A stretch of DNA of 62,141 nucleotides from a virus (taxonomy: Duplodnaviria; Caudoviricetes), in the IMG/VR virus record IMGVR_UViG_3300020057_000042, positions 1-62,141 of that record, one strand, 5' to 3'. Both the position numbers and the translations under genes were made by a program. Below are positions 1 through 62,141 of this stretch, one piece after another (the first letter of the stretch is position 1; each line of letters starts with the position of its first letter). The notes beneath the pieces are model-generated. The model ran no database searches, was not told the origin of the DNA, and was given only the letters and a program-made list of their open reading frames with translations.

Positions 1-147
1 GTGTTCGGTGGTGACTCTGCTGACCCTGACACCGGGTACGCTTACGGGGGTGACTCGTCGGTCGGGGTCGTGTTCGGTGGTGACTCTGCTGACCCTGACA
101 CCGGGTACGCTTACGGGGGTGACTCGTCGGTCGGGGTCGTGTTCGGT
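1..147 (+). repeat. 69-bp coding tandem repeat (23 aa unit VFGGDSADPDTGYAYGGDSSVGV), also present at the window end
   Basis: Identical units at 1-69 and 70-138 plus a partial unit; the same unit occurs at 62009-62141. Confidence 0.95.
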
Positions 148-168
148 GAAGACGGGAGAGCAGGCTGA
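1..168 (+). CDS. C-terminal end of the LamG/repeat fibre protein that begins at 60092 (wraps the origin)
   Basis: Frame 1 reads the same repeat peptide as the window end and stops at TGA 166-168, overlapping the ATG at 168 (TGATG coupling). Confidence 0.8.
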   Translation: MFGGDSADPDTGYAYGGDSSVGVVFGGDSADPDTGYAYGGDSSVGVVFGEDGRAG

Positions 169-1331
169 TGGGGGTTTACCAGAACGGGACTTTTGTCAGG
201 ATCACCGAAACCTTCGGTATCGAAACGGTGCCGGGCAACTTCCTGACATTCGTTCCCACTGACCCGACGACTGTCACCTTCTACCTTCGTGACCCTGACA
301 ACGTAGTAGTCACCTACGTCTTTGGCGTTGATGGGGAGATCACGAACCCCTCGGTGGGTGTCTACATTTTCGAGCCGGGAGCAAGCAGTCTCGGCGGCAA
401 CTGGTTTTACCGGGCGGAAGGGGCGGGAGCGGTTGTCGCCACGATCGAAGGTGAGTTCAGGATCCTCCCTTCCTCGGTGCTCGCTCTGGTTGTCAGCGAA
501 CCCGTCAACGGACCCTGTCAGGTCTGGTGCGATCCGCAGGACATCATCGAGTGTTCCATCATCGACGTTGGTTCCGACACAAGCATCCTTGAAGCAGCAG
601 CGGCAGCAGCATCCGAAGTGCTGTTCGAGCTTTCCGGGCGACAGTATTCAGGACGATGCTCGCAAACTGTCAGGCCGTGTTCTGACGGCTGCGGCTGCTG
701 GCCTTCCCTGTTCCCTGGTTTGTCACCCGGTGCCCCTCAGTACCCGGCTGGTTGGGGGCCGTGGGGCTTCTGGCGCGGAGGATGGGGATGGGGAGGCTCT
801 GACTGCGGCTGCTCGTGCCTTTCCCGAGCGCTCCTTCCCGGCTACCCGGTCACCTCGATCACGTCCGTGAAGATCGACGGTGTTGCTCTCGCGACAACCG
901 AATACCGTTTGGACGAATGGCGGTACCTGACACGGATGGCTGACGCAAACGGTGACGCCCAGTATTGGCCCGGATGCCAAAGGCTCGACCTCGACGACAC
1001 CGAGGAAGGAACGTGGTCAGTCACCTATGTGCACGGTGTCGTTCCTCCCGAGATCGGCAAGCAAGCAGCGGCGCAACTCGGAGCAGAGATTTACCAGTCA
1101 TGCATAGGCGGGGCGTGCAAACTCCCTTCAGGAACCGTTCAGGTGACACGGGCAGGGGTGAGCATTCAGAAGGCACCGTTCGTCTCCTGGGGTATGCAGA
1201 GAGGAAACTGGGCGACAGGTCTGCCTCTCGTCGATCTTTTCCTTTCGAGCCGAAACCCTGCGGGGCTGAAGCGAAGGCCCGTTGGCTGGGGTCCGGGGCA
1301 ACCGAAATATGCTCGTAAGGTCGGCGTATGA
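168..1331 (+). CDS. Head-to-tail adaptor with an extra N-terminal beta-sandwich domain
   Basis: ASEVLFELSGRQYSGRCSQTVRPC, Cys-rich centre, WPGCQRL and CKLPSGTVQVTRAGVSI resemble actinophage adaptors; position fits. Confidence 0.75.
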   Translation: MGVYQNGTFVRITETFGIETVPGNFLTFVPTDPTTVTFYLRDPDNVVVTYVFGVDGEITNPSVGVYIFEPGASSLGGNWFYRAEGAGAVVATIEGEFRILPSSVLALVVSEPVNGPCQVWCDPQDIIECSIIDVGSDTSILEAAAAAASEVLFELSGRQYSGRCSQTVRPCSDGCGCWPSLFPGLSPGAPQYPAGWGPWGFWRGGWGWGGSDCGCSCLSRALLPGYPVTSITSVKIDGVALATTEYRLDEWRYLTRMADANGDAQYWPGCQRLDLDDTEEGTWSVTYVHGVVPPEIGKQAAAQLGAEIYQSCIGGACKLPSGTVQVTRAGVSIQKAPFVSWGMQRGNWATGLPLVDLFLSSRNPAGLKRRPVGWGPGQPKYARKVGV

Positions 1332-1837
1332 GCGTCGTCGTTTCCACCGTCGAGAGCGTCACCACTCTCGCTCGTGAGGTGCTCGCGGTTGCCGAGGATT
1401 CTCTTGCGCTTACCGCTGGCGGGATTCCCGCTCGCTCCTACATCGCCCCCGATCCAGTCATCATGGATTGCTGCCCCTTCCTCTCGGTTTCGGTCCCGAG
1501 GATCGGTGAGGAAACGACATCTCCTTTCTCGCCTCCGGCCGCGACAGGCCATCGGACGCAGTTCGGCAGAGTCAACCTCGTCTCCTTCAACGTCGTTGCC
1601 GTTCGCTGCGCTCCCGAATCCGACAACGCCGACGACATCGAGTACGTGACTGACCTTGTCTTGCAGGATGGCTGGAGCCTGTGGTGTGGCTTCTATGACG
1701 CGATCAGGGACGGCAGGTTCAAGGACGAATGTCAGAACACCCATTTTGACTCGGGGACGGCAGTGAGGGAGCAGGGCATGTGTGTGGGATGGCTCTTTCG
1801 GTTCCGTACCGAGTTGAACGGCATCCCGCAAGCCTGA
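1328..1837 (+). CDS. Putative tail terminator / neck protein
   Basis: Coupled to the adaptor; DCC and AVRC motifs as in actinophage neck genes. Confidence 0.55.
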   Translation: MSVVVSTVESVTTLAREVLAVAEDSLALTAGGIPARSYIAPDPVIMDCCPFLSVSVPRIGEETTSPFSPPAATGHRTQFGRVNLVSFNVVAVRCAPESDNADDIEYVTDLVLQDGWSLWCGFYDAIRDGRFKDECQNTHFDSGTAVREQGMCVGWLFRFRTELNGIPQA

Positions 1838-2169
1838 TGTCTTTCGTGCCGAACGTGGCGGGATTGGAATTCCTGTTCACGAACCCGACAGGCGGCATCG
1901 CTGATGAACTGAGTGCGCAGGGTGATCGGCTCGTTGCTGTCTCACGCGACTACCTGGGAACACAGTGGCCGGGTGGCCCTAGTTCTCCTCCGCAGCCGTT
2001 CCGTCGTTCGGGTGACTTGCAGGCTTCAATCCGTGCCACTGAGCCTCGGGTGGTGGACAGCGTTTTGCAGGTTCAGTTGGTCGCTGATGCTACTCACCGG
2101 GGTTGGGCGTACCCGTTCGTCTTGCGCGAGCGCGGCTTCCAGTTCATAGACCTCGATGTTTTGTCGTAG
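1837..2169 (+). CDS. Neck protein, HK97 gp10-like
   Basis: ATG overlaps the previous TGA; RSGDLQASIR motif. Confidence 0.5.
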   Translation: MSFVPNVAGLEFLFTNPTGGIADELSAQGDRLVAVSRDYLGTQWPGGPSSPPQPFRRSGDLQASIRATEPRVVDSVLQVQLVADATHRGWAYPFVLRERGFQFIDLDVLS

Positions 2170-2261
2170 CGGTGTCCTGAGTCGCGGTTAGGATTATGGC
2201 TGCGGGAGGTCGTCGGCGAGGCGGACTCCCGCACTAAATCCTCGCCAACCGAAGGAGAGAC

Positions 2262-2687
2262 ATGAGGGATTTTGACAAGGAGCGCACCGAGCGCCACGGG
2301 GAGCGCGAGAGAGCGCTGGGCGACCGAGACATTACCTTCGGCGGCGAAGTTTTCCGCTACGAATCGAACGTCTCCTACGACGTTTTGCGCCGTCTGACAT
2401 CGGATGTTCCGTTGCAGGGTGAGGCGTACATCACCGCGATCGAGAACTCGGTGCTGGATCTGATCGAGGATGAGGGTGACGCGCACAAGCGGTTCCTGAA
2501 GCTGTGCAAACGGAAGAAGGACCCGGTCACGTTCGATGACTTACAGACGCTGTGTACGGCGCTCGTGGAGTTGGCGTTCAGCCGCCCTACGGAAGCGTCC
2601 TTGCCCTCTGGCGATGGACGCGAGACAACTGGAACGACATCGACGGAGCCAACGTCTTCCGAACCGGCCGTGGCATCGGCAGCCTGA
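2262..2687 (+). CDS. Tail assembly chaperone (gpG-like)
   Basis: GAAGGAG RBS; lies before the tape measure; low-complexity S/T tail after RPT. Confidence 0.7.
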   Translation: MRDFDKERTERHGERERALGDRDITFGGEVFRYESNVSYDVLRRLTSDVPLQGEAYITAIENSVLDLIEDEGDAHKRFLKLCKRKKDPVTFDDLQTLCTALVELAFSRPTEASLPSGDGRETTGTTSTEPTSSEPAVASAA

Positions 2688-2896
2688 GTGGCCCGGAACT
2701 CATCAACCTTGTGTATCACTCGTTGGTGCGCAACATGAGTCAGCCTGAGCGGGCGAAACTCGATCTGGACTTGGCTCCTGCCGAGATGCGGGAGAAGACG
2801 ATCGACCAGCAGAACGCTGAGGCGATGAAGCTGTTTACGGGCGGCAAGGAGATGCCGATGCCGCAGCCGCTTGCTCATAAGAGGCGTAAAACGTGA
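2582..2896 (+). CDS. Tail assembly chaperone extension (gpT-like, -1 frame)
   Basis: Overlapping -1 frame ORF ending at the tape-measure start, no good start of its own. Confidence 0.6.
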   Translation, partial: PPYGSVLALWRWTRDNWNDIDGANVFRTGRGIGSLSGPELINLVYHSLVRNMSQPERAKLDLDLAPAEMREKTIDQQNAEAMKLFTGGKEMPMPQPLAHKRRKT

Positions 2897-5739
2897 GTGG
2901 GGTAGATGTAGGGACTGCGTTCGTCACGGTCTTGCCAACGCCGGGCGTTTTCCAAGCCGCGCTCATAGCGCAGGTGAATGCGGCGGTCGTGAAAGCGCAA
3001 GCGCAAATCACACCTCTGGTCGTTGGGGCTGCGACAGCCAGCAACGCTCGGACGGGGCAAGCTGCTGCTGCCGCGACAACCCAGACAACCGCTCTTGCCA
3101 ACGCCGCGACCTTGGCTGCTGGTGCAACATCGACGCAGGCTCGTGCTGCTCTTGCCGTCACGAAAGCGTTGGACGCAGAGGCGGTAGCGAACGCACGTCT
3201 TGCCTCGGCCATCGCCGCCGGTACCAATCAGCAGCGCATCCAGACGCTGACGACGCGAGCGGCCATCGCTACCGAGTCCGTTCGGATCTCCCAGTTGCGA
3301 GTGCAGGAGGCAGCCGTTGTCAGTTCGACAGCGAACGCGAACGCGGCACGCGGCGCTCTCGTCGGACTGTCGCGCATCACCCCCGGCGTGGTGCTTGGTC
3401 TTCAGGGAATAGGTGTCGCGGCCATCGTCGCTGGTTTGGCAATCAAGGGAGCGGTCACGTCTGCTGCTGATTTCGAGGAGCAGATCAACACGTTCGCTGC
3501 TGTCACCGGAGCGTCTGCTGATGAGATCAGGAGAGTGCAGCAGGCAGCACAGGATCTCGGTGCGGATCTGAGTCTCCCTGCTACGTCCGCCGGTGATGCT
3601 GCGGTTGCGATGACGGAACTCGCGAAAGCCGGGTTGTCCGTCAACGACACGCTGGATGCTTCACGAGGCGTGTTGCAGTTGGCGACGGCAGCGAACATTG
3701 ACGTTGGCTCGGCAGCCCAGATCGCTGCCACCCAGTTGAACGCCTTCCAACTCGCTGGCGATCAGGCAACTCGGGTTGCCGAACTCCTCGCTGACGCTTC
3801 GATTGCCGCCCAAGGCGAGATCACCGATTTCGCCGCTGGCTTCCAGCAGGTGTCGGCGGTTGCGAATCAGGTGGGGTTGAGCATCGAGAACACGACGGGG
3901 TTGCTGACGCAACTCGGTTTGGCTGGATTGAAGGGCGCTGACGGAGGCACGTCTCTGCGTACCGCCTTGCTTCGCTTGGTGCCGACGACGAAGGAAGCCA
4001 AGTTGTTTCAGGATGCTTTGGGAATCAGCATTGATAAGACGCTGTCGATTGGCGAGCAGATCGTCCCGCTGATCGAGCAGTACCGCACCGCGCTTGCCGA
4101 TTTGACTCCTGTTCAGCAGCAGCAGACACTCACTCAGATTTTCGGTCAGGACGCGATCCGGGCTGCATCCATCATCTTCTCGCAGCAGGAGGGGGAACTT
4201 CGCCGGTTGACCGCTGCGTTTGAGGATCAGAACTCGATCCAGGATCTGACGGAAGCGAAAGCGAAGGGGCTGAAGGGACAGTTCAGGGGACTTCAGTCAC
4301 AGACGGAAACGCTGGGGTTGAAGTTGGGCGATCTGGTTGATGGGCCTTTGACCGAGTTGACGGGCGAACTCGCCAATATCGTCTCTGGAGCCAATGAAGC
4401 TGCCGACGCTATGGCTGCCTTCTTCAGTAAGATCGGCTCGATCGAAGTCCCTGACTTCTTGAGGGAAGATCAGGGAGACACACTAGGTGATTCTCTCGAA
4501 AGGATCGCCAAGCGCGCTGCTTTCTTCCTCCCGAAGACAGGGAAGGAGGTTGTCAATCAGATCAAGAAGGCTCGTGCAACGGTACGTGAGGAAATAGCGC
4601 GGCAGGCTCGCTTGGATGCTCTTGCAGACGGTGGGCAGTTCGGTATCACGACGCTACCTCCCGATCCCGGCCCAGCCCCTAATGCAGTGAGGAATGGTCC
4701 CACTCCTGTCTTGACGGAATCGGCGAAGAGAAGAAGGGCGGCGATCGAGGAAGCTACTCGTGCAAAGGCTGAATCCGACAAAGCCCTGGAGGGAATTCTC
4801 GTTCCATTGAAGTTGCGACAGGCTGTCATCGACGCTCAGATTCGAGGATCACTGCAAGCCGAACTAGTTGCCGACAACAAGATCGTGGCTTTCTTCAAGG
4901 CCAAGCTGTCTCGGCTGAAGAAGGGCACGGAGGCGTTCCTGGTTGTGTCGGGACAGTTGCAGTCGGCGCAGTCCCAGCGTGACGCTGTTTTGGGCGAGAT
5001 CGCCTCTAATGAGGATAGGGCTGCGGCGGAGCAGGAGGCACGGAGGCGGGATGCGGCGGCGGAAGCCACACGCCGTGCCAACGAGGCAATCGAGAACGAG
5101 AGGCAGCGTCAGGCCGCGCAGGAGCAGTTGCGTCAGACGATCCTTGACATCCAACTTCAGAGCAGCGACAACCGAATATCCCGTGCGTCAGGAACGACGA
5201 GGACATCTGACGAAAAGCGCGAGTTCAACATTCGCATCAAGATTCTGGATACCGAGAGGGATCGTTTCGCGGCTATCGCTCGTGCGGCGAAGAAGGGTTC
5301 CCAGAAGGCTCTTGATGCGACCCTGGAGGTGAAGCGGCTGGACGGGCAGATCATCGCGATTCGGACTCAGATCAAGAACCTCGGCAAGAGCACGGGTGGT
5401 GGAGATAGCGGAGGCTTTACGCTCTCCCAGTTGTTTCAGGAGGCAGCCGATCAGTTCAACACATTCGGTTCCAACATCGCGGGTCGCAACGGTGTGCTTT
5501 CCGGCCAGGACGCAAGGGGAGCACTAGGGCAAACCGTGAAAGCGTTGAATCCTACTCTGCCTGTCCTTGACGCGACTCTCTCGGAGAGTGAGAAACAGAC
5601 GGCGTACCTCGCTACGATTGCAGCAATGATTTCTCGTGGGGCTACAACCGTTCCTGCTCCCATCACCGGGAACCGAGGACGCATTGGTTCTCTAACTGCG
5701 ATTGACGCCACTAAGGCGGCGGCGGTCTTCGGTTACTGA
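2893..5739 (+). CDS. Tape measure protein (TP901-type)
   Basis: 948 aa Ala-rich helical; LPATSAGDAAVAMTELAKAG, GADGGTSLRT and IFGQDAIRAA motifs. Confidence 0.92.
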   Translation: MSGVDVGTAFVTVLPTPGVFQAALIAQVNAAVVKAQAQITPLVVGAATASNARTGQAAAAATTQTTALANAATLAAGATSTQARAALAVTKALDAEAVANARLASAIAAGTNQQRIQTLTTRAAIATESVRISQLRVQEAAVVSSTANANAARGALVGLSRITPGVVLGLQGIGVAAIVAGLAIKGAVTSAADFEEQINTFAAVTGASADEIRRVQQAAQDLGADLSLPATSAGDAAVAMTELAKAGLSVNDTLDASRGVLQLATAANIDVGSAAQIAATQLNAFQLAGDQATRVAELLADASIAAQGEITDFAAGFQQVSAVANQVGLSIENTTGLLTQLGLAGLKGADGGTSLRTALLRLVPTTKEAKLFQDALGISIDKTLSIGEQIVPLIEQYRTALADLTPVQQQQTLTQIFGQDAIRAASIIFSQQEGELRRLTAAFEDQNSIQDLTEAKAKGLKGQFRGLQSQTETLGLKLGDLVDGPLTELTGELANIVSGANEAADAMAAFFSKIGSIEVPDFLREDQGDTLGDSLERIAKRAAFFLPKTGKEVVNQIKKARATVREEIARQARLDALADGGQFGITTLPPDPGPAPNAVRNGPTPVLTESAKRRRAAIEEATRAKAESDKALEGILVPLKLRQAVIDAQIRGSLQAELVADNKIVAFFKAKLSRLKKGTEAFLVVSGQLQSAQSQRDAVLGEIASNEDRAAAEQEARRRDAAAEATRRANEAIENERQRQAAQEQLRQTILDIQLQSSDNRISRASGTTRTSDEKREFNIRIKILDTERDRFAAIARAAKKGSQKALDATLEVKRLDGQIIAIRTQIKNLGKSTGGGDSGGFTLSQLFQEAADQFNTFGSNIAGRNGVLSGQDARGALGQTVKALNPTLPVLDATLSESEKQTAYLATIAAMISRGATTVPAPITGNRGRIGSLTAIDATKAAAVFGY

Positions 5740-6584
5740 TGCCTGCCGTCCCTAAGTGGGCTTCGCCCATCCAGTTCGACGTTACGAACCCGTACAACGG
5801 CACCCTGATCTTGAACGTCCTTTCCGATCGGCTCTACCTTCTTGACCAGGAGAATTGTTCTTTCGACATCACTGTTCGTTCCACAACCGACGATGTTCCG
5901 CAGGCTGACGGGTCGATCCTTCACCATCGTTTCCTCACTGGCACCCAGATGCAGCTTGCAATCCAACTGTGGGAGAGCGCCGACACTGTTGCTTGTGACG
6001 CGCTTCTCGCGGAAATGGTTGGCGACCTCACCGGGGCGTTCCGTAGTCTTCTGAATGCCGGTGATAACGCGGGTAGGTTGACGTGGCAGGTCGACGGAGG
6101 GAACGACCGTATCCTCGACGACATTCGGTTGCTCGCCTATCCGGCATTCACAATGTCGGGTCCGCTCGGGATCGTGACGGTGACAATCGACTCACAGTAT
6201 CCGTATGCGCAGGATTTGACGCAGCAGTTGACGACGATCACTGATGGGAACACGGCGGTTCTCGCGAATACAGGTTCGGCTGACTACTTGCCTGTCTTCC
6301 AGGTTTCCAACTTGTCTGGTTCAACCTTCACGCTGGAGAACGTGACGACCGGGATCGAGTTCAATTACAACGACGCGCTGCCGGGTGGGATAGCGATTAC
6401 AGGTGCCAATTACGCTGAGATCGACACGTTCCGCAACACGATCTTCCTGAACGGAAGTGGTGCGAACCTGAAGGCAGGAGTGGTTCAGTTGTCCTCCGAT
6501 TACTGGGCGCTCGTGGCGGGGAATAACACGGTGGGAATCACGGGCGCTGACGTTGACATTCTCTGGGCACCAGCACACGGATAA
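5739..6584 (+). CDS. Distal tail protein (Dit-like)
   Basis: Directly after the TMP; NTGSADYLPV and WALVAGNNTV motifs. Confidence 0.7.
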   Translation: MPAVPKWASPIQFDVTNPYNGTLILNVLSDRLYLLDQENCSFDITVRSTTDDVPQADGSILHHRFLTGTQMQLAIQLWESADTVACDALLAEMVGDLTGAFRSLLNAGDNAGRLTWQVDGGNDRILDDIRLLAYPAFTMSGPLGIVTVTIDSQYPYAQDLTQQLTTITDGNTAVLANTGSADYLPVFQVSNLSGSTFTLENVTTGIEFNYNDALPGGIAITGANYAEIDTFRNTIFLNGSGANLKAGVVQLSSDYWALVAGNNTVGITGADVDILWAPAHG

Positions 6585-7432
6585 TGTCCAATCAGGCCAA
6601 AGCAAGTTATGCGGGCGGAAGCGTCAACCTCACTTGGGATGCGGTCACTCCCGAGAACGACCTTTATGTGAGTTGCGGGTTCGGTTTGACGGCTTCCGCG
6701 CGGGCGGCGCTTGTCGCGGGAGGAGACGGCAGTCAGGCACTCGACATTACGATTGTGAATGACACATTCGGGTACTCCCAACTCTTCACCCTGCTCCTGT
6801 GGAACGATACGGGAACGATAAAATGGGCCTTCTACTCTGACTTCCTGGGCGGCACGTTCGGTTACATCACGACGAACCACACGGAGGCTGATGTGTTTCA
6901 TCTCGTCGAGATGGCTTCTGTTTTTGGGGTGGGGCTGAAGGTCAGGATTGACGGTGACGACTACGGCACGTTTCTCGCTGACGTCCTTACTCCCAACGCG
7001 GTTCTTGCAAGATGGGGGCCGTACAGTTCCCCGGTTGACGGAGACTATTACCTGGAAGACGTGAAGATCGGGACGACCGCTTACGGCTCCAGCGATCTGT
7101 TCACTTCCACTTTCCCTTCGTTCACGGGTTTCTTCTCGTCTTCGGCTGTCGCTCCCGCCACTCTCACTCTCGTAACGGACGAGTTCGGCGGCGGGGGGGC
7201 GGTGGCAACAGCGGCCACGGACGTGAGTGCCACTCAGGCGACGTTCAACGGGACAGTGAACCCTGGGGGAGTGGCTACGACTGCTTACTTCGAGTACGGA
7301 CGTACCGTTGCCTACGGAGCAGCAACGACTCCCGTGAGTGTAGGGTCGGGTGTTGTCGCCGTTCCGGTAAGCGCGGTCGTGGGAGGACTCGTACCTTCGC
7401 AGGAATATCACTATCGGGTAGTGTCGTCCTGA
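6584..7432 (+). CDS. Minor tail protein with C-terminal fibronectin-III-like domain
   Basis: ATFNGTVNPGG..TTAYFEYG..GLVPSQEYHYRVV pattern. Confidence 0.65.
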   Translation: MSNQAKASYAGGSVNLTWDAVTPENDLYVSCGFGLTASARAALVAGGDGSQALDITIVNDTFGYSQLFTLLLWNDTGTIKWAFYSDFLGGTFGYITTNHTEADVFHLVEMASVFGVGLKVRIDGDDYGTFLADVLTPNAVLARWGPYSSPVDGDYYLEDVKIGTTAYGSSDLFTSTFPSFTGFFSSSAVAPATLTLVTDEFGGGGAVATAATDVSATQATFNGTVNPGGVATTAYFEYGRTVAYGAATTPVSVGSGVVAVPVSAVVGGLVPSQEYHYRVVSS

Positions 7433-8706
7433 TGCCCGTCTCTGGCGACATCCAGTTCGCAACTGATTCTGTAGGTTCGTTCAACTCTCCTCTGTGGCGC
7501 TACTTCCTCGCTTCCCTGGACGGGGAGGGAATTACGGATCTATCAAAGCTCGCATCCGACCGTTTTGTCGAGGTGACGTTGAACGCTCCTTTGACGGTCG
7601 AGGGAACAGCGCCTTCGGACAACTCGCAGGTGTGGCTTCCGTCGGTTACGGAAGGCGACCCATATCTCGCCGAGGGGACACGCTTGCTGTGGGCGTTCCG
7701 GCGGGAGTTCAACACGCCCCCCTATTACGTTGTCCGTGGCGCGACGTTATGCCAGATGATCGAGGACACGGCGGCGCAGGACGATGCTCGCACTCGCTTC
7801 ATTGGGTATGACCCGTGGAGATACCTGATGTCGCGCCCCGTGTGCAATGCAGACGGAGTGCTCCCAGGTGTGAACGGTCTTTCGTTTTCCGCCACGCAGG
7901 CGTCCGTCGTAATCGGCACCTTGCTCGCAAATACGATTATCAACCACGGTCATTCCTACGTCGATGCCGGGGCAACATACGTCGGTACGGGATTCTACAC
8001 GGGCACTCTGGAGACGGGTGCGGGGATGGTCATTGACATCAATTTCCAGCAGGGAACGACGGTGGGACAGGCGTGGCAGCAGGTCACTAATCTCAATGTT
8101 TGCGACATCGTCCTCGAACCCATTTACGATCCGTTGAACCGCCCCAACTACCTTGTGCAGTTGAACGTCCACGCGCAGGCCGGAGTGATCCGAGATGAAC
8201 AAATCTTTGCCTGGAACATGCCGGGTCGTTCACTTGTCGGACTTTCACGCGTACTAGACGGAACGTCGAGGGCAAACAAGGTGAAGTTCTTTGCCGGTCA
8301 GGGAGGGAAGTACGCGACCGATCGCGCTGACCCTCCCGAGACGGACGCAATTTCGGTGGCGAAGTACGGCGAGTATTGGGCGCAGCAGTTCTTCCCTGGG
8401 CAGATCATCCCCGAGGCCGTCCTCAGTCTCGCTCAACGCCAACTTGCGATCCGCAAGGATGGGAGGGAGACGGTGACGTTCAAGCCCGCTCCCGAGCGCA
8501 GCCCGCGCCCGTGGCAGGACTACCAACTTGGTGATCGCGTTCCCGTTTGGGCTTCGCAGGAGGCGTTTCGACAACTGCTGGGTGCCACTGTTTTAGGCAC
8601 GATGGAAGAGACTCAGTACCAGCGGATCTACGGTTGGCGCACCAACATTTCGGATGATGCTTTAGAGACGATTGATCCTATCCTCACCTCACCACAAGGA
8701 TTCTGA
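7432..8706 (+). CDS. Baseplate hub / Tal-like minor tail protein
   Basis: 424 aa after Dit; DYQLGDRV near the C-terminus, typical of siphovirus hub proteins. Confidence 0.7.
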   Translation: MPVSGDIQFATDSVGSFNSPLWRYFLASLDGEGITDLSKLASDRFVEVTLNAPLTVEGTAPSDNSQVWLPSVTEGDPYLAEGTRLLWAFRREFNTPPYYVVRGATLCQMIEDTAAQDDARTRFIGYDPWRYLMSRPVCNADGVLPGVNGLSFSATQASVVIGTLLANTIINHGHSYVDAGATYVGTGFYTGTLETGAGMVIDINFQQGTTVGQAWQQVTNLNVCDIVLEPIYDPLNRPNYLVQLNVHAQAGVIRDEQIFAWNMPGRSLVGLSRVLDGTSRANKVKFFAGQGGKYATDRADPPETDAISVAKYGEYWAQQFFPGQIIPEAVLSLAQRQLAIRKDGRETVTFKPAPERSPRPWQDYQLGDRVPVWASQEAFRQLLGATVLGTMEETQYQRIYGWRTNISDDALETIDPILTSPQGF

Positions 8707-9341
8707 TGAGCAGTATTCCGTATCGTTCCAGTGTTCCGCAGGCCCTCGGTGAGAACCGCGACCGAATCAAGATCCTCGAAGCCGTGCCGGGAGGAACGAG
8801 CGAACCTTCTTACGCCTATGGGTTCAGTTATGAGACTCCCGTCACTGTTGCTGCTGGTGGCTCTGTTAGGTTGGGAATCAACAACTTCTGGACGAACGCG
8901 CTCGACACCGTGTTCTCGACGGGCGCGGCAACCTCACCAAATAACAATGTCACGGGCGACCTTTACCTCCATTTCGCTGCGGCTGGTTTGTTCGTCGTAT
9001 ATGCCGATGTGTTCTGGGATGACGCAACCTATTCGCGCACGACGTGGGTGGACACGACGTGCGTGCAGTTCAACCAGCAGGAGTTGAACTCGGGTGGCGA
9101 GTTCAACGACAAGGAAGCGGGGAACAGCGATCCGTTGCAGGACCGGATGGCGCTCTATAACCTTGTTGACCAATACACGCTGACGAACAGTCCGACGTAC
9201 TACCATCGGGCGTCGACGCTCGTCTTCAACGAAGATGTTGTTGACCGGGATGTGCTCTATTCGACACTCGCTGCGGTCTACTGGCCGATGACGAACAATA
9301 TGCAGAACACCCCTGACACGGATCTTGTTTACGAGTCGTAG
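8706..9341 (+). CDS. Minor tail protein (possible receptor-binding)
   Basis: Short coiled N-terminus (RDRIKILEA) then a beta-rich domain; position. Confidence 0.5.
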   Translation: MSSIPYRSSVPQALGENRDRIKILEAVPGGTSEPSYAYGFSYETPVTVAAGGSVRLGINNFWTNALDTVFSTGAATSPNNNVTGDLYLHFAAAGLFVVYADVFWDDATYSRTTWVDTTCVQFNQQELNSGGEFNDKEAGNSDPLQDRMALYNLVDQYTLTNSPTYYHRASTLVFNEDVVDRDVLYSTLAAVYWPMTNNMQNTPDTDLVYES

Positions 9342-9349
9342 GAGGACGA

Positions 9350-9556
9350 ATGTTCTTTGCAGCGGTAGAGCTAGTTGATGGTGAAGTTCATCTCTTCAAG
9401 GGACTTCGTGGTTTCCGCAAAGACGCTCTTTGTGGTGTCGTCATAAACGCTGTCGAGGTCGACCCGAGGCCCGGTAAGGCACCGAAGTTGGAGCCGACGT
9501 GCAGGGCGTGCATTGAGGCGGCGACCGCTTCTTCAGGGATACTTGCCTTGTGTTGA
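9350..9556 (+). CDS. Hypothetical Cys-containing protein
   Basis: AGGAGG RBS, ATG. Confidence 0.5.
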   Translation: MFFAAVELVDGEVHLFKGLRGFRKDALCGVVINAVEVDPRPGKAPKLEPTCRACIEAATASSGILALC

Positions 9557-10314
9557 CTTCTGCCCAGTTTCCGTTTTCAGGTCCATACTCCGTTGGAGGT
9601 CTGGGCAATCATCGAGGACCGACAGCTCTCGCGCTGAAGCGAGCAATGAAGCGTGCCGGGATTGGGTTCACGGACACGAGCATGGATCAACTGGACGACC
9701 GCTTCAACTTGAAGCTGGAGAAAGCCCTGGACGCCTGGGATCCTGGTGCCAATGGCTACGGGCGCGAACGGTGGATTCAGATACGCAGCCTCAAGATCGC
9801 GAACGGACAGTACGCCCTCGATGCTTTCTCCCGCAAGCTCGTGGTCGATGAGATGTACGTTCCACCTCCAATCGTTCCAGCCTTGGGGCCGATCTCCCGA
9901 GGAGGACGAAGCATCCTTCAGCAGGATCTCACTCATGCCACGGACGGAATCCCTTTGTTCCCGGCTTTCGACGACGCTTTTTACGAAGGAGCCTCCGTCA
10001 TTGCCCCCGAAGACCTGAAAGTCACAAAGCAGTCTTCTTCTCGTCCGGGTGATGCGTTCTACGGTCAGGGTGTCTCGAAGATCCGGTACTGGTTCGGGCA
10101 TCTCAGGTACGCCCCGGCAACGGGAAGGTACTTCGCGAAGGGCACGGTGATGGGATATGTTGGGGCAAACAACATCGGGGGAGGGCCACATTGTCATTGC
10201 GGCATTAACGTCGAACTCCTTTGGGGATCAGGTCGGCAACTCGCGCACCATACGGACTACAGTCATGGCGCGGTGCTTGTCGGAGCGCAGTTGAAGGCGC
10301 ACGCCCAGTTATGA
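9550..10314 (+). CDS. Endolysin, M23-like peptidase
   Basis: YWFGHL, GTVMGYVG and GPHCHCG (HxH) motifs; first gene of the lysis block. Confidence 0.65.
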   Translation: MLTSAQFPFSGPYSVGGLGNHRGPTALALKRAMKRAGIGFTDTSMDQLDDRFNLKLEKALDAWDPGANGYGRERWIQIRSLKIANGQYALDAFSRKLVVDEMYVPPPIVPALGPISRGGRSILQQDLTHATDGIPLFPAFDDAFYEGASVIAPEDLKVTKQSSSRPGDAFYGQGVSKIRYWFGHLRYAPATGRYFAKGTVMGYVGANNIGGGPHCHCGINVELLWGSGRQLAHHTDYSHGAVLVGAQLKAHAQL

Positions 10315-10334
10315 ATGCGTCTCGGGTCGTATGA

Positions 10335-10562
10335 GTGCCGTCAAACCGACAGAGGGAGAAGAGATGGGCGTGGTGGGGGCAGATCCGCGACGTGGCGGCA
10401 GCGATCGCGGGCTTCGTCTTGTTAGGGACGGAGACATTCCGGGGAACATACAACCTGACGGCAATGGTGTTCGCGATGGTGTGTCTGGGGATCGTGAGTT
10501 CCGGGGTGCTGTCGAGGTGGTTGGTAGGCCGGTGGGACGACAGCAAGGACGAGAAGCCGTGA
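10335..10562 (+). CDS. Membrane protein (holin-like)
   Basis: Two hydrophobic segments, after the endolysin. Confidence 0.55.
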   Translation: MPSNRQREKRWAWWGQIRDVAAAIAGFVLLGTETFRGTYNLTAMVFAMVCLGIVSSGVLSRWLVGRWDDSKDEKP

Positions 10563-10669
10563 TAACGGATCGGCAACAGAGGATTCACTGGATGATGCTG
10601 CATCTCGCGGACCTGCTTGTGATCTTTCTGCTCGTCGGGATCATCTTCTGGATCGGGGGTGTTTTGTGA
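10559..10669 (+). CDS. Small single-TM protein
   Basis: GTGA overlap with the previous stop; LLVIFLLVGIIFWIGGVL. Confidence 0.5.
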   Translation: MITDRQQRIHWMMLHLADLLVIFLLVGIIFWIGGVL

Positions 10670-11181
10670 GCGAACGAGACAGGGAGCAGGCAGAAGCAGG
10701 CAGGGTCGTGGCTGAGGGCGAGCGCGAAAATGGCGAAACCCGCAGGCAGGACGCGAGGCACAAGATGTACCGGCGAGTCTCGACTCTCGTCGCGCTGCCG
10801 ATCGCGTTCATCGTTCTGGTTCCTTTGGCTGTGGGGATCTACTTCGTAAACAACCGGGCGGTGGATGCGGAGCGGAGCGCGAGGATCGTCGCTGCAACTG
10901 CCTCTCGGGTGATTCAGGAGCGAGCGTATGGGGCGCAGTTGAAATCGTGTGGGCGCGGCAACGTTCTCCGCCGACAAATGGGCGTCAACAACAGGGTGCT
11001 CCTCGATGTCGTCCTCACTGCTGCTGCCGCCTCGATGGAGAAATACAAGCAGTACCTTGCTTCCGGCGACACCGCCCAGGCGGACATCAACCTGGAGGCG
11101 TCCAAGGCGTATACGCAGTCCGCGAAAGCGCTGAAGAAGATCCCGCCCGTCGACTGTCTCTCAGTGATCCCCAAACCGTAG
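10666..11181 (+). CDS. Membrane-anchored helical protein of the lysis region
   Basis: One TM segment then a helical domain with two Cys. Confidence 0.55.
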   Translation: MSERDREQAEAGRVVAEGERENGETRRQDARHKMYRRVSTLVALPIAFIVLVPLAVGIYFVNNRAVDAERSARIVAATASRVIQERAYGAQLKSCGRGNVLRRQMGVNNRVLLDVVLTAAAASMEKYKQYLASGDTAQADINLEASKAYTQSAKALKKIPPVDCLSVIPKP

Positions 11182-11191
11182 GAAGGAAGCA

Positions 11192-11278
11192 ATGGTTCTA
11201 GCAGACGCATACGTAGGAGGGGGGCTGCTGTTCCTGATCCTCCTCGTCATCGTGATCGTTCTACTGGTACGGAGGTAA
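11192..11278 (+). CDS. 28-aa membrane peptide MVLADAYVGGGLLFLILLVIVIVLLVRR
   Basis: AGGAAGGA RBS, ATG..TAA; below the ORF-track cutoff. Confidence 0.55.
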   Translation: MVLADAYVGGGLLFLILLVIVIVLLVRR

Positions 11279-11281
11279 GAC

Positions 11282-11623
11282 ATGGGAGTTCTGAAAGCAC
11301 TTACAGCTATTGCTGTCTCGGGGATCGGTGCGCTCGTCCTCGCGCTCGGCACCGTTTCGAGCGGCAACATCGGTGACTTGTCCGGCCAAGCCTGGTTGGT
11401 CGCAGCACTCGCGGTTCTCGGCTCGGGCGGCATGGTCTGGCTCGTCGAGAACACCACGGCAGCCCCCGTCGCGAAAGCCGTGCTCGCGATCCTCACCGCA
11501 GGCATAGCCTCTCTCGTCGTAGCACTCGACGACGGCATCGTGTCGCAAACCGAGTTTCTGACCGCCGCCTCCGTTGCGATCATCGCATCCGGCTTCGTGT
11601 ACCAGGCACCGAAGGAACCTTGA
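11282..11623 (+). CDS. Holin-like 4-TM protein with internal duplication
   Basis: GGAGG RBS; two similar KA(L/V)..G..S..(W/F)L halves. Confidence 0.65.
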   Translation: MGVLKALTAIAVSGIGALVLALGTVSSGNIGDLSGQAWLVAALAVLGSGGMVWLVENTTAAPVAKAVLAILTAGIASLVVALDDGIVSQTEFLTAASVAIIASGFVYQAPKEP

Positions 11624-11647
11624 AAGATCGCCGGACCTCCGGCGTAA

Positions 11648-11689
11648 GAGGCACCCGCCATTTCCCCTCGGCGGGTGCCTCACTTTTTT
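11648..11689 (+). terminator. Intrinsic terminator at the convergence of the two transcription units
   Basis: GAGGCACCCGCC / GGCGGGTGCCTC stem followed by a T run. Confidence 0.8.
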
Positions 11690-12366
11690 CAGTAGCGAAC
11701 CGCGTTGCCCAGTCCGAATCGGGCACTCATCCAGTAAGCGTTCTTGCGGCCCCAGCAGTCGCTACACGCTGCATAGCCGTGGTAGTCGAAGGTGGATGAG
11801 GCAGAAGGCCAGCGTCCGCTCAGAAATGCTCCCATGAAATCGTAGACTTCGGCCCACGATTGGAAGTTCGGCACCCTCCAGCCTGCTCCACACGAGGACA
11901 GACCGAAGGCGTTGAAGCGGTTGGAGGAACATGCTGCTGCTCCGAACGATGATTCCGTTCCAGCGATGGCAGCGATGAACGCAGGATGGATGCCGTGCCT
12001 ACGTCCTGCTGCTTCTAGCTCCCTTCCCGTGCTCGCCATCGGTGTTCCTGAGAGGCCACGGTTCAGGAGGGCGATCATCTCGCTGTGAGCGTGGAGGGCA
12101 ACGAGGCATTGGGCTTGCCGCTTCGTCCACGTCTTCAGCACCCACTTGCGGTAACGGTGAGACTTGGGGAGTGCCCACGGCGTCACTGACGAGCGCGTGC
12201 GGGCCACGGAACGCTGATCCTGGCACTTCCATAGCCCCTTCTGGGTTTCGGCTATGAGGGCCGTCAGCGTGGGCTTGGCCGCTCGGGAGGTTTGGACGAC
12301 AGACAGGGCGAGAACGACGGTGAACGTAACGACGATGGTGAGTGCAATGGTTCGGGATGACCTCAC
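11689..12366 (-). CDS. Secreted/anchored lysozyme-fold (glucosaminidase-like) cell-wall hydrolase
   Basis: N-terminal TM/signal; GIHPAFIAAIAGTESSFG and NAFGL motifs; AGGAG RBS before GTG 12366. Confidence 0.65.
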   Translation of the reverse strand: MRSSRTIALTIVVTFTVVLALSVVQTSRAAKPTLTALIAETQKGLWKCQDQRSVARTRSSVTPWALPKSHRYRKWVLKTWTKRQAQCLVALHAHSEMIALLNRGLSGTPMASTGRELEAAGRRHGIHPAFIAAIAGTESSFGAAACSSNRFNAFGLSSCGAGWRVPNFQSWAEVYDFMGAFLSGRWPSASSTFDYHGYAACSDCWGRKNAYWMSARFGLGNAVRY

Positions 12367-12458
12367 GGTCGCTCCTAACGCTTGCTGACAGGCCGACATC
12401 CCCACGCTCAAAGCTGGTGGGGAGTCTGGTTGTTCTGTTGGATGAAAGGCTACCGCGT

Positions 12459-12677
12459 TTAGCGGTCGCCGTCTACCTTTTCGGAGTCGCTGGTCGAGCC
12501 ACCACACCGGGGGCATCTCGCCACCAGTCTCTGTGTGTCGGTTCGTTTGGTGCGTACCGGCAGCACGGCTGGCCCCTGTTCTTCCGCGAACGCTTCCATC
12601 ACGATACGTCGTTGGCGGTACAGGTCGCCGAGTTGCTGGTCGATTTCGGCGATACGGGCGCGGTAGTCGATACTCAA
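12459..12677 (-). CDS. Hypothetical protein (CxxC)
   Basis: Coupled ORF in the minus-strand operon. Confidence 0.45.
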   Translation of the reverse strand: MSIDYRARIAEIDQQLGDLYRQRRIVMEAFAEEQGPAVLPVRTKRTDTQRLVARCPRCGGSTSDSEKVDGDR

Positions 12678-12859
12678 TTCTGTCCTTTGGGCAGCGCCGC
12701 TGTCACATGATCGGTGACTTCGCGGCAACGGTAGAACATCCACTGTTCGTTCGAGGGGATGGCCTTGTAGTCCCAGCGGTCCATGATCGCACCACACTCG
12801 CAGACGGCGGTGCCTTCGACCATCCGGGGAATTACAGGCTGAGGCGGCGTTTCAGCCAT
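12674..12859 (-). CDS. Hypothetical Zn-binding protein
   Basis: CECG...C..H; overlapping operon layout. Confidence 0.45.
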   Translation of the reverse strand: MAETPPQPVIPRMVEGTAVCECGAIMDRWDYKAIPSNEQWMFYRCREVTDHVTAALPKGQN

Positions 12860-13191
12860 TCCGCTCCCACGTCTTCGCCCATTGACTTCTTGATGTGCGC
12901 GATGATGTCGGGCCGATGCGCTGCGATGTGCTGGCCGAGCAGTTTGCGCACGTCCTTGTTCTCGGCGTGGATCATCAGATGGCAGTCGGAGCACAACATG
13001 ACGAGGTTCTCCGGCACGTCCGAACCTCCTTGCGAGCGGAAGCGAACGTGGTGGAGTTCGACGTTCCGGCTGCCGCAGATGACGCACAAGCCGCCTTTTG
13101 CGTGCAACGACTTCATCGTCCCTTTGTCCTTCTTCGCCTTCGGGTTCTTGAAGTCGGGTTCGTATGTTCTCTTACCGCCAGCGGTACTCAT
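12832..13191 (-). CDS. HNH endonuclease
   Basis: CVICG..ELHHVRFRSQGG..ENLVMLCSDCH. Confidence 0.85.
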   Translation of the reverse strand: MSTAGGKRTYEPDFKNPKAKKDKGTMKSLHAKGGLCVICGSRNVELHHVRFRSQGGSDVPENLVMLCSDCHLMIHAENKDVRKLLGQHIAAHRPDIIAHIKKSMGEDVGAEWLKRRLSL

Positions 13192-13799
13192 CGCAACACC
13201 TTTACGAACTTGTGCTTTGCGAACTTTCCAATCATCTCTGCTCCAAGGTCGATCATCTGGGCGTGGGTTCTCGTTTTCGTTGAGAGTCGAGCGGTGAGAA
13301 CACCGTTCTTGACGTAAGTGGGAGTTGCCACGGTCAAACCACGGTACTCCCAGCCGCAGGCTTTGTAGATTGCCCCTGTGTGCCCCTGCCACTCATCCGC
13401 GTAAGTCACAAGCACATCCCACCTTCCGTCTCTGGCGATTCTCTTGACGCTCTGGGAGAGCAAGAATGAAGCTCCGTTTGTCGGGACTTCAGGCTCAATG
13501 ACAAGTCGCGAAAGAGCGAGCACCCTCCTCCATTCTCCATCGGTGCTTGCCTTAGCCGCCCGATTGGTCGGTGGCATCCACATGGCGCACCCTGATATGT
13601 AGAGCGGGAAGTCCTCGTTGCGAAATAGTCCATGCCGGAAGACAGCAGTATGGGATGATCCTCGTGAGTAATGGAGGCGAGCAACAATCTCTTTTGCTTG
13701 ATGCATAGTGACATCATCAACCATCCACTCCGACTTCCTTAGCCCGTTTTGGGGCTTGTGCCTCACGTCAAGATCCTGTCTACGGTTCCGTCTCGCCAT
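13188..13799 (-). CDS. Mom-family (GNAT-fold) DNA adenine-modification protein
   Basis: LHYS, LSRLVI..PTNGASFLLSQS and VTYAD..QGHTGAIYKACGW motifs like Mu Mom homologues. Confidence 0.75.
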   Translation of the reverse strand: MARRNRRQDLDVRHKPQNGLRKSEWMVDDVTMHQAKEIVARLHYSRGSSHTAVFRHGLFRNEDFPLYISGCAMWMPPTNRAAKASTDGEWRRVLALSRLVIEPEVPTNGASFLLSQSVKRIARDGRWDVLVTYADEWQGHTGAIYKACGWEYRGLTVATPTYVKNGVLTARLSTKTRTHAQMIDLGAEMIGKFAKHKFVKVLR

Positions 13800-14089
13800 T
13801 CCTTCGGACGGATGACGTGATATTCGATCCCGGCTCGCAGGAGCGCATCACCCCACTTCACTTGATCGGGTCTGAGTGAGTCGCTGTCTCCCTTGATCTC
13901 AAAGGCAACGGCTCGCTCACGCAGAAGGAACACATCTACCCACCCCTTCGCATCTCCGGCGAGCGGTGTGCGCCACCCCTGTTTCGTCTCGACGGAAGGG
14001 AAGTGGAGGCACAACCATCCTTGCCTTTGCGCCTGCTGTATCAGCGCCTTCTGCAACTGCTTGCCGTTGAGCCTAAGAGGGGAAGCCAT
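13763..14089 (-). CDS. VRR-NUC domain nuclease (resolvase-like)
   Basis: GWVDV..FEIK..LRPDQVKW PD-(D/E)xK pattern. Confidence 0.8.
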   Translation of the reverse strand: MASPLRLNGKQLQKALIQQAQRQGWLCLHFPSVETKQGWRTPLAGDAKGWVDVFLLRERAVAFEIKGDSDSLRPDQVKWGDALLRAGIEYHVIRPKEWRDGTVDRILT

Positions 14090-14327
14090 GAGACGTGAGC
14101 CACGCATTCCTTTTGCGCAGGTAGAGGTGACGGAAGCGTTCGGAGCAGACATGGGCGAGACGGTCGTTCGCCACGTCCTCCGCTCCTTTGAGTTTCACGT
14201 CGAGCGCCCACGAGATTTTCGTCATCGTGATCCCCACTCGAAGCCAGAAGTCAACGAAATCTTCTCCCTCTTGGGGTTGCACATGCAGCCACCAGGGGGC
14301 ACGAGGCTTGGGCATAACAGAGTTCAT
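14073..14327 (-). CDS. Hypothetical protein
   Basis: AGGAG RBS; coupled ORF. Confidence 0.5.
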   Translation of the reverse strand: MNSVMPKPRAPWWLHVQPQEGEDFVDFWLRVGITMTKISWALDVKLKGAEDVANDRLAHVCSERFRHLYLRKRNAWLTSHGFPS

Positions 14328-14902
14328 TCGGTTTCTCCTATCGCGTGTTGAAGTCGCATGAACGAGTCACGGGATACCAGGAAGTCTTGCCCATACTCTT
14401 TGGCTCCTTGCACGAGAGCGCGGGCGACTGCGGCTAGATCGTCGGATGCGACGGGGGGCAGCACGGAAGGCCCGTGCATTTCGTCTCGCAACTGCTGTCG
14501 CGTCCAGTTGTTCTTCTCCACGAGCTTCAGCCACTTGTCCTGCTGCTTGGGTTCCAGGGCAGCCACTTCGGCGTGGACGTGGAACGGCACGGCTTCGCGT
14601 CGAACGCTGGGAGGCACACGGTTGCAGACGCTTTCGAGGTTCGAGACGGTGGAGTCGGCCAGTCCGGTTGCTTCGGCCAACTGCGCATACGCTTCCCCGT
14701 GCTCTCGTTTCGCGTACAGAAGCAGATCCCCGATCAGGAACGAGGTGGTGCGTTTCAACCCTCCGAACATCGCTGCCAGAGACTCGCACTTGTCGTAGGA
14801 GACGCCTTCGGGGAGAGTCAGGGAGACGGGTGTGATCGCACCGGCTGTCTCCAGATCAAGCCAGAGTTTTGCTCCCTGCTGACGACGCTCGACGGCACTC
14901 AC
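14324..14902 (-). CDS. LmbU-family DNA-binding regulator
   Basis: IGDLLLY..YAQLAEATGL..T..N..V..VRR..PFHVHAEVAAL..QDKWL..WTRQQLR. Confidence 0.7.
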   Translation of the reverse strand: MSAVERRQQGAKLWLDLETAGAITPVSLTLPEGVSYDKCESLAAMFGGLKRTTSFLIGDLLLYAKREHGEAYAQLAEATGLADSTVSNLESVCNRVPPSVRREAVPFHVHAEVAALEPKQQDKWLKLVEKNNWTRQQLRDEMHGPSVLPPVASDDLAAVARALVQGAKEYGQDFLVSRDSFMRLQHAIGETE

Positions 14903-14975
14903 CGAGCCACCACGCTACGAAGCGCACGCAGATGAGCGCAGTCACCACGAGCGAGGCAGGTGCAGCGCCATTGCT

Positions 14976-15179
14976 TCACCTGGATGTCGTACCCTCGGGT
15001 TCATTTCGCATCGAAAATGCAACCTTGAGGCTGAGTGTGTCACCTGCATACAGCTGATAGACGGTTCCATCCGGATCCTTTATCACGACAACGGACCTGC
15101 CTAACCACGACCGCTTGATCCGGATAATTTCGAGGTCAACACCCTCGATACAGATTTTTACGTTCTTATATAACGCCAT
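14976..15179 (-). CDS. Hypothetical protein (lower GC)
   Basis: GAGGAG RBS, ATG. Confidence 0.5.
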   Translation of the reverse strand: MALYKNVKICIEGVDLEIIRIKRSWLGRSVVVIKDPDGTVYQLYAGDTLSLKVAFSMRNEPEGTTSR

Positions 15180-15197
15180 AGTGACTCTCCTCTAATT

Positions 15198-15642
15198 AGG
15201 AACGACGTGCCGGGAGTCTCTGCTGCCTTCCGTATCCCTGCTGACGACGCTCGATGACGCTCGATGACGCTCACCTGACGACCAACATTCTCAACGCTGT
15301 CAGGTGCGAACACTGTCCTTTGCGTTCCTCGCATTGGCAGCGCCACTGCTTTTTGGCGACATCCCAGCCGAGGTAATAAACACCTTCGGTCCCCCGACAT
15401 TGGGCTACCACAAGTCCTCCGTGCTGGTCGACACGTTCGATCGTGAGTCGGCCTTCCCGTAGGTAGCGGAAGGCTTTCTCCTGAACAGACTCACGAGGCA
15501 CGAGGCTATGACAGGACGACAGTCTTAACGGTTTTGACCGAGACAGTTACGGGCGAGAACGAGCGTGTCGGGATGGCGACGAGCGTCACTGATCCTTCGG
15601 GATCGAGGAACGACGTGCCGGGAGTCTCCGCTGCCTTCCGTA
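15198..15642. repeat. 37-bp direct repeat (15198-15234 and 15606-15642, 1 mismatch)
   Basis: AGGAACGACGTGCCGGGAGTCTCYGCTGCCTTCCGTA. Confidence 0.9.
15271..15501 (-). CDS. SWIM zinc-finger protein
   Basis: WRCQC..GQCSHL (CxC-xn-CxH). Confidence 0.7.
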   Translation of the reverse strand: MPRESVQEKAFRYLREGRLTIERVDQHGGLVVAQCRGTEGVYYLGWDVAKKQWRCQCEERKGQCSHLTALRMLVVR

Positions 15643-15871
15643 CTGCCTGCTGTGCGGAGGTGGCCTCGACGTTCGCGACGAACTCGTACCAGTCCGCCCT
15701 CTCCTCTTCCTGCGAGGGGACGCGGCGCAGCACGACGTACTCGCGATCGTTGTCCTTCGCCTCCGGTGCGGGAGGGTTGGCCGAGGTTGTCTGCCAGGGC
15801 TGGATTGTCTCCGGGTTCCCTGACAGTGGGCGTCCGATCGGTGCTTCCGTCACTTCGGGTGCAACAGTCAT
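15506..15871 (-). CDS. Hypothetical protein
   Basis: Coupled ORF. Confidence 0.55.
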   Translation of the reverse strand: MTVAPEVTEAPIGRPLSGNPETIQPWQTTSANPPAPEAKDNDREYVVLRRVPSQEEERADWYEFVANVEATSAQQAVRKAAETPGTSFLDPEGSVTLVAIPTRSFSPVTVSVKTVKTVVLS

Positions 15872-16263
15872 ACTGCCTTCTTCCTCGGGCGTCTCCCGAT
15901 TGGTTGTGGTTCGATCTGAAAGTTCAGAGCGATCTTCTCCAAGACAACTCCACGGAGGGTGCCGCCTCTCCTTGCTGCGTCGGCGGTGATCGCCCGGTGG
16001 AGTTTTGCTCCACCCCTGACGAGCAGCGTCGAAGGATCAGCCGTCCTGTACCGAGGTGCCCCCTCGTGTCCGCGCAGCCCGTTGACCGGCTCGACGTACT
16101 TGACCTTGAATGCTGTCGCGAGGATCTGGACGGCCACCTTGTTGATCGAGCAGTCACGAGCCTTCGCCTCACTGACGAGTGCCTTCCTAATCTCGGAGGG
16201 CACGTCGGTGACGAGAAGGTCTTTGCGGGCGCTCTTGGTTTTGTGGTTGGGATCTCTTGCCAT
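15868..16263 (-). CDS. Tandem ribbon-helix-helix regulator
   Basis: LLVTDVPSEIRKALVSEAKARDCSINKV plus a second similar unit; promoter immediately upstream. Confidence 0.65.
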   Translation of the reverse strand: MARDPNHKTKSARKDLLVTDVPSEIRKALVSEAKARDCSINKVAVQILATAFKVKYVEPVNGLRGHEGAPRYRTADPSTLLVRGGAKLHRAITADAARRGGTLRGVVLEKIALNFQIEPQPIGRRPRKKAV

Positions 16264-16271
16264 GAAGTCTA

Positions 16272-16301
16272 GTTATATCACCGTTAGGGCACGGGACGCA
16301 A
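16272..16301 (-). promoter_or_regulatory. Sigma70-type promoter TTGCGT-N18-TATAAC with ACGGTGA before the -10
   Basis: Read on the minus strand; about 8 nt before ATG 16263. Confidence 0.6.
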
Positions 16302-16460
16302 GTGCGCGTAGCTGTTCCTCGACATCGTCTAGCAAGCGATCTCTCTGAACGCGATCATCGTTCCTGATCGCTTTCCCCATTGCCCTAAATTCGCGCAACA
16401 GGATCTCGTCCCGCTCGACTTGCGAGGTCGCGGCCTCCAGTTTGTCCAGCCACATCTGGC

Positions 16461-16664
16461 TCATCGTTTTCCTCTCTTCGGCGGTAACGGAAACAGCGTC
16501 TCGTCTTGTATTCGCAAAGCACGTTGCGCTTTCGTCTCCTCGACCTGCTTGCCGGGATAGTCGTATTTGTAGGTGCAGTCTCCGCAATGCCACCTGCCTT
16601 CGATCACGGTGCGTGCACCGCTGATCGGCTTCTTGCACGCCGCGCAGACAACCTTGTCACTCAT
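16461..16664 (-). CDS. Small Zn-finger protein
   Basis: CAACK...HCGDC. Confidence 0.5.
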   Translation of the reverse strand: MSDKVVCAACKKPISGARTVIEGRWHCGDCTYKYDYPGKQVEETKAQRALRIQDETLFPLPPKRGKR

Positions 16665-17110
16665 ACGCTGATCGCCTGGAACACCTGATCGATCGACAGC
16701 GATGCCCCTTCCTCCATGTAGCGTTTCTGATCTTCCGCAGGCATCACGTCCTGGGACATGGCGAACACATCCTGTTGCGGCCAGATGCGGAAGTCCCCGT
16801 AGCGGGCGCGAGACAAACACCATCCTTTCACCCAATCTGGACAGCGAGTCGTTTTCGGCAGTTCGCGGCGTTGCATCGGCTCGTCTGTCTCCGACAGCCG
16901 ACGTTCGATTTTGATGAACTCCAGAAGCTCGGCAACCGAAGGGCGATAGCGTAGTTCCTTCTGTGCTCGCAAAACAGCGTCCGTTGCCTGTTGGGCGTCA
17001 CAACCTTCGATAGCACGAGCATACGAGTCAAGCTGCGCTGCATCCCAGTCTTTACCGGGCCATGCGGCACAGACCATCGCGACAATCGTGATCGAGTCAT
17101 CTCGGGTCAT
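16661..17110 (-). CDS. Replicative helicase loader/inhibitor (G39P-like)
   Basis: MTRDD..IVAMVCAAWP...YRPSVAELLE pattern. Confidence 0.6.
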   Translation of the reverse strand: MTRDDSITIVAMVCAAWPGKDWDAAQLDSYARAIEGCDAQQATDAVLRAQKELRYRPSVAELLEFIKIERRLSETDEPMQRRELPKTTRCPDWVKGWCLSRARYGDFRIWPQQDVFAMSQDVMPAEDQKRYMEEGASLSIDQVFQAISV

Positions 17111-17496
17111 CAGTGAGGCCACGCATATCCATCGAAGGAGGGGATCGGAAGCATCTCCCCTTTTCGCTGCCAGTGATTCTTGATCCCGACGATGACACGA
17201 CCAAACGTGAGTGAGTGATAGAGAGGGTCTTCCTCCCAATGATCTTCAAGGTCTTGTCGGACTCCGTGAAAGACGAACCCGCCACAAACCTCGGTGAGCC
17301 ATCCTCGGGCGGCAATGCAGTGGGCGCACGTCTTGCACGACCACCAGTCTCCATCCGTCTTGCCGTCGAAGCGCTCGTATGTTTCACCGACCGCAATCTC
17401 CCGCCTGCACTCATCGCATGTGTGGGTCATCTTCGCTCTGCGTTTTTTCGATGAGTAGACGGATGGGAACTCGTCACACTGGTCAATCATGCACAT
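17110..17496 (-). CDS. Zn-binding hypothetical protein
   Basis: HTCDEC...KTCAHC. Confidence 0.55.
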   Translation of the reverse strand: MCMIDQCDEFPSVYSSKKRRAKMTHTCDECRREIAVGETYERFDGKTDGDWWSCKTCAHCIAARGWLTEVCGGFVFHGVRQDLEDHWEEDPLYHSLTFGRVIVGIKNHWQRKGEMLPIPSFDGYAWPH

Positions 17497-17783
17497 CACT
17501 CCACCATCCTTAGTTTGGCGATCTCCGCTTGCTGTGGACTCATCTGCGGTCCCTGCTTCTGACTGACGCTGAACCACTTCGGAATACTCATCACCGAAGG
17601 ATTGTCGAAACGCTGGAGGACGTAAGCGCATGTCTTCTCCACTTCCTCGGGTGTTGCTCCTGCCTCCATCAACTCACGAACCACCTTTCCGAACATACTC
17701 CGTTCTGTTTTCGTGCGTGGCTCACCGAAGGATGCTGCGAGGAGATCCCAGGCGTCGTCTGCTGGTGTTCTATTTCTGGGCAC
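17496..17783 (-). CDS. Hypothetical protein, possibly a replication-initiator C-terminal-like domain
   Basis: GGAGG RBS; helical; near the loader gene. Confidence 0.35.
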
Positions 17784-18258
17784 GGAGCCTCCGACTTCTC
17801 GCCCGTTTTGCTTCTCGGTGTTTGGCTTTGCGCTCCTCCGATTTGTCGCACGTCAGACATTTTCGGCGATTTGCGCCAGGGGCGATGTAAGTGTTTTCCG
17901 GCGTGTATTCATGCCCGTGAATGCAGTGGGTTTTGCGGGCGTTGATGGCTGCAAAACCAGTACCTCTAAGTAAGTTCTCCCTCCCTGTTACTGGCTCTAG
18001 GTGATCTGGGTTTACGCAACCTCGGTTTCGACATAGATGATCGAGTTGCAATCCATCAGGTATTTCCCCTACCGCCGCCTCGTAGATGTAGCGATGGGCA
18101 ACCCAACTCCTACCATCAATCCAGAAAGTGGCATACCCACCTATGTTTATGTGCGAAGTCCATTCCCAGCACTGTTTGCCCTTTTGCACTTTCACCATAA
18201 ACCTTGCCATGATTTCCGGCGTGAAATGTTCTGGCTTGTGCTTCCAGTAGGGTTTCAT
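17770..18258 (-). CDS. HNH homing endonuclease
   Basis: [34 protein letters not shown]. Confidence 0.9.
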
Positions 18259-18487
18259 AGGCCGTACTCGAAAAGCCTGTGCAGCCTGAACGGATCGTCC
18301 TCACACGCACACGGGTTCGGCTGCTTGTTGCCGAAGTGCTTGATCGGTGACACCTTCCACCTGATACCGGGCAGCCCGATCGGTTCGGTTTGGTCGAGGT
18401 AGGTTGCGACGGCTTGGGGCATCATCACGGAGGGGCAGCAGACACCTACCTTGCCGTTGTGTCGGGCGTAGACGTGAACGAGGGGCG

Positions 18488-19720
18488 TCATTTTTCGTAC
18501 CCGACAGTCCAGTGGTCGATGCGGGAGCGTGCGATCTGCATGTATTCGTCCTCTCGTTCGATTCCGATGAAGTCGAATCCTCCGAGTGTGGCGGCGATCC
18601 CGGTCGTTCCAGATCCGAGGAACGGGTCGAGGATCGTTCCTCCCGGTGGAGTCACGAGACGGCACAACCATTGCATCAGAGCAACTGGCTTCACGGTCGG
18701 ATGCGTGTTTTTGCTGGGGCCATCAGAGGCGAATAGCGACATGTCGTCGAGTCCTCGGTGGCGTTCGTTACTTGACGTTTTGGCGCAGTAGAAGAAGCGT
18801 GATGGGCCACCGCGATCGTCGTATTCTGCGCCAGTTGCCGTCAGCCCCCATCCTTCCCCACTGGTTCCCGAACGTGGCTTGCCCGACTTACTTACGGACT
18901 CTCCTGATTCGGCATCGAGGATGGCTGCTGCTTCCTCGTCAAGCAGGACATTCGCAGGCCAACGGCCAAGCGGGTTGTTCTCCGCCGCATCAGGACGTAC
19001 TTCGGCGCTTCGCTTATTGCTGCTGTAGTGGAGACTCTTGCCGCCTCCCGGCCCGTTCGGATACGAGTATGTGTCGTCTGTCGAGATCCGCGTCGCGTCG
19101 ATGTTGAGTGCCCCAGTGCCGTGCGCCATCACGTTCGCCGCGACCGTGCCCACGAGAGGCTTACGGGCCAACACGATCGGCTCGTAGGCGGGTTTGAGGG
19201 CCGTCCCGAATCCTTTCCACTGAAGGGCGGCATCCGTAGCGGGAGCGGTGACAGTAGGAACGAACTCGCGCCCGTTGTCCTTGATCCACGATCCTGTCTG
19301 TTTCTGATCCGCCCCAGGGATCATTCGTTTTACTGCCGCCCCGGTCCCGACTATCCTCCGTTCCGCACCTGCCGCCTTGTCAATCGCCTTCGACACGTCC
19401 AGGCTTTTAGGGAATCCGCTCCCGTACATCCACGCGAGCGTGTCACGGACCTCAAACCCCGCGTCCTCTAGTCCGCAAACGAGGCGATGGTAGGTGCGGG
19501 TGCCTCCGAACGCGAGCAGATGCCCTCCGGGCTTCAGGACGCGCAGAACCTCCACTCCCCACTGACGACACCACTCTTGGAAGTCAGCCGGGGTAGCGTG
19601 TTTGTCCCATTCTTTCCCCATGAACTCCAACCCGTAGGGCGGGTCAGTTACGCCCGAGTCGATGGAGCAGTCGGGAAGATCCCGCATCGCCTCCATGCAG
19701 TCCCCGAGGACGAGTCTCAT
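18488..19720 (-). CDS. DNA N6-adenine/N4-cytosine methyltransferase (beta class)
   Basis: TDPPY catalytic motif, HPTVKP and ILDPFLGSGTTG SAM-binding motif. Confidence 0.92.
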   Translation of the reverse strand: MRLVLGDCMEAMRDLPDCSIDSGVTDPPYGLEFMGKEWDKHATPADFQEWCRQWGVEVLRVLKPGGHLLAFGGTRTYHRLVCGLEDAGFEVRDTLAWMYGSGFPKSLDVSKAIDKAAGAERRIVGTGAAVKRMIPGADQKQTGSWIKDNGREFVPTVTAPATDAALQWKGFGTALKPAYEPIVLARKPLVGTVAANVMAHGTGALNIDATRISTDDTYSYPNGPGGGKSLHYSSNKRSAEVRPDAAENNPLGRWPANVLLDEEAAAILDAESGESVSKSGKPRSGTSGEGWGLTATGAEYDDRGGPSRFFYCAKTSSNERHRGLDDMSLFASDGPSKNTHPTVKPVALMQWLCRLVTPPGGTILDPFLGSGTTGIAATLGGFDFIGIEREDEYMQIARSRIDHWTVGYEK

Positions 19721-20122
19721 ACCGGCATCCTCTTTCTCTTAGCCAGTTCGGATTCGATGCCTTCCACGTCCACGGTCAGTGATGTGCCGAAGTATTCTCG
19801 GGCGCAGCGTGACTTGCAGAACGCATCCGCTGGCGCATAACGTGATGCTGTCGGCGGGATCGGGTTGCCACACACAACGCACATGCGATCCTTGCGCGGG
19901 AGGGGTTCACTGATCGTCGTCATCTACTTCTCCGATGTGAATGATGCTCGCGAACGAATCCCTGCGTGTCAGGACCTCGAACTGCCGTAGTGTCAAAGCA
20001 CCAGCGAGGAAACGGGGGATACCGGCGTCGAGCAGTGCTTTGCGGAACTCGGCCAGCACCTCCGCTACCTGCCGGAAGCCATGCACCATCACCTGTTTGT
20101 CGTCACGGTCGAAGTTGCTCAT
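19717..20122 (-). CDS. Two small hypothetical genes (19717-19923 Zn-ribbon; 19907-20122)
   Basis: Coupled ORFs; CVVCG..FCKSRC in the first. Confidence 0.5.
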
Positions 20123-20559
20123 TCTTCCTCTTTCGTGTCGGGGGAAGCGACGGCAAGAAGCTCGTCTACATGCTTTCTGTCTTCCTTCTTGCGGCCCTCC
20201 GCCATCCAAAGGAGATCACGTCTGATACCGGGATGAGAGATTGCCCCTTCCAGTTCGGCCACCCGCTCTTCCGCAGCCTCGGCACGGGCAACGATCTCCT
20301 CCACTCCTTCGGCTACCTGATACTTCCACTCGTCCCGCTCCCGTTCAGCTCGCTCGGCACGGGCCTTGTAGTCATCGCGCACCCGTTGCGTTCCGATCAA
20401 AGCGTTCCGTGTGGCGACAAGAGACTGCTCCGCTTCCTTCGCGATGGCGACCAGGAAGTTGAGGGACGCGAAACCGTTGTTGACCACATCGGGCGTGAGT
20501 TCCATCACGTCGATGGCGTCCCGCACCGTGTCGGCCAGGGCGTCGAGATCGGTGTTCAT
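20119..20559 (-). CDS. Modular coiled-coil protein, paralogue of 39671-40207
   Basis: DLDALADTVR, LVAIAKEAEQSL.ATRNAL.GTQRVRDDYK and RVAELEGA blocks shared with the plus-strand array. Confidence 0.75.
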   Translation of the reverse strand: MNTDLDALADTVRDAIDVMELTPDVVNNGFASLNFLVAIAKEAEQSLVATRNALIGTQRVRDDYKARAERAERERDEWKYQVAEGVEEIVARAEAAEERVAELEGAISHPGIRRDLLWMAEGRKKEDRKHVDELLAVASPDTKEEE

Positions 20560-20868
20560 GCTCCTCCCTTCCGCTTATTGCGGTTTGACGGTGGAAACAG
20601 ATCCGACCACATCATCCACAGCACCAAGCCGAAGAAGATGAGGATTACAGCCATCAAGACGAATATCGTTCCTGTCAGCACTTCTCTCACGTTCCCTCCT
20701 TCGGGTCAAAGTCGGTCATGGCCCGAACACCAAATCTGTGCCCTTGATGATCGCCCAAATGAACGCCCCGATAATCGAGCCGAAGACGACCAATGGAAAC
20801 CACAGAGGGAAGCACGCGATAAGCCCTGCTTTCTCCCATCCGGTCAGTTTGTGCCATCGCCCGCTCAT
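20556..20868 (-). CDS. Two small membrane proteins (20556-20690; 20716-20868)
   Basis: Hydrophobic ORFs, each preceded by the CCCGAAGGAGGGAAC junction. Confidence 0.55.
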
Positions 20869-21921
20869 GTTCCCTCCTTCGGGTCGTGGGGAGGAAGAAT
20901 GTCTACGACTGTGATCTCAAAACGTGCGCCAGAGCGGTGAGTCATGGTGCGATGATGCTGGTCGAGAGTGATGCCCTCCGGCCCTTCCTCACACTGAGAG
21001 GTCGAGATAGCGGACGCTCCTGTGATTCCGTATCGTTCTCCGAATGGTGCGGCGGTCATCTCGGCAAGTAGCTCCCTAGCGTCCATCTGTTTCCTCCTTC
21101 GGGTCGTGGGAAGCGAGGGCAGCGGCTATCCTTCTGTGTTCCCGATCTAGCGTCTCTTCCAGTTCGGCCAGCAACTCCTCCACACGGTCGAGAGCAGCCT
21201 GGGCGTAGCAGTGACACCCTTCATCTGCCAGCGTGGTGCAGTTCGGATGGTGCCCCTGTGGGTGGTAGCCGCGCTGCAACGACTCCCGGATCGTTTCGAT
21301 GTCGCTCATGTTCCCTCCTTCGGGTCGTGGGAATCGAGGGCAGCGCGAGCGGCTTCCTCGGCACCTCTGGCTAGTTGCTCGCCGTCCTCGCCGCCGTAGT
21401 GTTTCTCGCAACGGCCTACAAACGGGACACCCTTCGCGGAGATCCGCAGGATGGTGTCTCCCTTGCTCGGGTGGCGCTCGCAACCGGGGAAGGAACAGGC
21501 CATGCTCACGGTGAACGCTCTATGAGTGCGGCTGCTTTCTCGCACCAGTCGAACCATGACCATCCTTCGATTCGCGGGAGCAGTGATTCACCAACGTACT
21601 CTCGTGTCAGTCGGAATGCTTCGATCCCCTCGGCCAGCGCCGCTTCCAATGCGGCCACCCGTGCCTCCTCAGCCCTCTGCTCTTCCATCGTGCAGTGCCA
21701 CAGTTCGTTGCTCATGTTGCCTCCTTGGAATCGTATTTGACGCGCAGTTCGTGGAGCGTCCAGCGATCACCGGCCCATGTGACTTTGGCGTGTGTGACTC
21801 GGCAGCGAACCCCGTCCACGAGGACATGTTCGCCTCGTCGCGGCGGGGCCAACGGGAAGAACTTGAACGTGTCCTGCTTCTCCACGTCGACTAGAGTGCC
21901 ACGCTTGAAGGCTCGTCTCAT
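20865..21921 (-). CDS. Array of five short coupled ORFs (20865-21086, 21076-21309, 21306-21509, 21506-21715, 21712-21921)
   Basis: Several end in HDPKEGT/HDPKEET/DSKEAT encoded by the repeated junction. Confidence 0.6.
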
Positions 21922-22130
21922 TCTTCCTCCCGAAGTTCAGATGGTCGTACCCCAAGCGTTTCAGGAAGCATGGCCGAGGGCACGTCGAACTCCTCACACA
22001 ACCTCCTGATGTACGTGCGGACGGACTCGCGGGAGATGTCCATTTCCTCGGCCATCTCCCGCTGTGTGAAGCCGTCAGCCAGGAAGCTCACCACCCTCCA
22101 CTCCTGCGGTTCCAGGTTGTAGAGAGTCAT
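21918..22130 (-). CDS. LuxR-type HTH protein
   Basis: LEPQEWRVVSFLADGFTQREMAEEMDISRESVRTYIRRL. Confidence 0.75.
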   Translation of the reverse strand: MTLYNLEPQEWRVVSFLADGFTQREMAEEMDISRESVRTYIRRLCEEFDVPSAMLPETLGVRPSELREEE

Positions 22131-22807
22131 GCTGCGCGCCTCGTTCCGGTGGTGGGACGAGGAAACCCTGCCGTCTCGATCGCGTTTGACCACGATCCGA
22201 AGTAGTAACGAACGCTAGATGATGATGGGTTCTCGTCTCCGACGTTCTTCCAGTCTGGCGTCACTGGTGGTCGTCCGTGGTAGATCGTCCACGCGACGAT
22301 CGCGCCGATGATCTTCTCGCGTGACCACTCTTGCCGATCGCCGTAAACGCCCGCCTTGGGACGATGGAATCCTGCTGCTTCGATAGCGTCGGCCCACTTC
22401 GGGAACGCCGCCTGCGGTCCGTACACAGACATCGCGCAAGGGTAGGGACCGTGAGGGTCCGAAAGCATCCATTCCCTCGAAGCAGGTGGTCTGCCATTAA
22501 GGCGTGCCCACTTCTGTATTGCCCCGATGACTGCCTCCTGCGTCCATATCTTCGTGTGGTGTCTCGTGCAGGCATCACATCGCTTCGGCGCGTTGTAGCC
22601 CGACGATCCGTCCGTCTTCGCTCCGCAGTCGACGCACGTTCCCCGATACCGTTCCCGACGGGTCTTCTGCTTCGACCCGTCGGGATCGTTGATGATTGCG
22701 TAGACCGTTTTCACCGAGCAGCCCATCAACTCGGCGATCCGTTTCCCGCTGCACCCGTATAGATCGCGGAGCATGATGATGTGCTCGTACTTCTCGGCGC
22801 GGGTCAT
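22127..22807 (-). CDS. HTH + Zn finger + homing-endonuclease-associated repeats
   Basis: Two W(T/S)xE..I.AI..W....GRPP...W...F..W..AIE.AG repeats. Confidence 0.7.
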   Translation of the reverse strand: MTRAEKYEHIIMLRDLYGCSGKRIAELMGCSVKTVYAIINDPDGSKQKTRRERYRGTCVDCGAKTDGSSGYNAPKRCDACTRHHTKIWTQEAVIGAIQKWARLNGRPPASREWMLSDPHGPYPCAMSVYGPQAAFPKWADAIEAAGFHRPKAGVYGDRQEWSREKIIGAIVAWTIYHGRPPVTPDWKNVGDENPSSSSVRYYFGSWSNAIETAGFPRPTTGTRRAA

Positions 22808-22808
22808 C

Positions 22809-23309
22809 CTAGAACGGAATGTCGTTGTCGTCGTACTCGTATCCCGCTGTCGCAGGCGCGGGAGGCTGCTGGTACTCGGTCACGATGTCCGGCTCGGCCT
22901 CGGGCGCAGGAACTTGCTCTGAGCGGCCGTCAGCCCACGCGAACGAGCCTCCACTCTCCCGATCCACCTTCACCACGTAGTCGTGGTAGGCGATCCCCCT
23001 GGAGCCTGTGCGCTCCCCCTTGTAGGCAACCCCGACTCGCTCACCCGGTACGGGACGTGCGGCGTGCATCTGGTTGGCGAGGACGGTGGACTGGCAGTGG
23101 ATAGCAACGTCACCCACGCCCTCCACGTTCAGGATCAGCACGTCATACTCGCCGTCCTGGTTGAAGTTCTCGCGGGTGAAGTGGTCGACGGCGATCCCGA
23201 TGACCACCTGTTCGTTGTAGGACGGGTTCTCGTACTTCGCTGCTTTCTCCGCCTGAGGAATCCACGGCATAGAAGAGCCTCCCTGGAGTCGATCTTCGAG
23301 TGAACTCAT
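22809..23309 (-). CDS. Single-stranded DNA-binding protein-like
   Basis: Beta-rich core and acidic C-terminal DDNDIPF; AAGGAG RBS. Confidence 0.65.
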   Translation of the reverse strand: MSSLEDRLQGGSSMPWIPQAEKAAKYENPSYNEQVVIGIAVDHFTRENFNQDGEYDVLILNVEGVGDVAIHCQSTVLANQMHAARPVPGERVGVAYKGERTGSRGIAYHDYVVKVDRESGGSFAWADGRSEQVPAPEAEPDIVTEYQQPPAPATAGYEYDDNDIPF

Positions 23310-23803
23310 GTTGTCTCCTTCGCTTTGAGTGTGATCTTCTTCTTCTCGTACTCAGACACGCCGCTCCAATTCCTATGTCTGAGGATGGGGATTGGTCGTT
23401 CCTTCCGACATGTCAGGCAGACTCTCGCCCTCCTGCCATTGGTCTTGACTTTGATCCCGGTGTTCTCGGGCGTGAATTCGTGCCCGTGGATGCAGTGCGT
23501 TCTGGCAGCGTTCTCAGTGACAGGACTGATGCCCCTCAACTTGTTCTCAGTGGGGGTGACGGCCTCTAGGTGGAACGGATTGACGCACTTCTTGTTACGA
23601 CACAGATGGTCGATGCAATGCCCCTCGGGAACCGGGCCAAACGAGGTCACATAGGCGTACTGGTGGGCACCAATGTTGGTTCCTTGGAACCAAAACACTC
23701 CGTAGCCCGTCCAGTGAATTGCCGCTTGCCATTCCCAGCACTCGTGCTCGCTTGGAATGTCGACCTTGAGCCAGAACCGCTCTTGTGGGGACAACTTCAT
23801 CAT
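23306..23803 (-). CDS. HNH homing endonuclease (paralogue of 17770-18258)
   Basis: [34 protein letters not shown]. Confidence 0.9.
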   Translation of the reverse strand: MMKLSPQERFWLKVDIPSEHECWEWQAAIHWTGYGVFWFQGTNIGAHQYAYVTSFGPVPEGHCIDHLCRNKKCVNPFHLEAVTPTENKLRGISPVTENAARTHCIHGHEFTPENTGIKVKTNGRRARVCLTCRKERPIPILRHRNWSGVSEYEKKKITLKAKETT

Positions 23804-25565
23804 AGTTCTTGCTTGTCCAACTCCCTTTGTAGTGTGATCCGCTTCGGCCAGTCCTCCGGCCCGTAAGCGTCGAGATCGTCCTCGGAAATTCGGACGGCCT
23901 GAACACAAGTGCGTGCGTTATCTGCCTCCCTCCTCCACGCCCCGATCGTCTCGTCGGCGTGCTTGGCGAGGTCGAGCGCGAGATGGTGAATGTTGAACGT
24001 GAACTCGTCTCCGTCTTCGGTTGTGACGTTGAGCGTGAACATGCCTTCGTCTGTGTCGAAGACGACAGCGTCGGCGCGTGCGTAATGCCTCATGTTGTTG
24101 CCGCCAACAGGGATGGGGCGCACTCCCACTCCACGATCTCGCGCTCGTGCTCCGCGATCACCTGCTCGGGGACGTGCTCGGTGCCGACCACGATCCTTTT
24201 ACAGACATCCTCGCGGGGCGCGATGACCGAGAACTTGTGGGGACCGAAATTCTTGGTCACGTAGAAGTAGATGCTGTCGCCGTTCTTGTTTGCCGTCCCC
24301 ATGATCCGGGCAGCTTCGGACAACTTCTTCACCGCCGTTATGTCGCCGTCGTCGTACTCGAACTTCATCGCGTGAGCAACGCTCTGCAAAGGGATGAGGT
24401 CGGGGTGAATCTCGAACCATGCGGCCATGCTGTACAGGCCGTCGATGTAGTCGCGCTGTATGTCGTTCATGCTGCCTCTCCTTCGTAGTTGCAGTTCTCC
24501 AGGCAGTCAAGTGCTGCCACGGTGTCCGTTCCATGAGGGCCGCGTCCGTGCTCGCACGTCCAGCGTCCCTCGATGTCTTGCATCACCCACGCGCCGAGAC
24601 AGTTGACTTGCACTCCCGGCATCTCCGAATCCATGAGGTCGTAGGCGTCGGGGTCGTCGAAGTTGAAGACGGGGTCGTCAGCGAACGCAGCGGGGTCCAT
24701 CATGTTCTCCTTCCCAATGGTGAAGCAGGCCACGGATTCACGATCCACTCTCTCGTGTCGAGCGTCAAAACTCCGACCATGTCATTGCAAGTGATTTGCC
24801 TTTCCTCGGTGAGGGTGCGCAGGGTGAAGCCGAGCGCGTCGTCGTCGCACGATGCCACCTGATATGGCTCGTCGTCACGCAGGACGTAGATGGCAAGGCT
24901 GCTCATCGCTCGTTCTCCAGCAGCCACGGCATAAACCTTCTCGCCCACGCCTGATGGGCACCGGCCATCGTGATGATGGCCGGTGGAACACCGTTGACGT
25001 AGGGCATACCGCTGGCGGTAATCACGCCGACTCCTTGATGATGAAGTTGATGGCGGCGATGGCGGCGAAGGCCGCAAGGGCGAAGAGCCAAGCAGCCCTA
25101 CTATCGATGCCGACGATGACAAGCCCCCCAAACAACGTTCCCTGCATTATCACCGCAGTAAGAAGAGCTTGCATTAGGTCACTTCCTTGGTGGTGACGAT
25201 GACGGCGTACTGGGCCGAGTGGCCGAAGTTGAGCGACAGGTAGAGATTCGCTTCTCCTGGCTTGTCGAAGTGCGCGGCATCTCGTTCTTTGTCGCACCAC
25301 TCACCGCGCTCTCCCGCGTACAACACTTCTCCGCTCGGTAGGTCAAAGCGCAAGACCACGCTCATCACTCCACCTCCATCCCTACGATGTGTGCGACTGT
25401 CTCGGGATGGGAGGCAACGTACAAGCGTGCCTCTAGGTCTGTCATCTCGTCGGGGGTCAGTGACTCCTCGGAGCTGAACATCATGCGGGATTCCATTGTG
25501 TTTGAGAACCACGTGCTTCGCCACAACGCTCGCACCTGTCGCTCCGTCAATCTCATGCTGTTCAT
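23800..25565 (-). CDS. Run of about eight small hypothetical early genes
   Basis: Tightly coupled ORFs with GGAG RBSs (e.g. 23800-24093, 24090-24470). Confidence 0.5.
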
Positions 25566-25605
25566 GCTCGTGTCTCCTTCTCTTAGGGGACTAACCTGTA
25601 CGTTA

Positions 25606-25634
25606 CTTATATCACCGTCAGTCGGACGTTGCAA
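25606..25634 (-). promoter_or_regulatory. Promoter TTGCAA-N17-TATAAG with ACGGTGA before the -10
   Basis: Intergenic, upstream of the minus-strand operon. Confidence 0.65.
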
Positions 25635-25689
25635 CCTCTAAAACTCAGATGGGTGTGGCATAAGTAATCCCGTCAAAGCCCCAGGGTCC

Positions 25690-27511
25690 TCAGCAGGCAG
25701 CCTCGCCACCCGCACGGATCCGCTCACCCTCCGCACGACTCACGCCGTAGCCGATGACGGACACGATCTCGGTGGGGCGGATCAGGAGCGCGCCGTCTGC
25801 GGCGTCGATGTCGGCCTCGTCGCACTCGACCCCCCGCATCTGGACGATCACGTGATCGTCCATCGTCGCGTGCCGGTCGACCATGTACGCGACCAGATCG
25901 GCGACAGTGCGGCAGCAGGAGACGCCGTCCTGAGAGCTGATCGTCGTGTAGCCGGATCCGTCGCAGTCGTCGCAGTCGATGGTGTCGAGGTCGTCGCCTG
26001 CGTATAGGGTGCCGTGGCCGGAGCAAGTTGCGCATGTGATCTCGACCCATCCTGCCCATACGGTGCTGTGCTGGTGGGCTGCGTCGAGGAGGCGCTCGTG
26101 GTCGAGGTCGCTGCGCTCGATCCGGTAGTACGTCTGGAAGTCAGCGAGGTCGGCCATCTTACGCATCGTGTGCCTCCTCATTGTGGGTGACTGTCGTGTC
26201 GTGCATGGTGATGCCCGCTGCCTGCATGTGCTCGCGGGTGGCTTCGTATTCGTCCTGCTGTTGCTCGGCGAGGCGCTCGGGAGAGAGAGTCATTCCCTCG
26301 ATCCACGGCATCCTCGCGGTCAGTGTCATCTCGTTCTCGGCTGTCTTCGTGAAGAGAAGGCCGGAGCGTGGGATGCCCCATACACCGCCGACACGAATCA
26401 TCTCGACCATGTTGCGACACCATGCCAGATGATCGGGGTCGAAGGACATTATTCCTCGATCCTCTCGACCGCGATCCACCGGCCAAGATCATGCATCTTG
26501 TCGTGGTCGTGGATCATCGCGGCGGAGTAGTTACCTGAGGACGCATAGCCATAGTCGACCGTGTAGTTACTGTCGGGGCCCTCTGCATACTCCGCGCATC
26601 GCTCATCCAAGTAGGCAACCGCGTCGGAGTAGTCATCAAATATCGGCGGATCGTCTTCGTCAGGCAAGTAGCCAGGGGTATTCTCAATTACGGTCCATTG
26701 CTCGATCATCGTATTATTCCTCTCTGTAGCCATCAAACCATGACCCATGCTCTTCCCAGTGCAGTATTGCCTCTTCGCTGGTGGCGGTGCTGCTGGAAGT
26801 CTCCGCGTCGCTGCAATGCTCTTGTGCTTCTTGCAGCGTCAATCCCGTCGCGATCGTTACTCGATCGATCGAGGAGTCTTCGTAGAATCGAATCACGCTA
26901 TAGGTCGACTCGTCCATCAGTCACTCCTTCCGTCGGCAGTGCATCCACGTCAAGAAAGACGCCGCTCTGCACCTGCGCCCCGTCGTCGGCTGTGCTGCAC
27001 TCGCTCACGAACTGCATGGTGTTCTCCTTCGCGGTGGTGGTGTTCTAGCTAGCCACATCTATCGGCTCGCCCCCGAAGTCCTCTTCGCCCGCGAGCCATG
27101 CCTCGGCCCGATCTGGCCATGCCTCCGCAAGCGCGTCGGCACCCTGGATGCCTTGCGTGATCCAGTGGCCGGTAACGCTGGAGATGATGTCGTAGTTTGC
27201 CTCCGCGTCGAGCTGAGAAAATCGGGCCGCGATCACGAGAGGATCATCTCGACGTAGTCGGGATTGTCGCTGATCCACTCTTGTGCCTGCTGGATCGTCA
27301 AACCTTCCAGCATCTTGAACCCATCGCACGCCGAAATGATCCTCCGACGCTTGCCGCCGTGCTTGTTGACGACAACGGGAATCGGGTAGAAGATCCAGCG
27401 TGAACCCTTGTAGTTGACGTTCTCCCAGACTTCCGCAACCGAGTCGCAGTCGTAGTCGGTGATGTGGTCATTGCCATCGGGCGAGAACTGGACTGACGTG
27501 AAAGCGCTCAT
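25690..27511 (-). CDS. Cluster of acidic small early proteins (e.g. 25690-26166 Zn-finger, 26449-26709, 26714-26917, 27233-27511)
   Basis: Coupled ORFs with GGAGG RBSs; the first has CxxCxGxG repeats. Confidence 0.5.
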
Positions 27512-27549
27512 TCTGCTTGCCTCCTCTTGTCGGGTGACTATCTAAAGGG

Positions 27550-27578
27550 AACATATCACGTTCGTGCGTACATGTCAA
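27550..27578 (-). promoter_or_regulatory. Promoter TTGACA-N17-TATGTT
   Basis: Consensus -35; spacer contains GTACGCACGAA. Confidence 0.65.
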
Positions 27579-28314
27579 GCCTAAAAATTGGGACCGAACC
27601 GGCCTAAGTGACTCTAAAAATTCAGGTGGCAGGTCGACAAGCAGATCGGGAATACCTCTCCCGGGCTTGCTTGCACATGCAACTATCGACCTGATTGGCC
27701 ATAAACGTCCATTCTAAGCCGTTTCCGCCGATTCGCGCGGTACGATTCGTGCGCCGTCCCGTGCGCCGTCCCGTGCGCGCTGCTACCGCGTCCCGTGCGC
27801 GCGCGAGTCTCTTCCACGCCGATACCCTCGCAGGGTCCAGCGTGCGCGAAGGATGCGTTACAGCGCGCCGCGCGTCCCGTTTCGAGGGATAGCGGCGCGC
27901 CACTGTTACCGCGCGCGGTACAGCGCGCGGCTGTAGCGCCGTAGCGTCCCGTGGCGCGCGTGCGAGCTACAGCCGGTACAGCGTGCGCCGACGGTCCAGC
28001 GTGCGCGGGGACGGCGCTACAGGGATGCGGGCGCGCTGTAAGCGGCCTGCCGCGCGGCGTGCGAGGGTACGGCGCGCCATCTAGCGCGCACGGGACGATA
28101 TCCGAGGGATCCGTAGCCTGGACGGCGCGCCGCGCGCTAGATGGCGCTAGACGTGCCTGTAGCGCGCCGATAGCGGCGCGCTGTACAGATATGGCGGTAT
28201 CCCGTTCCATTCTGACAGCCCGTCCATAGATGGCGGCTGTCACAATGGAACGGCCACCTAGCGCTAACTAGGCGGCCGCTCGCGTGCGAGTGTTACAGGG
28301 ATCGGCAGTCTATG

Positions 28315-28512
28315 TCAGTCGACCCCCCCCCGCACGTTCCACGCTGCCGGTACAGCGAATTTGGCAGTAGAGCCCGCAGCGCCGCGCGTGGCGGTATCGT
28401 CCGCTACCGGGCAGGCGCCGACGTTGTAGCACTCCCCGTCAGGCATGTTCGGGTCCTCGCACGCCGCGCAGTAGGTGACAACGGCGGGCGCGATGGTGAG
28501 TGTTTCGAGCAT
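28315..28512 (-). CDS. Small Cys-containing hypothetical protein
   Basis: AAGGAG RBS, ATG 28512. Confidence 0.5.
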   Translation of the reverse strand: MLETLTIAPAVVTYCAACEDPNMPDGECYNVGACPVADDTATRGAAGSTAKFAVPAAWNVRGGVD

Positions 28513-28535
28513 GATTGATTCTCCTTCTCTTCCTG

Positions 28536-30830
28536 CTATTGCCCGGAAACGGTCCGGGTCACCGTTCGGCGCGTGCGCCGATTCTGACGCGGTACCGTGT
28601 TCCGTACCGCTAAATACCATCTACCGGCTGTAAGCACTATCGGCCGATGATCGGGACCTCCAGCGCGTCCCGTTTCCAGGTCTACAGCGTGGCGCACGGT
28701 GCCACGAACATAAACGGCCGATCCTACGCGCGCCACTTCCGTAGCGGTATGGGCTGTACCGTAGACAGCTAGATGCGTGCGAACCTTCTCCCGGTCCGCC
28801 CGTGCGCGCGCCGTATCCTGGACCGTTTCCGGCCGATACTTCCGGCGAGACTCGTCTAGCGCACGCGACCATAGCGCGCTAGCTGTATTCCCATACCGCG
28901 CGCGGTAATCGTCCCGTGCATGAGCGTTACAGGTATGGCCGTAGTTGTCGACGGAACCGCGTGCACCGATGCGTTCGAGTGATTCGCGCGCTATTTTCAC
29001 CGCGCGCGCCACGCTAGCGCGCCGATTCCGCGCGCTAGCAGTATTCGTGCAATAACTACCGCCGTTACCGCGCGGCATCCTTCCGAACACTGCTAGGCGC
29101 AGGGATGCGCGCGCTAGCGCTACTTCCCGCTCGTGGCGATCCCGTATCGTTGTCCAGCGAGCACGCGCGCCGTGCGCCGTAACGGGATGCGGCGGTACCG
29201 CTTGCATAGGCTTTACTTGTGTCGTGCGCTTCAATTCGTCCCGTTCCCTGCGCTGTATCTCCTCGAACGTATAGCGGGTCCGATTACAGGCTGTACCGCG
29301 CAGTCTTTCAATGGGGAAGTCTGCCGGTATCGGCGGGCAAGGGATGCCGATAGCGGCGCTACATCCCTCGCACGCCGTTAGCGCCGTAGCGCCGTAGCGC
29401 GCTATCTCGTCCGCATGGCGCGCCCGGAGCTCATCCCATAGCGCCCGATTAGCGGCGCGCGTTTCGGCACGCTGTACCGTGCGCGTTTCGGCACGTAGCG
29501 CCATCGGCCGGAAAGTATCGCGCCACAAGCGGCGCGCGTGCGCCGTTTCCCGTTTCCGTAGCGCCGTTTCCCGTTCCCGTGATATCGGCGCGCGGTAGGT
29601 GACTTCCCCTGCACGCGGTACAGCGCCACTGGACCACTGAGTGAAGCGGCCGAACGTAGCGCCACGTTCCACTAGATCATCGCGGTCCAGCGCCGTATCA
29701 ATCAAGAATATGTCACCTTGTCGGCGCACTTCTTTACCTGCGAGTAGCGCGGCATGAACGGCGCGCGGTGCGAGAGAATCAATAGCGCCGTCAACAGTCC
29801 GCGCACCCGTGCGCGGTACCTCACATAGAAAGTACAGTGGCGCGGGCTCGTGATAGTCAAATGAGGATAGATAGCGTGCGCGCCGACGGTAGACGATAAT
29901 CGCATCTAGTGCGTTTCCACAATGCACGCACTGCGCCGACGGTCCGGCTACATGCCTATCGGTGTCTGATGGCGCACACCAAGTGGAACGATCACCAGAT
30001 ACTGTCAGTGTGACGGTATCGCGCGCCGTATTCCGTTCAGACTCGAACGGTAGCGCCGTGCGCCGTTCCGTTACCTCCCGCTCGGCAGTGAAAAGCGCGT
30101 CACCTAGCCTATGTCGTGTTTCGGTCCAGCGATAGATTCCGTCGGCATCGGGGAGAGTATCGCGCTGTACCGTTTCGGTCCAGCGATACATACCGTCCGC
30201 ATCAGGGATAATCGGCATATGCCCCTTACCATTACCCTCACTCGCGGTACGCTCACGCCACAACCATCGGTCCGATGCAGGCACCCCGTTTCGCTCATTA
30301 CCGCCGATGTAGCGTGATTCTAGAACATCGTCTAACGGGTCCAGCGTGCGCGAGAATCGCGGTACCTGCGCGCCGTATGTCCTGCGCCATCGCGGCAGCT
30401 CGCCTAGCGTGCGCCGTTCCACCGTTTCCTCAAACGTGATATCGGGTCGCACGTGCAGGGGCCGGATAGAGTCTAAGAGCATCCCCGCGCCGTCTAGCGC
30501 GCTAAACGGTAAGACAAGCGCATCTAGTCCGGTTGCCAGGATAGCGGCGCGCGTGATTGACTGATGCTCCGGCGTGCGCGTGCGAGAGCCGCCCCACCTA
30601 TCACCGTTTATCACGAACAGTGGCGGCCGCCTAGTATCGTCGTTCACCCGATACGTGCGAGGGATGAAATGGAAGAGCGGAAAGTGTCGGCCGTAGCTGT
30701 AAGCGGTACGGCGCGCTACGTCACCCTCAACGCGACCGTTAGCGTATTCGCGCACGGGTCCCGCGGTACCGGACACAAGTGCAGCGATGGTATCCCGTAT
30801 CGTGCGTTCGTCTAGGTCTATGACGCGCAT
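28536..30830 (-). CDS. Large early protein of unknown function (764 aa)
   Basis: Long ORF; YSYGRHFPL, YFLCEVP and RRQGDIF motifs; R/A/T-rich, K/Q-poor. Confidence 0.75.
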   Translation of the reverse strand: MRVIDLDERTIRDTIAALVSGTAGPVREYANGRVEGDVARRTAYSYGRHFPLFHFIPRTYRVNDDTRRPPLFVINGDRWGGSRTRTPEHQSITRAAILATGLDALVLPFSALDGAGMLLDSIRPLHVRPDITFEETVERRTLGELPRWRRTYGAQVPRFSRTLDPLDDVLESRYIGGNERNGVPASDRWLWRERTASEGNGKGHMPIIPDADGMYRWTETVQRDTLPDADGIYRWTETRHRLGDALFTAEREVTERRTALPFESERNTARDTVTLTVSGDRSTWCAPSDTDRHVAGPSAQCVHCGNALDAIIVYRRRARYLSSFDYHEPAPLYFLCEVPRTGARTVDGAIDSLAPRAVHAALLAGKEVRRQGDIFLIDTALDRDDLVERGATFGRFTQWSSGAVPRAGEVTYRAPISRERETALRKRETAHARRLWRDTFRPMALRAETRTVQRAETRAANRALWDELRARHADEIARYGATALTACEGCSAAIGIPCPPIPADFPIERLRGTACNRTRYTFEEIQRRERDELKRTTQVKPMQAVPPHPVTAHGARARWTTIRDRHEREVALARASLRLAVFGRMPRGNGGSYCTNTASARNRRASVARAVKIARESLERIGARGSVDNYGHTCNAHARDDYRARYGNTASALWSRALDESRRKYRPETVQDTARARADREKVRTHLAVYGTAHTATEVARVGSAVYVRGTVRHAVDLETGRAGGPDHRPIVLTAGRWYLAVRNTVPRQNRRTRRTVTRTVSGQ

Positions 30831-31845
30831 TATGAATCACTCCCTGTGATAAACGGTAGGGCGATAGGTTCCGGCCGATTACTACCCTGGCGGGTTATAT
30901 CCCGTGCGCCGATATAGACGAGTGAGAATCCTGTAGCAGTAGCTTCTATCTCCCATACTGCGCTCGGAGGTAGGTTTCCACCTAGCAGCGCGGGGATAAC
31001 GACGGTATGAGTCCCGTGCTTATCGCTGGCGCGCCTAGATGTCGTTTTCATCGTGAATCACTCCCCGACTGTCGACTGACCTGCGCGTTGCAACCATCTA
31101 GGGTGAGGGTAAGCCAATAGGCGCGCGCCTCTTCAATCGTGGCGAAACGCTTAGAAACGAGATACGCACCTAGCTCCTCTTCCCATACGTCAACGGTAAA
31201 CGGGAACACTTCACTCATCGGATCATCACCCCTAGTCCAGCTAGAAGGATAAGAGGTACGCCTGCTACCGCTATCAGGATTACCAGATAATCGGTGACAG
31301 TCATACCTTTACCGAGTAGCCTGCACGAACACTATGGTCGCATGACCCATACAGAGTGAAGGAATCGCAGGTCCCATCCTCCGAGCATCCCTCATAAGCC
31401 ACGAGCGCTGCGCGCGCATTCTTGCGCCGCGCTAGCAGGGATAGCCGGTACGTATCGGCCGCCGTGCGCCTAGCAGCGATACAGATAGCTGCACGGTACG
31501 CATCGTCCCATGCTTGCCGATCCGCGGCCGTCCAGGTGAGACGAGACAACGCTACAGGGGACAACGCTCGGCCCGTCCCTCGCTCCGTCGCTGCGCCCTT
31601 ACTCTTACCAGTCATGCTGTAACCTCTCCTTCTTCCGCTATGTCATGGCAAACATGTGCAGCCAGGGCGATGTCAATCCCCGGATCATCGTCGTCTAGGT
31701 GGCGCATCGTCCGCAAGTCAAACAAGAGCGCGGACGCTTTGCGCAGGATATCCCTCTCGCCCCGAGACAGAACGACTGACGCAAGATCCCGGTCACCCAT
31801 GTAGTAGTTCATTTCCACGGGGTATCTCCTCATATCGGGGGACAA
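30830..31845 (-). CDS. Five small coupled early genes (30830-31051, 31048-31218, 31215-31304 TM peptide, 31301-31615, 31612-31845)
   Basis: ATGA-type stop/start overlaps throughout. Confidence 0.55.
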
Positions 31846-31955
31846 AGCACTTACAGGGAAGGAGTACCTTTACACTTTCGGGCTGGCGCACGTGCCTACC
31901 CTAATCGAGACTCCGGCTACGCTCACTAGCCGATTTTCCCTGCAAGTCGTGCCCG

Positions 31956-31983
31956 AGTATACATAAACGTGCGCACGATACAA
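31956..31983 (-). promoter_or_regulatory. Promoter TTGTAT-N16-TATACT with palindrome CGTGCGCACG in the spacer
   Basis: Head of the leftward early operon. Confidence 0.6.
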
Positions 31984-32449
31984 GGGTGAAGGGTGAAACC
32001 TAGACTAAAGGCTAGGTTCCCAGTGAACGTGAAGAAGAGAAGGGAACGTGAGAGAGAAGAGAAGGGAGAAGGAGAACGAAGGGAACAGGGGAGCAGGGGA
32101 ACGAGAAAGGCAAGCGAGGGAAGAAGAGAACGTACCCCGCCCCGCTCCCATCTTCCCTCGTTCCCTTGCCTGAGCTTCCAGCATCCTCCGAACCATCTAA
32201 CGGGAACCGGCCGCAGACACCTGGAAACGGCTAATACAAGCCGTTTCCAGGGGATGGCTCCTACCGGAGAGGCCCCCCATCCCCGGGGGAGCGCACGTCT
32301 CCTCTCTGATTGGTTTTGTTGCCTGGGTTTTTTGTTTTGGGGAGGTGCTTTTGGGGGGTTGTGGTTGGTGCAGGGTTGTCGCCACGATTCGGGCGGTTGT
32401 ATGACAGGGGTGTGTGCTGTTGTCGGCGTTTGTCTGCTATTGTCTGACA

Positions 32450-32731
32450 ATGTCTGACAGGGCTAGGTTGTCTGCGAGGGTTGATGCGGAGGTGATGCTT
32501 CGTGTTGTGGAGCGGGCAAAACGGGAGGGGCGGACTGTGTCGAACATGATTGAGCGGTTGCTGTTGTTGTCGTTGAACGGAGGTGGCGGGAAGCCGTCTT
32601 CCAGTGGGACGGGAGCAGGTTCGAGTCCTGCGTCTGGCTCGCCGCCTCCGTTGAGCGACAATCCTTTTCCTCGGTCTGGTGTGTTGCAACCGGCCGCTCG
32701 TGAGTTCAAGCCTGATCCGAAGAAGGGATAG
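32450..32731 (+). CDS. Ribbon-helix-helix regulator (probably leaderless)
   Basis: RLSARVDAEVMLRVVERAKREGRTVSNMIERLL; tandem TGTCTGACA boxes at the start. Confidence 0.7.
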   Translation: MSDRARLSARVDAEVMLRVVERAKREGRTVSNMIERLLLLSLNGGGGKPSSSGTGAGSSPASGSPPPLSDNPFPRSGVLQPAAREFKPDPKKG

Positions 32732-32749
32732 TGGTGTACGATCTCGGGC

Positions 32750-33328
32750 GTGACTGCGGAGTCGAAAGGATCGTTGTGGTTGCACGATCGGAAGACGTGC
32801 GACTGTGTGCGTTGCAAGGGGTTTCAGGTGGGTAACAAGCTGTCTCCTGGTGCGACTCCCAAGCATGGGGCTTTGCAGTCGCCGCTGATGTTGGCTCCTG
32901 ATGCGGAGAAGATCGCGTTGACGGTGAGGCCGTTGATGCCGGTGAAGTCGCCTGCTTTCGAGGGGACGCTTCAGGCGTACTGCATTCTCTTGGCTCGGTT
33001 GCAGCGGGCCCACAAGGCGTTGGAGGACGAGCAGGTTTTGCGGGATCAGGCTTTGGAGGACGATTCGGAGCGGGAACCGAAGCTCGGGTATCTGGCGGAG
33101 GAGATGCGCAGGTGGATGGCGTCGGCGTTGAAGCACGCAACGGCTTTGGGGTTGACGCCTGCGTCGGCTGCTTCGATTCTCAGGGACACGACAGGAGGGC
33201 ATCCTGAAACGCATCGTCCCTGGTCGCAGGAGGAACTGGGGCAGTTGTCGACGGCGAAGTTGCGGGAACTGAGGGACGCGATGAACAGGGCTTTGATTCC
33301 CGACGACTTCATTGACATGGAGGACTAG
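32750..33328 (+). CDS. Terminase small subunit
   Basis: FQVGN..KHG N-terminus and LGLTPASAA motif; upstream of TerL. Confidence 0.65.
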   Translation: MTAESKGSLWLHDRKTCDCVRCKGFQVGNKLSPGATPKHGALQSPLMLAPDAEKIALTVRPLMPVKSPAFEGTLQAYCILLARLQRAHKALEDEQVLRDQALEDDSEREPKLGYLAEEMRRWMASALKHATALGLTPASAASILRDTTGGHPETHRPWSQEELGQLSTAKLRELRDAMNRALIPDDFIDMED

Positions 33329-34299
33329 GTGAGGGGGAGCGGACGAAGCCGAATGAGGTGGCCCTGGTCGTGCCAACACGTATGGGTGACAGGAACCATG
33401 AGCGGAGGCGAGCGCGTCAAAATCTGCTCTCTTTGCGACCGAGCCAAATACATCTGTGAGTTTCACCCGTATGGACCCCGGAATGGCCCCGTCATCTTGA
33501 CTGCACGCTGTAGTTGCCCGAGATCAACCCCAACGTTCGCGGCGGATGATCCCCAAATGGATATGGAGGAGGTGTGATGAGAGAGGGGCGTAAGGTTATG
33601 GTGCGCGGGGAGATCCCGCGACGGCGTAGTCAGTTGCCCATGAAACAACCGCGCCCCTCTCTGATCGCACTGACTGCCAGCGGGAACGCATGAATGCGCA
33701 GTCTCAGTTGCGCTCTCGCGGCGACCGCATGAGCGTTACTCGTGACCGCGAGATCCGCGTCACGTTTCGCAGTGATGATGAGACAGCGGAACGGATTCAG
33801 GACTACATGGAGATCGCTGTTACCGCCCTCACTATGCCGACGAGGGAAACGGCGAGCGCACTGTTCTCCATTGGGGCGGAGGCCGTCGTCAATGCTGCCC
33901 GACGCGAACCCGAGGACGCGGTATGAGAGTCAGCACCGATCCGTCTTGCATCCCTGACAGAACTGCGCCTGCGATCACCGTTCATGCGTTGAAGGAGAAC
34001 AAGCGTCCGATCGGGTTCGCTCCCTGGCCCGAGCCTGCGAAGCCGAAGAGAGCGCGGAAGAAGAAAGCGCCACCGAAGGACGCAGGCGTGTGAGCACTTG
34101 CGAATGTGACATCTGCGACTTCTGCATCCACTACGCCTTCAACGGCTTGGATGGCAACAACAGCATCTATACGGGCGACGGCCGGTGTCTGCACCCCGAG
34201 CATCCTGGCCCGCGAGATCCTAGCGACGGCTGTCCCGACTTCGAGTGTTCCATCTGCCCAATTCTCGATCAAACCGTCGAGGTCATCCGTGAGGACTGA
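33329..34299 (+). CDS. Several small hypothetical genes between TerS and TerL
   Basis: Coupled short, partly Cys-rich ORFs (33329-33577, 33729-33926, 33923-34093, 34090-34299). Confidence 0.45.
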
Positions 34300-35902
34300 C
34301 TCTCCGTTCGGTACGCCGGAGACGAAAGAACAGATCGAGGAGACATTGGCTTCGATCGAAGCGGTGCTGGAGAAGAAGGAGCGCGAAGACCGGATCTTCG
34401 AGGAGTCCCATGCGTTGAGCATGGACTTCAAGGCGTTCATCTTGGAAGCATGGAAGGAGTTGGAGCCGCTCAACCTGTTTATGGACAACTGGCACATCGA
34501 CGCTATCGTCGAGCATCTGACGCAAGTGTCGATGAACAACATCAAGCGCCTCCAAATCTGGGTGCCTCCAGGCTCGGCAAAATCCAGTCTCGTCTCGGTG
34601 CTCTGGCCCGCTTGGGAGTGGACACACGATCCTGCGCTTCGCTACTGGACCGGCTCGTATGACATTCGCCTCAGCCAGCAGTTTGCGGCTGCTTCACGGA
34701 ACCTGATGCTGTCCGACTGGTATCAGGAACGGTGGGGGCTGATGTTCAAGCTGATGAAGAAGCATGAGGCGTGGATCACAAACGACCAGGGCGGACACCG
34801 GCTCGCCACCTCACCCGAGTCGTCAGGCACAGGCGTGCACGGCCACAGGATCCTCCTGGACGACGCCCTCAACGCCCTCGACGCCTCGGCCACCACACGG
34901 GCGATCTTGGACCGCACGAACACATGGTATTCGGAGTCGCTCGCCACCCGAGGTCTTCCAGGGTATGCGGAAGTCATCATCATGCAGCGCCTCCACGAAA
35001 GCGACGTTGCCGCCCACGCCCTGTCTTTTGCTGACAACTGGGAGGTGCTGTGCTTGCCCGAAGTCTACGAGAAGAAGCATCCGTTCGCCTGGAAAGGCGA
35101 CCCCAGGAAAGAAGGCGAGTTGATGTGGCCCGAGAGGCGTGACGTGGCCGAACACAAAACGCTCGTGCGCAAACTCGGGAAGAGCAAAGCAGCAGGCCAG
35201 TTGCAGCAACGACCTGCCGCACGCGAAGGAACGATCATCCCCAGGTCGGACTGGCGCTTCTTCCCTCCTGCTTTTTTGGATGCAGCAGAAGGCGGTGACG
35301 TGTCGAAGCTGCCCAGGTTTCGTTCCATCGTCATCTCCTGGGACACGACTTTCAAGGACAAGTCAACTTCCGACTATGTGGCCGGAGGAGTGTGGGGGAT
35401 CAACGGCGCAGACAGATACCTGCTCCGAGTGTTCCACCAGCGTGCCTCTCTGTCAGTGACGAAGCGAGCGATGATCGAGATGCGGCAGTGGTGTGCGAAG
35501 CGCTGGCCGACGATCCCCACACGCATCCTGATCGAGAAGTCAGCGAACGGAGTCGAGATCATCAACCAGTTGAAACGCGAGATCCCCGGTGTGATCCCCT
35601 ATGTCGCATCGAACGACAAGATCACGCGAGCGGAAGCGTGCGAACCCGACTTCAACAGCCACAACGTCTTCGTCCCCGGCGTCCAGAGAGCCGACATGAC
35701 TGACTACGACTCCCAAGGCACCCCCGCCTGGGTGCAGGAACTGATCGAACAATGCAGTTCGTTCCCCCTTGCCCCCCACGACGATCTCGTGGACATGGTC
35801 ACGATGGCCCTCAACTACGCGAGGACGAAAAGCCATTCGGGAATGCGAACGTCGTCCGCTTTGCGTGGTATAAGCCGCCCCGTCATCCCAATCCGTCGAT
35901 AG
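34289..35902 (+). CDS. terL: Terminase large subunit
   Basis: Walker A PPGSAKS, Walker B ILLDD, IMQRLHESD, ISWDT and HDDLVD; likely start GTG 34289. Confidence 0.95.
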   Translation: MRTDSPFGTPETKEQIEETLASIEAVLEKKEREDRIFEESHALSMDFKAFILEAWKELEPLNLFMDNWHIDAIVEHLTQVSMNNIKRLQIWVPPGSAKSSLVSVLWPAWEWTHDPALRYWTGSYDIRLSQQFAAASRNLMLSDWYQERWGLMFKLMKKHEAWITNDQGGHRLATSPESSGTGVHGHRILLDDALNALDASATTRAILDRTNTWYSESLATRGLPGYAEVIIMQRLHESDVAAHALSFADNWEVLCLPEVYEKKHPFAWKGDPRKEGELMWPERRDVAEHKTLVRKLGKSKAAGQLQQRPAAREGTIIPRSDWRFFPPAFLDAAEGGDVSKLPRFRSIVISWDTTFKDKSTSDYVAGGVWGINGADRYLLRVFHQRASLSVTKRAMIEMRQWCAKRWPTIPTRILIEKSANGVEIINQLKREIPGVIPYVASNDKITRAEACEPDFNSHNVFVPGVQRADMTDYDSQGTPAWVQELIEQCSSFPLAPHDDLVDMVTMALNYARTKSHSGMRTSSALRGISRPVIPIRR

Positions 35903-35924
35903 CCCCTATAGAGAAGGACAGGAT

Positions 35925-36224
35925 TTGGCGATCACGAAGGCGCGCTCCCTGCATCGCGACGACATCCGCTGCGACAAGTGCGGCAACGTCCGAACCGTTG
36001 ACACCCGACAAGCACGACGGTGGCGGGAAGGGCACATCGCAGGGACATGCATCACCTGCCGGGGCGGTTCGGCAACGAGAGTCTGCAAGGACGGCCACCT
36101 TGCCTTCTGGCTCACCGCCTACGGAGTGAAAGTGCCTCGGGGCAAAGCACGGGAGATCATTACCGCTGGCGGTACACCCCCCGAACTCGTCCAACTGGCA
36201 AAAGACGTATGGGGCGACGACTGA
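35925..36224 (+). CDS. Zn-binding hypothetical protein
   Basis: CDKC..CITC. Confidence 0.5.
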   Translation: MAITKARSLHRDDIRCDKCGNVRTVDTRQARRWREGHIAGTCITCRGGSATRVCKDGHLAFWLTAYGVKVPRGKAREIITAGGTPPELVQLAKDVWGDD

Positions 36225-36228
36225 CCAT

Positions 36229-36263
36229 TTGACATTCGTGCGCACGAAATGTAAGGTGCGCAC
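36229..36263 (+). promoter_or_regulatory. Promoter TTGACA-N17-TAAGGT with operator palindromes TTCGTGCGCACGAA and GTGCGCAC
   Basis: Leaderless ATG at 36264. Confidence 0.75.
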
Positions 36264-36401
36264 ATGGCAAAGAAAGAGTCAACCGTCAACGTCCGTGCCT
36301 CCCTTGAAGAGAAGGCACTGTGGAAGCAGCACGCCCCCTACGGGCAGTTGTCCCGGTGGATACGCAGGCTGATCGACGCCGAGATCGCGAGACAGAAGTG
36401 A
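36264..36401 (+). CDS. 45-aa ribbon-helix-helix protein
   Basis: MAKKESTVNVRASLEEKALWKQHAPYGQLSRWIRRLIDAEIARQK; below the ORF-track cutoff. Confidence 0.65.
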   Translation: MAKKESTVNVRASLEEKALWKQHAPYGQLSRWIRRLIDAEIARQK

Positions 36402-37087
36402 TCTCCATACTCATTCCCGTGCTTGCGCGCCCACAGAACGCCAAGCCTGTCGTCGACTCGATCCGGGCGCACACCACCGTCGAACACGAGATCATTTTCA
36501 TCTGCTCACGAGGAGACGTAGCGCAGATCAATGCGTGCTACGACACAGCCGCTTCCATCGTGGTGACGACATGGGAGGCAGGTCCGGGTGACGCAGCGAA
36601 GAAATGGAACCTCGGCTTCGCCCACAGCAAAGGAGAGTTTGTCTTCTGCGCCGCCGACGATGTCGAGTTCACCCCCGGATGGGACACCGAAGCGTTGAGG
36701 GTGGCCGAGAGCACAGGCGCGTCAGTAATAGGGACGAACGATGACGCCAACCCCCTCGTCAAGAGAGGGAAGCACTCGACGCACACGATGGTCAGACGCT
36801 CCTATGTCGAGGAACACGGCTTGACGTGGGACAACATTCCCGGCCTGATCTACTGCGAGGAGTACGACCACCAGAGCATCGACCAGGAACTCGTTCACCT
36901 AGCTAGAGAGCGAGGCATCTGGGCGTTCGCTCGCAACTCGGTGGTGAAGCACAATCACCCGTTTTACAACAAGGCGGTACGCCGCGATTCAACGTACGAC
37001 AAAGCCCTCGCGCACGGCCACGAAGACCTAATGCTGTTCAGGGAGAGGCTTCGTACTCTCTCACCCTCTTCGCGACGGCCTCGGTAG
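36398..37087 (+). CDS. Glycosyltransferase, GT-A/GT2
   Basis: ISILIPV, WNLG..GEFVFCAADD and VKHNHP. Confidence 0.85.
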   Translation: MISILIPVLARPQNAKPVVDSIRAHTTVEHEIIFICSRGDVAQINACYDTAASIVVTTWEAGPGDAAKKWNLGFAHSKGEFVFCAADDVEFTPGWDTEALRVAESTGASVIGTNDDANPLVKRGKHSTHTMVRRSYVEEHGLTWDNIPGLIYCEEYDHQSIDQELVHLARERGIWAFARNSVVKHNHPFYNKAVRRDSTYDKALAHGHEDLMLFRERLRTLSPSSRRPR

Positions 37088-37702
37088 ACCTTCGGGCATC
37101 GGAACAGACTTCCAATGTCTACCGTTCAGAATGCGACCCATGGCACCGTCTGTGATCCCAAACCGATTGGCAACCTCGCGGATGCTGATGTCGGTAGAAG
37201 CATACAAGGCGCGGGCTGCAACGACCCCCTCAACGGTCATTTTCGATTTAGGGTTGTCTTCGCCGTATCTGGGTTTGTTCCGACCCAACTTCCAGGCTCG
37301 ACTAGCGTTGGCGGCGTGTGTATCGGCGTAGAGATGGGCCGGGTTCACGCACGGCGGGTTGTCGCAGGAATGGCAGACTTCTTTGCCATCGGGAACGGGG
37401 CCGTGGTTAATGACGAAGCAGTACCTATGCGCCCCCACGAGGCGATTGCTTCCGCTTTGTCGCTTCGTCCCATCCCAGAAAACCCCATATCCATCTTGGT
37501 TGATGCGACCTGTATAGAGCCAACAAGCATCGTCATCTCCCCTGTCTACTCGCGCCCAGAATCTTTCTGGAACAGTGAGGCCGTAAAGACGAGAACCTGG
37601 ATTGTGGGGATCGCCCAATCTCTTCCACCGCTGATTGTGCAAGCGGCAATACTTGTTGGCATAAAACGGTTTCTCGCAGCCCTCGATAGAACACTTTTTC
37701 AT
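37061..37702 (-). CDS. HNH homing endonuclease with C-terminal HTH
   Basis: RFWARV..CWLYTG..CHSCDNPPCVNPAHL; TATACT -10 just upstream. Confidence 0.9.
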   Translation of the reverse strand: MKKCSIEGCEKPFYANKYCRLHNQRWKRLGDPHNPGSRLYGLTVPERFWARVDRGDDDACWLYTGRINQDGYGVFWDGTKRQSGSNRLVGAHRYCFVINHGPVPDGKEVCHSCDNPPCVNPAHLYADTHAANASRAWKLGRNKPRYGEDNPKSKMTVEGVVAARALYASTDISIREVANRFGITDGAMGRILNGRHWKSVPMPEGLPRPSRRG

Positions 37703-37721
37703 CAGTTTAGTATACTTGAAG

Positions 37722-37750
37722 TTGACGAAAACGCGGAACGGTGATATAAG
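37722..37750 (+). promoter_or_regulatory. Promoter TTGACG-N17-TATAAG with ACGGTGA before the -10
   Basis: Drives the plus-strand modular array. Confidence 0.7.
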
Positions 37751-37797
37751 TTGTCCAACCGAAGACAATGGAACGCCTCACTAAGGAGTGGAGCACG

Positions 37798-38163
37798 ATG
37801 ACCGATCTACCGCTGACCTCCCCCGACATCGACGCCCTTGCCGACAAAGTGCGGCGCGCATGGGTTCAAGCACCCCTGTTCAGTGGCCTCTGTGTGCAGA
37901 AACTATTCAAGAGCTACGTCAACGAGGCCGAGCCTGCCCTCGATGACCTGGTCGCCATCGCGAAGGACGCGGCGGAGCGTGCCGAGCGAGCAGAACGCGA
38001 GCGGGACGCGGTGCATGTACGTCTTTGCGAGGAACGTGGCCGCGTGGCAGCGCCCCAACCCGAAGCGGTACGCAACTGGCACACAGACGGCGAGTACCAC
38101 GCGAGGTACGAAAGAACACGCCGCGCTGCCCTCGCTTCCCACGACACGAAGGAGGGAACATGA
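37798..38163 (+). CDS. Modular coiled-coil protein
   Basis: DIDALADKVR, DLVAIAK, ERAERAERERD and ALASHDTKEGT blocks. Confidence 0.7.
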   Translation: MTDLPLTSPDIDALADKVRRAWVQAPLFSGLCVQKLFKSYVNEAEPALDDLVAIAKDAAERAERAERERDAVHVRLCEERGRVAAPQPEAVRNWHTDGEYHARYERTRRAALASHDTKEGT

Positions 38164-38636
38164 CCTCCGACTTCGACACGATCCGGAACGGACTGCGCGC
38201 AGACTGGAGGGCAGAGAGCGCCCTCAACCGTGTTGAGTCGGCAGCCGAACAAGCCGAGAAGGCGCTGGAGCATCTAACCGACAACCGGAGCAGCCTTGAC
38301 CGTGCGTACGGGTTCAAGGAGGAGGTTGAGCGGTTGAGAAGGCATGTGTCGGAAGCAGAGCATCTAGCGGCGGATCAAAGCCAGAGCGCGGACGAGTGGC
38401 AGGAGCGTGCTGAGCGAGCAGAACGCCGCAACTCCTGGTTGGCTATGGAAGCGCGGGTGGCCGAACTAAAGGGAAGAGGGAGCGACAGGCGCATCGTTCG
38501 GATCAAGGCCGCGGAAGCACGGGTGGCCGCGCTGGAGATGGTGCATGGTCGTTGGTGCGCTGATTACCCGCACCTGATGACGGCATACGACAAGGCTGTC
38601 CTCCCCTCCTGCTCCCCGAAGGAGAGCGCAGCATGA
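38160..38636 (+). CDS. Modular coiled-coil protein
   Basis: MTSDFDTIR, RVESAAEQAEK, ADEWQERAE and EARVAEL blocks. Confidence 0.7.
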   Translation: MTSDFDTIRNGLRADWRAESALNRVESAAEQAEKALEHLTDNRSSLDRAYGFKEEVERLRRHVSEAEHLAADQSQSADEWQERAERAERRNSWLAMEARVAELKGRGSDRRIVRIKAAEARVAALEMVHGRWCADYPHLMTAYDKAVLPSCSPKESAA

Positions 38637-39674
38637 CCTGGTGGGAGAAAGCCCTGCTCGCGTATTTGGCGTTCGTCGCCCTGACGATCGGATGGTTACT
38701 GCACGCAACGCGAACCGCACCCGAAAGGAATGATTGGTGATGGCTGCTCCAACCGCACTACCGCAAAGGCCGACAACGGGAACAACCGAAGACCGTCCGG
38801 CGTTCGTGGTCGGCGATGTTCCACTGCCACCTCCACCTCCACCACCACCTCCTGCGGATCCGTGCGTCGACGTTAGGGCGAACCTGGCTGCAACCCAGGG
38901 TGCGCTGCTCGACGCAACAGACCGGATTGAGGAGGCCCGCGTGTTGTGTCGAGACCAGATCGTACGGTGGCGAGCGGAGAAGCCGCCGAGGTCGTGGGCT
39001 TGGATCAAGAAGCAGCCTGCCAGTGAAGCGTTCTACGGGCCGCTGGAGGGATCGTGACGAGCGACCGCGACGACGTGCATGTTCGTGCTGCTGCGATTCT
39101 GGCGGACAAATACGCTGATCCGTGGTTGAAGCTCGCCCGCTATGAAGAGTTGACGGATGACCTGTTGGATCGTCTCGATGAGGCAGTGAATTACCTTCGC
39201 CGTGTGGTGCAGGCCGACCGTGATGACACGAAGATGGGCTACCCGATTCCCGGTGACTCGTGTCTTGCGGCGTGTATCGGCTTGGAGGTGATGCGCTTCC
39301 TCGACGACGTCGGAGCGTTGACGGATGGGGTGGGTACCGATGGTAAGCGCACTGTCGGGGTGATGGCGGGGTCTAATGAGGCCGCGTCTTTGCCGGAGGC
39401 CGGAAGGTCGCCCACTCCATCCGTGAGCGCCCCCGACATCGACGTCGTGGCCGACAAGATCCTGGCCGACATGGTGCGGGAAGGGTTCACTCGCGTTGAG
39501 GCCGACGCTCGGTTGTTCGCTCTTGCCCCGTCGATGACCGCACTCCTCCTGATCGAGGCGCGGGAACTGATCCAGGAACTTCACGACAATCTGGTTCACC
39601 CCCATCCGTTCGACTGTGAATCGTGCGATCTCCTTTCTCGCATTGACGGGCTAACCGACAGGAGGAACGGATGA
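38633..39674 (+). CDS. Three hypothetical genes (TM peptide from 38633; Pro-rich 38739-39057; 39054-39674)
   Basis: Coupled ORFs; the last contains PDIDVVADK. Confidence 0.5.
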
Positions 39675-40207
39675 CCGCCGACATCGACGCCCTGGCCGAC
39701 ACAGTGCGGGCCTGCTTCACTCGCGCACAGTCGCTCGGGCCTACCGACATGAGCGACGGCCATCGCTCTCTTTCCGACCTGGTTGCCATCGCGAAGGAAG
39801 CGGAGCAATCCCTTCTCGCCACACGGAACGCCCTGAGCGGAACGCAACGGGTGCGCGATGACTACAAGTCCCGTGCCAAGGCCGCAGAACGCTTAGTAGT
39901 GCGCCTGCAAGTCGATGTGGAGACATTCAAACAGGTGGCTCATTTTCACGCAGATAAAGCCAATCGAGCGGAACGAGAGCATGACGAACAGCGAGCCTCG
40001 AAGGTACTTGCCCACCAGCAACTCGATCTCACCGAGGCACGGGTGGCCGAACTGGAAGGGGCGCTGGCAGGACTGCTCCCGTGGGCAGGCCGTCAGACAT
40101 TCGAGACTGATGCCTGCTGGGTCATCGCTCGCGATACCCTCGCTGCCCCCGACACCACGGACTGCCGTCACGTCGATAACGGCCCGAGCTGGTGGTGGCG
40201 CTTATGA
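39671..40207 (+). CDS. Modular coiled-coil protein, paralogue of 20119-20559
   Basis: Shares a ~100-bp near-identical block in inverted orientation. Confidence 0.75.
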   Translation: MTADIDALADTVRACFTRAQSLGPTDMSDGHRSLSDLVAIAKEAEQSLLATRNALSGTQRVRDDYKSRAKAAERLVVRLQVDVETFKQVAHFHADKANRAEREHDEQRASKVLAHQQLDLTEARVAELEGALAGLLPWAGRQTFETDACWVIARDTLAAPDTTDCRHVDNGPSWWWRL

Positions 40208-40647
40208 CCTCCGACTTTGACAACTCGATCCTCAACGAGGTACTCGCCGAGAGAGAACGTCAAGACAAGAAGTGGGGCGGCGTCCCCGGTATTGATCGTC
40301 TTGACGACCACACCTATGCGGCCGTGCTTGGCGAGGAGTTCGGCGAGGTCTGTCAGGCTTGGTTACAGCGCGATGTCAAGGAGTTGCGCCTTGAGTTGAT
40401 TCAGGTTGCCGCCGTTGCTGTCGCTTGGATTGAGGAGATTGACAACGGAGGGGCAATGCAGCGGGCTCTGTTCCGGCAGCCCCTCGCTTCCCCCGACCCG
40501 GAGTTACCGCTCGACCTTGAGCGTGTGCTGCGTGACCCGTCGATCATCGTGCCGCAAGACCAAGCGGTGTTCGAGGCCGTCGCACGGTGGAAGAACGCAC
40601 CGAGCGACACCGCATCCGCTTCCCCCGACCCGAAGGAGGGAACATGA
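40204..40647 (+). CDS. MazG-like nucleotide pyrophosphohydrolase
   Basis: ERERQDKKWG..LGEEFGEV..ELIQVAAVAVAWIE. Confidence 0.7.
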   Translation: MTSDFDNSILNEVLAERERQDKKWGGVPGIDRLDDHTYAAVLGEEFGEVCQAWLQRDVKELRLELIQVAAVAVAWIEEIDNGGAMQRALFRQPLASPDPELPLDLERVLRDPSIIVPQDQAVFEAVARWKNAPSDTASASPDPKEGT

Positions 40648-40777
40648 GCGCCGGTTGGAGGCAGCGAATCCGTGAATGGTTGTGTCGCCAATACGGACAC
40701 AGGCCCACAGAGGATGCCAACGCCACGTACTGCCGACGCTGCCTGGTTCTGATCGGCCCGAAGCAAAAGGACACAGC

Positions 40778-41509
40778 ATGACCGCTGACTTCGACACGAT
40801 CCGGGCGGCGCTGGCCGACTACGACGCACCCGGAACAGTCGGCCAAACCTCCGTCATGGCCGCTCTCGCCCGTGTTGAGGCAGCAGCCGAACAAGCCGAG
40901 AAGGAAGCGGAGAAGATCCTTCCCGCTGACGAGGTGTGCGCGTGCCTGGACGAAACAGGCGGGCGACAGGTTCGGATCTACGAGCGGTGCGAACGCTGTC
41001 ATGCTCTGATGGAATCGGATTTGGCCGAACAGCTTGCGGAGCAGTCCGAGAGCGCGGACGAGTGGCGCGAACAATGGGAGCGAGCGAAGCAGCGTGCCGA
41101 ACAAGCAGAGAGCGCCGCGAAGGATGCGCAGATGAAGGAGCGGGCGCTGACGGATTACTTCGCGGACGCATCCCGACGAGCGGACGAGTGGCAGGAGCGT
41201 GCCGAACAAGCAGAGCGGGAGCGGGACGAACTGATCCGCAACGGTCTGACCGACCTGACCGAAACAGCCCGCCAGCTAGAGCGATCAGAAGCATGGGCGG
41301 CCGAACTTGAGGCGGACAACCGGGCGATGCAGCAGGAAGCTGACGAGATGGAAGCACGGGTGGAACAAGCCGAGAAGGCTCTGTGCGAAATCGTGATGGC
41401 AGAACCGTTGGAAGTGGACGGCCGGACGATGTGGCCTTCGTTCTCGGGCGAGTTGCAGAACAAAGCTTTCGTCGCCCTCTCGCTGTTGCGCGGCAAGGAC
41501 ACGGGATGA
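40778..41509 (+). CDS. Modular coiled-coil protein
   Basis: MTADFDTIR, RVEAAAEQAEK and ADEW(R/Q)E repeats. Confidence 0.7.
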   Translation: MTADFDTIRAALADYDAPGTVGQTSVMAALARVEAAAEQAEKEAEKILPADEVCACLDETGGRQVRIYERCERCHALMESDLAEQLAEQSESADEWREQWERAKQRAEQAESAAKDAQMKERALTDYFADASRRADEWQERAEQAERERDELIRNGLTDLTETARQLERSEAWAAELEADNRAMQQEADEMEARVEQAEKALCEIVMAEPLEVDGRTMWPSFSGELQNKAFVALSLLRGKDTG

Positions 41510-41630
41510 GCGCCAACGATGCTTTCTGGGCAATCGTCTGTACCTCTTACTCGCTTGGCGAGTATGACGAGATGATCTCTCGTTGCAAATCGTGGATCGC
41601 GAGGCTAGAGGTTCCCGCTGGCGGTAACGG

Positions 41631-42152
41631 ATGACCGTCGTTCTGTTTGAGCCGCACCATGACGATGCTGTCCTTTTCGCGACATACACGTTGCTAAAGG
41701 AGAAGCCTTTGGTCGTCACGGTGATGGGAGCATCTGCTGACGAACGTCCTATGGAGTCACGTCAGGCGATGCTATGTCTTGGTGTTGCGTTTGAGCACTG
41801 GCCTCACCCTGAAGTCTCCCCTGACTTTCGGGAGATCAAGTATGACATGGGGGAGTTGCGGGATGCGGTGGGAGTGACCCGAGTTCTTGCGCCAGCGATT
41901 GAGGACGGGGGCCACGAACAACATTCTCGGGTGGGGCGACTAGCCGCAGAAGTTTTCGGTGCAGACCGTGTTACCCACTACCTCACCTACCGTCGTGGCA
42001 ATATGCGAAGCCAGTCAGACAATGAGGTGGTACCCCAACCTGGGTGGATGGCATCGAAAATGGAAGCCATGTCCTGTTACTCGTCACAGATAGAACGTGA
42101 GAACACTCGCGCGTGGTTCACTTCTGACTGGAGTCGTGAATGGCTCCAGTGA
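41631..42152 (+). CDS. PIG-L/LmbE-family de-N-acetylase
   Basis: EPHHDDAVL, GHEQH and YSSQ motifs. Confidence 0.85.
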   Translation: MTVVLFEPHHDDAVLFATYTLLKEKPLVVTVMGASADERPMESRQAMLCLGVAFEHWPHPEVSPDFREIKYDMGELRDAVGVTRVLAPAIEDGGHEQHSRVGRLAAEVFGADRVTHYLTYRRGNMRSQSDNEVVPQPGWMASKMEAMSCYSSQIERENTRAWFTSDWSREWLQ

Positions 42153-42222
42153 TCTCGGCCACCTACTTCTACGCTTCACTTTGGTTGTTCTGGCGTGCCT
42201 GCAAGAAAGGGAGGTTCACGGT

Positions 42223-42885
42223 ATGAGCGGCAAGATACTGGATTTCGATTCCGAGTTCTTCGGGATCAAAGTAGGACGGCATGATGGGCCACCGGGTGTC
42301 GCGTATGAGTGGGCGCTCTCCAACGAGATCGAGTGTCTTTACACGCTGCTGCCGATCTCGATGATTGCACAAGCGTACGAGGCGACAGCGCTGGGGTTCC
42401 GACTCGTGGACGTGCGGGTTGAGTTCTCCGCTCGCACTAAAGAGGAGCAGCGGAAGGTGCGCATGGCAACGAGAGGCGACGACGACGCTCTCGCCCTGAT
42501 CGCCCGTTCGTCGTTCAAGCGCACCCGCTTCTACAACGACCGCAAGTTCCCGCCCATGCGCGTCGACGACCTGTACGAGAACTGGGTCCGCGAGCATTGC
42601 GAGACAGGGAGAGTCCTGGTGACCACTGACGAGAACGACAGGCCGGTTGGCTTCGCCACTTTCAAGGACGGGTACGTCAGCCTGATCGCCGTCTCCGAAG
42701 AGCACCGTTATCTGGGTCACGGGGAGGCGCTGATGAAGGGGGCGCTCGACCTCGGCTGGCAGGACGGGTTGCAGGAGATACGGATTGTCACTCAGGGAGG
42801 GAACATCGGTGCGCAAAGAACCTTTCAGAAGGTCGGCTTCCGTTCCGTCCAAACCGACCTCTGGCTGCATTGGCGAAAACCGTGA
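42223..42885 (+). CDS. GNAT acetyltransferase, WecD (TDP-fucosamine acetyltransferase)-like
   Basis: LDFDSEFFG, TRFYND..LYENW and TQGGNIGAQRTFQKVGF. Confidence 0.75.
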   Translation: MSGKILDFDSEFFGIKVGRHDGPPGVAYEWALSNEIECLYTLLPISMIAQAYEATALGFRLVDVRVEFSARTKEEQRKVRMATRGDDDALALIARSSFKRTRFYNDRKFPPMRVDDLYENWVREHCETGRVLVTTDENDRPVGFATFKDGYVSLIAVSEEHRYLGHGEALMKGALDLGWQDGLQEIRIVTQGGNIGAQRTFQKVGFRSVQTDLWLHWRKP

Positions 42886-43517
42886 GCCGGAAGCTGATGG
42901 TCTGCCCATACTTCGGCGAGTTCCCCGAATGGTGGGACCGTTATCAGGAGCAGATCCCGATGGAAGGATACGACTTCTTCGTCGACACCGATCTCGCGGG
43001 TTTCAAGCAGCGGGTTGGTGACATCCTCGGGATCGAATGTCCGGCCACGGAAGGCTCGTCCAAGATCCACGATTACCGGGCCGTCCTTGGGGTCTTGTAC
43101 GCCGACGAGATCGCACCCTACGACTGGTGGGGCCACACTGATTTCGACTGCGTGTATGGGCGCTTGGATCACTTCGTCACCGACGAGGTTCTGGCCGACT
43201 GCGATGTCTTCTCGGACTGCGCCTACGACTATCTGGCGGGGCCGTTCACGCTCTACCGAGTTGGCTCCGACGCGCACTGGATGTTCCGACATCATCCTGG
43301 GTGGAAGTCAATCCTCGAAGACGAGACGGTGCTCGGATGGGTGGAAACGTCGTTCACCGAGATCGCGAAGCATACGGTTAGGGTGAAGATTCAGGATCAT
43401 CACGCTTTTCAACAGCCCGAACTGCTCTGGAAGGACGGAAAACGACTGATGCACGGTCATCGGGAGATCAGTTACTTCCACTTCAACCGATCGAAAGTAT
43501 GGCCTCTCGATGGCTGA
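42882..43517 (+). CDS. DUF6625-like polysaccharide-associated transferase
   Basis: PYFGEFPEW, DYR, YDWWGHTDFDCVYG and YFHF. Confidence 0.65.
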   Translation: MSRKLMVCPYFGEFPEWWDRYQEQIPMEGYDFFVDTDLAGFKQRVGDILGIECPATEGSSKIHDYRAVLGVLYADEIAPYDWWGHTDFDCVYGRLDHFVTDEVLADCDVFSDCAYDYLAGPFTLYRVGSDAHWMFRHHPGWKSILEDETVLGWVETSFTEIAKHTVRVKIQDHHAFQQPELLWKDGKRLMHGHREISYFHFNRSKVWPLDG

Positions 43518-43855
43518 CTGCCGGAGCGGGAAGATCACGTTTGTGTCTAGGATCGAGGCGCAACGCAACGCGAGCAACAGACGCCTCAAAGGGAGGCTCT
43601 ATCCTTATTGCTGCCATATGTGCGGCAAATGGCACCTGTCGAGCAGGGCGAAAGCATGATCTGCCCCAAGTGCGACCGCTGGTATGACCCCGGTGAAGAA
43701 CCCGATCCCTGCCTCGGAATGCTCGAAGGAGTGCTAGGTGCCTGCTGCGGCCACGGCAACGACAAGGTGGCGTACGTGACGTTCGCGAACGGTGTGGTGC
43801 TACGTCCTTTCCATCTAGAGCGTGACTGTCGCGTGTTCCGCCCGTCGAGGAAGCC

Positions 43856-44371
43856 ATGCTGACCGTCATCGACATCGGCTGTGCGAAGTACGGAGGGGAC
43901 GAGTCGATCCCGTATCTGATCGAGGAGTTCTCACCTGATCTGCTTTGGGGTTTCGATCCGAACGCCAAGGACGAACAGTACGAGTTGAACGGCTGCAAGG
44001 TGACGGTGGAGAAGAAAGTGGTGTGGACCTACAGCGGCGTGATTGGCTTCAACATCGCCGCTACGAGCGGGAGAGTCGATGAGAAAGGACACGTCCGGTT
44101 CCCGTGCTTGGACATCCTCGGACTCGTAAACAGGGCGGCGGGGAACGGAGAGGTGATCGTCAAGATGGATGCCGAAGGAGCCGAGTATGAGATCCTTCCG
44201 CATCTTCGCGACAACCGAACTGATCGGCTTCTGCGCCTCCTCTGGGTTGAGCCTCACTGCCGCTCCTGCGGTAACGGGGGAGGCCATCGCGAGGGGTGCC
44301 AGGGAACCTACAACGAGTACGTCGAACTGGAGGCTTCAATGCGCTGCGAAATGCACAGGTGGAACCGATGA
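43856..44371 (+). CDS. FkbM-family SAM methyltransferase
   Basis: IDIGC and VKMDAEGAEYEIL. Confidence 0.8.
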   Translation: MLTVIDIGCAKYGGDESIPYLIEEFSPDLLWGFDPNAKDEQYELNGCKVTVEKKVVWTYSGVIGFNIAATSGRVDEKGHVRFPCLDILGLVNRAAGNGEVIVKMDAEGAEYEILPHLRDNRTDRLLRLLWVEPHCRSCGNGGGHREGCQGTYNEYVELEASMRCEMHRWNR

Positions 44372-45045
44372 ACGTCTCAGCCTGCCTCGTCACACGCGGT
44401 GACCTAGACATGCAGCCGGTGATCGACTCTCTGCCTCCATCGTGGGAGATTGTGATCTGGGACAACTCCGGCAAGATCCTTATGAGGCCCGGTTCTGACG
44501 ACGGAGATCCTCGCGCAATGCAACGTCTGTGGGGAGTGACTGTGGCAGACCTTTCCGTCTACGGGCGCTACGCCGCCATCGAGTACGCCTCCCACGACCT
44601 GATCTGGGTTTCCGACGACGATGTGATCGTAAGTGACCCACAGGCGATCGTGGACGAGTGGCTTTACCGATGGGGTTACGGCGGTGATCTGGGAGACTCC
44701 CTGTGGGGGATGACCGCGAACATGCCGCAGGAGTTTCGCCACGACGGCTACACCGATTCGTGCCTCGTCGGCTTCGGATCGTGCTTCCACCGGGACGCGC
44801 CAAAGCGAGCGTTCGAGAAGTTCTTCGGAACGGGGAGGAATGGCCAGCACTACACTCGCGATCACGCGCACTTCAACAGGTGCGCTGACGTGGTCTTCAC
44901 GACCCTCACTCCGCGTGTCCTTGTGGACATCCCGAAGACGGATCGCGAGATGGCGTCTGACAGCAATCGCATGTGGAGGCAACCCGGACATCTGGACGAA
45001 AGGACACGGATGCTCAACCTCGTTCGACAGGTACGAGATGCCTGA
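44368..45045 (+). CDS. Glycosyltransferase GT-A fold
   Basis: EIVIWDNS, YGRY and WVSDDD. Confidence 0.75.
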   Translation: MNVSACLVTRGDLDMQPVIDSLPPSWEIVIWDNSGKILMRPGSDDGDPRAMQRLWGVTVADLSVYGRYAAIEYASHDLIWVSDDDVIVSDPQAIVDEWLYRWGYGGDLGDSLWGMTANMPQEFRHDGYTDSCLVGFGSCFHRDAPKRAFEKFFGTGRNGQHYTRDHAHFNRCADVVFTTLTPRVLVDIPKTDREMASDSNRMWRQPGHLDERTRMLNLVRQVRDA

Positions 45046-45736
45046 AGTCGAGATCCTTTACCTTGCCTGGAACCGTCTGGACTACACGAGCCTGACGTGG
45101 TACGAGATGATGCGCCACACCGACTGGGATCTGGTTACGAACGTCACCGTCTACGACGACGGCTCGCAGGACGGAACCCTGGAGTTCCTCCGAGAGCATC
45201 TTTCAGATTGCCCCGTTCACACCGAGTTGCGGGTCAGCAACCTTCGCAGCCCTCCGGCGATAATGAATCACTTTCTTGCGACCGAGCGGGCACCGTTGTT
45301 CGTGAAGCTCGACAACGACATCGCCGTCCCTTCCGGCTGGCTGAACCGCCTTCACGAAGTGATGGTCGCCCATCCCGACATTGACTTGCTCGGCATGGAG
45401 GCAGGACAAACGGTGGTGCCGGAAGGGAAGCCTTCCTACGGCATTCAGGAAGCGTCTCACATCGGTGGGGTGGGGATGATGCGGACACGGGTGCTTCAGA
45501 ATCTTCCCGAGATCCCCTACCGTGGTCGCTTCGGATTTACCGAACACCAAGATCGTCACCAACTGAAGGGAGCCTGGATCACTCCTGATCTTCTGGTGCC
45601 CCAGTTGGACAGGATTCCCGACGAGCCTTGGAAGTCACTTGGTGTGGACTACGTGAGTCGGGGCTGGCAGAGAGACTGGCCTTTGTACAGGTCCGCGAGC
45701 AGCCCGTACTGGGATTGGATCAAGGAGACACTGTGA
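45038..45736 (+). CDS. Glycosyltransferase GT2
   Basis: YDDGSQDGT and KLDND. Confidence 0.85.
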   Translation: MPEVEILYLAWNRLDYTSLTWYEMMRHTDWDLVTNVTVYDDGSQDGTLEFLREHLSDCPVHTELRVSNLRSPPAIMNHFLATERAPLFVKLDNDIAVPSGWLNRLHEVMVAHPDIDLLGMEAGQTVVPEGKPSYGIQEASHIGGVGMMRTRVLQNLPEIPYRGRFGFTEHQDRHQLKGAWITPDLLVPQLDRIPDEPWKSLGVDYVSRGWQRDWPLYRSASSPYWDWIKETL

Positions 45737-46482
45737 AGTTGACCGCGATGATGTTGACCAGAAACGAAGCCTCGCGCTATCTGAAGTGGACGATCCCTTC
45801 CCTCCTGTCGTTTTGCGATGAGGTCAGGGTCATTGACGACGACTCCGTGGACGGCACCCACAACATCCTTCGTGACTACGGCTGCATCGTGAAGCGCAAT
45901 GATCGCCCCATGTTTTTCGAGCACGAAGGAAGAGCAAGGAACGCTTTGCTCGACTTCGCCCTTGAAGGCAAGCCGGACTTTCTGTTTGCTGTGGACGCCG
46001 ACGAAATCGTTGCTGATGGGGATGCGATCAGGGACGCCCTGCTCTCGCGCACCTCCGCTTCCGGTGTGTGGAACCTGACGATGGAAGAAGTCTGGAAGGC
46101 CGACGAACGGTTCCTGTACGAGCGAGTGGACGGCCAGTGGGGATCACGGAAGTGCCCGGTGCTGTTCGAGGTTCCCGCCAGGATTCCGTCCAACTGGCGG
46201 ATCGCTGACCGGGCTTTGGCGTGTGGGAGGGAGCCGATGCCGGTGGCGAAAGCGGGTGTGCGTCGTGCTCCCGTCGTCACGTCCCTGTTTCATCTCGGGT
46301 GGGCAAACGAGTCGGAGCGCGAGACGAGATACGACCGCTACGTCAAGCATGACGGAGGGGCGTTCCACGCGAGCGCCCATCTGAACTCGATCATGTTCGG
46401 TGACGAACTCGTCAAACTCGCTCCGCGTGAGTGGCCGAAAGGACTGGATCGCGAAGGGCTACTGGAGAGGATCAACCAATGA
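45733..46482 (+). CDS. Glycosyltransferase GT2
   Basis: RNE, DDDSVDGT, VDADE and HLGW. Confidence 0.85.
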   Translation: MKLTAMMLTRNEASRYLKWTIPSLLSFCDEVRVIDDDSVDGTHNILRDYGCIVKRNDRPMFFEHEGRARNALLDFALEGKPDFLFAVDADEIVADGDAIRDALLSRTSASGVWNLTMEEVWKADERFLYERVDGQWGSRKCPVLFEVPARIPSNWRIADRALACGREPMPVAKAGVRRAPVVTSLFHLGWANESERETRYDRYVKHDGGAFHASAHLNSIMFGDELVKLAPREWPKGLDREGLLERINQ

Positions 46483-46694
46483 CCTTGTTTCCGTATCGCA
46501 CTTCCCACATGTTCCTCCTTGGCCTGATCCTGATTGACCTTCCCATCATCCTCGCCGTCGCGGTGATCGGCTGGCAGCACGGCTACGTCAACACCTACGA
46601 GAGCATCATGGATTGGCGCACGAGCCATCCCTGGTCGTTCATCCCTTCGCTTGCCCTCCTTGTCGTTCTTGTGCGAAGATGGAGGAGAGCATGA
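46479..46694 (+). CDS. Small membrane protein
   Basis: Two hydrophobic segments. Confidence 0.55.
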   Translation: MTLFPYRTSHMFLLGLILIDLPIILAVAVIGWQHGYVNTYESIMDWRTSHPWSFIPSLALLVVLVRRWRRA

Positions 46695-47017
46695 GAGTCC
46701 CTGACTGGTATGCACTTCTCCTTTTGGCGTTCGCCGCGTTTCGCGTTTACCGGCTGATCGCCGAAGACACGATCCTCGACCGTCCTCGCGCTTGGATTCT
46801 AGGGTTGAGTGGCTGGCAGGAAGGGAAGCCAACCCCGAAAGGCTACCGCGCAAAGTGGGGGGAGTTCATCACCTGCGGCTGGTGCATGGGCGCTCACGTC
46901 TCGTTGGTCTTCTGGATCGGCTACCAGATATGGCCGCACGGAACACTCGTTTTCGCGGCACCGTGGGCAATCTCGTTGATCGTTGGGATCATCACTCACG
47001 CGCTGAACGATAAGTAG
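46691..47017 (+). CDS. DUF1360-family membrane protein
   Basis: FRVYRLIAEDTI..ITCGWCMG. Confidence 0.75.
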   Translation: MRVPDWYALLLLAFAAFRVYRLIAEDTILDRPRAWILGLSGWQEGKPTPKGYRAKWGEFITCGWCMGAHVSLVFWIGYQIWPHGTLVFAAPWAISLIVGIITHALNDK

Positions 47018-47070
47018 TGTCCTCATCAGGCGTTACTCTCTGAGCGACATATCCTTTCGCGAAGGAGTAG

Positions 47071-47163
47071 ATGATGGACGCACAGAACGTGATTTGGGGC
47101 TGCGGTTGCAAGAAAGTGAAGGTTCCACCGGCTGAACCGCCGCCCGCCCAGCCCGGTAGCTGA
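47071..47163 (+). CDS. 30-aa peptide with GCGCKK motif
   Basis: AAGGAG RBS; directly before the portal. Confidence 0.45.
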   Translation: MMDAQNVIWGCGCKKVKVPPAEPPPAQPGS

Positions 47164-47165
47164 TC

Positions 47166-48929
47166 TTGCAACTACCTTCCAATCGTCGGCGTCCTTCGTT
47201 GACGGCGTCCGCTGCGCGCCCTTTGACGGCTGCGGCTACGCAGATCACGCGCTCGATCGCGAACCAGCAGTATGTCCTTCGGCTCGCGGCACCGTGGCAA
47301 ATCCGGGCGCTGTATTACGCGACCGCGATCCCCGAACTGAAATACGCTTCCAACTTCTACGCTCGGATGCTTCAGAAGATCCGCATTTACCCGGCGATCC
47401 TGCAAGACGACGGGAACCTGAAGCCGATCGAAGAGGGCTTGCCTTTGGAGTTGCTGAACCGGATTCAGGATCCGAGTGGAGGCAGAACGCAGATCCTGAC
47501 GATGTACGGCCAGTTGAAGTTCATCACCGGGGAATGCTATTTGTTCGGACGCAACATCGGGGGCAACGAAAAGTGGTCTGTGGTTTGGCGAGAGGAACTG
47601 CGTTTCGACGAGGCAGGCAAGGTCACGCATGTGATCGCCCCTCAGATCCCGATGGACGTGTTCCGCCTGTCAGACAACCATTACGAGGAGTTGCCTACAG
47701 GCTCGGCGGTTGCATACAAGATGTGGACTTCGTCGCCGAGGTTCTCGGGTTGGCCTACCTCTCCGATGGAAGGCGTGATGGAGATGGCCGAAGAACTGCT
47801 CGTGCTCTCCCAGTCGGTTCACGCGACAGCCACGTCAAGGCTCGTCAAGTCGAAACTGCTGTTTTTGCCTTCGGAGATGGAGCCTGCGCCGCTCGACACA
47901 AACGGCGACGAAGACCCTGCTTCCAGCCCGTACTTGCAGGATCTGACGCAGCACATCGAGAACGCGATCGACAACCCTGGGATCGCAGGATCATTGGCTC
48001 CGTTCATCACGTTCATGGACGGCGACCTGATCGCGTTGATCCGTGACATCAGTTTGCATGACCCGACGACCGACTATCTGGAGAAGGATTTGCGCAAGGA
48101 ATGCATCGAGCGCATCTCCTACGGTTTGGATTTGCCGCCCGAGGTGATCGAAGGAATGTCCGGCTCGAACCACTGGGGTTCGTGGATGATTACCGAGGAC
48201 ATGTGGCGCTCCCATGGAGCACCGATCGCGGAGCAGTTCTGCGACGACATCGGGGAGGCGTATTTGCGCCCAGCGTTGCGAGACGCGGGATACGACGACT
48301 GGAGAGAAGTTGTTGTTGCCTTCGACGCTTCCGCTGTGGTTGTCAACCCCGATCGTTCCAAGGATGCGGATGCGGCGATGGACCGAGGCGAGTTGTCGGG
48401 GTTTGGCTACCGGAAGATGAAGAACATCCCCGATGAGTGGGCACCCTCGGATGAGGAACGGCGGATGTATCTGGCGATGAAAGTCAAGAACAGCACGGGC
48501 GGCGAGATCGCGTCGGACACGGGTGAGAAGCCTCCTGGTGAACCCGGTGACGTGTCGGAAGGCAACAACATGCCTGCCTCGGCGTTCCAGGGTGCTGCTG
48601 AACTGGCGCTGCATCGTTGTCGAGAGCTTGCCGGATCGAGGATCAGGTCGAGGCGCAAATCGTGTCCTGGCTGTCTCGATGAGGTGCAGCACATTGAGAA
48701 CGGCCTCGTCGCCTCAGCACTCGGAGTGGAAGGACTCATTCCCCTCGGAGCACCTGATCCGCTGGAACTCGTTGCCGGTGGAGCGGACTCTTTCAAGTCG
48801 CTTCTGATGGGATGGGGGAATAACGAGTCGTCGGCTGCGGCGGTCGCGAAGATGCTGGAGATGCACGCCGCCCGCACCCTGTTCCATGACAAGCCCCCGA
48901 AGATCCCTGCGAGCCTGGAGATCGTGTGA
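47166..48929 (+). CDS. Portal protein
   Basis: 587 aa; GECYL and LDLPPEVIEG..NHW motifs as in actinophage portals. Confidence 0.85.
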   Translation: MQLPSNRRRPSLTASAARPLTAAATQITRSIANQQYVLRLAAPWQIRALYYATAIPELKYASNFYARMLQKIRIYPAILQDDGNLKPIEEGLPLELLNRIQDPSGGRTQILTMYGQLKFITGECYLFGRNIGGNEKWSVVWREELRFDEAGKVTHVIAPQIPMDVFRLSDNHYEELPTGSAVAYKMWTSSPRFSGWPTSPMEGVMEMAEELLVLSQSVHATATSRLVKSKLLFLPSEMEPAPLDTNGDEDPASSPYLQDLTQHIENAIDNPGIAGSLAPFITFMDGDLIALIRDISLHDPTTDYLEKDLRKECIERISYGLDLPPEVIEGMSGSNHWGSWMITEDMWRSHGAPIAEQFCDDIGEAYLRPALRDAGYDDWREVVVAFDASAVVVNPDRSKDADAAMDRGELSGFGYRKMKNIPDEWAPSDEERRMYLAMKVKNSTGGEIASDTGEKPPGEPGDVSEGNNMPASAFQGAAELALHRCRELAGSRIRSRRKSCPGCLDEVQHIENGLVASALGVEGLIPLGAPDPLELVAGGADSFKSLLMGWGNNESSAAAVAKMLEMHAARTLFHDKPPKIPASLEIV

Positions 48930-51592
48930 GCATCGAGGAGTTCAACCGGCTCGTCGAGCAAGCCTACGAGGCTGCGTTCTCGTTCGAGGTGCAGTTGATC
49001 GAGGTGTACGAACGCGCCTACGCACGGCAGGGGGACCTTGCCATCCATCTGTTTGAGCAGGAAACGGGGATGGCCGCTGCTCGGATTGCGGAAAGAGCCT
49101 CGTTGCGCCTGAAGGCAGACGCATGGACACCTCCGGTCATCCAGACTCTGACGAACGGGATGAGCGAGCAGGAAGTCGACGAGGCCAACCGGGTGCGTGA
49201 CGAAGCCGCAGCCGCGATCATGGCGGTGTTCCTGACGCTCGGGATCACAGGTTTCGCGATCGACTTCATGGAGTCCATTTCCCTGCGAGCGCAAGTGAAC
49301 TTCGAGCAGGAGCTTCTGCGGAACCTACGCAAGATCGTGGCTGACTCGTTCGCGGCAGGCAAGACAGCTGAGGAAACGGCAGTGGCGATCCGCGAGACGT
49401 TTACGAACGTCACTCGCGTCTCATCCGAGATGCTTGCGCAAACAGAGTTGACGGCTCTCGTGAACGAGCGCTCGGTGGTCGCTGCTCAGAAAGCGTTTCC
49501 CGACGGCGTCTCGAAAACGTGGTTGAGTGTCGGTGACAACCGGGTGCGAGCAGCCCACGCAGCAGCAGTAGGGCAGACCGTTCCGATTGACCAGCCTTTC
49601 TCGGTGGGCGGGGCGAGCCTCATGTACCCCGGCGATCCCACTGGGCCACTCCGGCTTGTCGCTCGTTGCAGATGTAGGCTTTCGTACACTGATGAGCCAA
49701 CTACTATCACAGCAGCAGCGCGTCCCGACGTGAGCGAACTGGCGATGATCGCTGTCTACCCGACACCAGATGAGCAGGATGCGATCTCTACCTCTGGCGG
49801 GAATCCTGCCGAGACGATGCACTGCACGATGGTTTTTCTCGGCGAGGTAGCGAACATTGATCTTGCGGCGGCAGGACGAGCGGTGGCGCGAGTGGCGAGG
49901 AACACCGAAGCGATGAGCGGCAAGGTCGGAGGCGTCGGAATGTTCGCCGAGGGGCCGGATGGTTTCCCGTCTCTCGCGATCCCGAATGTCTCTGGACTCT
50001 CGATGCTGCGCGTTCGACTCGTCGATGCCTTGGCGGCAGAAGGTGTTGATTTACCTTCCGAGCACGACTGGGTCCCCCACATGACGATCGCCTACCAAGC
50101 AGATGCTTCCCTACCCGACCTTGCGGTGATCGGTTCGCCGCTCACCTTTGATTCTGTGTCGCTTGTTGTTGCCGACGAACGCACTGACTACACGCTCGGA
50201 ACGCTAGTCGCGTCCGCGCAGGAGGATACCCTGATGAGCATGATTCAGAACGATACAGCGCCCCAAGAGACTTCCTACCTGCGTCTCGGGGACAGCCTCC
50301 AGCCAATCCCATACAACACTGCTACCAACACGAATTTCGCGACCATCACGATCTCGACTGACACGACGAACGAGGATGCACGGATGGGAGTGGCTGACGG
50401 AGCGCCGTGGCGTGCCCTGCTCGCCGTCGAAGGCGTCGTGACTGAAGACGGCAGGATGCTCGCCGAGGGATCGTTGACGTGGCGTGACCTTCCTCTCTCG
50501 CTGATGGCTTTGGACTTCACGGGGCCGGGAGGGCATGAGGGCGCGAGAGTCGCAGGGAGGATCGACAACATTTGGCGGGACGGCAGCGAGGTGTGGGGCG
50601 AAGGTGTGTTCAACACCGACGAGTTCGGGGCGCACATCGAAGAACTTGTCGCGAACCAGTCTTTGCGGGGCAACTCGATCGACCCGGCTGTGCTCGCCTA
50701 CGAATACCGCCATCGTGAGACGGGAATGGTTGTCGAGGGCGACGACCTGATGGAAGCGATGATGAACGACCATCCTCTCGTCACCGTTTTCCTGGAGGCG
50801 ATCATCATGGCTTCCACTGTCTGTAGCACCCCTGCGATCGGTGAGGCGACGATCATGCTCGCTTCCGGTGTGATGCGCACCGTCTGGTTCGAGGAGCAGA
50901 ACCGCGAAGTGATGACGGCTTCAGCAGCGGGGATGGTTCCGCTGCATCCTCCCTCTTCATGGTTCGCTGATCCGAGGCTGAAAGAGCCGACAGCCTTGAC
51001 GATCACGCCGGAAGGCAAGGTGTTCGGCCACGCGGCCCTCTGGAACTCCTGTCACATCGGGGAGCCATCGGGACCGGGCGTGTGTGTGCCGCCTCCTCGT
51101 TCGGGAATGAACTACGAGATTTTCCATCATGGCGCATGTCAGACCGAGGAAGGACACGACGTGGTGGTGGGCCAGTTGACGCTCGGCACCCTTCATGCGG
51201 GTTCCGATCTTGGCTGGAAGGCGACGATGGAGCACTACGAGCATTCGGGCCTTGCCTTCGCCGACGTTCACGCTTATGAAGACCGCTTTGGGATCGTCGT
51301 CGCCGGTGCTCTCAGGCCGGACGTTCCTGCGGAGAAGGTCAGGGAAGCGAAAGCGGGGGCGCTGAGCGGCGACTGGCGGCAGGTGATCGGACGCGGCCTG
51401 GAGTTCCTGGCGGCGCTTGTCGTCAACGTGCCGGGGTTCCCGATCCCGCGTCCTTCCGCTCACATCGTCGCGTCCGCCTCGGGTGAGGAAGAGATCGTGT
51501 CGCTTGTGGCTGCGGGGATGGTGGAGCCGTGCGACTGCGAGGAACAGATGAGTGACCGCGAGTTCCTCCGCAAGATCCGTGCTCTCACCTAA
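48926..51592 (+). CDS. MuF - 2H phosphoesterase - capsid maturation protease fusion
   Basis: KTW..DNRVR..H..YPGDP..CRC (MuF); HCT/HMT (2H); TEDGR and LSGDWR (protease). Confidence 0.8.
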   Translation: MSIEEFNRLVEQAYEAAFSFEVQLIEVYERAYARQGDLAIHLFEQETGMAAARIAERASLRLKADAWTPPVIQTLTNGMSEQEVDEANRVRDEAAAAIMAVFLTLGITGFAIDFMESISLRAQVNFEQELLRNLRKIVADSFAAGKTAEETAVAIRETFTNVTRVSSEMLAQTELTALVNERSVVAAQKAFPDGVSKTWLSVGDNRVRAAHAAAVGQTVPIDQPFSVGGASLMYPGDPTGPLRLVARCRCRLSYTDEPTTITAAARPDVSELAMIAVYPTPDEQDAISTSGGNPAETMHCTMVFLGEVANIDLAAAGRAVARVARNTEAMSGKVGGVGMFAEGPDGFPSLAIPNVSGLSMLRVRLVDALAAEGVDLPSEHDWVPHMTIAYQADASLPDLAVIGSPLTFDSVSLVVADERTDYTLGTLVASAQEDTLMSMIQNDTAPQETSYLRLGDSLQPIPYNTATNTNFATITISTDTTNEDARMGVADGAPWRALLAVEGVVTEDGRMLAEGSLTWRDLPLSLMALDFTGPGGHEGARVAGRIDNIWRDGSEVWGEGVFNTDEFGAHIEELVANQSLRGNSIDPAVLAYEYRHRETGMVVEGDDLMEAMMNDHPLVTVFLEAIIMASTVCSTPAIGEATIMLASGVMRTVWFEEQNREVMTASAAGMVPLHPPSSWFADPRLKEPTALTITPEGKVFGHAALWNSCHIGEPSGPGVCVPPPRSGMNYEIFHHGACQTEEGHDVVVGQLTLGTLHAGSDLGWKATMEHYEHSGLAFADVHAYEDRFGIVVAGALRPDVPAEKVREAKAGALSGDWRQVIGRGLEFLAALVVNVPGFPIPRPSAHIVASASGEEEIVSLVAAGMVEPCDCEEQMSDREFLRKIRALT

Positions 51593-52250
51593 AGTCGTTT
51601 ACCGCATCCAGTCGCACCCTTCCCGCAGGCTGCTGCGTGAACGCCTGCTTGCAGGACTCCCAGAATGCAACGTGCAGGTTGTGGAGCACGAATCCGATCC
51701 CCCTTCGCCCTGGGCTGGTTACAAGGCGTGTCTCCAGTCTCTCGCTGACGAAGACTTCACGCACGCGGTCGTGATCCAAGACGACGGAATCGTCTGCAAC
51801 AATTTCCCGCTGGCGGTAAGCCGAGTCATCGAAGCGGTGCCCGACAATCCCGTCTGCCTGTTCCTGCCGATGGTGTCAGCGACGAAACGACAGGCGATGC
51901 TCGCAGGCAAAGCAGGACACCATTTCGTCGAGCTTCTCCCTCGCGGCTTCATGCCTGTCGTCGGTGTCATCTGGCCGAAGAAGCAGGCGCTCGACTTCCT
52001 CTCCTGGTCAGCCACCTCCCCGGCTCTCGTGCGAAGAAACGGCGAACGAATAGAGCACCGCTCTGACGACGCGATGGCACACCTGTTTGCCAAAGTCACT
52101 CGCGTCAAGGTGTTCGCGACAATCCCGTCCCTCGTTCAGCATCCCGACGACGCCCCCTCCACCATCTCTCGCAAACCCGGAGGACGCACAGCCCTTTTCT
52201 GGCATGGAGATAACTGGGATCCGTTGACTGTTGACTGGGTTTCCCCATAG
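51579..52250 (+). CDS. Glycosyltransferase GT-A fold
   Basis: HPSR, VVIQDDG, SDD and PSLVQH. Confidence 0.7.
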   Translation: MLSPKVVYRIQSHPSRRLLRERLLAGLPECNVQVVEHESDPPSPWAGYKACLQSLADEDFTHAVVIQDDGIVCNNFPLAVSRVIEAVPDNPVCLFLPMVSATKRQAMLAGKAGHHFVELLPRGFMPVVGVIWPKKQALDFLSWSATSPALVRRNGERIEHRSDDAMAHLFAKVTRVKVFATIPSLVQHPDDAPSTISRKPGGRTALFWHGDNWDPLTVDWVSP

Positions 52251-52973
52251 CATCCACCCCCCTTCTTCGGGATGGATAGATCACGAGATATTCCACTGAG
52301 TCCAGAGTTTTGAGGGTAGCGCCCCTTCTACGCATGAGGCTTCGGGTTGCCCAACCTAGTCATCGTGACGCAACGTTCGCGCTCGATCTGCCACAAGGCC
52401 ACCCGCTTGTATCTATTCCCAGAATGTCGGATGCCTGCCCGAAGCCGTACCAGTCAGTCCGGCTCTCTCAGAGGTTTTCGTGGAGGCCGTCCTGATTAGC
52501 CTCGCGGTCCTCGTATGGTGCGGGGCTTTCCGTTGATGTAGGCGACGAACGGAAACTTGGTGTTTTCTGGCGCGACGGTTTTGCTTTGCAGCGCTTCTTC
52601 CTTCGGCTCGTCGCTGCCGGGTTTGCCCACGTCCTTGTAGTGGTAGCGCGTCTTTTTTGAGCGACGTGGGTTTATTGCTCCGGCCGGGAGGACGGTGACG
52701 GTGAATACCTTTCCGCCCCTGATCTCTGTGTGTTCCAAGTGCTCCTCCCACAACGGTTGAACATCACGCTGCGGTGGTACACTCACAACGTGGCTGGCGT
52801 CACGAAAGTAGCACAGCGAAGGGTCTGACGGCAAATCGGTTCTTCGTTCTAGGAAGCGGCTCCCGGATGGGGGCCGTTTCTGTGCCATAATCCGCTTATG
52901 ACGTTCCTCGCTCTGAGGCTAGAACAAACTAGCTAGGGTGGCACTCAATGGTGCCGCCCGAAAGGAGTGACCC

Positions 52974-53267
52974 ATGAGAAGGTGGCACAAGGAACACGGC
53001 CTGATGTTGAGGCGATGGAAGCAGGAGATGGATTTGCACGGCTACGACTGGCGCAACCCTCCCAAGTTGAGCTGCGTCTCAAACGAGCAGGGAGTCGGGG
53101 GAACTTGTCATTGCGCGGCTGGAATCGGCTCGATGCGTAAGCGCACTCCACTTGACTGTGGGAAGCCCAGGTGTGGTACCTGCCACGGGGAGAAGTTCTA
53201 TGCTCCAAAGCGACGTGGGGAAAAAAGGCGAGAGGCAATTCGGTTTGATGTCGCAGCGGAGGGGTAG
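52974..53267 (+). CDS. Cys-rich hypothetical protein
   Basis: AAAGGAG RBS; CGKPRCGTCH. Confidence 0.5.
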   Translation: MRRWHKEHGLMLRRWKQEMDLHGYDWRNPPKLSCVSNEQGVGGTCHCAAGIGSMRKRTPLDCGKPRCGTCHGEKFYAPKRRGEKRREAIRFDVAAEG

Positions 53268-53297
53268 AATCCAAGTACCCCAAGGCAAGGAGGCAGG

Positions 53298-53489
53298 ATG
53301 GCGAAAGCCAAGGTCGGTGACATCGTGAAAGCAGATTTCGGTCAGGGCGTCGAGTACGGTCTGCTCGTCAAGGACGGCGACGACAAGGACACCGTTGTTC
53401 CGCTCGGCAAGGGCGAGGCCCTTGCGTACCGTGAGCCAGCGGACTACGACGCGGCCGGATCGGGCCTCACCTGGCACAACGCCAAGTAG
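53298..53489 (+). CDS. Small hypothetical protein
   Basis: AAGGAGG RBS; followed by a terminator. Confidence 0.65.
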   Translation: MAKAKVGDIVKADFGQGVEYGLLVKDGDDKDTVVPLGKGEALAYREPADYDAAGSGLTWHNAK

Positions 53490-53509
53490 GCGTACCGCCA
53501 GCGGTAACA

Positions 53510-53537
53510 AAAGGGCCGGGAGCGATCTCGGCCCTTT
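53510..53537 (+). terminator. Intrinsic (bidirectional-type) terminator
   Basis: AAAGGGCCGGGA-GCGA-TCTCGGCCCTTT. Confidence 0.7.
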
Positions 53538-53552
53538 CTGTGCCCGAACCTA

Positions 53553-53580
53553 TTGACACGTCCTCAACGGCAGGTACTCT
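53553..53580 (+). promoter_or_regulatory. Capsid-operon promoter TTGACA-N16-TACTCT
   Basis: About 100 nt upstream of the capsid ATG. Confidence 0.5.
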
Positions 53581-53680
53581 GCTTTCAGTAGTCGCGGTCA
53601 GCATGACGCGCGGGTATTAGCCGGGTCAGCATGACCTTCGGCGAGACATGAAACATCCCACGTCTCACTGAAGGAGCATC

Positions 53681-55351
53681 ATGGACACCTTGTTTCCCGC
53701 AGTACCCGAGGATCTCGCCTCCCTTTCCGACGAGGATCTCACTTCCCTCATCGACGAGCACGTCGCCGGTCGCCTGATGATCCGCGAGCAGAACGCCGAA
53801 TTCCTCGGCGACCTGAACGCACTCCAGATCGTCGAGCAGGCCCGCGTCGGCAAGACGCAGCACGAAGCTCTTCTCGCCTACAAGGAGACGCTCGTCGAAG
53901 CCGAGCAGAACTTCGAGGCCGAGATCGCTGCCCTCACCGAGATCGAGGCAGTCGTCGAGGAGCCGGTTGCAGAACTGGCCGCAGACATCGAAGAGGACGA
54001 CGCCCCTGTTGACGGTGACGGTGACGCAGCCGTTGTCGTCGAGGAAGAGGTTGTTGTCGCTTCCGCCCCTGTCCTTCGTCGTCCTCCGGCCCCGAGCCGC
54101 GAGCGCGTCGGCGTCACAGCGGAAGTCGAGACGGGTGCTGTTCTCACGGCAGCCGCGAACCTCGAAGGCGTCCAGGCCGGACAGCCGCTCGATCCCTCCC
54201 ATCTCGCAAAGATCCTGCTTCAGACATCGAAGCGTCTCGGCAAGCCGTCACACGCTGACGGCGGACGCGAGGAGCGCTACCTCCTCGCATCAGCCCAGTA
54301 CCGTTTCCCCGCCGAGAGGATCCTGACGGGCGACATCGAGTCGAACGCCCAGAAGATCCGTTCGCTCCGCAACTCGGAAGGCAACTCCCTCGTCGCTTCC
54401 GGTGGGCTGTGTGCTCCCCTGACACCGCTCTACACGATCCCGCAGTTCGCAACGAACGCCCGCCCCGTCAGGGATGCGCTCGTCAGCTTCCAGGCGGATC
54501 GCGGCGGAGTCAACGTCCCGGTTCCCACAACCCTCGCTTCGGCAGCGGATGCGATCACGGTCATCAGCGAGGCCGACGACGCTCTCGGTGGCACGTTCGC
54601 CACCAAGTCGTGTCTCGATCAGACGTGCCTCTCGTTCGTCGAGACGGCAGTGACGATCATCAGCCACTGCCGCGAGTACGGCAACCTGAACGCAAGGGCG
54701 TGGCCGGAGTCGATCGCCTTCGAGAACGAACTGACGATGGCCGAGCACGCCAGAGTCGCAGAGGGCTTCCTGCTCGACCGGATCAAGACCCTCTCGATCA
54801 ACGTCACGACTGCGAACACCTACTCGACGACCAACGACCTGATCTACGCGATCACACGGGCCGTCTCGGGAATCAGGTATCGGCTTCGCACGTCGCCGGA
54901 CTTCCGCTTCCGGGCGCTCCTGCCGGTCTGGATCGCCGACATGATGGTCAGTGACATCTCGGCAACCCAGTTCGACAGGTTCGTCTCACGCGAGCGCGTC
55001 AGAGGCATTCTGCGTGAAGCAGGAGTGGAGCCGTCGTTCTACCTGGACACGCCGTCCACGGGAACCACGCAGGGCTTCGCCGACGAAGCAGCCGGTGCCC
55101 TCGATGACTTCCCCGACGAAGTGCAGTGGGCGCTCTTCCCCGAAGGCGCGTTCATCCACGTCGACGGCGGTAGTCTGGATCTTGGGCTTGTTCGTGATAG
55201 TACCCTCAATAGTACCAATGACTTCCAGTTCTTTGGTGAAACTTTTGAGAACGTGGCGCGTCTTGCGCCCGCCCAGGCAGCACTCTGGGTCACTTCCACC
55301 GTGTGCCCGAGCGGCGAGTTCCCGTCCCTGACGACGGCGCTTTCCTGCTAG
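53681..55351 (+). CDS. Major capsid protein with N-terminal scaffold-like region (cluster-B hexamer-type)
   Basis: Acidic coiled N-terminus; LVASGGLCAP, RGG and LDLGLVRDSTLNSTND. Confidence 0.85.
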   Translation: MDTLFPAVPEDLASLSDEDLTSLIDEHVAGRLMIREQNAEFLGDLNALQIVEQARVGKTQHEALLAYKETLVEAEQNFEAEIAALTEIEAVVEEPVAELAADIEEDDAPVDGDGDAAVVVEEEVVVASAPVLRRPPAPSRERVGVTAEVETGAVLTAAANLEGVQAGQPLDPSHLAKILLQTSKRLGKPSHADGGREERYLLASAQYRFPAERILTGDIESNAQKIRSLRNSEGNSLVASGGLCAPLTPLYTIPQFATNARPVRDALVSFQADRGGVNVPVPTTLASAADAITVISEADDALGGTFATKSCLDQTCLSFVETAVTIISHCREYGNLNARAWPESIAFENELTMAEHARVAEGFLLDRIKTLSINVTTANTYSTTNDLIYAITRAVSGIRYRLRTSPDFRFRALLPVWIADMMVSDISATQFDRFVSRERVRGILREAGVEPSFYLDTPSTGTTQGFADEAAGALDDFPDEVQWALFPEGAFIHVDGGSLDLGLVRDSTLNSTNDFQFFGETFENVARLAPAQAALWVTSTVCPSGEFPSLTTALSC

Positions 55352-55361
55352 GCGAATAACC

Positions 55362-55409
55362 GAAAGGAGGCTGTGAGATGACAAACCAATTGGCTCACAG
55401 CCTCCTTTC
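55362..55409. terminator. 16-bp perfect hairpin between convergent capsid and HNH genes
   Basis: GAAAGGAGGCTGTGAG / CTCACAGCCTCCTTTC. Confidence 0.75.
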
Positions 55410-55410
55410 A

Positions 55411-55926
55411 TCACTCCCCGAGAGGAACCCTCTTCAACCTCGTGACATGCGTCTTACTCACACCGAACCGCTTGGCAATTGCCCTATGAGTTCCCTCCGC
55501 AAGTTGGATCGCGAGGCGAACGTCATTGGGGATCTTCCGATGAAGTTTCGGATGCTCTGTGGAGGCGATCAACTGCAAATGGTCAAGTCTGATACACGAC
55601 TTGTTGTTGCAAAGATGGTGGAGATGGGTTCCTTCAGGTTGGGGGCCGTGGGCCTTTTTCCAGCGGAGGCGCATGATCCTTCCACTGAATTCCTTAGCAC
55701 CAAGACCTACGGCATACCCGCGATCAATTTTTCCAGTCCACAACCAACAGGTCGTGGCGTATCCCGCGTCGATAACGACGTAACCATCTCGGTAAGGGCG
55801 GTCATTGTGACCTTTCGCGTAGTTCGCAAAGTCACCCTTGCGTTGGCCTCGTTCGGCTCGCGTGTGACTAACGATTCTCGTCTGCTGGCCGCATCCGCAG
55901 TGACATTTTCCAGTAGGGTTATTCAT
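55411..55926 (-). CDS. HNH endonuclease inserted antisense in the head operon
   Basis: CHCGCG, CWLW and HHLCNNKSCIRLDHL; AAGGAGG RBS. Confidence 0.85.
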   Translation of the reverse strand: MNNPTGKCHCGCGQQTRIVSHTRAERGQRKGDFANYAKGHNDRPYRDGYVVIDAGYATTCWLWTGKIDRGYAVGLGAKEFSGRIMRLRWKKAHGPQPEGTHLHHLCNNKSCIRLDHLQLIASTEHPKLHRKIPNDVRLAIQLAEGTHRAIAKRFGVSKTHVTRLKRVPLGE

Positions 55927-56012
55927 GGGACGGCCTCCTTGCGCGAGGTGACCCTTGGGGGTCGAAGCGTTCAGGCGCTTCGACCTCATCATATCGCAGC
56001 GGGGGTGATCTA

Positions 56013-56894
56013 ATGCCACAGGTTTCCGTGGGGCCACCTTTCCCGGCAGACGGCCCGATCCCGCAAGCACCCCCTCACAGCCTCCTCTCGATCCCCGGCG
56101 CGGTTCTCCCTTCCACCGATGACGAGCATTGGCTTGTCGGTGTGGAAGTGTGGCCGTATCCGCCCGACCTTTCCGACACCTTCGATCCGTGTGCGGTGGG
56201 AACGCTTCGCACCAAAAGCGAAGGCGAAGGATGGAACCTTCCGATCTTCGGCCCGTTCACCGCGTACCTGCCGATCACCTGCTCCACGATCTCGGCTGCC
56301 AAAGACGGGTTCGCAGAGAGAGCGCGGCTTGCCTTCAGAGCGAGGGAACAGTACGCGGTGTCATACGAGCTTTCCCACGGTCTTGCGCAGCCGTTGAATC
56401 CGTTCCTTGCCGATGGCAACGTGAGGATCTTGGCTGGCGGTGCTGCCGTTACTCCCGATGTTGGCTTGGCGTATCTGGAGGACGCGATCGGCGCTACCGG
56501 ACAGGCGGGTTTGATCCACGCAACCAACGGCGTTGCCTCCTCGTGGAACGGCTCCTCGGGAGGCTACGGGGTTGAGGACGTTGGCGGTGTGCTTTACACA
56601 ACGGCGAACCGCACTCCCGTCGCTGTCTCCGGTGGCTATGTGGGCGCAACCCCGAGGTATGGTTCGTCTGTTGCTGCCGGACAAGCGTGGGTGTATGCGA
56701 CGAGCATGGTGCAGATCCGCCGCCAATCGGACGTGCAGATCATCGCTCCCACGATCAAGGAGTCAACGGATCGTGCCAACAACATCGTGACGTTCCGCGC
56801 CGAGCGCGGCTACGTCGTCACTTTTGACGCTCCTGCGTCGAACACGGACCTCCGGCCACTGCAAGTCGCAGTGAAGGTGGACTGGTCGCCGTGA
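56013..56894 (+). CDS. Second capsid protein (pentamer/minor capsid-type)
   Basis: PFTAY..CS, GLIHA and AERGYVV; follows the MCP as in cluster-B-like phages. Confidence 0.65.
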   Translation: MPQVSVGPPFPADGPIPQAPPHSLLSIPGAVLPSTDDEHWLVGVEVWPYPPDLSDTFDPCAVGTLRTKSEGEGWNLPIFGPFTAYLPITCSTISAAKDGFAERARLAFRAREQYAVSYELSHGLAQPLNPFLADGNVRILAGGAAVTPDVGLAYLEDAIGATGQAGLIHATNGVASSWNGSSGGYGVEDVGGVLYTTANRTPVAVSGGYVGATPRYGSSVAAGQAWVYATSMVQIRRQSDVQIIAPTIKESTDRANNIVTFRAERGYVVTFDAPASNTDLRPLQVAVKVDWSP

Positions 56895-56932
56895 ACATGA
56901 ACACTCACAACTCCCGAGGGAGGTAGGAAAAC

Positions 56933-57637
56933 ATGGCACAGCGAACAGTCCCGTGCGGCATCTCCCTGGGGGTTTGTCGCCTTCGCCTGACGCTGCTCGA
57001 CACAACGGGTTGCGTGGCTTCCGAAGCCGACAACTCGTATGTTCTCGCGGACCTCGTCTCCGTCCAGGTGACACCGAACATCGAAACCGGAACCGACACC
57101 ACCCTGATCGGTGGCTGCGGCTGCAAGATCGCTTCGTACAAGGCTCCTGACACCGTCAAGAGGTACGACCTGACGTTGTCGACGCCGATCAAGTCGGCTG
57201 CCCTGGAAGCGATCCTGTTGACGGGCAACAACCCGGCGAACATCCTTTACGACGACTCGACCTCCCCTGTGCCTGTCGGGTTTTCGTTCCCGACTGCTCT
57301 CGGCTGCGATGAGGAGCAGCAGCCCGTCGCGATCGAGTTCTGGACGAAGAACTGGGTGGACGACGCTCAGGATTCCGCGCTCCCGTGGATTCACTGGGTG
57401 TTCCCGCAGTCTCTGTGGTCACCGGGTCAGCAGACCGTCAACAACGACTTCTCGCAGCCTGACTTCACGGGCTTCTCGCGCACCAATGCATGTTGGGGCG
57501 ACGGGCCATATGGTGACGGACCGGAGGCGATCTACGGAGCGTCGTCGTTCGACATCTCGACAGGAGGCTGGTTCTACAGCCCCGACGATCCCCCGACCGC
57601 CTCGTGCGATTATTCCACAGTGGCACCGAGTTCGTAA
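56933..57637 (+). CDS. Major tail protein
   Basis: RLRLTLLDTTGC, AIEFW, HWVFP and WGDGPY motifs. Confidence 0.75.
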   Translation: MAQRTVPCGISLGVCRLRLTLLDTTGCVASEADNSYVLADLVSVQVTPNIETGTDTTLIGGCGCKIASYKAPDTVKRYDLTLSTPIKSAALEAILLTGNNPANILYDDSTSPVPVGFSFPTALGCDEEQQPVAIEFWTKNWVDDAQDSALPWIHWVFPQSLWSPGQQTVNNDFSQPDFTGFSRTNACWGDGPYGDGPEAIYGASSFDISTGGWFYSPDDPPTASCDYSTVAPSS

Positions 57638-57748
57638 GGAACGGCCCGTAACCGATGACGGCGTTCTCCAACCACAAGGATCTAGTGTATGGGGCTGGTG
57701 CGGTTAGCACCAGCCTCCCTACCAATCCAATGACAAGGGAGTGACACG

Positions 57749-58141
57749 ATGACAACTGGAATTGCAGCAGCGTCAGCGAACGCGATCCTCGATGCGTATT
57801 GCCGTTCGGTGGCGTACGTCGATCCGGTTGCGTTTTTCGTGAAGTTGCATTTGGGTGATCCGGGTGCGGCTGGTGCGTCGAATGCTGCGTTGGAGACGAC
57901 TCGGAAGGCTGTGACGTTTTCGGCTGCGGCGTCGGGTGCGATCACTAATTCGGCGGCACTCACGTGGACGGCCGTGTCGACAACCGAGACGTTCTCTCAT
58001 CTGTCGTTTTGGGATGCGGTGACTGTCGGCACGTTCCTCGGTTCGGATGATCTGAATGTGGCGCGGGCGATGACGGCGGGTGACACGTTCGAGATCGCGA
58101 TCGGCGACATTGACATCACTTTGGGTACTTTGGCGGCATGA
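57749..58141 (+). CDS. Small virion fibre/collar-associated protein
   Basis: KLHLGDPG..ITNSAALTW..WDA..GTFL pattern. Confidence 0.65.
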   Translation: MTTGIAAASANAILDAYCRSVAYVDPVAFFVKLHLGDPGAAGASNAALETTRKAVTFSAAASGAITNSAALTWTAVSTTETFSHLSFWDAVTVGTFLGSDDLNVARAMTAGDTFEIAIGDIDITLGTLAA

Positions 58142-58545
58142 GCAGAGTCACGTACGGTGGCGGCGGAGACAATTCCGGCTACTGCGTCGCCCAATATTTC
58201 TTCGATGCTGTTGGGCTTGCGGTCGACACTCCGTTTTTCGTAGCCGACCGAACGTATGTGGTGGCGTCGATCCAGTTGCGCCTCGAGGTGGCAGGCAGTG
58301 CCGGCGGTGCTGTCACCTGCCAAATCAGGAAGGCGCCGTCGGGCACCGCGATTGCGTCAGGCACGTTGTTGCATTCGGGCACCGGGAACCTGAAAGGGAC
58401 GGCCGCGACGAACCAGACGCTGACGTTGTCTACGGTCGATTCCGACGTGAACATCCCGTCCGGCACCTGCATCGGTTTCGACCTCACGGGCGTTTCGACC
58501 GCAGCCAAAGGTTGCGTCACCGTCCTCCTCATACCGAAAGGCTAA
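58138..58545 (+). CDS. Putative virion structural protein
   Basis: Beta-rich, G/A/T-rich; coupled. Confidence 0.55.
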   Translation: MSRVTYGGGGDNSGYCVAQYFFDAVGLAVDTPFFVADRTYVVASIQLRLEVAGSAGGAVTCQIRKAPSGTAIASGTLLHSGTGNLKGTAATNQTLTLSTVDSDVNIPSGTCIGFDLTGVSTAAKGCVTVLLIPKG

Positions 58546-58548
58546 GGC

Positions 58549-59115
58549 ATGCCAGGCCAACCCACGTTCATGCAGGTGATTTACGCGGGAGGGGTTGCCG
58601 ACGGTACCGCTGTGACGGCGGCGGCTGAGACGGCGCTCGTTCCTGACTACACGCTGCCGGCGGGAATCATGCGGCCCGGCGACCGTTTGAAGTACGTGTT
58701 GTTTGGGCGTATGTCGACGGTCATCACGACGCCGGGGACGTGGACGTGGCAGCTTCGTTGGGGCGGTGTGGGCGGCACATCTTTGGCGAGTTCGGGCGCG
58801 ATCGTTCCGGACCCGACGGCCGCTTCCACGAACGTCGCGTGGCGAGTCGAGTTCAACATGGTGATCCGCACAATCGGTTTGACGGGTACCGCGATAACGT
58901 GGGGGCAACTGTGGCATAACGACATCGACGACGGCGCTGCCGTAGTCGCGAACGTCACGGCAGCGTTGAACAACCAGATGGCTGTGTTCCCGAACGCAGC
59001 CGCGGCCGTGACGATCGACACGACGACCTCGAAAGCTCTTACGCCGACGATCACGCCGTCGGTCGCTACAGGCTCGATCACATGTCACGACTGGTACCTC
59101 GAGTCGAAGGTTTGA
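58549..59115 (+). CDS. Putative virion structural protein
   Basis: YTLPAGIMRPGD; beta-rich. Confidence 0.55.
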   Translation: MPGQPTFMQVIYAGGVADGTAVTAAAETALVPDYTLPAGIMRPGDRLKYVLFGRMSTVITTPGTWTWQLRWGGVGGTSLASSGAIVPDPTAASTNVAWRVEFNMVIRTIGLTGTAITWGQLWHNDIDDGAAVVANVTAALNNQMAVFPNAAAAVTIDTTTSKALTPTITPSVATGSITCHDWYLESKV

Positions 59116-59120
59116 CCCGG

Positions 59121-60095
59121 ATGACAGACCGGGAGCTCGCACAGCAGGCGTGGCGTGAATTCCAAATGGCGGATAGGCCCTGGAGCCAGGTCGCTAACTA
59201 CCCGCCTGCTCGGCTAGCGAGGACTCGTTGGGGGAAAGGGAAGAAGCTGCTCGACATGGTCGGCAGCGTGCCTTCCCCGACGGCGTCGTTCGGGTCGCGT
59301 CCCCAGGTGGCTGCGTTCCGCTCCTACTACGCCGGAGACTTCTCGATTGACAACAAAACTATTGTGGGTTCCAACAGCGAGTGGAACGGAGCCGAGTCAG
59401 GCCGTGGCCTGGAGATCAGCGGCAGCAGCCGCACCGTTATCTCGAACTGCGATTTCGTTGGTGTTCCCGGCAGCATCGGCACCGGCATTTACATGGACGA
59501 CTGTTCGGGAACCCTGCTGATCCAGAACTGTCGTTTCTTCAACGTTGGTTGGAACGCTCTCCAAATCAACCATTCGACATTCACGGGCGGGCGGATCCAG
59601 AACATTAAGGTGAAAGGCGGACGCAACGAGGACATCATCAACCTGTTCGGTGGCAGCGGCGGAGTCAGCGCAGCCGACCCGCTGATCATCGAGGACTTCT
59701 TTTTGGAGGGTGATCCGGCCAAGTGTCGCATTAGCGGCTCGGGTCTGATGTTCGAGGCGGCTCAGCATGTAATTGCCCGCAATTTCACGATGTTGAATCC
59801 GGGGCAAGTTGGTTTCGGTGTTCACCCTGGAACGAACATTCGGGTGATGGACGGCACGATTTATTCGCAGGCGTACAAGCTTGCGGCGGCAGGAGATACG
59901 GGCGCTGATCTGGGTGATCCGGCGATCACCGCTGGATCGCTGACGGAGGTTGCGCGTGTCAAGTCGAAATGGTTTGCCATCAACGGAAGCGAAAACCCGG
60001 TGTGGGTTGCAGGCAACGCAAACAACATTACTGGATGGGACACGAACAACTGGAGCGCAAGCATTGACCCGGCGGCTTTGGCGGTCGTCTTGTGA
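59121..60095 (+). CDS. Right-handed beta-helix (pectate-lyase-like) protein, possible depolymerase
   Basis: Repeating I.NC.F / I.D.. strands, EDIINLF. Confidence 0.65.
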   Translation: MTDRELAQQAWREFQMADRPWSQVANYPPARLARTRWGKGKKLLDMVGSVPSPTASFGSRPQVAAFRSYYAGDFSIDNKTIVGSNSEWNGAESGRGLEISGSSRTVISNCDFVGVPGSIGTGIYMDDCSGTLLIQNCRFFNVGWNALQINHSTFTGGRIQNIKVKGGRNEDIINLFGGSGGVSAADPLIIEDFFLEGDPAKCRISGSGLMFEAAQHVIARNFTMLNPGQVGFGVHPGTNIRVMDGTIYSQAYKLAAAGDTGADLGDPAITAGSLTEVARVKSKWFAINGSENPVWVAGNANNITGWDTNNWSASIDPAALAVVL

Positions 60096-62141
60096 CGTAC
60101 GTTTCGGAGGTTTTGGCGGACACGCCAATCCTGTTTTATCAGTGCGCTGATGCGTCGGGGGCGCTTGTCGATTCCTCCGGTAACGGCATCGATGCTGCCG
60201 TCCAGGATGGTGTTGCTGGTTACCAGTTGGCTGGCGCCACACCGTCCGTTTCACCGAATTACGGTGTTTGGATTGACGAAGATCCGACGACGTTCGCGGC
60301 CCCGAACAACGCGGTTTTCAACACCACTCCTGACGTGATGTCGTATGAGGTGTGGCTTAGGCGGCGGCGCTCAGGTGCTTTCGAGGAGTGCATTTGCACG
60401 ATCTCGAACGACGGCGGGTTTTTCTCGATCAATAACGACAAGATCCAGCTGTCGAAATCGAATGTCGGGATGGTTGCACTGTCGACCGCGACGATCACCG
60501 ACACACTCTGGCATCACATCGCCGCCACGAAGGACGGGTCGACTCTCAAACTTTACCTCGATGGTGTTGATGTGACCGACACCACCGGCAGCCAGACGTT
60601 CACGACCACGACTAACACTTTCCAGATCGGTGGGCAGGGAGGGTATTACCTCAACGCTGATCTATCGATGCTGGCGTTTTACGATCAGGCTCTTTCGGCG
60701 GCGCGGGTGTTGGCGCACTACAACGCGGCCGCCATCGACTTGTTCTACTATCCTCCCGCGCTCCCGCCGTTCCGCACCGGCCCGTATGGCCGATACCCGG
60801 TGGTACCGAGGTTCCTTACAGCTTTCAGCGGCTACGAAGCTACGACCGTATATGGGTCGTCGTCGATGGATCTGTCGGTCGGATACGCGACAGCCGGGTA
60901 CGCGACGAAGACGGGCGCGACCGCAACCGACCTCACTATCGGGTTCACGACGGCGGGGTTCGCGAAGAAGACGGGTTCGGTCACACAGCCGCTCACGATG
61001 GCGTTCGCGACTGCCGGATTCGCAACTAAAACGGGGAGCGTCACCCGACCACTGACCGTCGGCTTCACCACCGCAGGCTACGCCACGAAAACGGGCAGCG
61101 CGACCTTCCCACTGACGCTCGCCTACAGCACCACCGCCGCAGCGAAACTCCTCGGCTCGATCAGTTTCCCACTCGCGCTCTCACAAACAACCGTCGGGAC
61201 GCGCAAAGCACTCGGCGGCACAACCATGTCACTCCTGTTCGCCGCCACCACCGTCGGACGAGTCGGAGCGTTCGCAACATCGTCAACCGCGCTCACCATC
61301 GCCTACACAAGCGCAGGGTTTGCAACAAAGAAGACCTCAACGGCATTCCCGATAACGATCGCCTACACGACAGCGGGGGCAGCCAAGAAGTTCGGTGCCG
61401 CCACGCTACCGCTGTCGATCACCTACACCACGGCCGGATACGCGATCAAGACCGGGGCACTCAGTCTGCCGCTCACCGTCGCGTTCACAACAGCCGGATA
61501 CGCGAAGAAAACGTCGACCCTGACGTTCCCGATCTCCGCCACCTTCACGGCAGCAGGCTACGCCCTCAAATACGGCGTGACCACCTACCCGCTCACAATC
61601 GGCTACACAACCGCCGGCGCGATCTCAGGAACCACAAAGTACGGGTCAGCCACATCCAACCTCACCATCAGCTACACGACAGCCGGGTTCGCCACAAAGA
61701 CCTCGTCCGCCACGCTCCCACTCACAATCTCGACCAGCACCGCCGGATACGCAACCAAAACGGGGAGCGTCACCCGACCGCTCAACTTCACGTACACCAC
61801 AGCCGGAATCAGGAAGCGGCTTGGCTCCGTCAGCTTCCCGCTCACGATCGCATACACGGCAGCAGGCCACGCAACCAAAACGTCGAGCAGCACCTTCCCG
61901 CTCACGACCAACTACACGACGAACGGCGAAAAAACAACAACCACCTCATACGGATCCGCGACTGTAGGACTGTCGATCGTCTACGGCACCAACGGATACA
62001 CCATCAAGACCGGGTACGCTTACGGGGGTGACTCGTCGGTCGGGGTCGTGTTCGGTGGTGACTCTGCTGACCCTGACACCGGGTACGCTTACGGGGGTGA
62101 CTCGTCGGTCGGGGTCGTGTTCGGTGGTGACTATGCTGACC
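60092..62141 (+). CDS. LamG (ConA-like) domain + 20-aa repeat fibre protein; continues across the origin to 168
   Basis: GTG overlaps the previous stop; DSSGNG, WHHIAATKDG..LYLDG; open to the window end, so absent from the ORF track. Confidence 0.8.
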   Translation, partial: MTYVSEVLADTPILFYQCADASGALVDSSGNGIDAAVQDGVAGYQLAGATPSVSPNYGVWIDEDPTTFAAPNNAVFNTTPDVMSYEVWLRRRRSGAFEECICTISNDGGFFSINNDKIQLSKSNVGMVALSTATITDTLWHHIAATKDGSTLKLYLDGVDVTDTTGSQTFTTTTNTFQIGGQGGYYLNADLSMLAFYDQALSAARVLAHYNAAAIDLFYYPPALPPFRTGPYGRYPVVPRFLTAFSGYEATTVYGSSSMDLSVGYATAGYATKTGATATDLTIGFTTAGFAKKTGSVTQPLTMAFATAGFATKTGSVTRPLTVGFTTAGYATKTGSATFPLTLAYSTTAAAKLLGSISFPLALSQTTVGTRKALGGTTMSLLFAATTVGRVGAFATSSTALTIAYTSAGFATKKTSTAFPITIAYTTAGAAKKFGAATLPLSITYTTAGYAIKTGALSLPLTVAFTTAGYAKKTSTLTFPISATFTAAGYALKYGVTTYPLTIGYTTAGAISGTTKYGSATSNLTISYTTAGFATKTSSATLPLTISTSTAGYATKTGSVTRPLNFTYTTAGIRKRLGSVSFPLTIAYTAAGHATKTSSSTFPLTTNYTTNGEKTTTTSYGSATVGLSIVYGTNGYTIKTGYAYGGDSSVGVVFGGDSADPDTGYAYGGDSSVGVVFGGDYAD
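60850..61990 (+). repeat. Degenerate 60-bp (20-aa) coding repeats, roughly 19 units
   Basis: Consensus about GSxTxPLTIxYTTAGYAxKT. Confidence 0.85.
62009..62141 (+). repeat. 69-bp coding tandem repeat matching the window start
   Basis: Partial unit, full unit 62048-62116, then a partial unit with one C>A change. Confidence 0.95.

Follow-up and report, generated by a model that had tools for sequence, protein, structure and literature searches.

The window, as we call the whole 62,141-nt stretch analysed here, is the 62-kb record of an uncultured siphovirus from microbial mats. It holds two arrays, one on the minus strand (19.9-22.2 kb) and one on the plus strand (37.8-41.5 kb), both made up of tightly packed small ORFan genes that have DNA blocks of 14-67 nt, here termed anchors, in common. 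The plus array is placed between terminase and portal genes, and the minus array is surrounded by non-structural genes. From the list of open reading frames and their translations, together with profile scans, the main features are as follows.

19907-22193, minus strand: minus array, ten small genes (m1-m10) with ATGA 4-nt overlaps at most joints
19907-20122, minus strand: m1
20119-20559, minus strand: m2, ordered A1, filler, A2, middle, A7, middle, A3, C-terminal piece; a paralogue of p5
20556-20690, 20716-20868, 20865-21086 and 21076-21309, minus strand: m3, m4, m5 and m6
21306-21503, 21506-21715, 21712-21921 and 21918-22193, minus strand: m7, m8, m9 and m10
22127-22807, minus strand: inner edge of the minus array, helix-turn-helix gene with a 'homing endonuclease associated repeat' (Pfam HNH_repeat, E 1.8e-12; Sigma70_r4_2, E 4.4e-7)
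37061-37768, minus strand: inner edge of the plus array, free-standing HNH endonuclease gene (Pfam HNH_3, E 2.2e-8; phrog_3593, E 2.6e-29)
37768-41509, plus strand: plus array, eight genes (p1-p8)
37768/37798-38163, plus strand: p1
38160-38636, plus strand: p2, a paralogue of p8 across its N-terminal third (A5 to A6), with two A3 copies
38734-39057 and 39054-39674, plus strand: p3 and p4
39671-40207, plus strand: p5, the reference member, with A1 (residues 4-13), filler, A2 (about 37-42), a long helix, A3 (122-133) and a C-terminal piece
40204-40647 and 40644-40781, plus strand: p6 and p7
40778-41509, plus strand: p8, the longest; from the N-terminus it has A5, A6, a zinc-ribbon-like module (CxC...CxxC), a coiled coil holding two copies of A7, and a C-terminal piece

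Most window genes fall in no known family in the Pfam and PHROGs scans. None of m1-m9 reached the threshold for a Pfam or PHROG family, m10 has a helix-turn-helix of the GerE/sigma-70 region 4 type, and p6 is the sole plus-array gene with a clear PHROG (phrog_2831, of unknown function; E 3.5e-22). No family member in the window reached the Pfam threshold, where only coiled-coil noise was returned. Of the variable pieces, first read as host-takeover or anti-defence effectors and so far candidates for such roles, just one, in one relative, matched a domain (HicB-like, 27.2 bits; cut-off 27). The family is rare, with 44 clusters among 1.84 billion representatives. The array reading frames are intact and joined by 4-nt overlaps, and their pN/pS is 0.39 (from non-independent comparisons with 269 synonymous and 325 nonsynonymous differences); the array proteins are under purifying selection.

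Anchors and the junction cassette

About seven anchors are present: two alternative N-terminal ones, three to four internal ones and one junction cassette of about 40 nt. Those within genes are listed here, placed by repeat search, with distinct copies counted over the window and the metagenome loci described below.

A1, DIDALAD(T/K)VR, as in DIDALADTVR: 39675-39709, 37820-37854 and 39430-39464 (plus; the last inside p4), 20520-20559 (minus); 80-91% nucleotide identity; 17 distinct copies
A2, LVAIAK, as in LVAIAKEAE: 39776-39803 and about 37937-37977 (plus), about 20425-20465 (minus); 23 distinct copies
A3, EARVA.LE, as in EARVAELEGAL: 40034-40068, 38441-38467 and 38507-38536 (plus), 20243-20278 and 21633-21674 (minus); 20 distinct copies
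A5, MT(S/A)DFDTIR, a gene start: 38160-38186, 40204-40237 and 40777-40804 (plus), a variant at about 21285-21311 (minus); a further MT(S/A)DFD at 39671; 17 distinct copies
A6, RVE.AAEQAEK: 38219-38267 and 40861-40904 (plus); 89% identity
A7, RAERAERERD/ADEWQERAE: 37969-38008, 38370-38427, 41036-41066, 41084-41114 and 41180-41229 (plus), 20330-20366 (minus); 14 distinct copies

The six block families described in the initial annotation all lie within a few bases of the positions it gave, save that its EARVA.LE copy at 41351 is a partial match only, the repeat search listing a copy at 41288 instead. Codons are near-fixed in A1, and CGG GTG GCC is fixed in A3. Across anchors, Thr is encoded by ACA in 12/14 and 17/17 cases, Arg by CGG in 20/20 and Ala by GCC in 16/16 and 18/18, against an expected codon homozygosity of 0.23-0.32. 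The DNA identity of the anchors exceeds what the amino acids require, these codons being near-fixed and including genome-rare ones. The earlier proposal of more identity than coiled-coil convergence needs is borne out, and synonymous sites within anchors are conserved rather than freely diverged. Self-BLASTP shows real paralogy among the array genes.

Such codon-level identity speaks against ordinary divergence, in which a few old duplications and convergent low-complexity E/R/A-rich heptads would account for the arrays with no recurrent recombination. The low complexity of A7 RAERAERERD, the Pfam noise and the drop of several self-BLASTP matches under composition correction (p2 against p8, from E 1e-15 to 5e-5) would fit that reading. 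However, it has to contend as well with 100% identical pieces that adjoin unrelated sequence and with the altered orders and neighbours found in relatives, and we rate it the least probable of the explanations considered.

The most repeated block is the junction cassette, which is confined to the arrays and contains an ATGA stop/start. Its copies, from the repeat search and a 13-copy alignment, are given below.

38124-38163, plus strand: cassette of about 40 nt ending AAGGAGGGAACATGA, comprising the upstream C-terminus ..ALASHD(P/T)KEGT*, a Shine-Dalgarno sequence and the overlapping next start
40617-40650, plus strand: copy
21302-21345, 21088-21124 and 20862-20893, minus strand: copies
20683-20707, minus strand: copy, non-coding there
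20117-20149, minus strand: diverged copy
40481-40503: relic inside p6

The repeats are more than chance would give: the 21-nt junction motif GACCCGAAGGAGGGAACATGA, which the initial annotation did not list, has five matches with at most three mismatches, all within the two arrays, against 0.00 expected from 100 shuffles. Whole genes, and not gene segments only, are exchanged at this cassette. The cassette, the whole-gene shuffling at it and the presence in the arrays of unrelated cargo genes (in the window, genes for small membrane proteins; in relatives, genes for beta-helix proteins and polysaccharide lyases) were absent from the initial annotation.

The model of p5 (AlphaFold2) consists of a helix at residues 2-20 and a single long helix at 27-157, with pLDDT above 90 at residues 40-130. 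Its homodimer prediction scored 0.57 (best control 0.00). Of 30 proteins whose solved structures are pairs of one chain, 20 attain this mark, as does 1 of 23 whose solved structures are single chains. Runs agree in at least 82% of contacts, with partner pLDDT of at least 77; the input was a 12-row alignment made for this analysis, and such models readily place long helices side by side. Parallel coiled-coil dimers are thus the predicted form of the family proteins, in line with the coiled-coil scaffold first suggested for them.

It is possible, though we lean against it, that the anchors are kept for functions of their own and that recombination is a by-product. The junction cassette could serve to couple translation of neighbouring genes. 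The N-terminal blocks could be a peptide for targeting or assembly, either a capsid-targeting sequence on proteins that are packaged and injected (compare the internal proteins of T4) or a domain for virion attachment like those of adhesins, and the internal blocks could be coiled-coil triggers or partner-binding sites. The Shine-Dalgarno sequence and ATGA overlap in the cassette point this way, as do the pairing of the Shine-Dalgarno with an upstream pyrimidine tract in 11 of 13 minimum-energy folds, the position of the plus array between terminase and portal genes and, in the predicted dimer, in-register contacts that pass through the anchors. Since the copy at 20683-20707 is non-coding, the cassette would act there as RNA or DNA. 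However, cassette fold energies are no better than those of shuffles (z -2.4 to +0.6), protein function alone does not explain the fixed rare codons, and the minus array sits among non-structural genes. Such functions would also be compatible with recombination at anchors, which the breakpoints show. Anchor conservation may likewise stem from what the proteins do, from the needs of translation initiation or from recent shared ancestry, with cause and consequence inseparable here.

Reshuffled arrays in relatives

In eighteen metagenome loci the arrays are not collinear with those of the window, while the adjoining backbones are 97-99% identical to it. One of them, L010, is collinear with window positions 28590-37065 over its nucleotides 1-8477 (98.4%), beyond which array gene order and content differ. 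Another, L024, holds a full alternative plus array within the same flanks, including a piece of the minus-array m8/m7 at 96.5%. L009 and L010 are 99.4% identical across 4596 nt and begin to diverge at anchor A7. L010 11163-15226 and L021 6068-10131 match at 99.68%, past which L010 enters the backbone of the plus arm and L021 that of the minus arm.

The same mosaicism is found in metagenome proteins, in which pieces of p5, p8, p2, m2 and m8 are reordered, often with one piece at 100% and the remainder dissimilar. Within the window, m2 and p5 are collinear (E 7e-27, self-BLASTP), with 89% DNA identity between 20342-20455 (114 nt) and 39778-39891; in a relative (P0033), residues 1-41 are identical to m2 and are followed by a p8-type module. 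Sharing of p5 is likewise piecewise, at 100% for residues 1-43 in P0008 and for residues 122-178 in P0003 and P0004, and for the middle in P0005. Most of the 29 relatives of p8 cover it partially, its zinc-ribbon-like module being found in the more distant P0027, P0028 and P0030 too, and the set of partners matching p2 shifts along its length. At least one anchor is carried by 89 of 102 non-contained proteins. The 286 inter-anchor segments fall into 145 clusters, 46 of them with at least two members; 37 of these 46 shared segment types have two or more differing neighbours, and 35 of 126 adjacent segment pairs are reassorted on both sides.

Comparison of the window with the loci gave 35 unique breakpoints, of which 17 are no more than 10 nt from an anchor of the strict definition (15.4% expected; p 4e-6). 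In locus-against-locus comparisons, based on matches of at least 97% identity across at least 300 nt, 29 of 37 are equally close to an anchor when anchors are defined loosely (17.1% expected; p 5e-16), or 23 of 31 after redundancy removal; with the strict set the figure is 15 of 37 (p 1.4e-3), so that roughly half of breakpoints fall at anchors under the strict definition. Examples are those at 40034, 40068 and 21667 in A3 and at 38266 and 40885-40911 in A6. Others lie away from any repeat, inside p4 (39066, 39101, 39184 and 39335) and at 41034, 41474 and 41504. The blocks had been read from the outset as recombination joints; relatives do hold other combinations and orders, with high identity ending at blocks.

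It should be noted that all relatives are short-read metagenome contigs, with no long read phasing an array, and some joints could therefore be assembly chimeras. Taken further, the mosaics would be chimeras between repeats and the window arrays an ordinary family of diverged paralogues. Some relatives are of low coverage (L021 is labelled cov 6.7), contigs from the Logan assembly of run X1 end at shared blocks (38187-38233, 39794-39867 and 41318-41431), and many joints in runs X2-X4 have short sides of 21-39 nt. However, the anchors are imperfect and mostly of 14-67 nt, mostly below the repeat length that usually misleads assemblers; identical junctions recur across samples and assemblers (L009/L010/L021, 99.4-99.7% over 3-4.6 kb; L014/L015, 99.9%); frames stay open through joints; and the differences between modules are real substitutions, as the pN/pS indicates. 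The window arrangement itself was returned by a second assembler, seven contigs of the independent X1 assembly tiling 36800-41700 with 0 differences (an eighth listed contig has three differences and diverges past 38268). We regard an assembly artefact as highly improbable. Depth is about 65 on the flanks but falls to about 35 from 38204 to 41338, which points to a co-existing variant in one sample.

Recombination genes and a proposal for array diversification

No reverse transcriptase, invertase, integrase, transposase or recombinase was found in the window when sets of 22, 66 and 62 ORFs were scanned against Pfam and PHROGs, in agreement with the first inspection of the sequence. The HNH gene at 37061-37768 is mobile, being present in some relatives and missing from others. 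Homology to L010 ends at 37065, the gene being absent there, and in a contig from run X2 position 37078 is joined to 37729, skipping 650 nt. Another relative, L014, has genes for RecT (E 1.2e-29), for a nuclease of the Metallophos family and for an ATPase resembling SbcC directly upstream of its array.

The suggestion that the arrays form a dedicated diversification system is not supported: no enzyme was found, and the evidence is of population-level recombination among paralogues and co-circulating phages. Active, high-frequency shuffling in each infection cycle or lineage by an unrecognised ORFan enzyme, along the lines of shufflons or diversity-generating retroelements, would suit a rearrangement rate far above that of point divergence (many breakpoints in 4-7 kb beside a 98.4% collinear backbone), the drop in depth within a single sample, two inverted arrays with anchors in common and the lack of a known family for most window genes. 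However, none of the families expected of such an enzyme was seen, and shared modules vary by 1-15% from contig to contig, synonymous changes included, which marks them as inherited variants of some age and not as new products shuffled from a single template set. Anchors are also imperfect (75-100% identical) and of several kinds, whereas site-specific systems use a single defined crossover site. A programmed diversifier is, in our view, very unlikely.

We consider it probable that the arrays are hyperplastic accessory regions whose diversity comes from general recombination at short homologies within the phage population and not from a programmed process. They would be occupied mainly by one rare family of small proteins, its genes built of interchangeable pieces between anchors. 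General homologous recombination that tolerates short or slightly diverged homology would cross over within anchors, whether the partners are paralogues of the same array, the two inverted arrays or related phages that co-infect a cell; junction cassettes would give whole-gene exchange and internal anchors exchange of gene segments. Selection would retain in-frame products, and the outcome would be a combinatorial repertoire with a turnover far above that of the remaining genome. As the window carries no recognisable recombinase, we infer the pathway, which would depend on the RecA of the host or on an annealing protein of phage origin, like the RecT of one relative, perhaps stimulated by double-strand breaks from the many HNH homing endonucleases. 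The proteins would most likely be accessory factors in phage-host or phage-phage conflict, presenting variable C-terminal pieces on a dimeric stalk.

The arrays are a clear example from nature of gene construction by recombination, with no dedicated shuffling enzyme found. The PeSLs provide a precedent, in which phage accessory genes are shuffled by recombination at short conserved cassettes (PMC2839356).

Gene arrays, repeated blocks and genomic setting

The repeated blocks lie in two arrays of small genes in opposite orientation, m1 to m10 and p1 to p8:

19907-22193 (-), minus array: ten small genes, most joined by 4-nt ATGA overlaps
37768-41509 (+), plus array: eight small genes, most joined by 4-nt ATGA overlaps

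The initial annotation had described two inverted arrays whose genes reuse the same DNA blocks, and a repeat search confirmed this, recovering every block family at or beside the positions at which it had been read. Two groups of paralogues are present, one consisting of m2 (20119-20559) and p5 (39671-40207; E 7e-27) with the N-terminal part of p1, the other of p2 and p8. The blocks, which we call anchors, are of about seven types, including A1 (DIDALADTVR), A2 (LVAIAKEAE), A3 (EARVAELEGAL), A5 (MT(S/A)DFDTIR), A6 (RVE.AAEQAEK) and A7 (RAERAERERD / ADEWQERAE); copies are 75-100% identical, direct within one array and inverted only between the arrays, which are ~17 kb apart.

The most repeated element of the arrays had been missed in the initial annotation. 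It is a junction cassette of ~40 nt, with the 3' end AAGGAGGGAACATGA, which encodes the end of the upstream protein (..ALASHDPKEGT*), then a Shine-Dalgarno sequence and the start codon of the following gene. Five matches to the 21-nt core of the cassette were found (0.00 expected), every one inside the arrays, and the copy at 20683-20707 is non-coding. When 13 distinct copies were aligned, minimum-energy folds paired the Shine-Dalgarno sequence in 11, with z-scores (-2.4 to +0.6) no better than those of shuffles, and a hairpin that would sequester this sequence is unproven. Counts of promoter-like sites in and around the arrays (1 and 0, with 1.2 expected) and of terminator-like sites (4 and 4, with 5.1 and 4.4 expected) were not above chance, ruling out the cassette as a promoter-terminator unit. 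Midway through p6 (40204-40647), and in its reading frame, is a relic cassette (..LASPDPE..; 40481-40503). The part of p6 downstream of this relic is also present after other genes, with 95-96.6% nucleotide identity, in four related metagenome loci (L009, L010, L012 and L021), so that p6 resembles two once-separate genes joined across a junction whose stop codon was lost.

The arrays also hold unrelated cargo, namely two small membrane proteins in the minus array (m3 and m4) and, in the arrays of relatives, beta-helix proteins (loci L010 and L024) and a polysaccharide lyase (L014, 8032-9126). Within p3, a CCACCT unit repeated 4.3 times (38827-38852) encodes a run of nine prolines, and Logan contigs seem cut at 38816-38858.

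The IMG/VR record is the entire window of 62,141 nt. Pfam and PHROGs matches identify small and large terminase, portal, MuF-like head protein, major capsid, major tail, tape measure, Dit and lysin genes, along with a DNA methyltransferase, several glycosyltransferases and at least five HNH endonucleases, and genes run leftward from ~31.8 kb and rightward from ~32.4 kb. Five HNH genes of the 62-kb genome, and a related gene, are located as follows:

12832-13392 (-), HNH endonuclease gene
17770-18258 (-), HNH endonuclease gene
22127-22807 (-), homing-endonuclease-associated repeat gene, bordering the minus array
23306-23908 (-), HNH endonuclease gene
37061-37768 (-), HNH endonuclease gene
55411-56070 (-), HNH endonuclease gene

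The portal is only ~25% identical to portals of Microbacterium, Streptomyces and Mycobacterium phages (actinobacteriophages). Neither a nucleotide search of 34000-42000 nor tblastn with p5 matched any GenBank phage, and IMG/VR scans with p5 and with an alignment as queries gave pattern matches only and no confirmed relative; no cultured relative is thus available for comparison. A 69-nt tandem repeat unit is common to both ends of the record (2.1 copies at 1-148, 1.9 copies at 62009-62141), so that the record, though classed as linear and 78% complete, is probably a closed circle cut inside an array of ~4 copies. No gene was found in a tRNA search.

Between the two arms, the divergent intergenic region 31850-32450 contains a purine-rich 22-nt tandem repeat (32025-32085) and overlaps the interval of strongest GC skew (0.179, at 32001-34000); a regulatory or an origin function is possible. 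GC content is highest (63%) at 27600-30830 (-), where a 764-aa ORF (28536-30830, -) belongs to a PHROG of no known function and has internal repeats; several short GC-rich repeat families lie upstream of this ORF, and tandem repeats occur at 27748, 29373 and 29540. An 888-aa head protein (48926-51592, +) matches MuF/head-morphogenesis PHROGs, and its residues 259-428 match RNA ligase PHROGs (E 9e-15), which may represent an enzymatic domain fused to a packaged head protein. Among the head genes around the plus array are sugar-modifying genes (36320-37087, 41631-46482 and 51552-52250), comprising four family-2 glycosyltransferase-like genes, a PIG-L-like deacetylase, an acetyltransferase, a DUF6625 gene and a glucosyltransferase.

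Rearranged relatives and the position of breakpoints

The anchor-protein family is rare, and the sequencing runs in which it occurs link it to samples of microbial mats and fresh water. A collection of 5.8 billion proteins contained, besides the queries, 11 relatives of p5 and 28 of p8, nearly all matching just a part of the query, and a profile search of 1.84 billion cluster representatives gave only 44 proteins at E <= 0.001; a longer-length search for fused forms of p5 found a single protein, of 313 aa. The related proteins read as chimeras of pieces encoded in the window, as in these five metagenome proteins:

P0003, an unrelated front followed by the last 57 residues of p5 at 100%
P0004, the middle of p8 joined to the tail of p5
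P0005, the middle of p5 joined to the tail of m8
P0008, the first 43 residues of p5 at 100%, then other modules
P0033, the first 41 residues of m2, then a module of p8

A metagenome scan yielded 18 related array loci, whose arrays are runs of intact ORFs with 4-nt overlaps. Relatives with alternative block orders, which the initial annotation had named as a check on its reading, were found among them, with non-collinear arrays on a near-identical backbone. Locus L010 matches window 28590-37065 at 98.4% identity with no rearrangement, lacks the HNH gene 37061-37768, and then continues with array pieces matching p4, p5, p8, p6 and p3 in another order, the p5 match (99.5%) ending exactly where anchor A3 ends. 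Locus L024 starts in the glycosyltransferase region of the window and ends at 41504-41627, and thus holds a complete alternative plus array; this array is also non-collinear, and includes a piece of m8/m7 from the minus array at 96.5%. Compared with each other, L009 and L010 are 99.4% identical across 4596 nt and then part at anchor A7.

Material also appears on both sides of the genome. Positions 11163-15226 of L010 correspond to 6068-10131 of L021 at 99.68%, and the backbone beyond this common ~4-kb block is that of the plus arm in L010 and that of the minus arm in L021 (window 25862-21917, 97-99%), which indicates that the block was recently present on both sides. It could have arisen by transfer between the arrays, by inverted duplication or by inversion of the core; comparing L010 with L021, among contigs that stop short of the outer flank of the minus array, hints that the core may have been inverted.

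In L023 (8669-14891), genes downstream of the array encode a DnaB helicase and a 1422-aa SNF2-type helicase protein, and a dUTPase is encoded upstream; the array of this phage lies within the replication region. Locus L026 is 84-95% identical in nucleotides to parts of the region upstream of the L014 array. In two samples, a family gene (L014 9989-10402 and L015 152-565) has a tryptophan-rich, nonsense-looking tail after its ADNRAM module; the protein P0009 is an intact counterpart that ends with the usual junction peptide, and the gene is probably a frameshifted family member.

The initial annotation had also predicted that breakpoints would fall inside the blocks, and they are enriched at or near them. 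We defined strict anchors from the window only, as array positions repeated at least two times elsewhere in the arrays (19 intervals, 584 of 6150 nt), and took as breakpoints the unique ends of locus-vs-window alignments of >=90% identity and >=100 nt, with contig ends excluded. Seventeen of the 35 unique breakpoints lay <=10 nt from a strict anchor, as against 15.4% expected (p 4e-6). The others were mostly at two-copy anchors or gene starts, and seven were at no repeat (39066, 39101, 39184, 39335, 41034, 41474 and 41504). Between loci, where internal ends of alignments of >=97% identity and >=300 nt were used, 15 of 37 breakpoints were at strict anchors (18.4% expected; p 1.4e-3); with a looser set of anchors (33 intervals, 1200 of 6150 nt) this rose to 29 of 37 (17.1% expected; p 5e-16), or 23 of 31 without identical contexts. 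Breakpoints fell at the junction cassette in the window comparison (38160, 40644-40652, 21297-21318 and 40483) and in the comparison between loci.

The variable pieces occur in many combinations. Splitting 102 non-contained family proteins at six anchor motifs gave 286 pieces, which automatic clustering sorted into 145 segment types. Among these, 46 recurred, 37 of the 46 with at least two different neighbours, and 35 of 126 adjacent segment pairs are reassorted on both sides. Segment [2] of p8, for example, stands behind A6 in the window and behind A2 in three relatives. Either A1 or A5 forms the N-terminus of 46 of the 89 listed architectures, with near-fixed codons. Examples of architectures, with numbered segments in brackets, are:

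p5, A1-[1]-A2-[8]-A3-[17]
relatives, A1-[1]-A2-[8]-A3-[40]; A1-[19]-A2-A3-[17]; [8]-A3-[18]
m8, [41]-A3-[18]

Could the mosaics be products of assembly? We think not, because identical junctions recur across contigs of different samples and assemblers, reading frames are open across the joints, and in the probable source run (X1) independent Logan contigs tile 36800-41700 with no difference in seven tiling contigs. The depth of the X1 contigs is ~65 on the flanks (36800-38216 and 41402-41700) vs ~35 for 38204-41338, a step that fits a second version of the array within the same sample. A joint in X1 that connects 38008 to 40040 was considered as an array variant and is explained by the window's own paralogue m2, in which A7 is followed by A3. 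In a second run, X2, a contig skips 37079-37728 and represents a variant without the HNH gene. The joints found in X2-X4, with interpretation of X3 and X4 confined to their covered parts, all touch anchors; since most of these joints have sides shorter than 30 nt they carry little weight, and are consistent with the contig comparison rather than independent proof.

Anchor copies resemble one another in their DNA even when the sequences beside them are unrelated. We compared the codons of distinct copies (17 of A1, 23 of A2, 20 of A3, 20 of the junction, 17 of A5, 3 of A6 and 14 of A7), and the synonymous-site conservation that the initial annotation had anticipated is evident, codon choice being far more uniform than genome usage predicts, rare codons included. 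Relatives differ in their shared modules by as much as 0.1-0.38 synonymous changes per site, and all comparisons together, which are not independent of one another, give a pN/pS of 0.39. This synonymous divergence and pN/pS argue that the genes are translated and constrained, and that their variants are inherited and not freshly made.

The encoded proteins

No family member encoded in the window reached the Pfam threshold, and hits up to E of 5 were coiled-coil noise only. An AlphaFold2 model of p5 has a short helix (residues 2-20), a loop and a long helix (27-157), with pLDDT >90 at residues 40-130 and low confidence for the C-terminal piece. When p5 was modelled as a homodimer from an alignment that we built ourselves, the score was 0.57 vs 0.00 for the best control, in a setting where long helices score easily; such a score was reached by 20 of 30 proteins solved as one-chain pairs and by 1 of 23 solved as single chains. 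The dimer runs agree in at least 82% of contacts, with partner pLDDT of at least 77. Along positions 5-139, contacts are spaced 3-4 residues apart, and some join a residue to its counterpart in the other copy (79-79 and 58-58, for example). p5 is thus predicted to pair as a parallel, in-register dimeric coiled coil.

The variable pieces include zinc-ribbon-like modules, a domain of no assigned function (phrog_2831) in p6 and, in one relative, a HicB-like domain just above threshold (27.2 bits, cut-off 27). A sequence search of the PDB with p6 returned nothing up to E of 1. For p8, the ESM Atlas gave leads only, with a best feature score of 0.89 and named clusters no higher than 0.81, namely Docking (0.81), Ead_Ea22 and phiKZ_IP (0.79) and Lar (0.78). 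An Ead/Ea22-like identity (PF13935) was rejected, as it has only the language-model score of 0.79 and no hmmscan match up to E = 5; a putative likeness of the N-terminal part of p6 to MazG-type pyrophosphatases was dropped as unconfirmed. Our literature searches, which were not exhaustive and concerned a family with no name to search by, found no description of it.

Proposed routes of exchange and comparison with known systems

Scans of the window's ORFs with Pfam and PHROGs found no recognisable reverse transcriptase, invertase or integrase, and neither a family model nor a search with the L014 protein found a RecT or annealing protein in the window. In the more distant relative L014, genes at 2073-7006 encode RecT (E 1.2e-29), a Metallophos nuclease and an SbcC-like ATPase; they stand immediately before the array, and an HNH gene follows it. 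The HNH gene that borders the plus array of the window is mobile and is absent from both the 98.4% identical relative and the X2 contig. From the lack of a recombinase in the window, the RecT and SbcC-like neighbours in L014 and the HNH-type genes at array edges, we infer that general recombination tolerating short, slightly diverged homology would exchange the pieces, perhaps stimulated by endonuclease cuts in mixed infection. The initial annotation had read the arrays as a combinatorial diversification system with the blocks as recombination anchors; breakpoints and mosaics uphold the anchors at the level of the phage population, and neither a dedicated system nor the effector role that the annotation gave to the variable pieces was supported by the tests that we ran.

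A more far-reaching proposal, which we consider unlikely to hold as a whole, is that the anchors are kept alike as exchange joints. In such a recombinase-independent exchange of cassettes, N-terminal blocks, stalk segments and C-terminal heads of any kind could be combined in frame on a coiled-coil dimer, entire genes would move at the junction cassette, and the inverted arrays would trade kilobase blocks, possibly by inversion of the ~17-kb core, with homing-endonuclease cuts at the array edges acting as the trigger during co-infection. Were this so, the phages would possess a fast-evolving repertoire of conflict proteins, which might be packaged and injected via the conserved N-terminal peptide. 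In phages, mosaicism is commonly observed between genes or modules, where most joints have decayed; here the joints are visible, intragenic and numerous, and sit in near-identical genomes from one habitat. This makes measurable the minimum length and maximum divergence of homology for productive exchange, whether homing endonucleases drive it, and whether selection maintains "evolvability" sequences. The arrays also provide a natural set of coiled-coil modules that can be swapped in frame, and a new, rare protein family whose rapid turnover makes it a candidate player in phage-host conflict.

How do these arrays relate to known systems? They differ from diversity-generating retroelements in that no reverse-transcriptase family was found among the ORFs scanned with Pfam and PHROGs, and in that short anchors are kept alike while the intervening sequence is unrelated, with no long repeat pair carrying base-specific differences. 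They differ from shufflons and other invertase systems in that the window yielded neither an Rci-type tyrosine recombinase nor a serine invertase, and in having about seven types of anchor instead of one defined inverted crossover site flanking invertible segments. In polymorphic toxin loci (CDI, Rhs), a conserved coding motif borders the constant part and the exchangeable C-terminal pieces, and orphan cassettes are arrayed nearby; here, no toxin or immunity domains were recognised, the proteins are small, and the locus belongs to a phage and not to a bacterial secretion system.

Other phage systems share single features. The T4 internal proteins are described as diverse small proteins with a common short N-terminal capsid-targeting sequence that defend against host restriction (Rao and Black, 2010, PMC3012670, citing Repoila et al., 1994). 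The anchor proteins resemble them in pattern only, with diverse bodies behind a short conserved N-terminal peptide, and their N-terminal blocks are of another sequence and conserved at the DNA level too. In Cluster K mycobacteriophages, some genes have a short conserved motif, the start-associated sequence, beside their start codons (Pope et al., 2011, PMC3203893). Our cassette is likewise directly upstream of some start codons, a likeness of position; unlike the Cluster K motif it extends ~25 nt farther upstream, into the end of the preceding gene, is confined to two arrays and coincides with rearrangement breakpoints. Relaxed homologous recombination by phage annealing proteins has been put forward as an enzymatic basis of mosaicism (De Paepe et al., 2014, PMC3945230; Neamah et al., 2017, PMC5499656), and a RecT gene adjoins the L014 array, although no such gene was found in the window. 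The gp38 adhesins of T-even phages, as outlined by Trojet et al. (2011, PMC3157838), have hypervariable segments between conserved glycine-rich motifs. Here too, short conserved motifs alternate with swappable segments, and the N-terminal part is conserved and the C-terminal part variable. The anchor proteins nonetheless have no Pfam or PHROG match and no sequence relation to gp38, their anchors are helical, with E, A and R abundant in place of glycine, many paralogues occur per genome in two arrays, and nothing found here pointed to a role in adsorption.

The PeSL cassettes of T4-type phages are placed at the boundaries of small non-essential ORFan genes in hyperplastic regions (Arbiol et al., 2010, PMC2839356; Comeau et al., 2014, PMC4122927), where their recombination accounts for insertions, deletions and replacements between close phages (PMC2839356). 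The resemblance lies in a conserved short cassette bounding small ORFan genes in a variable region, with breakpoints in the cassettes between close relatives. PeSLs combine a sigma-70 promoter with a stem-loop terminator, whereas the cassette described here is a ribosome-binding and stop-start junction, translational and not transcriptional; exchange here is also intragenic, at several further anchors, and the host lineage differs, the portal of our phage being only ~25% identical to actinobacteriophage portals. The arrays are thus distinct from known systems in combining gene-boundary and several intragenic joints in one family, a translational cassette, and two inverted arrays that share material.
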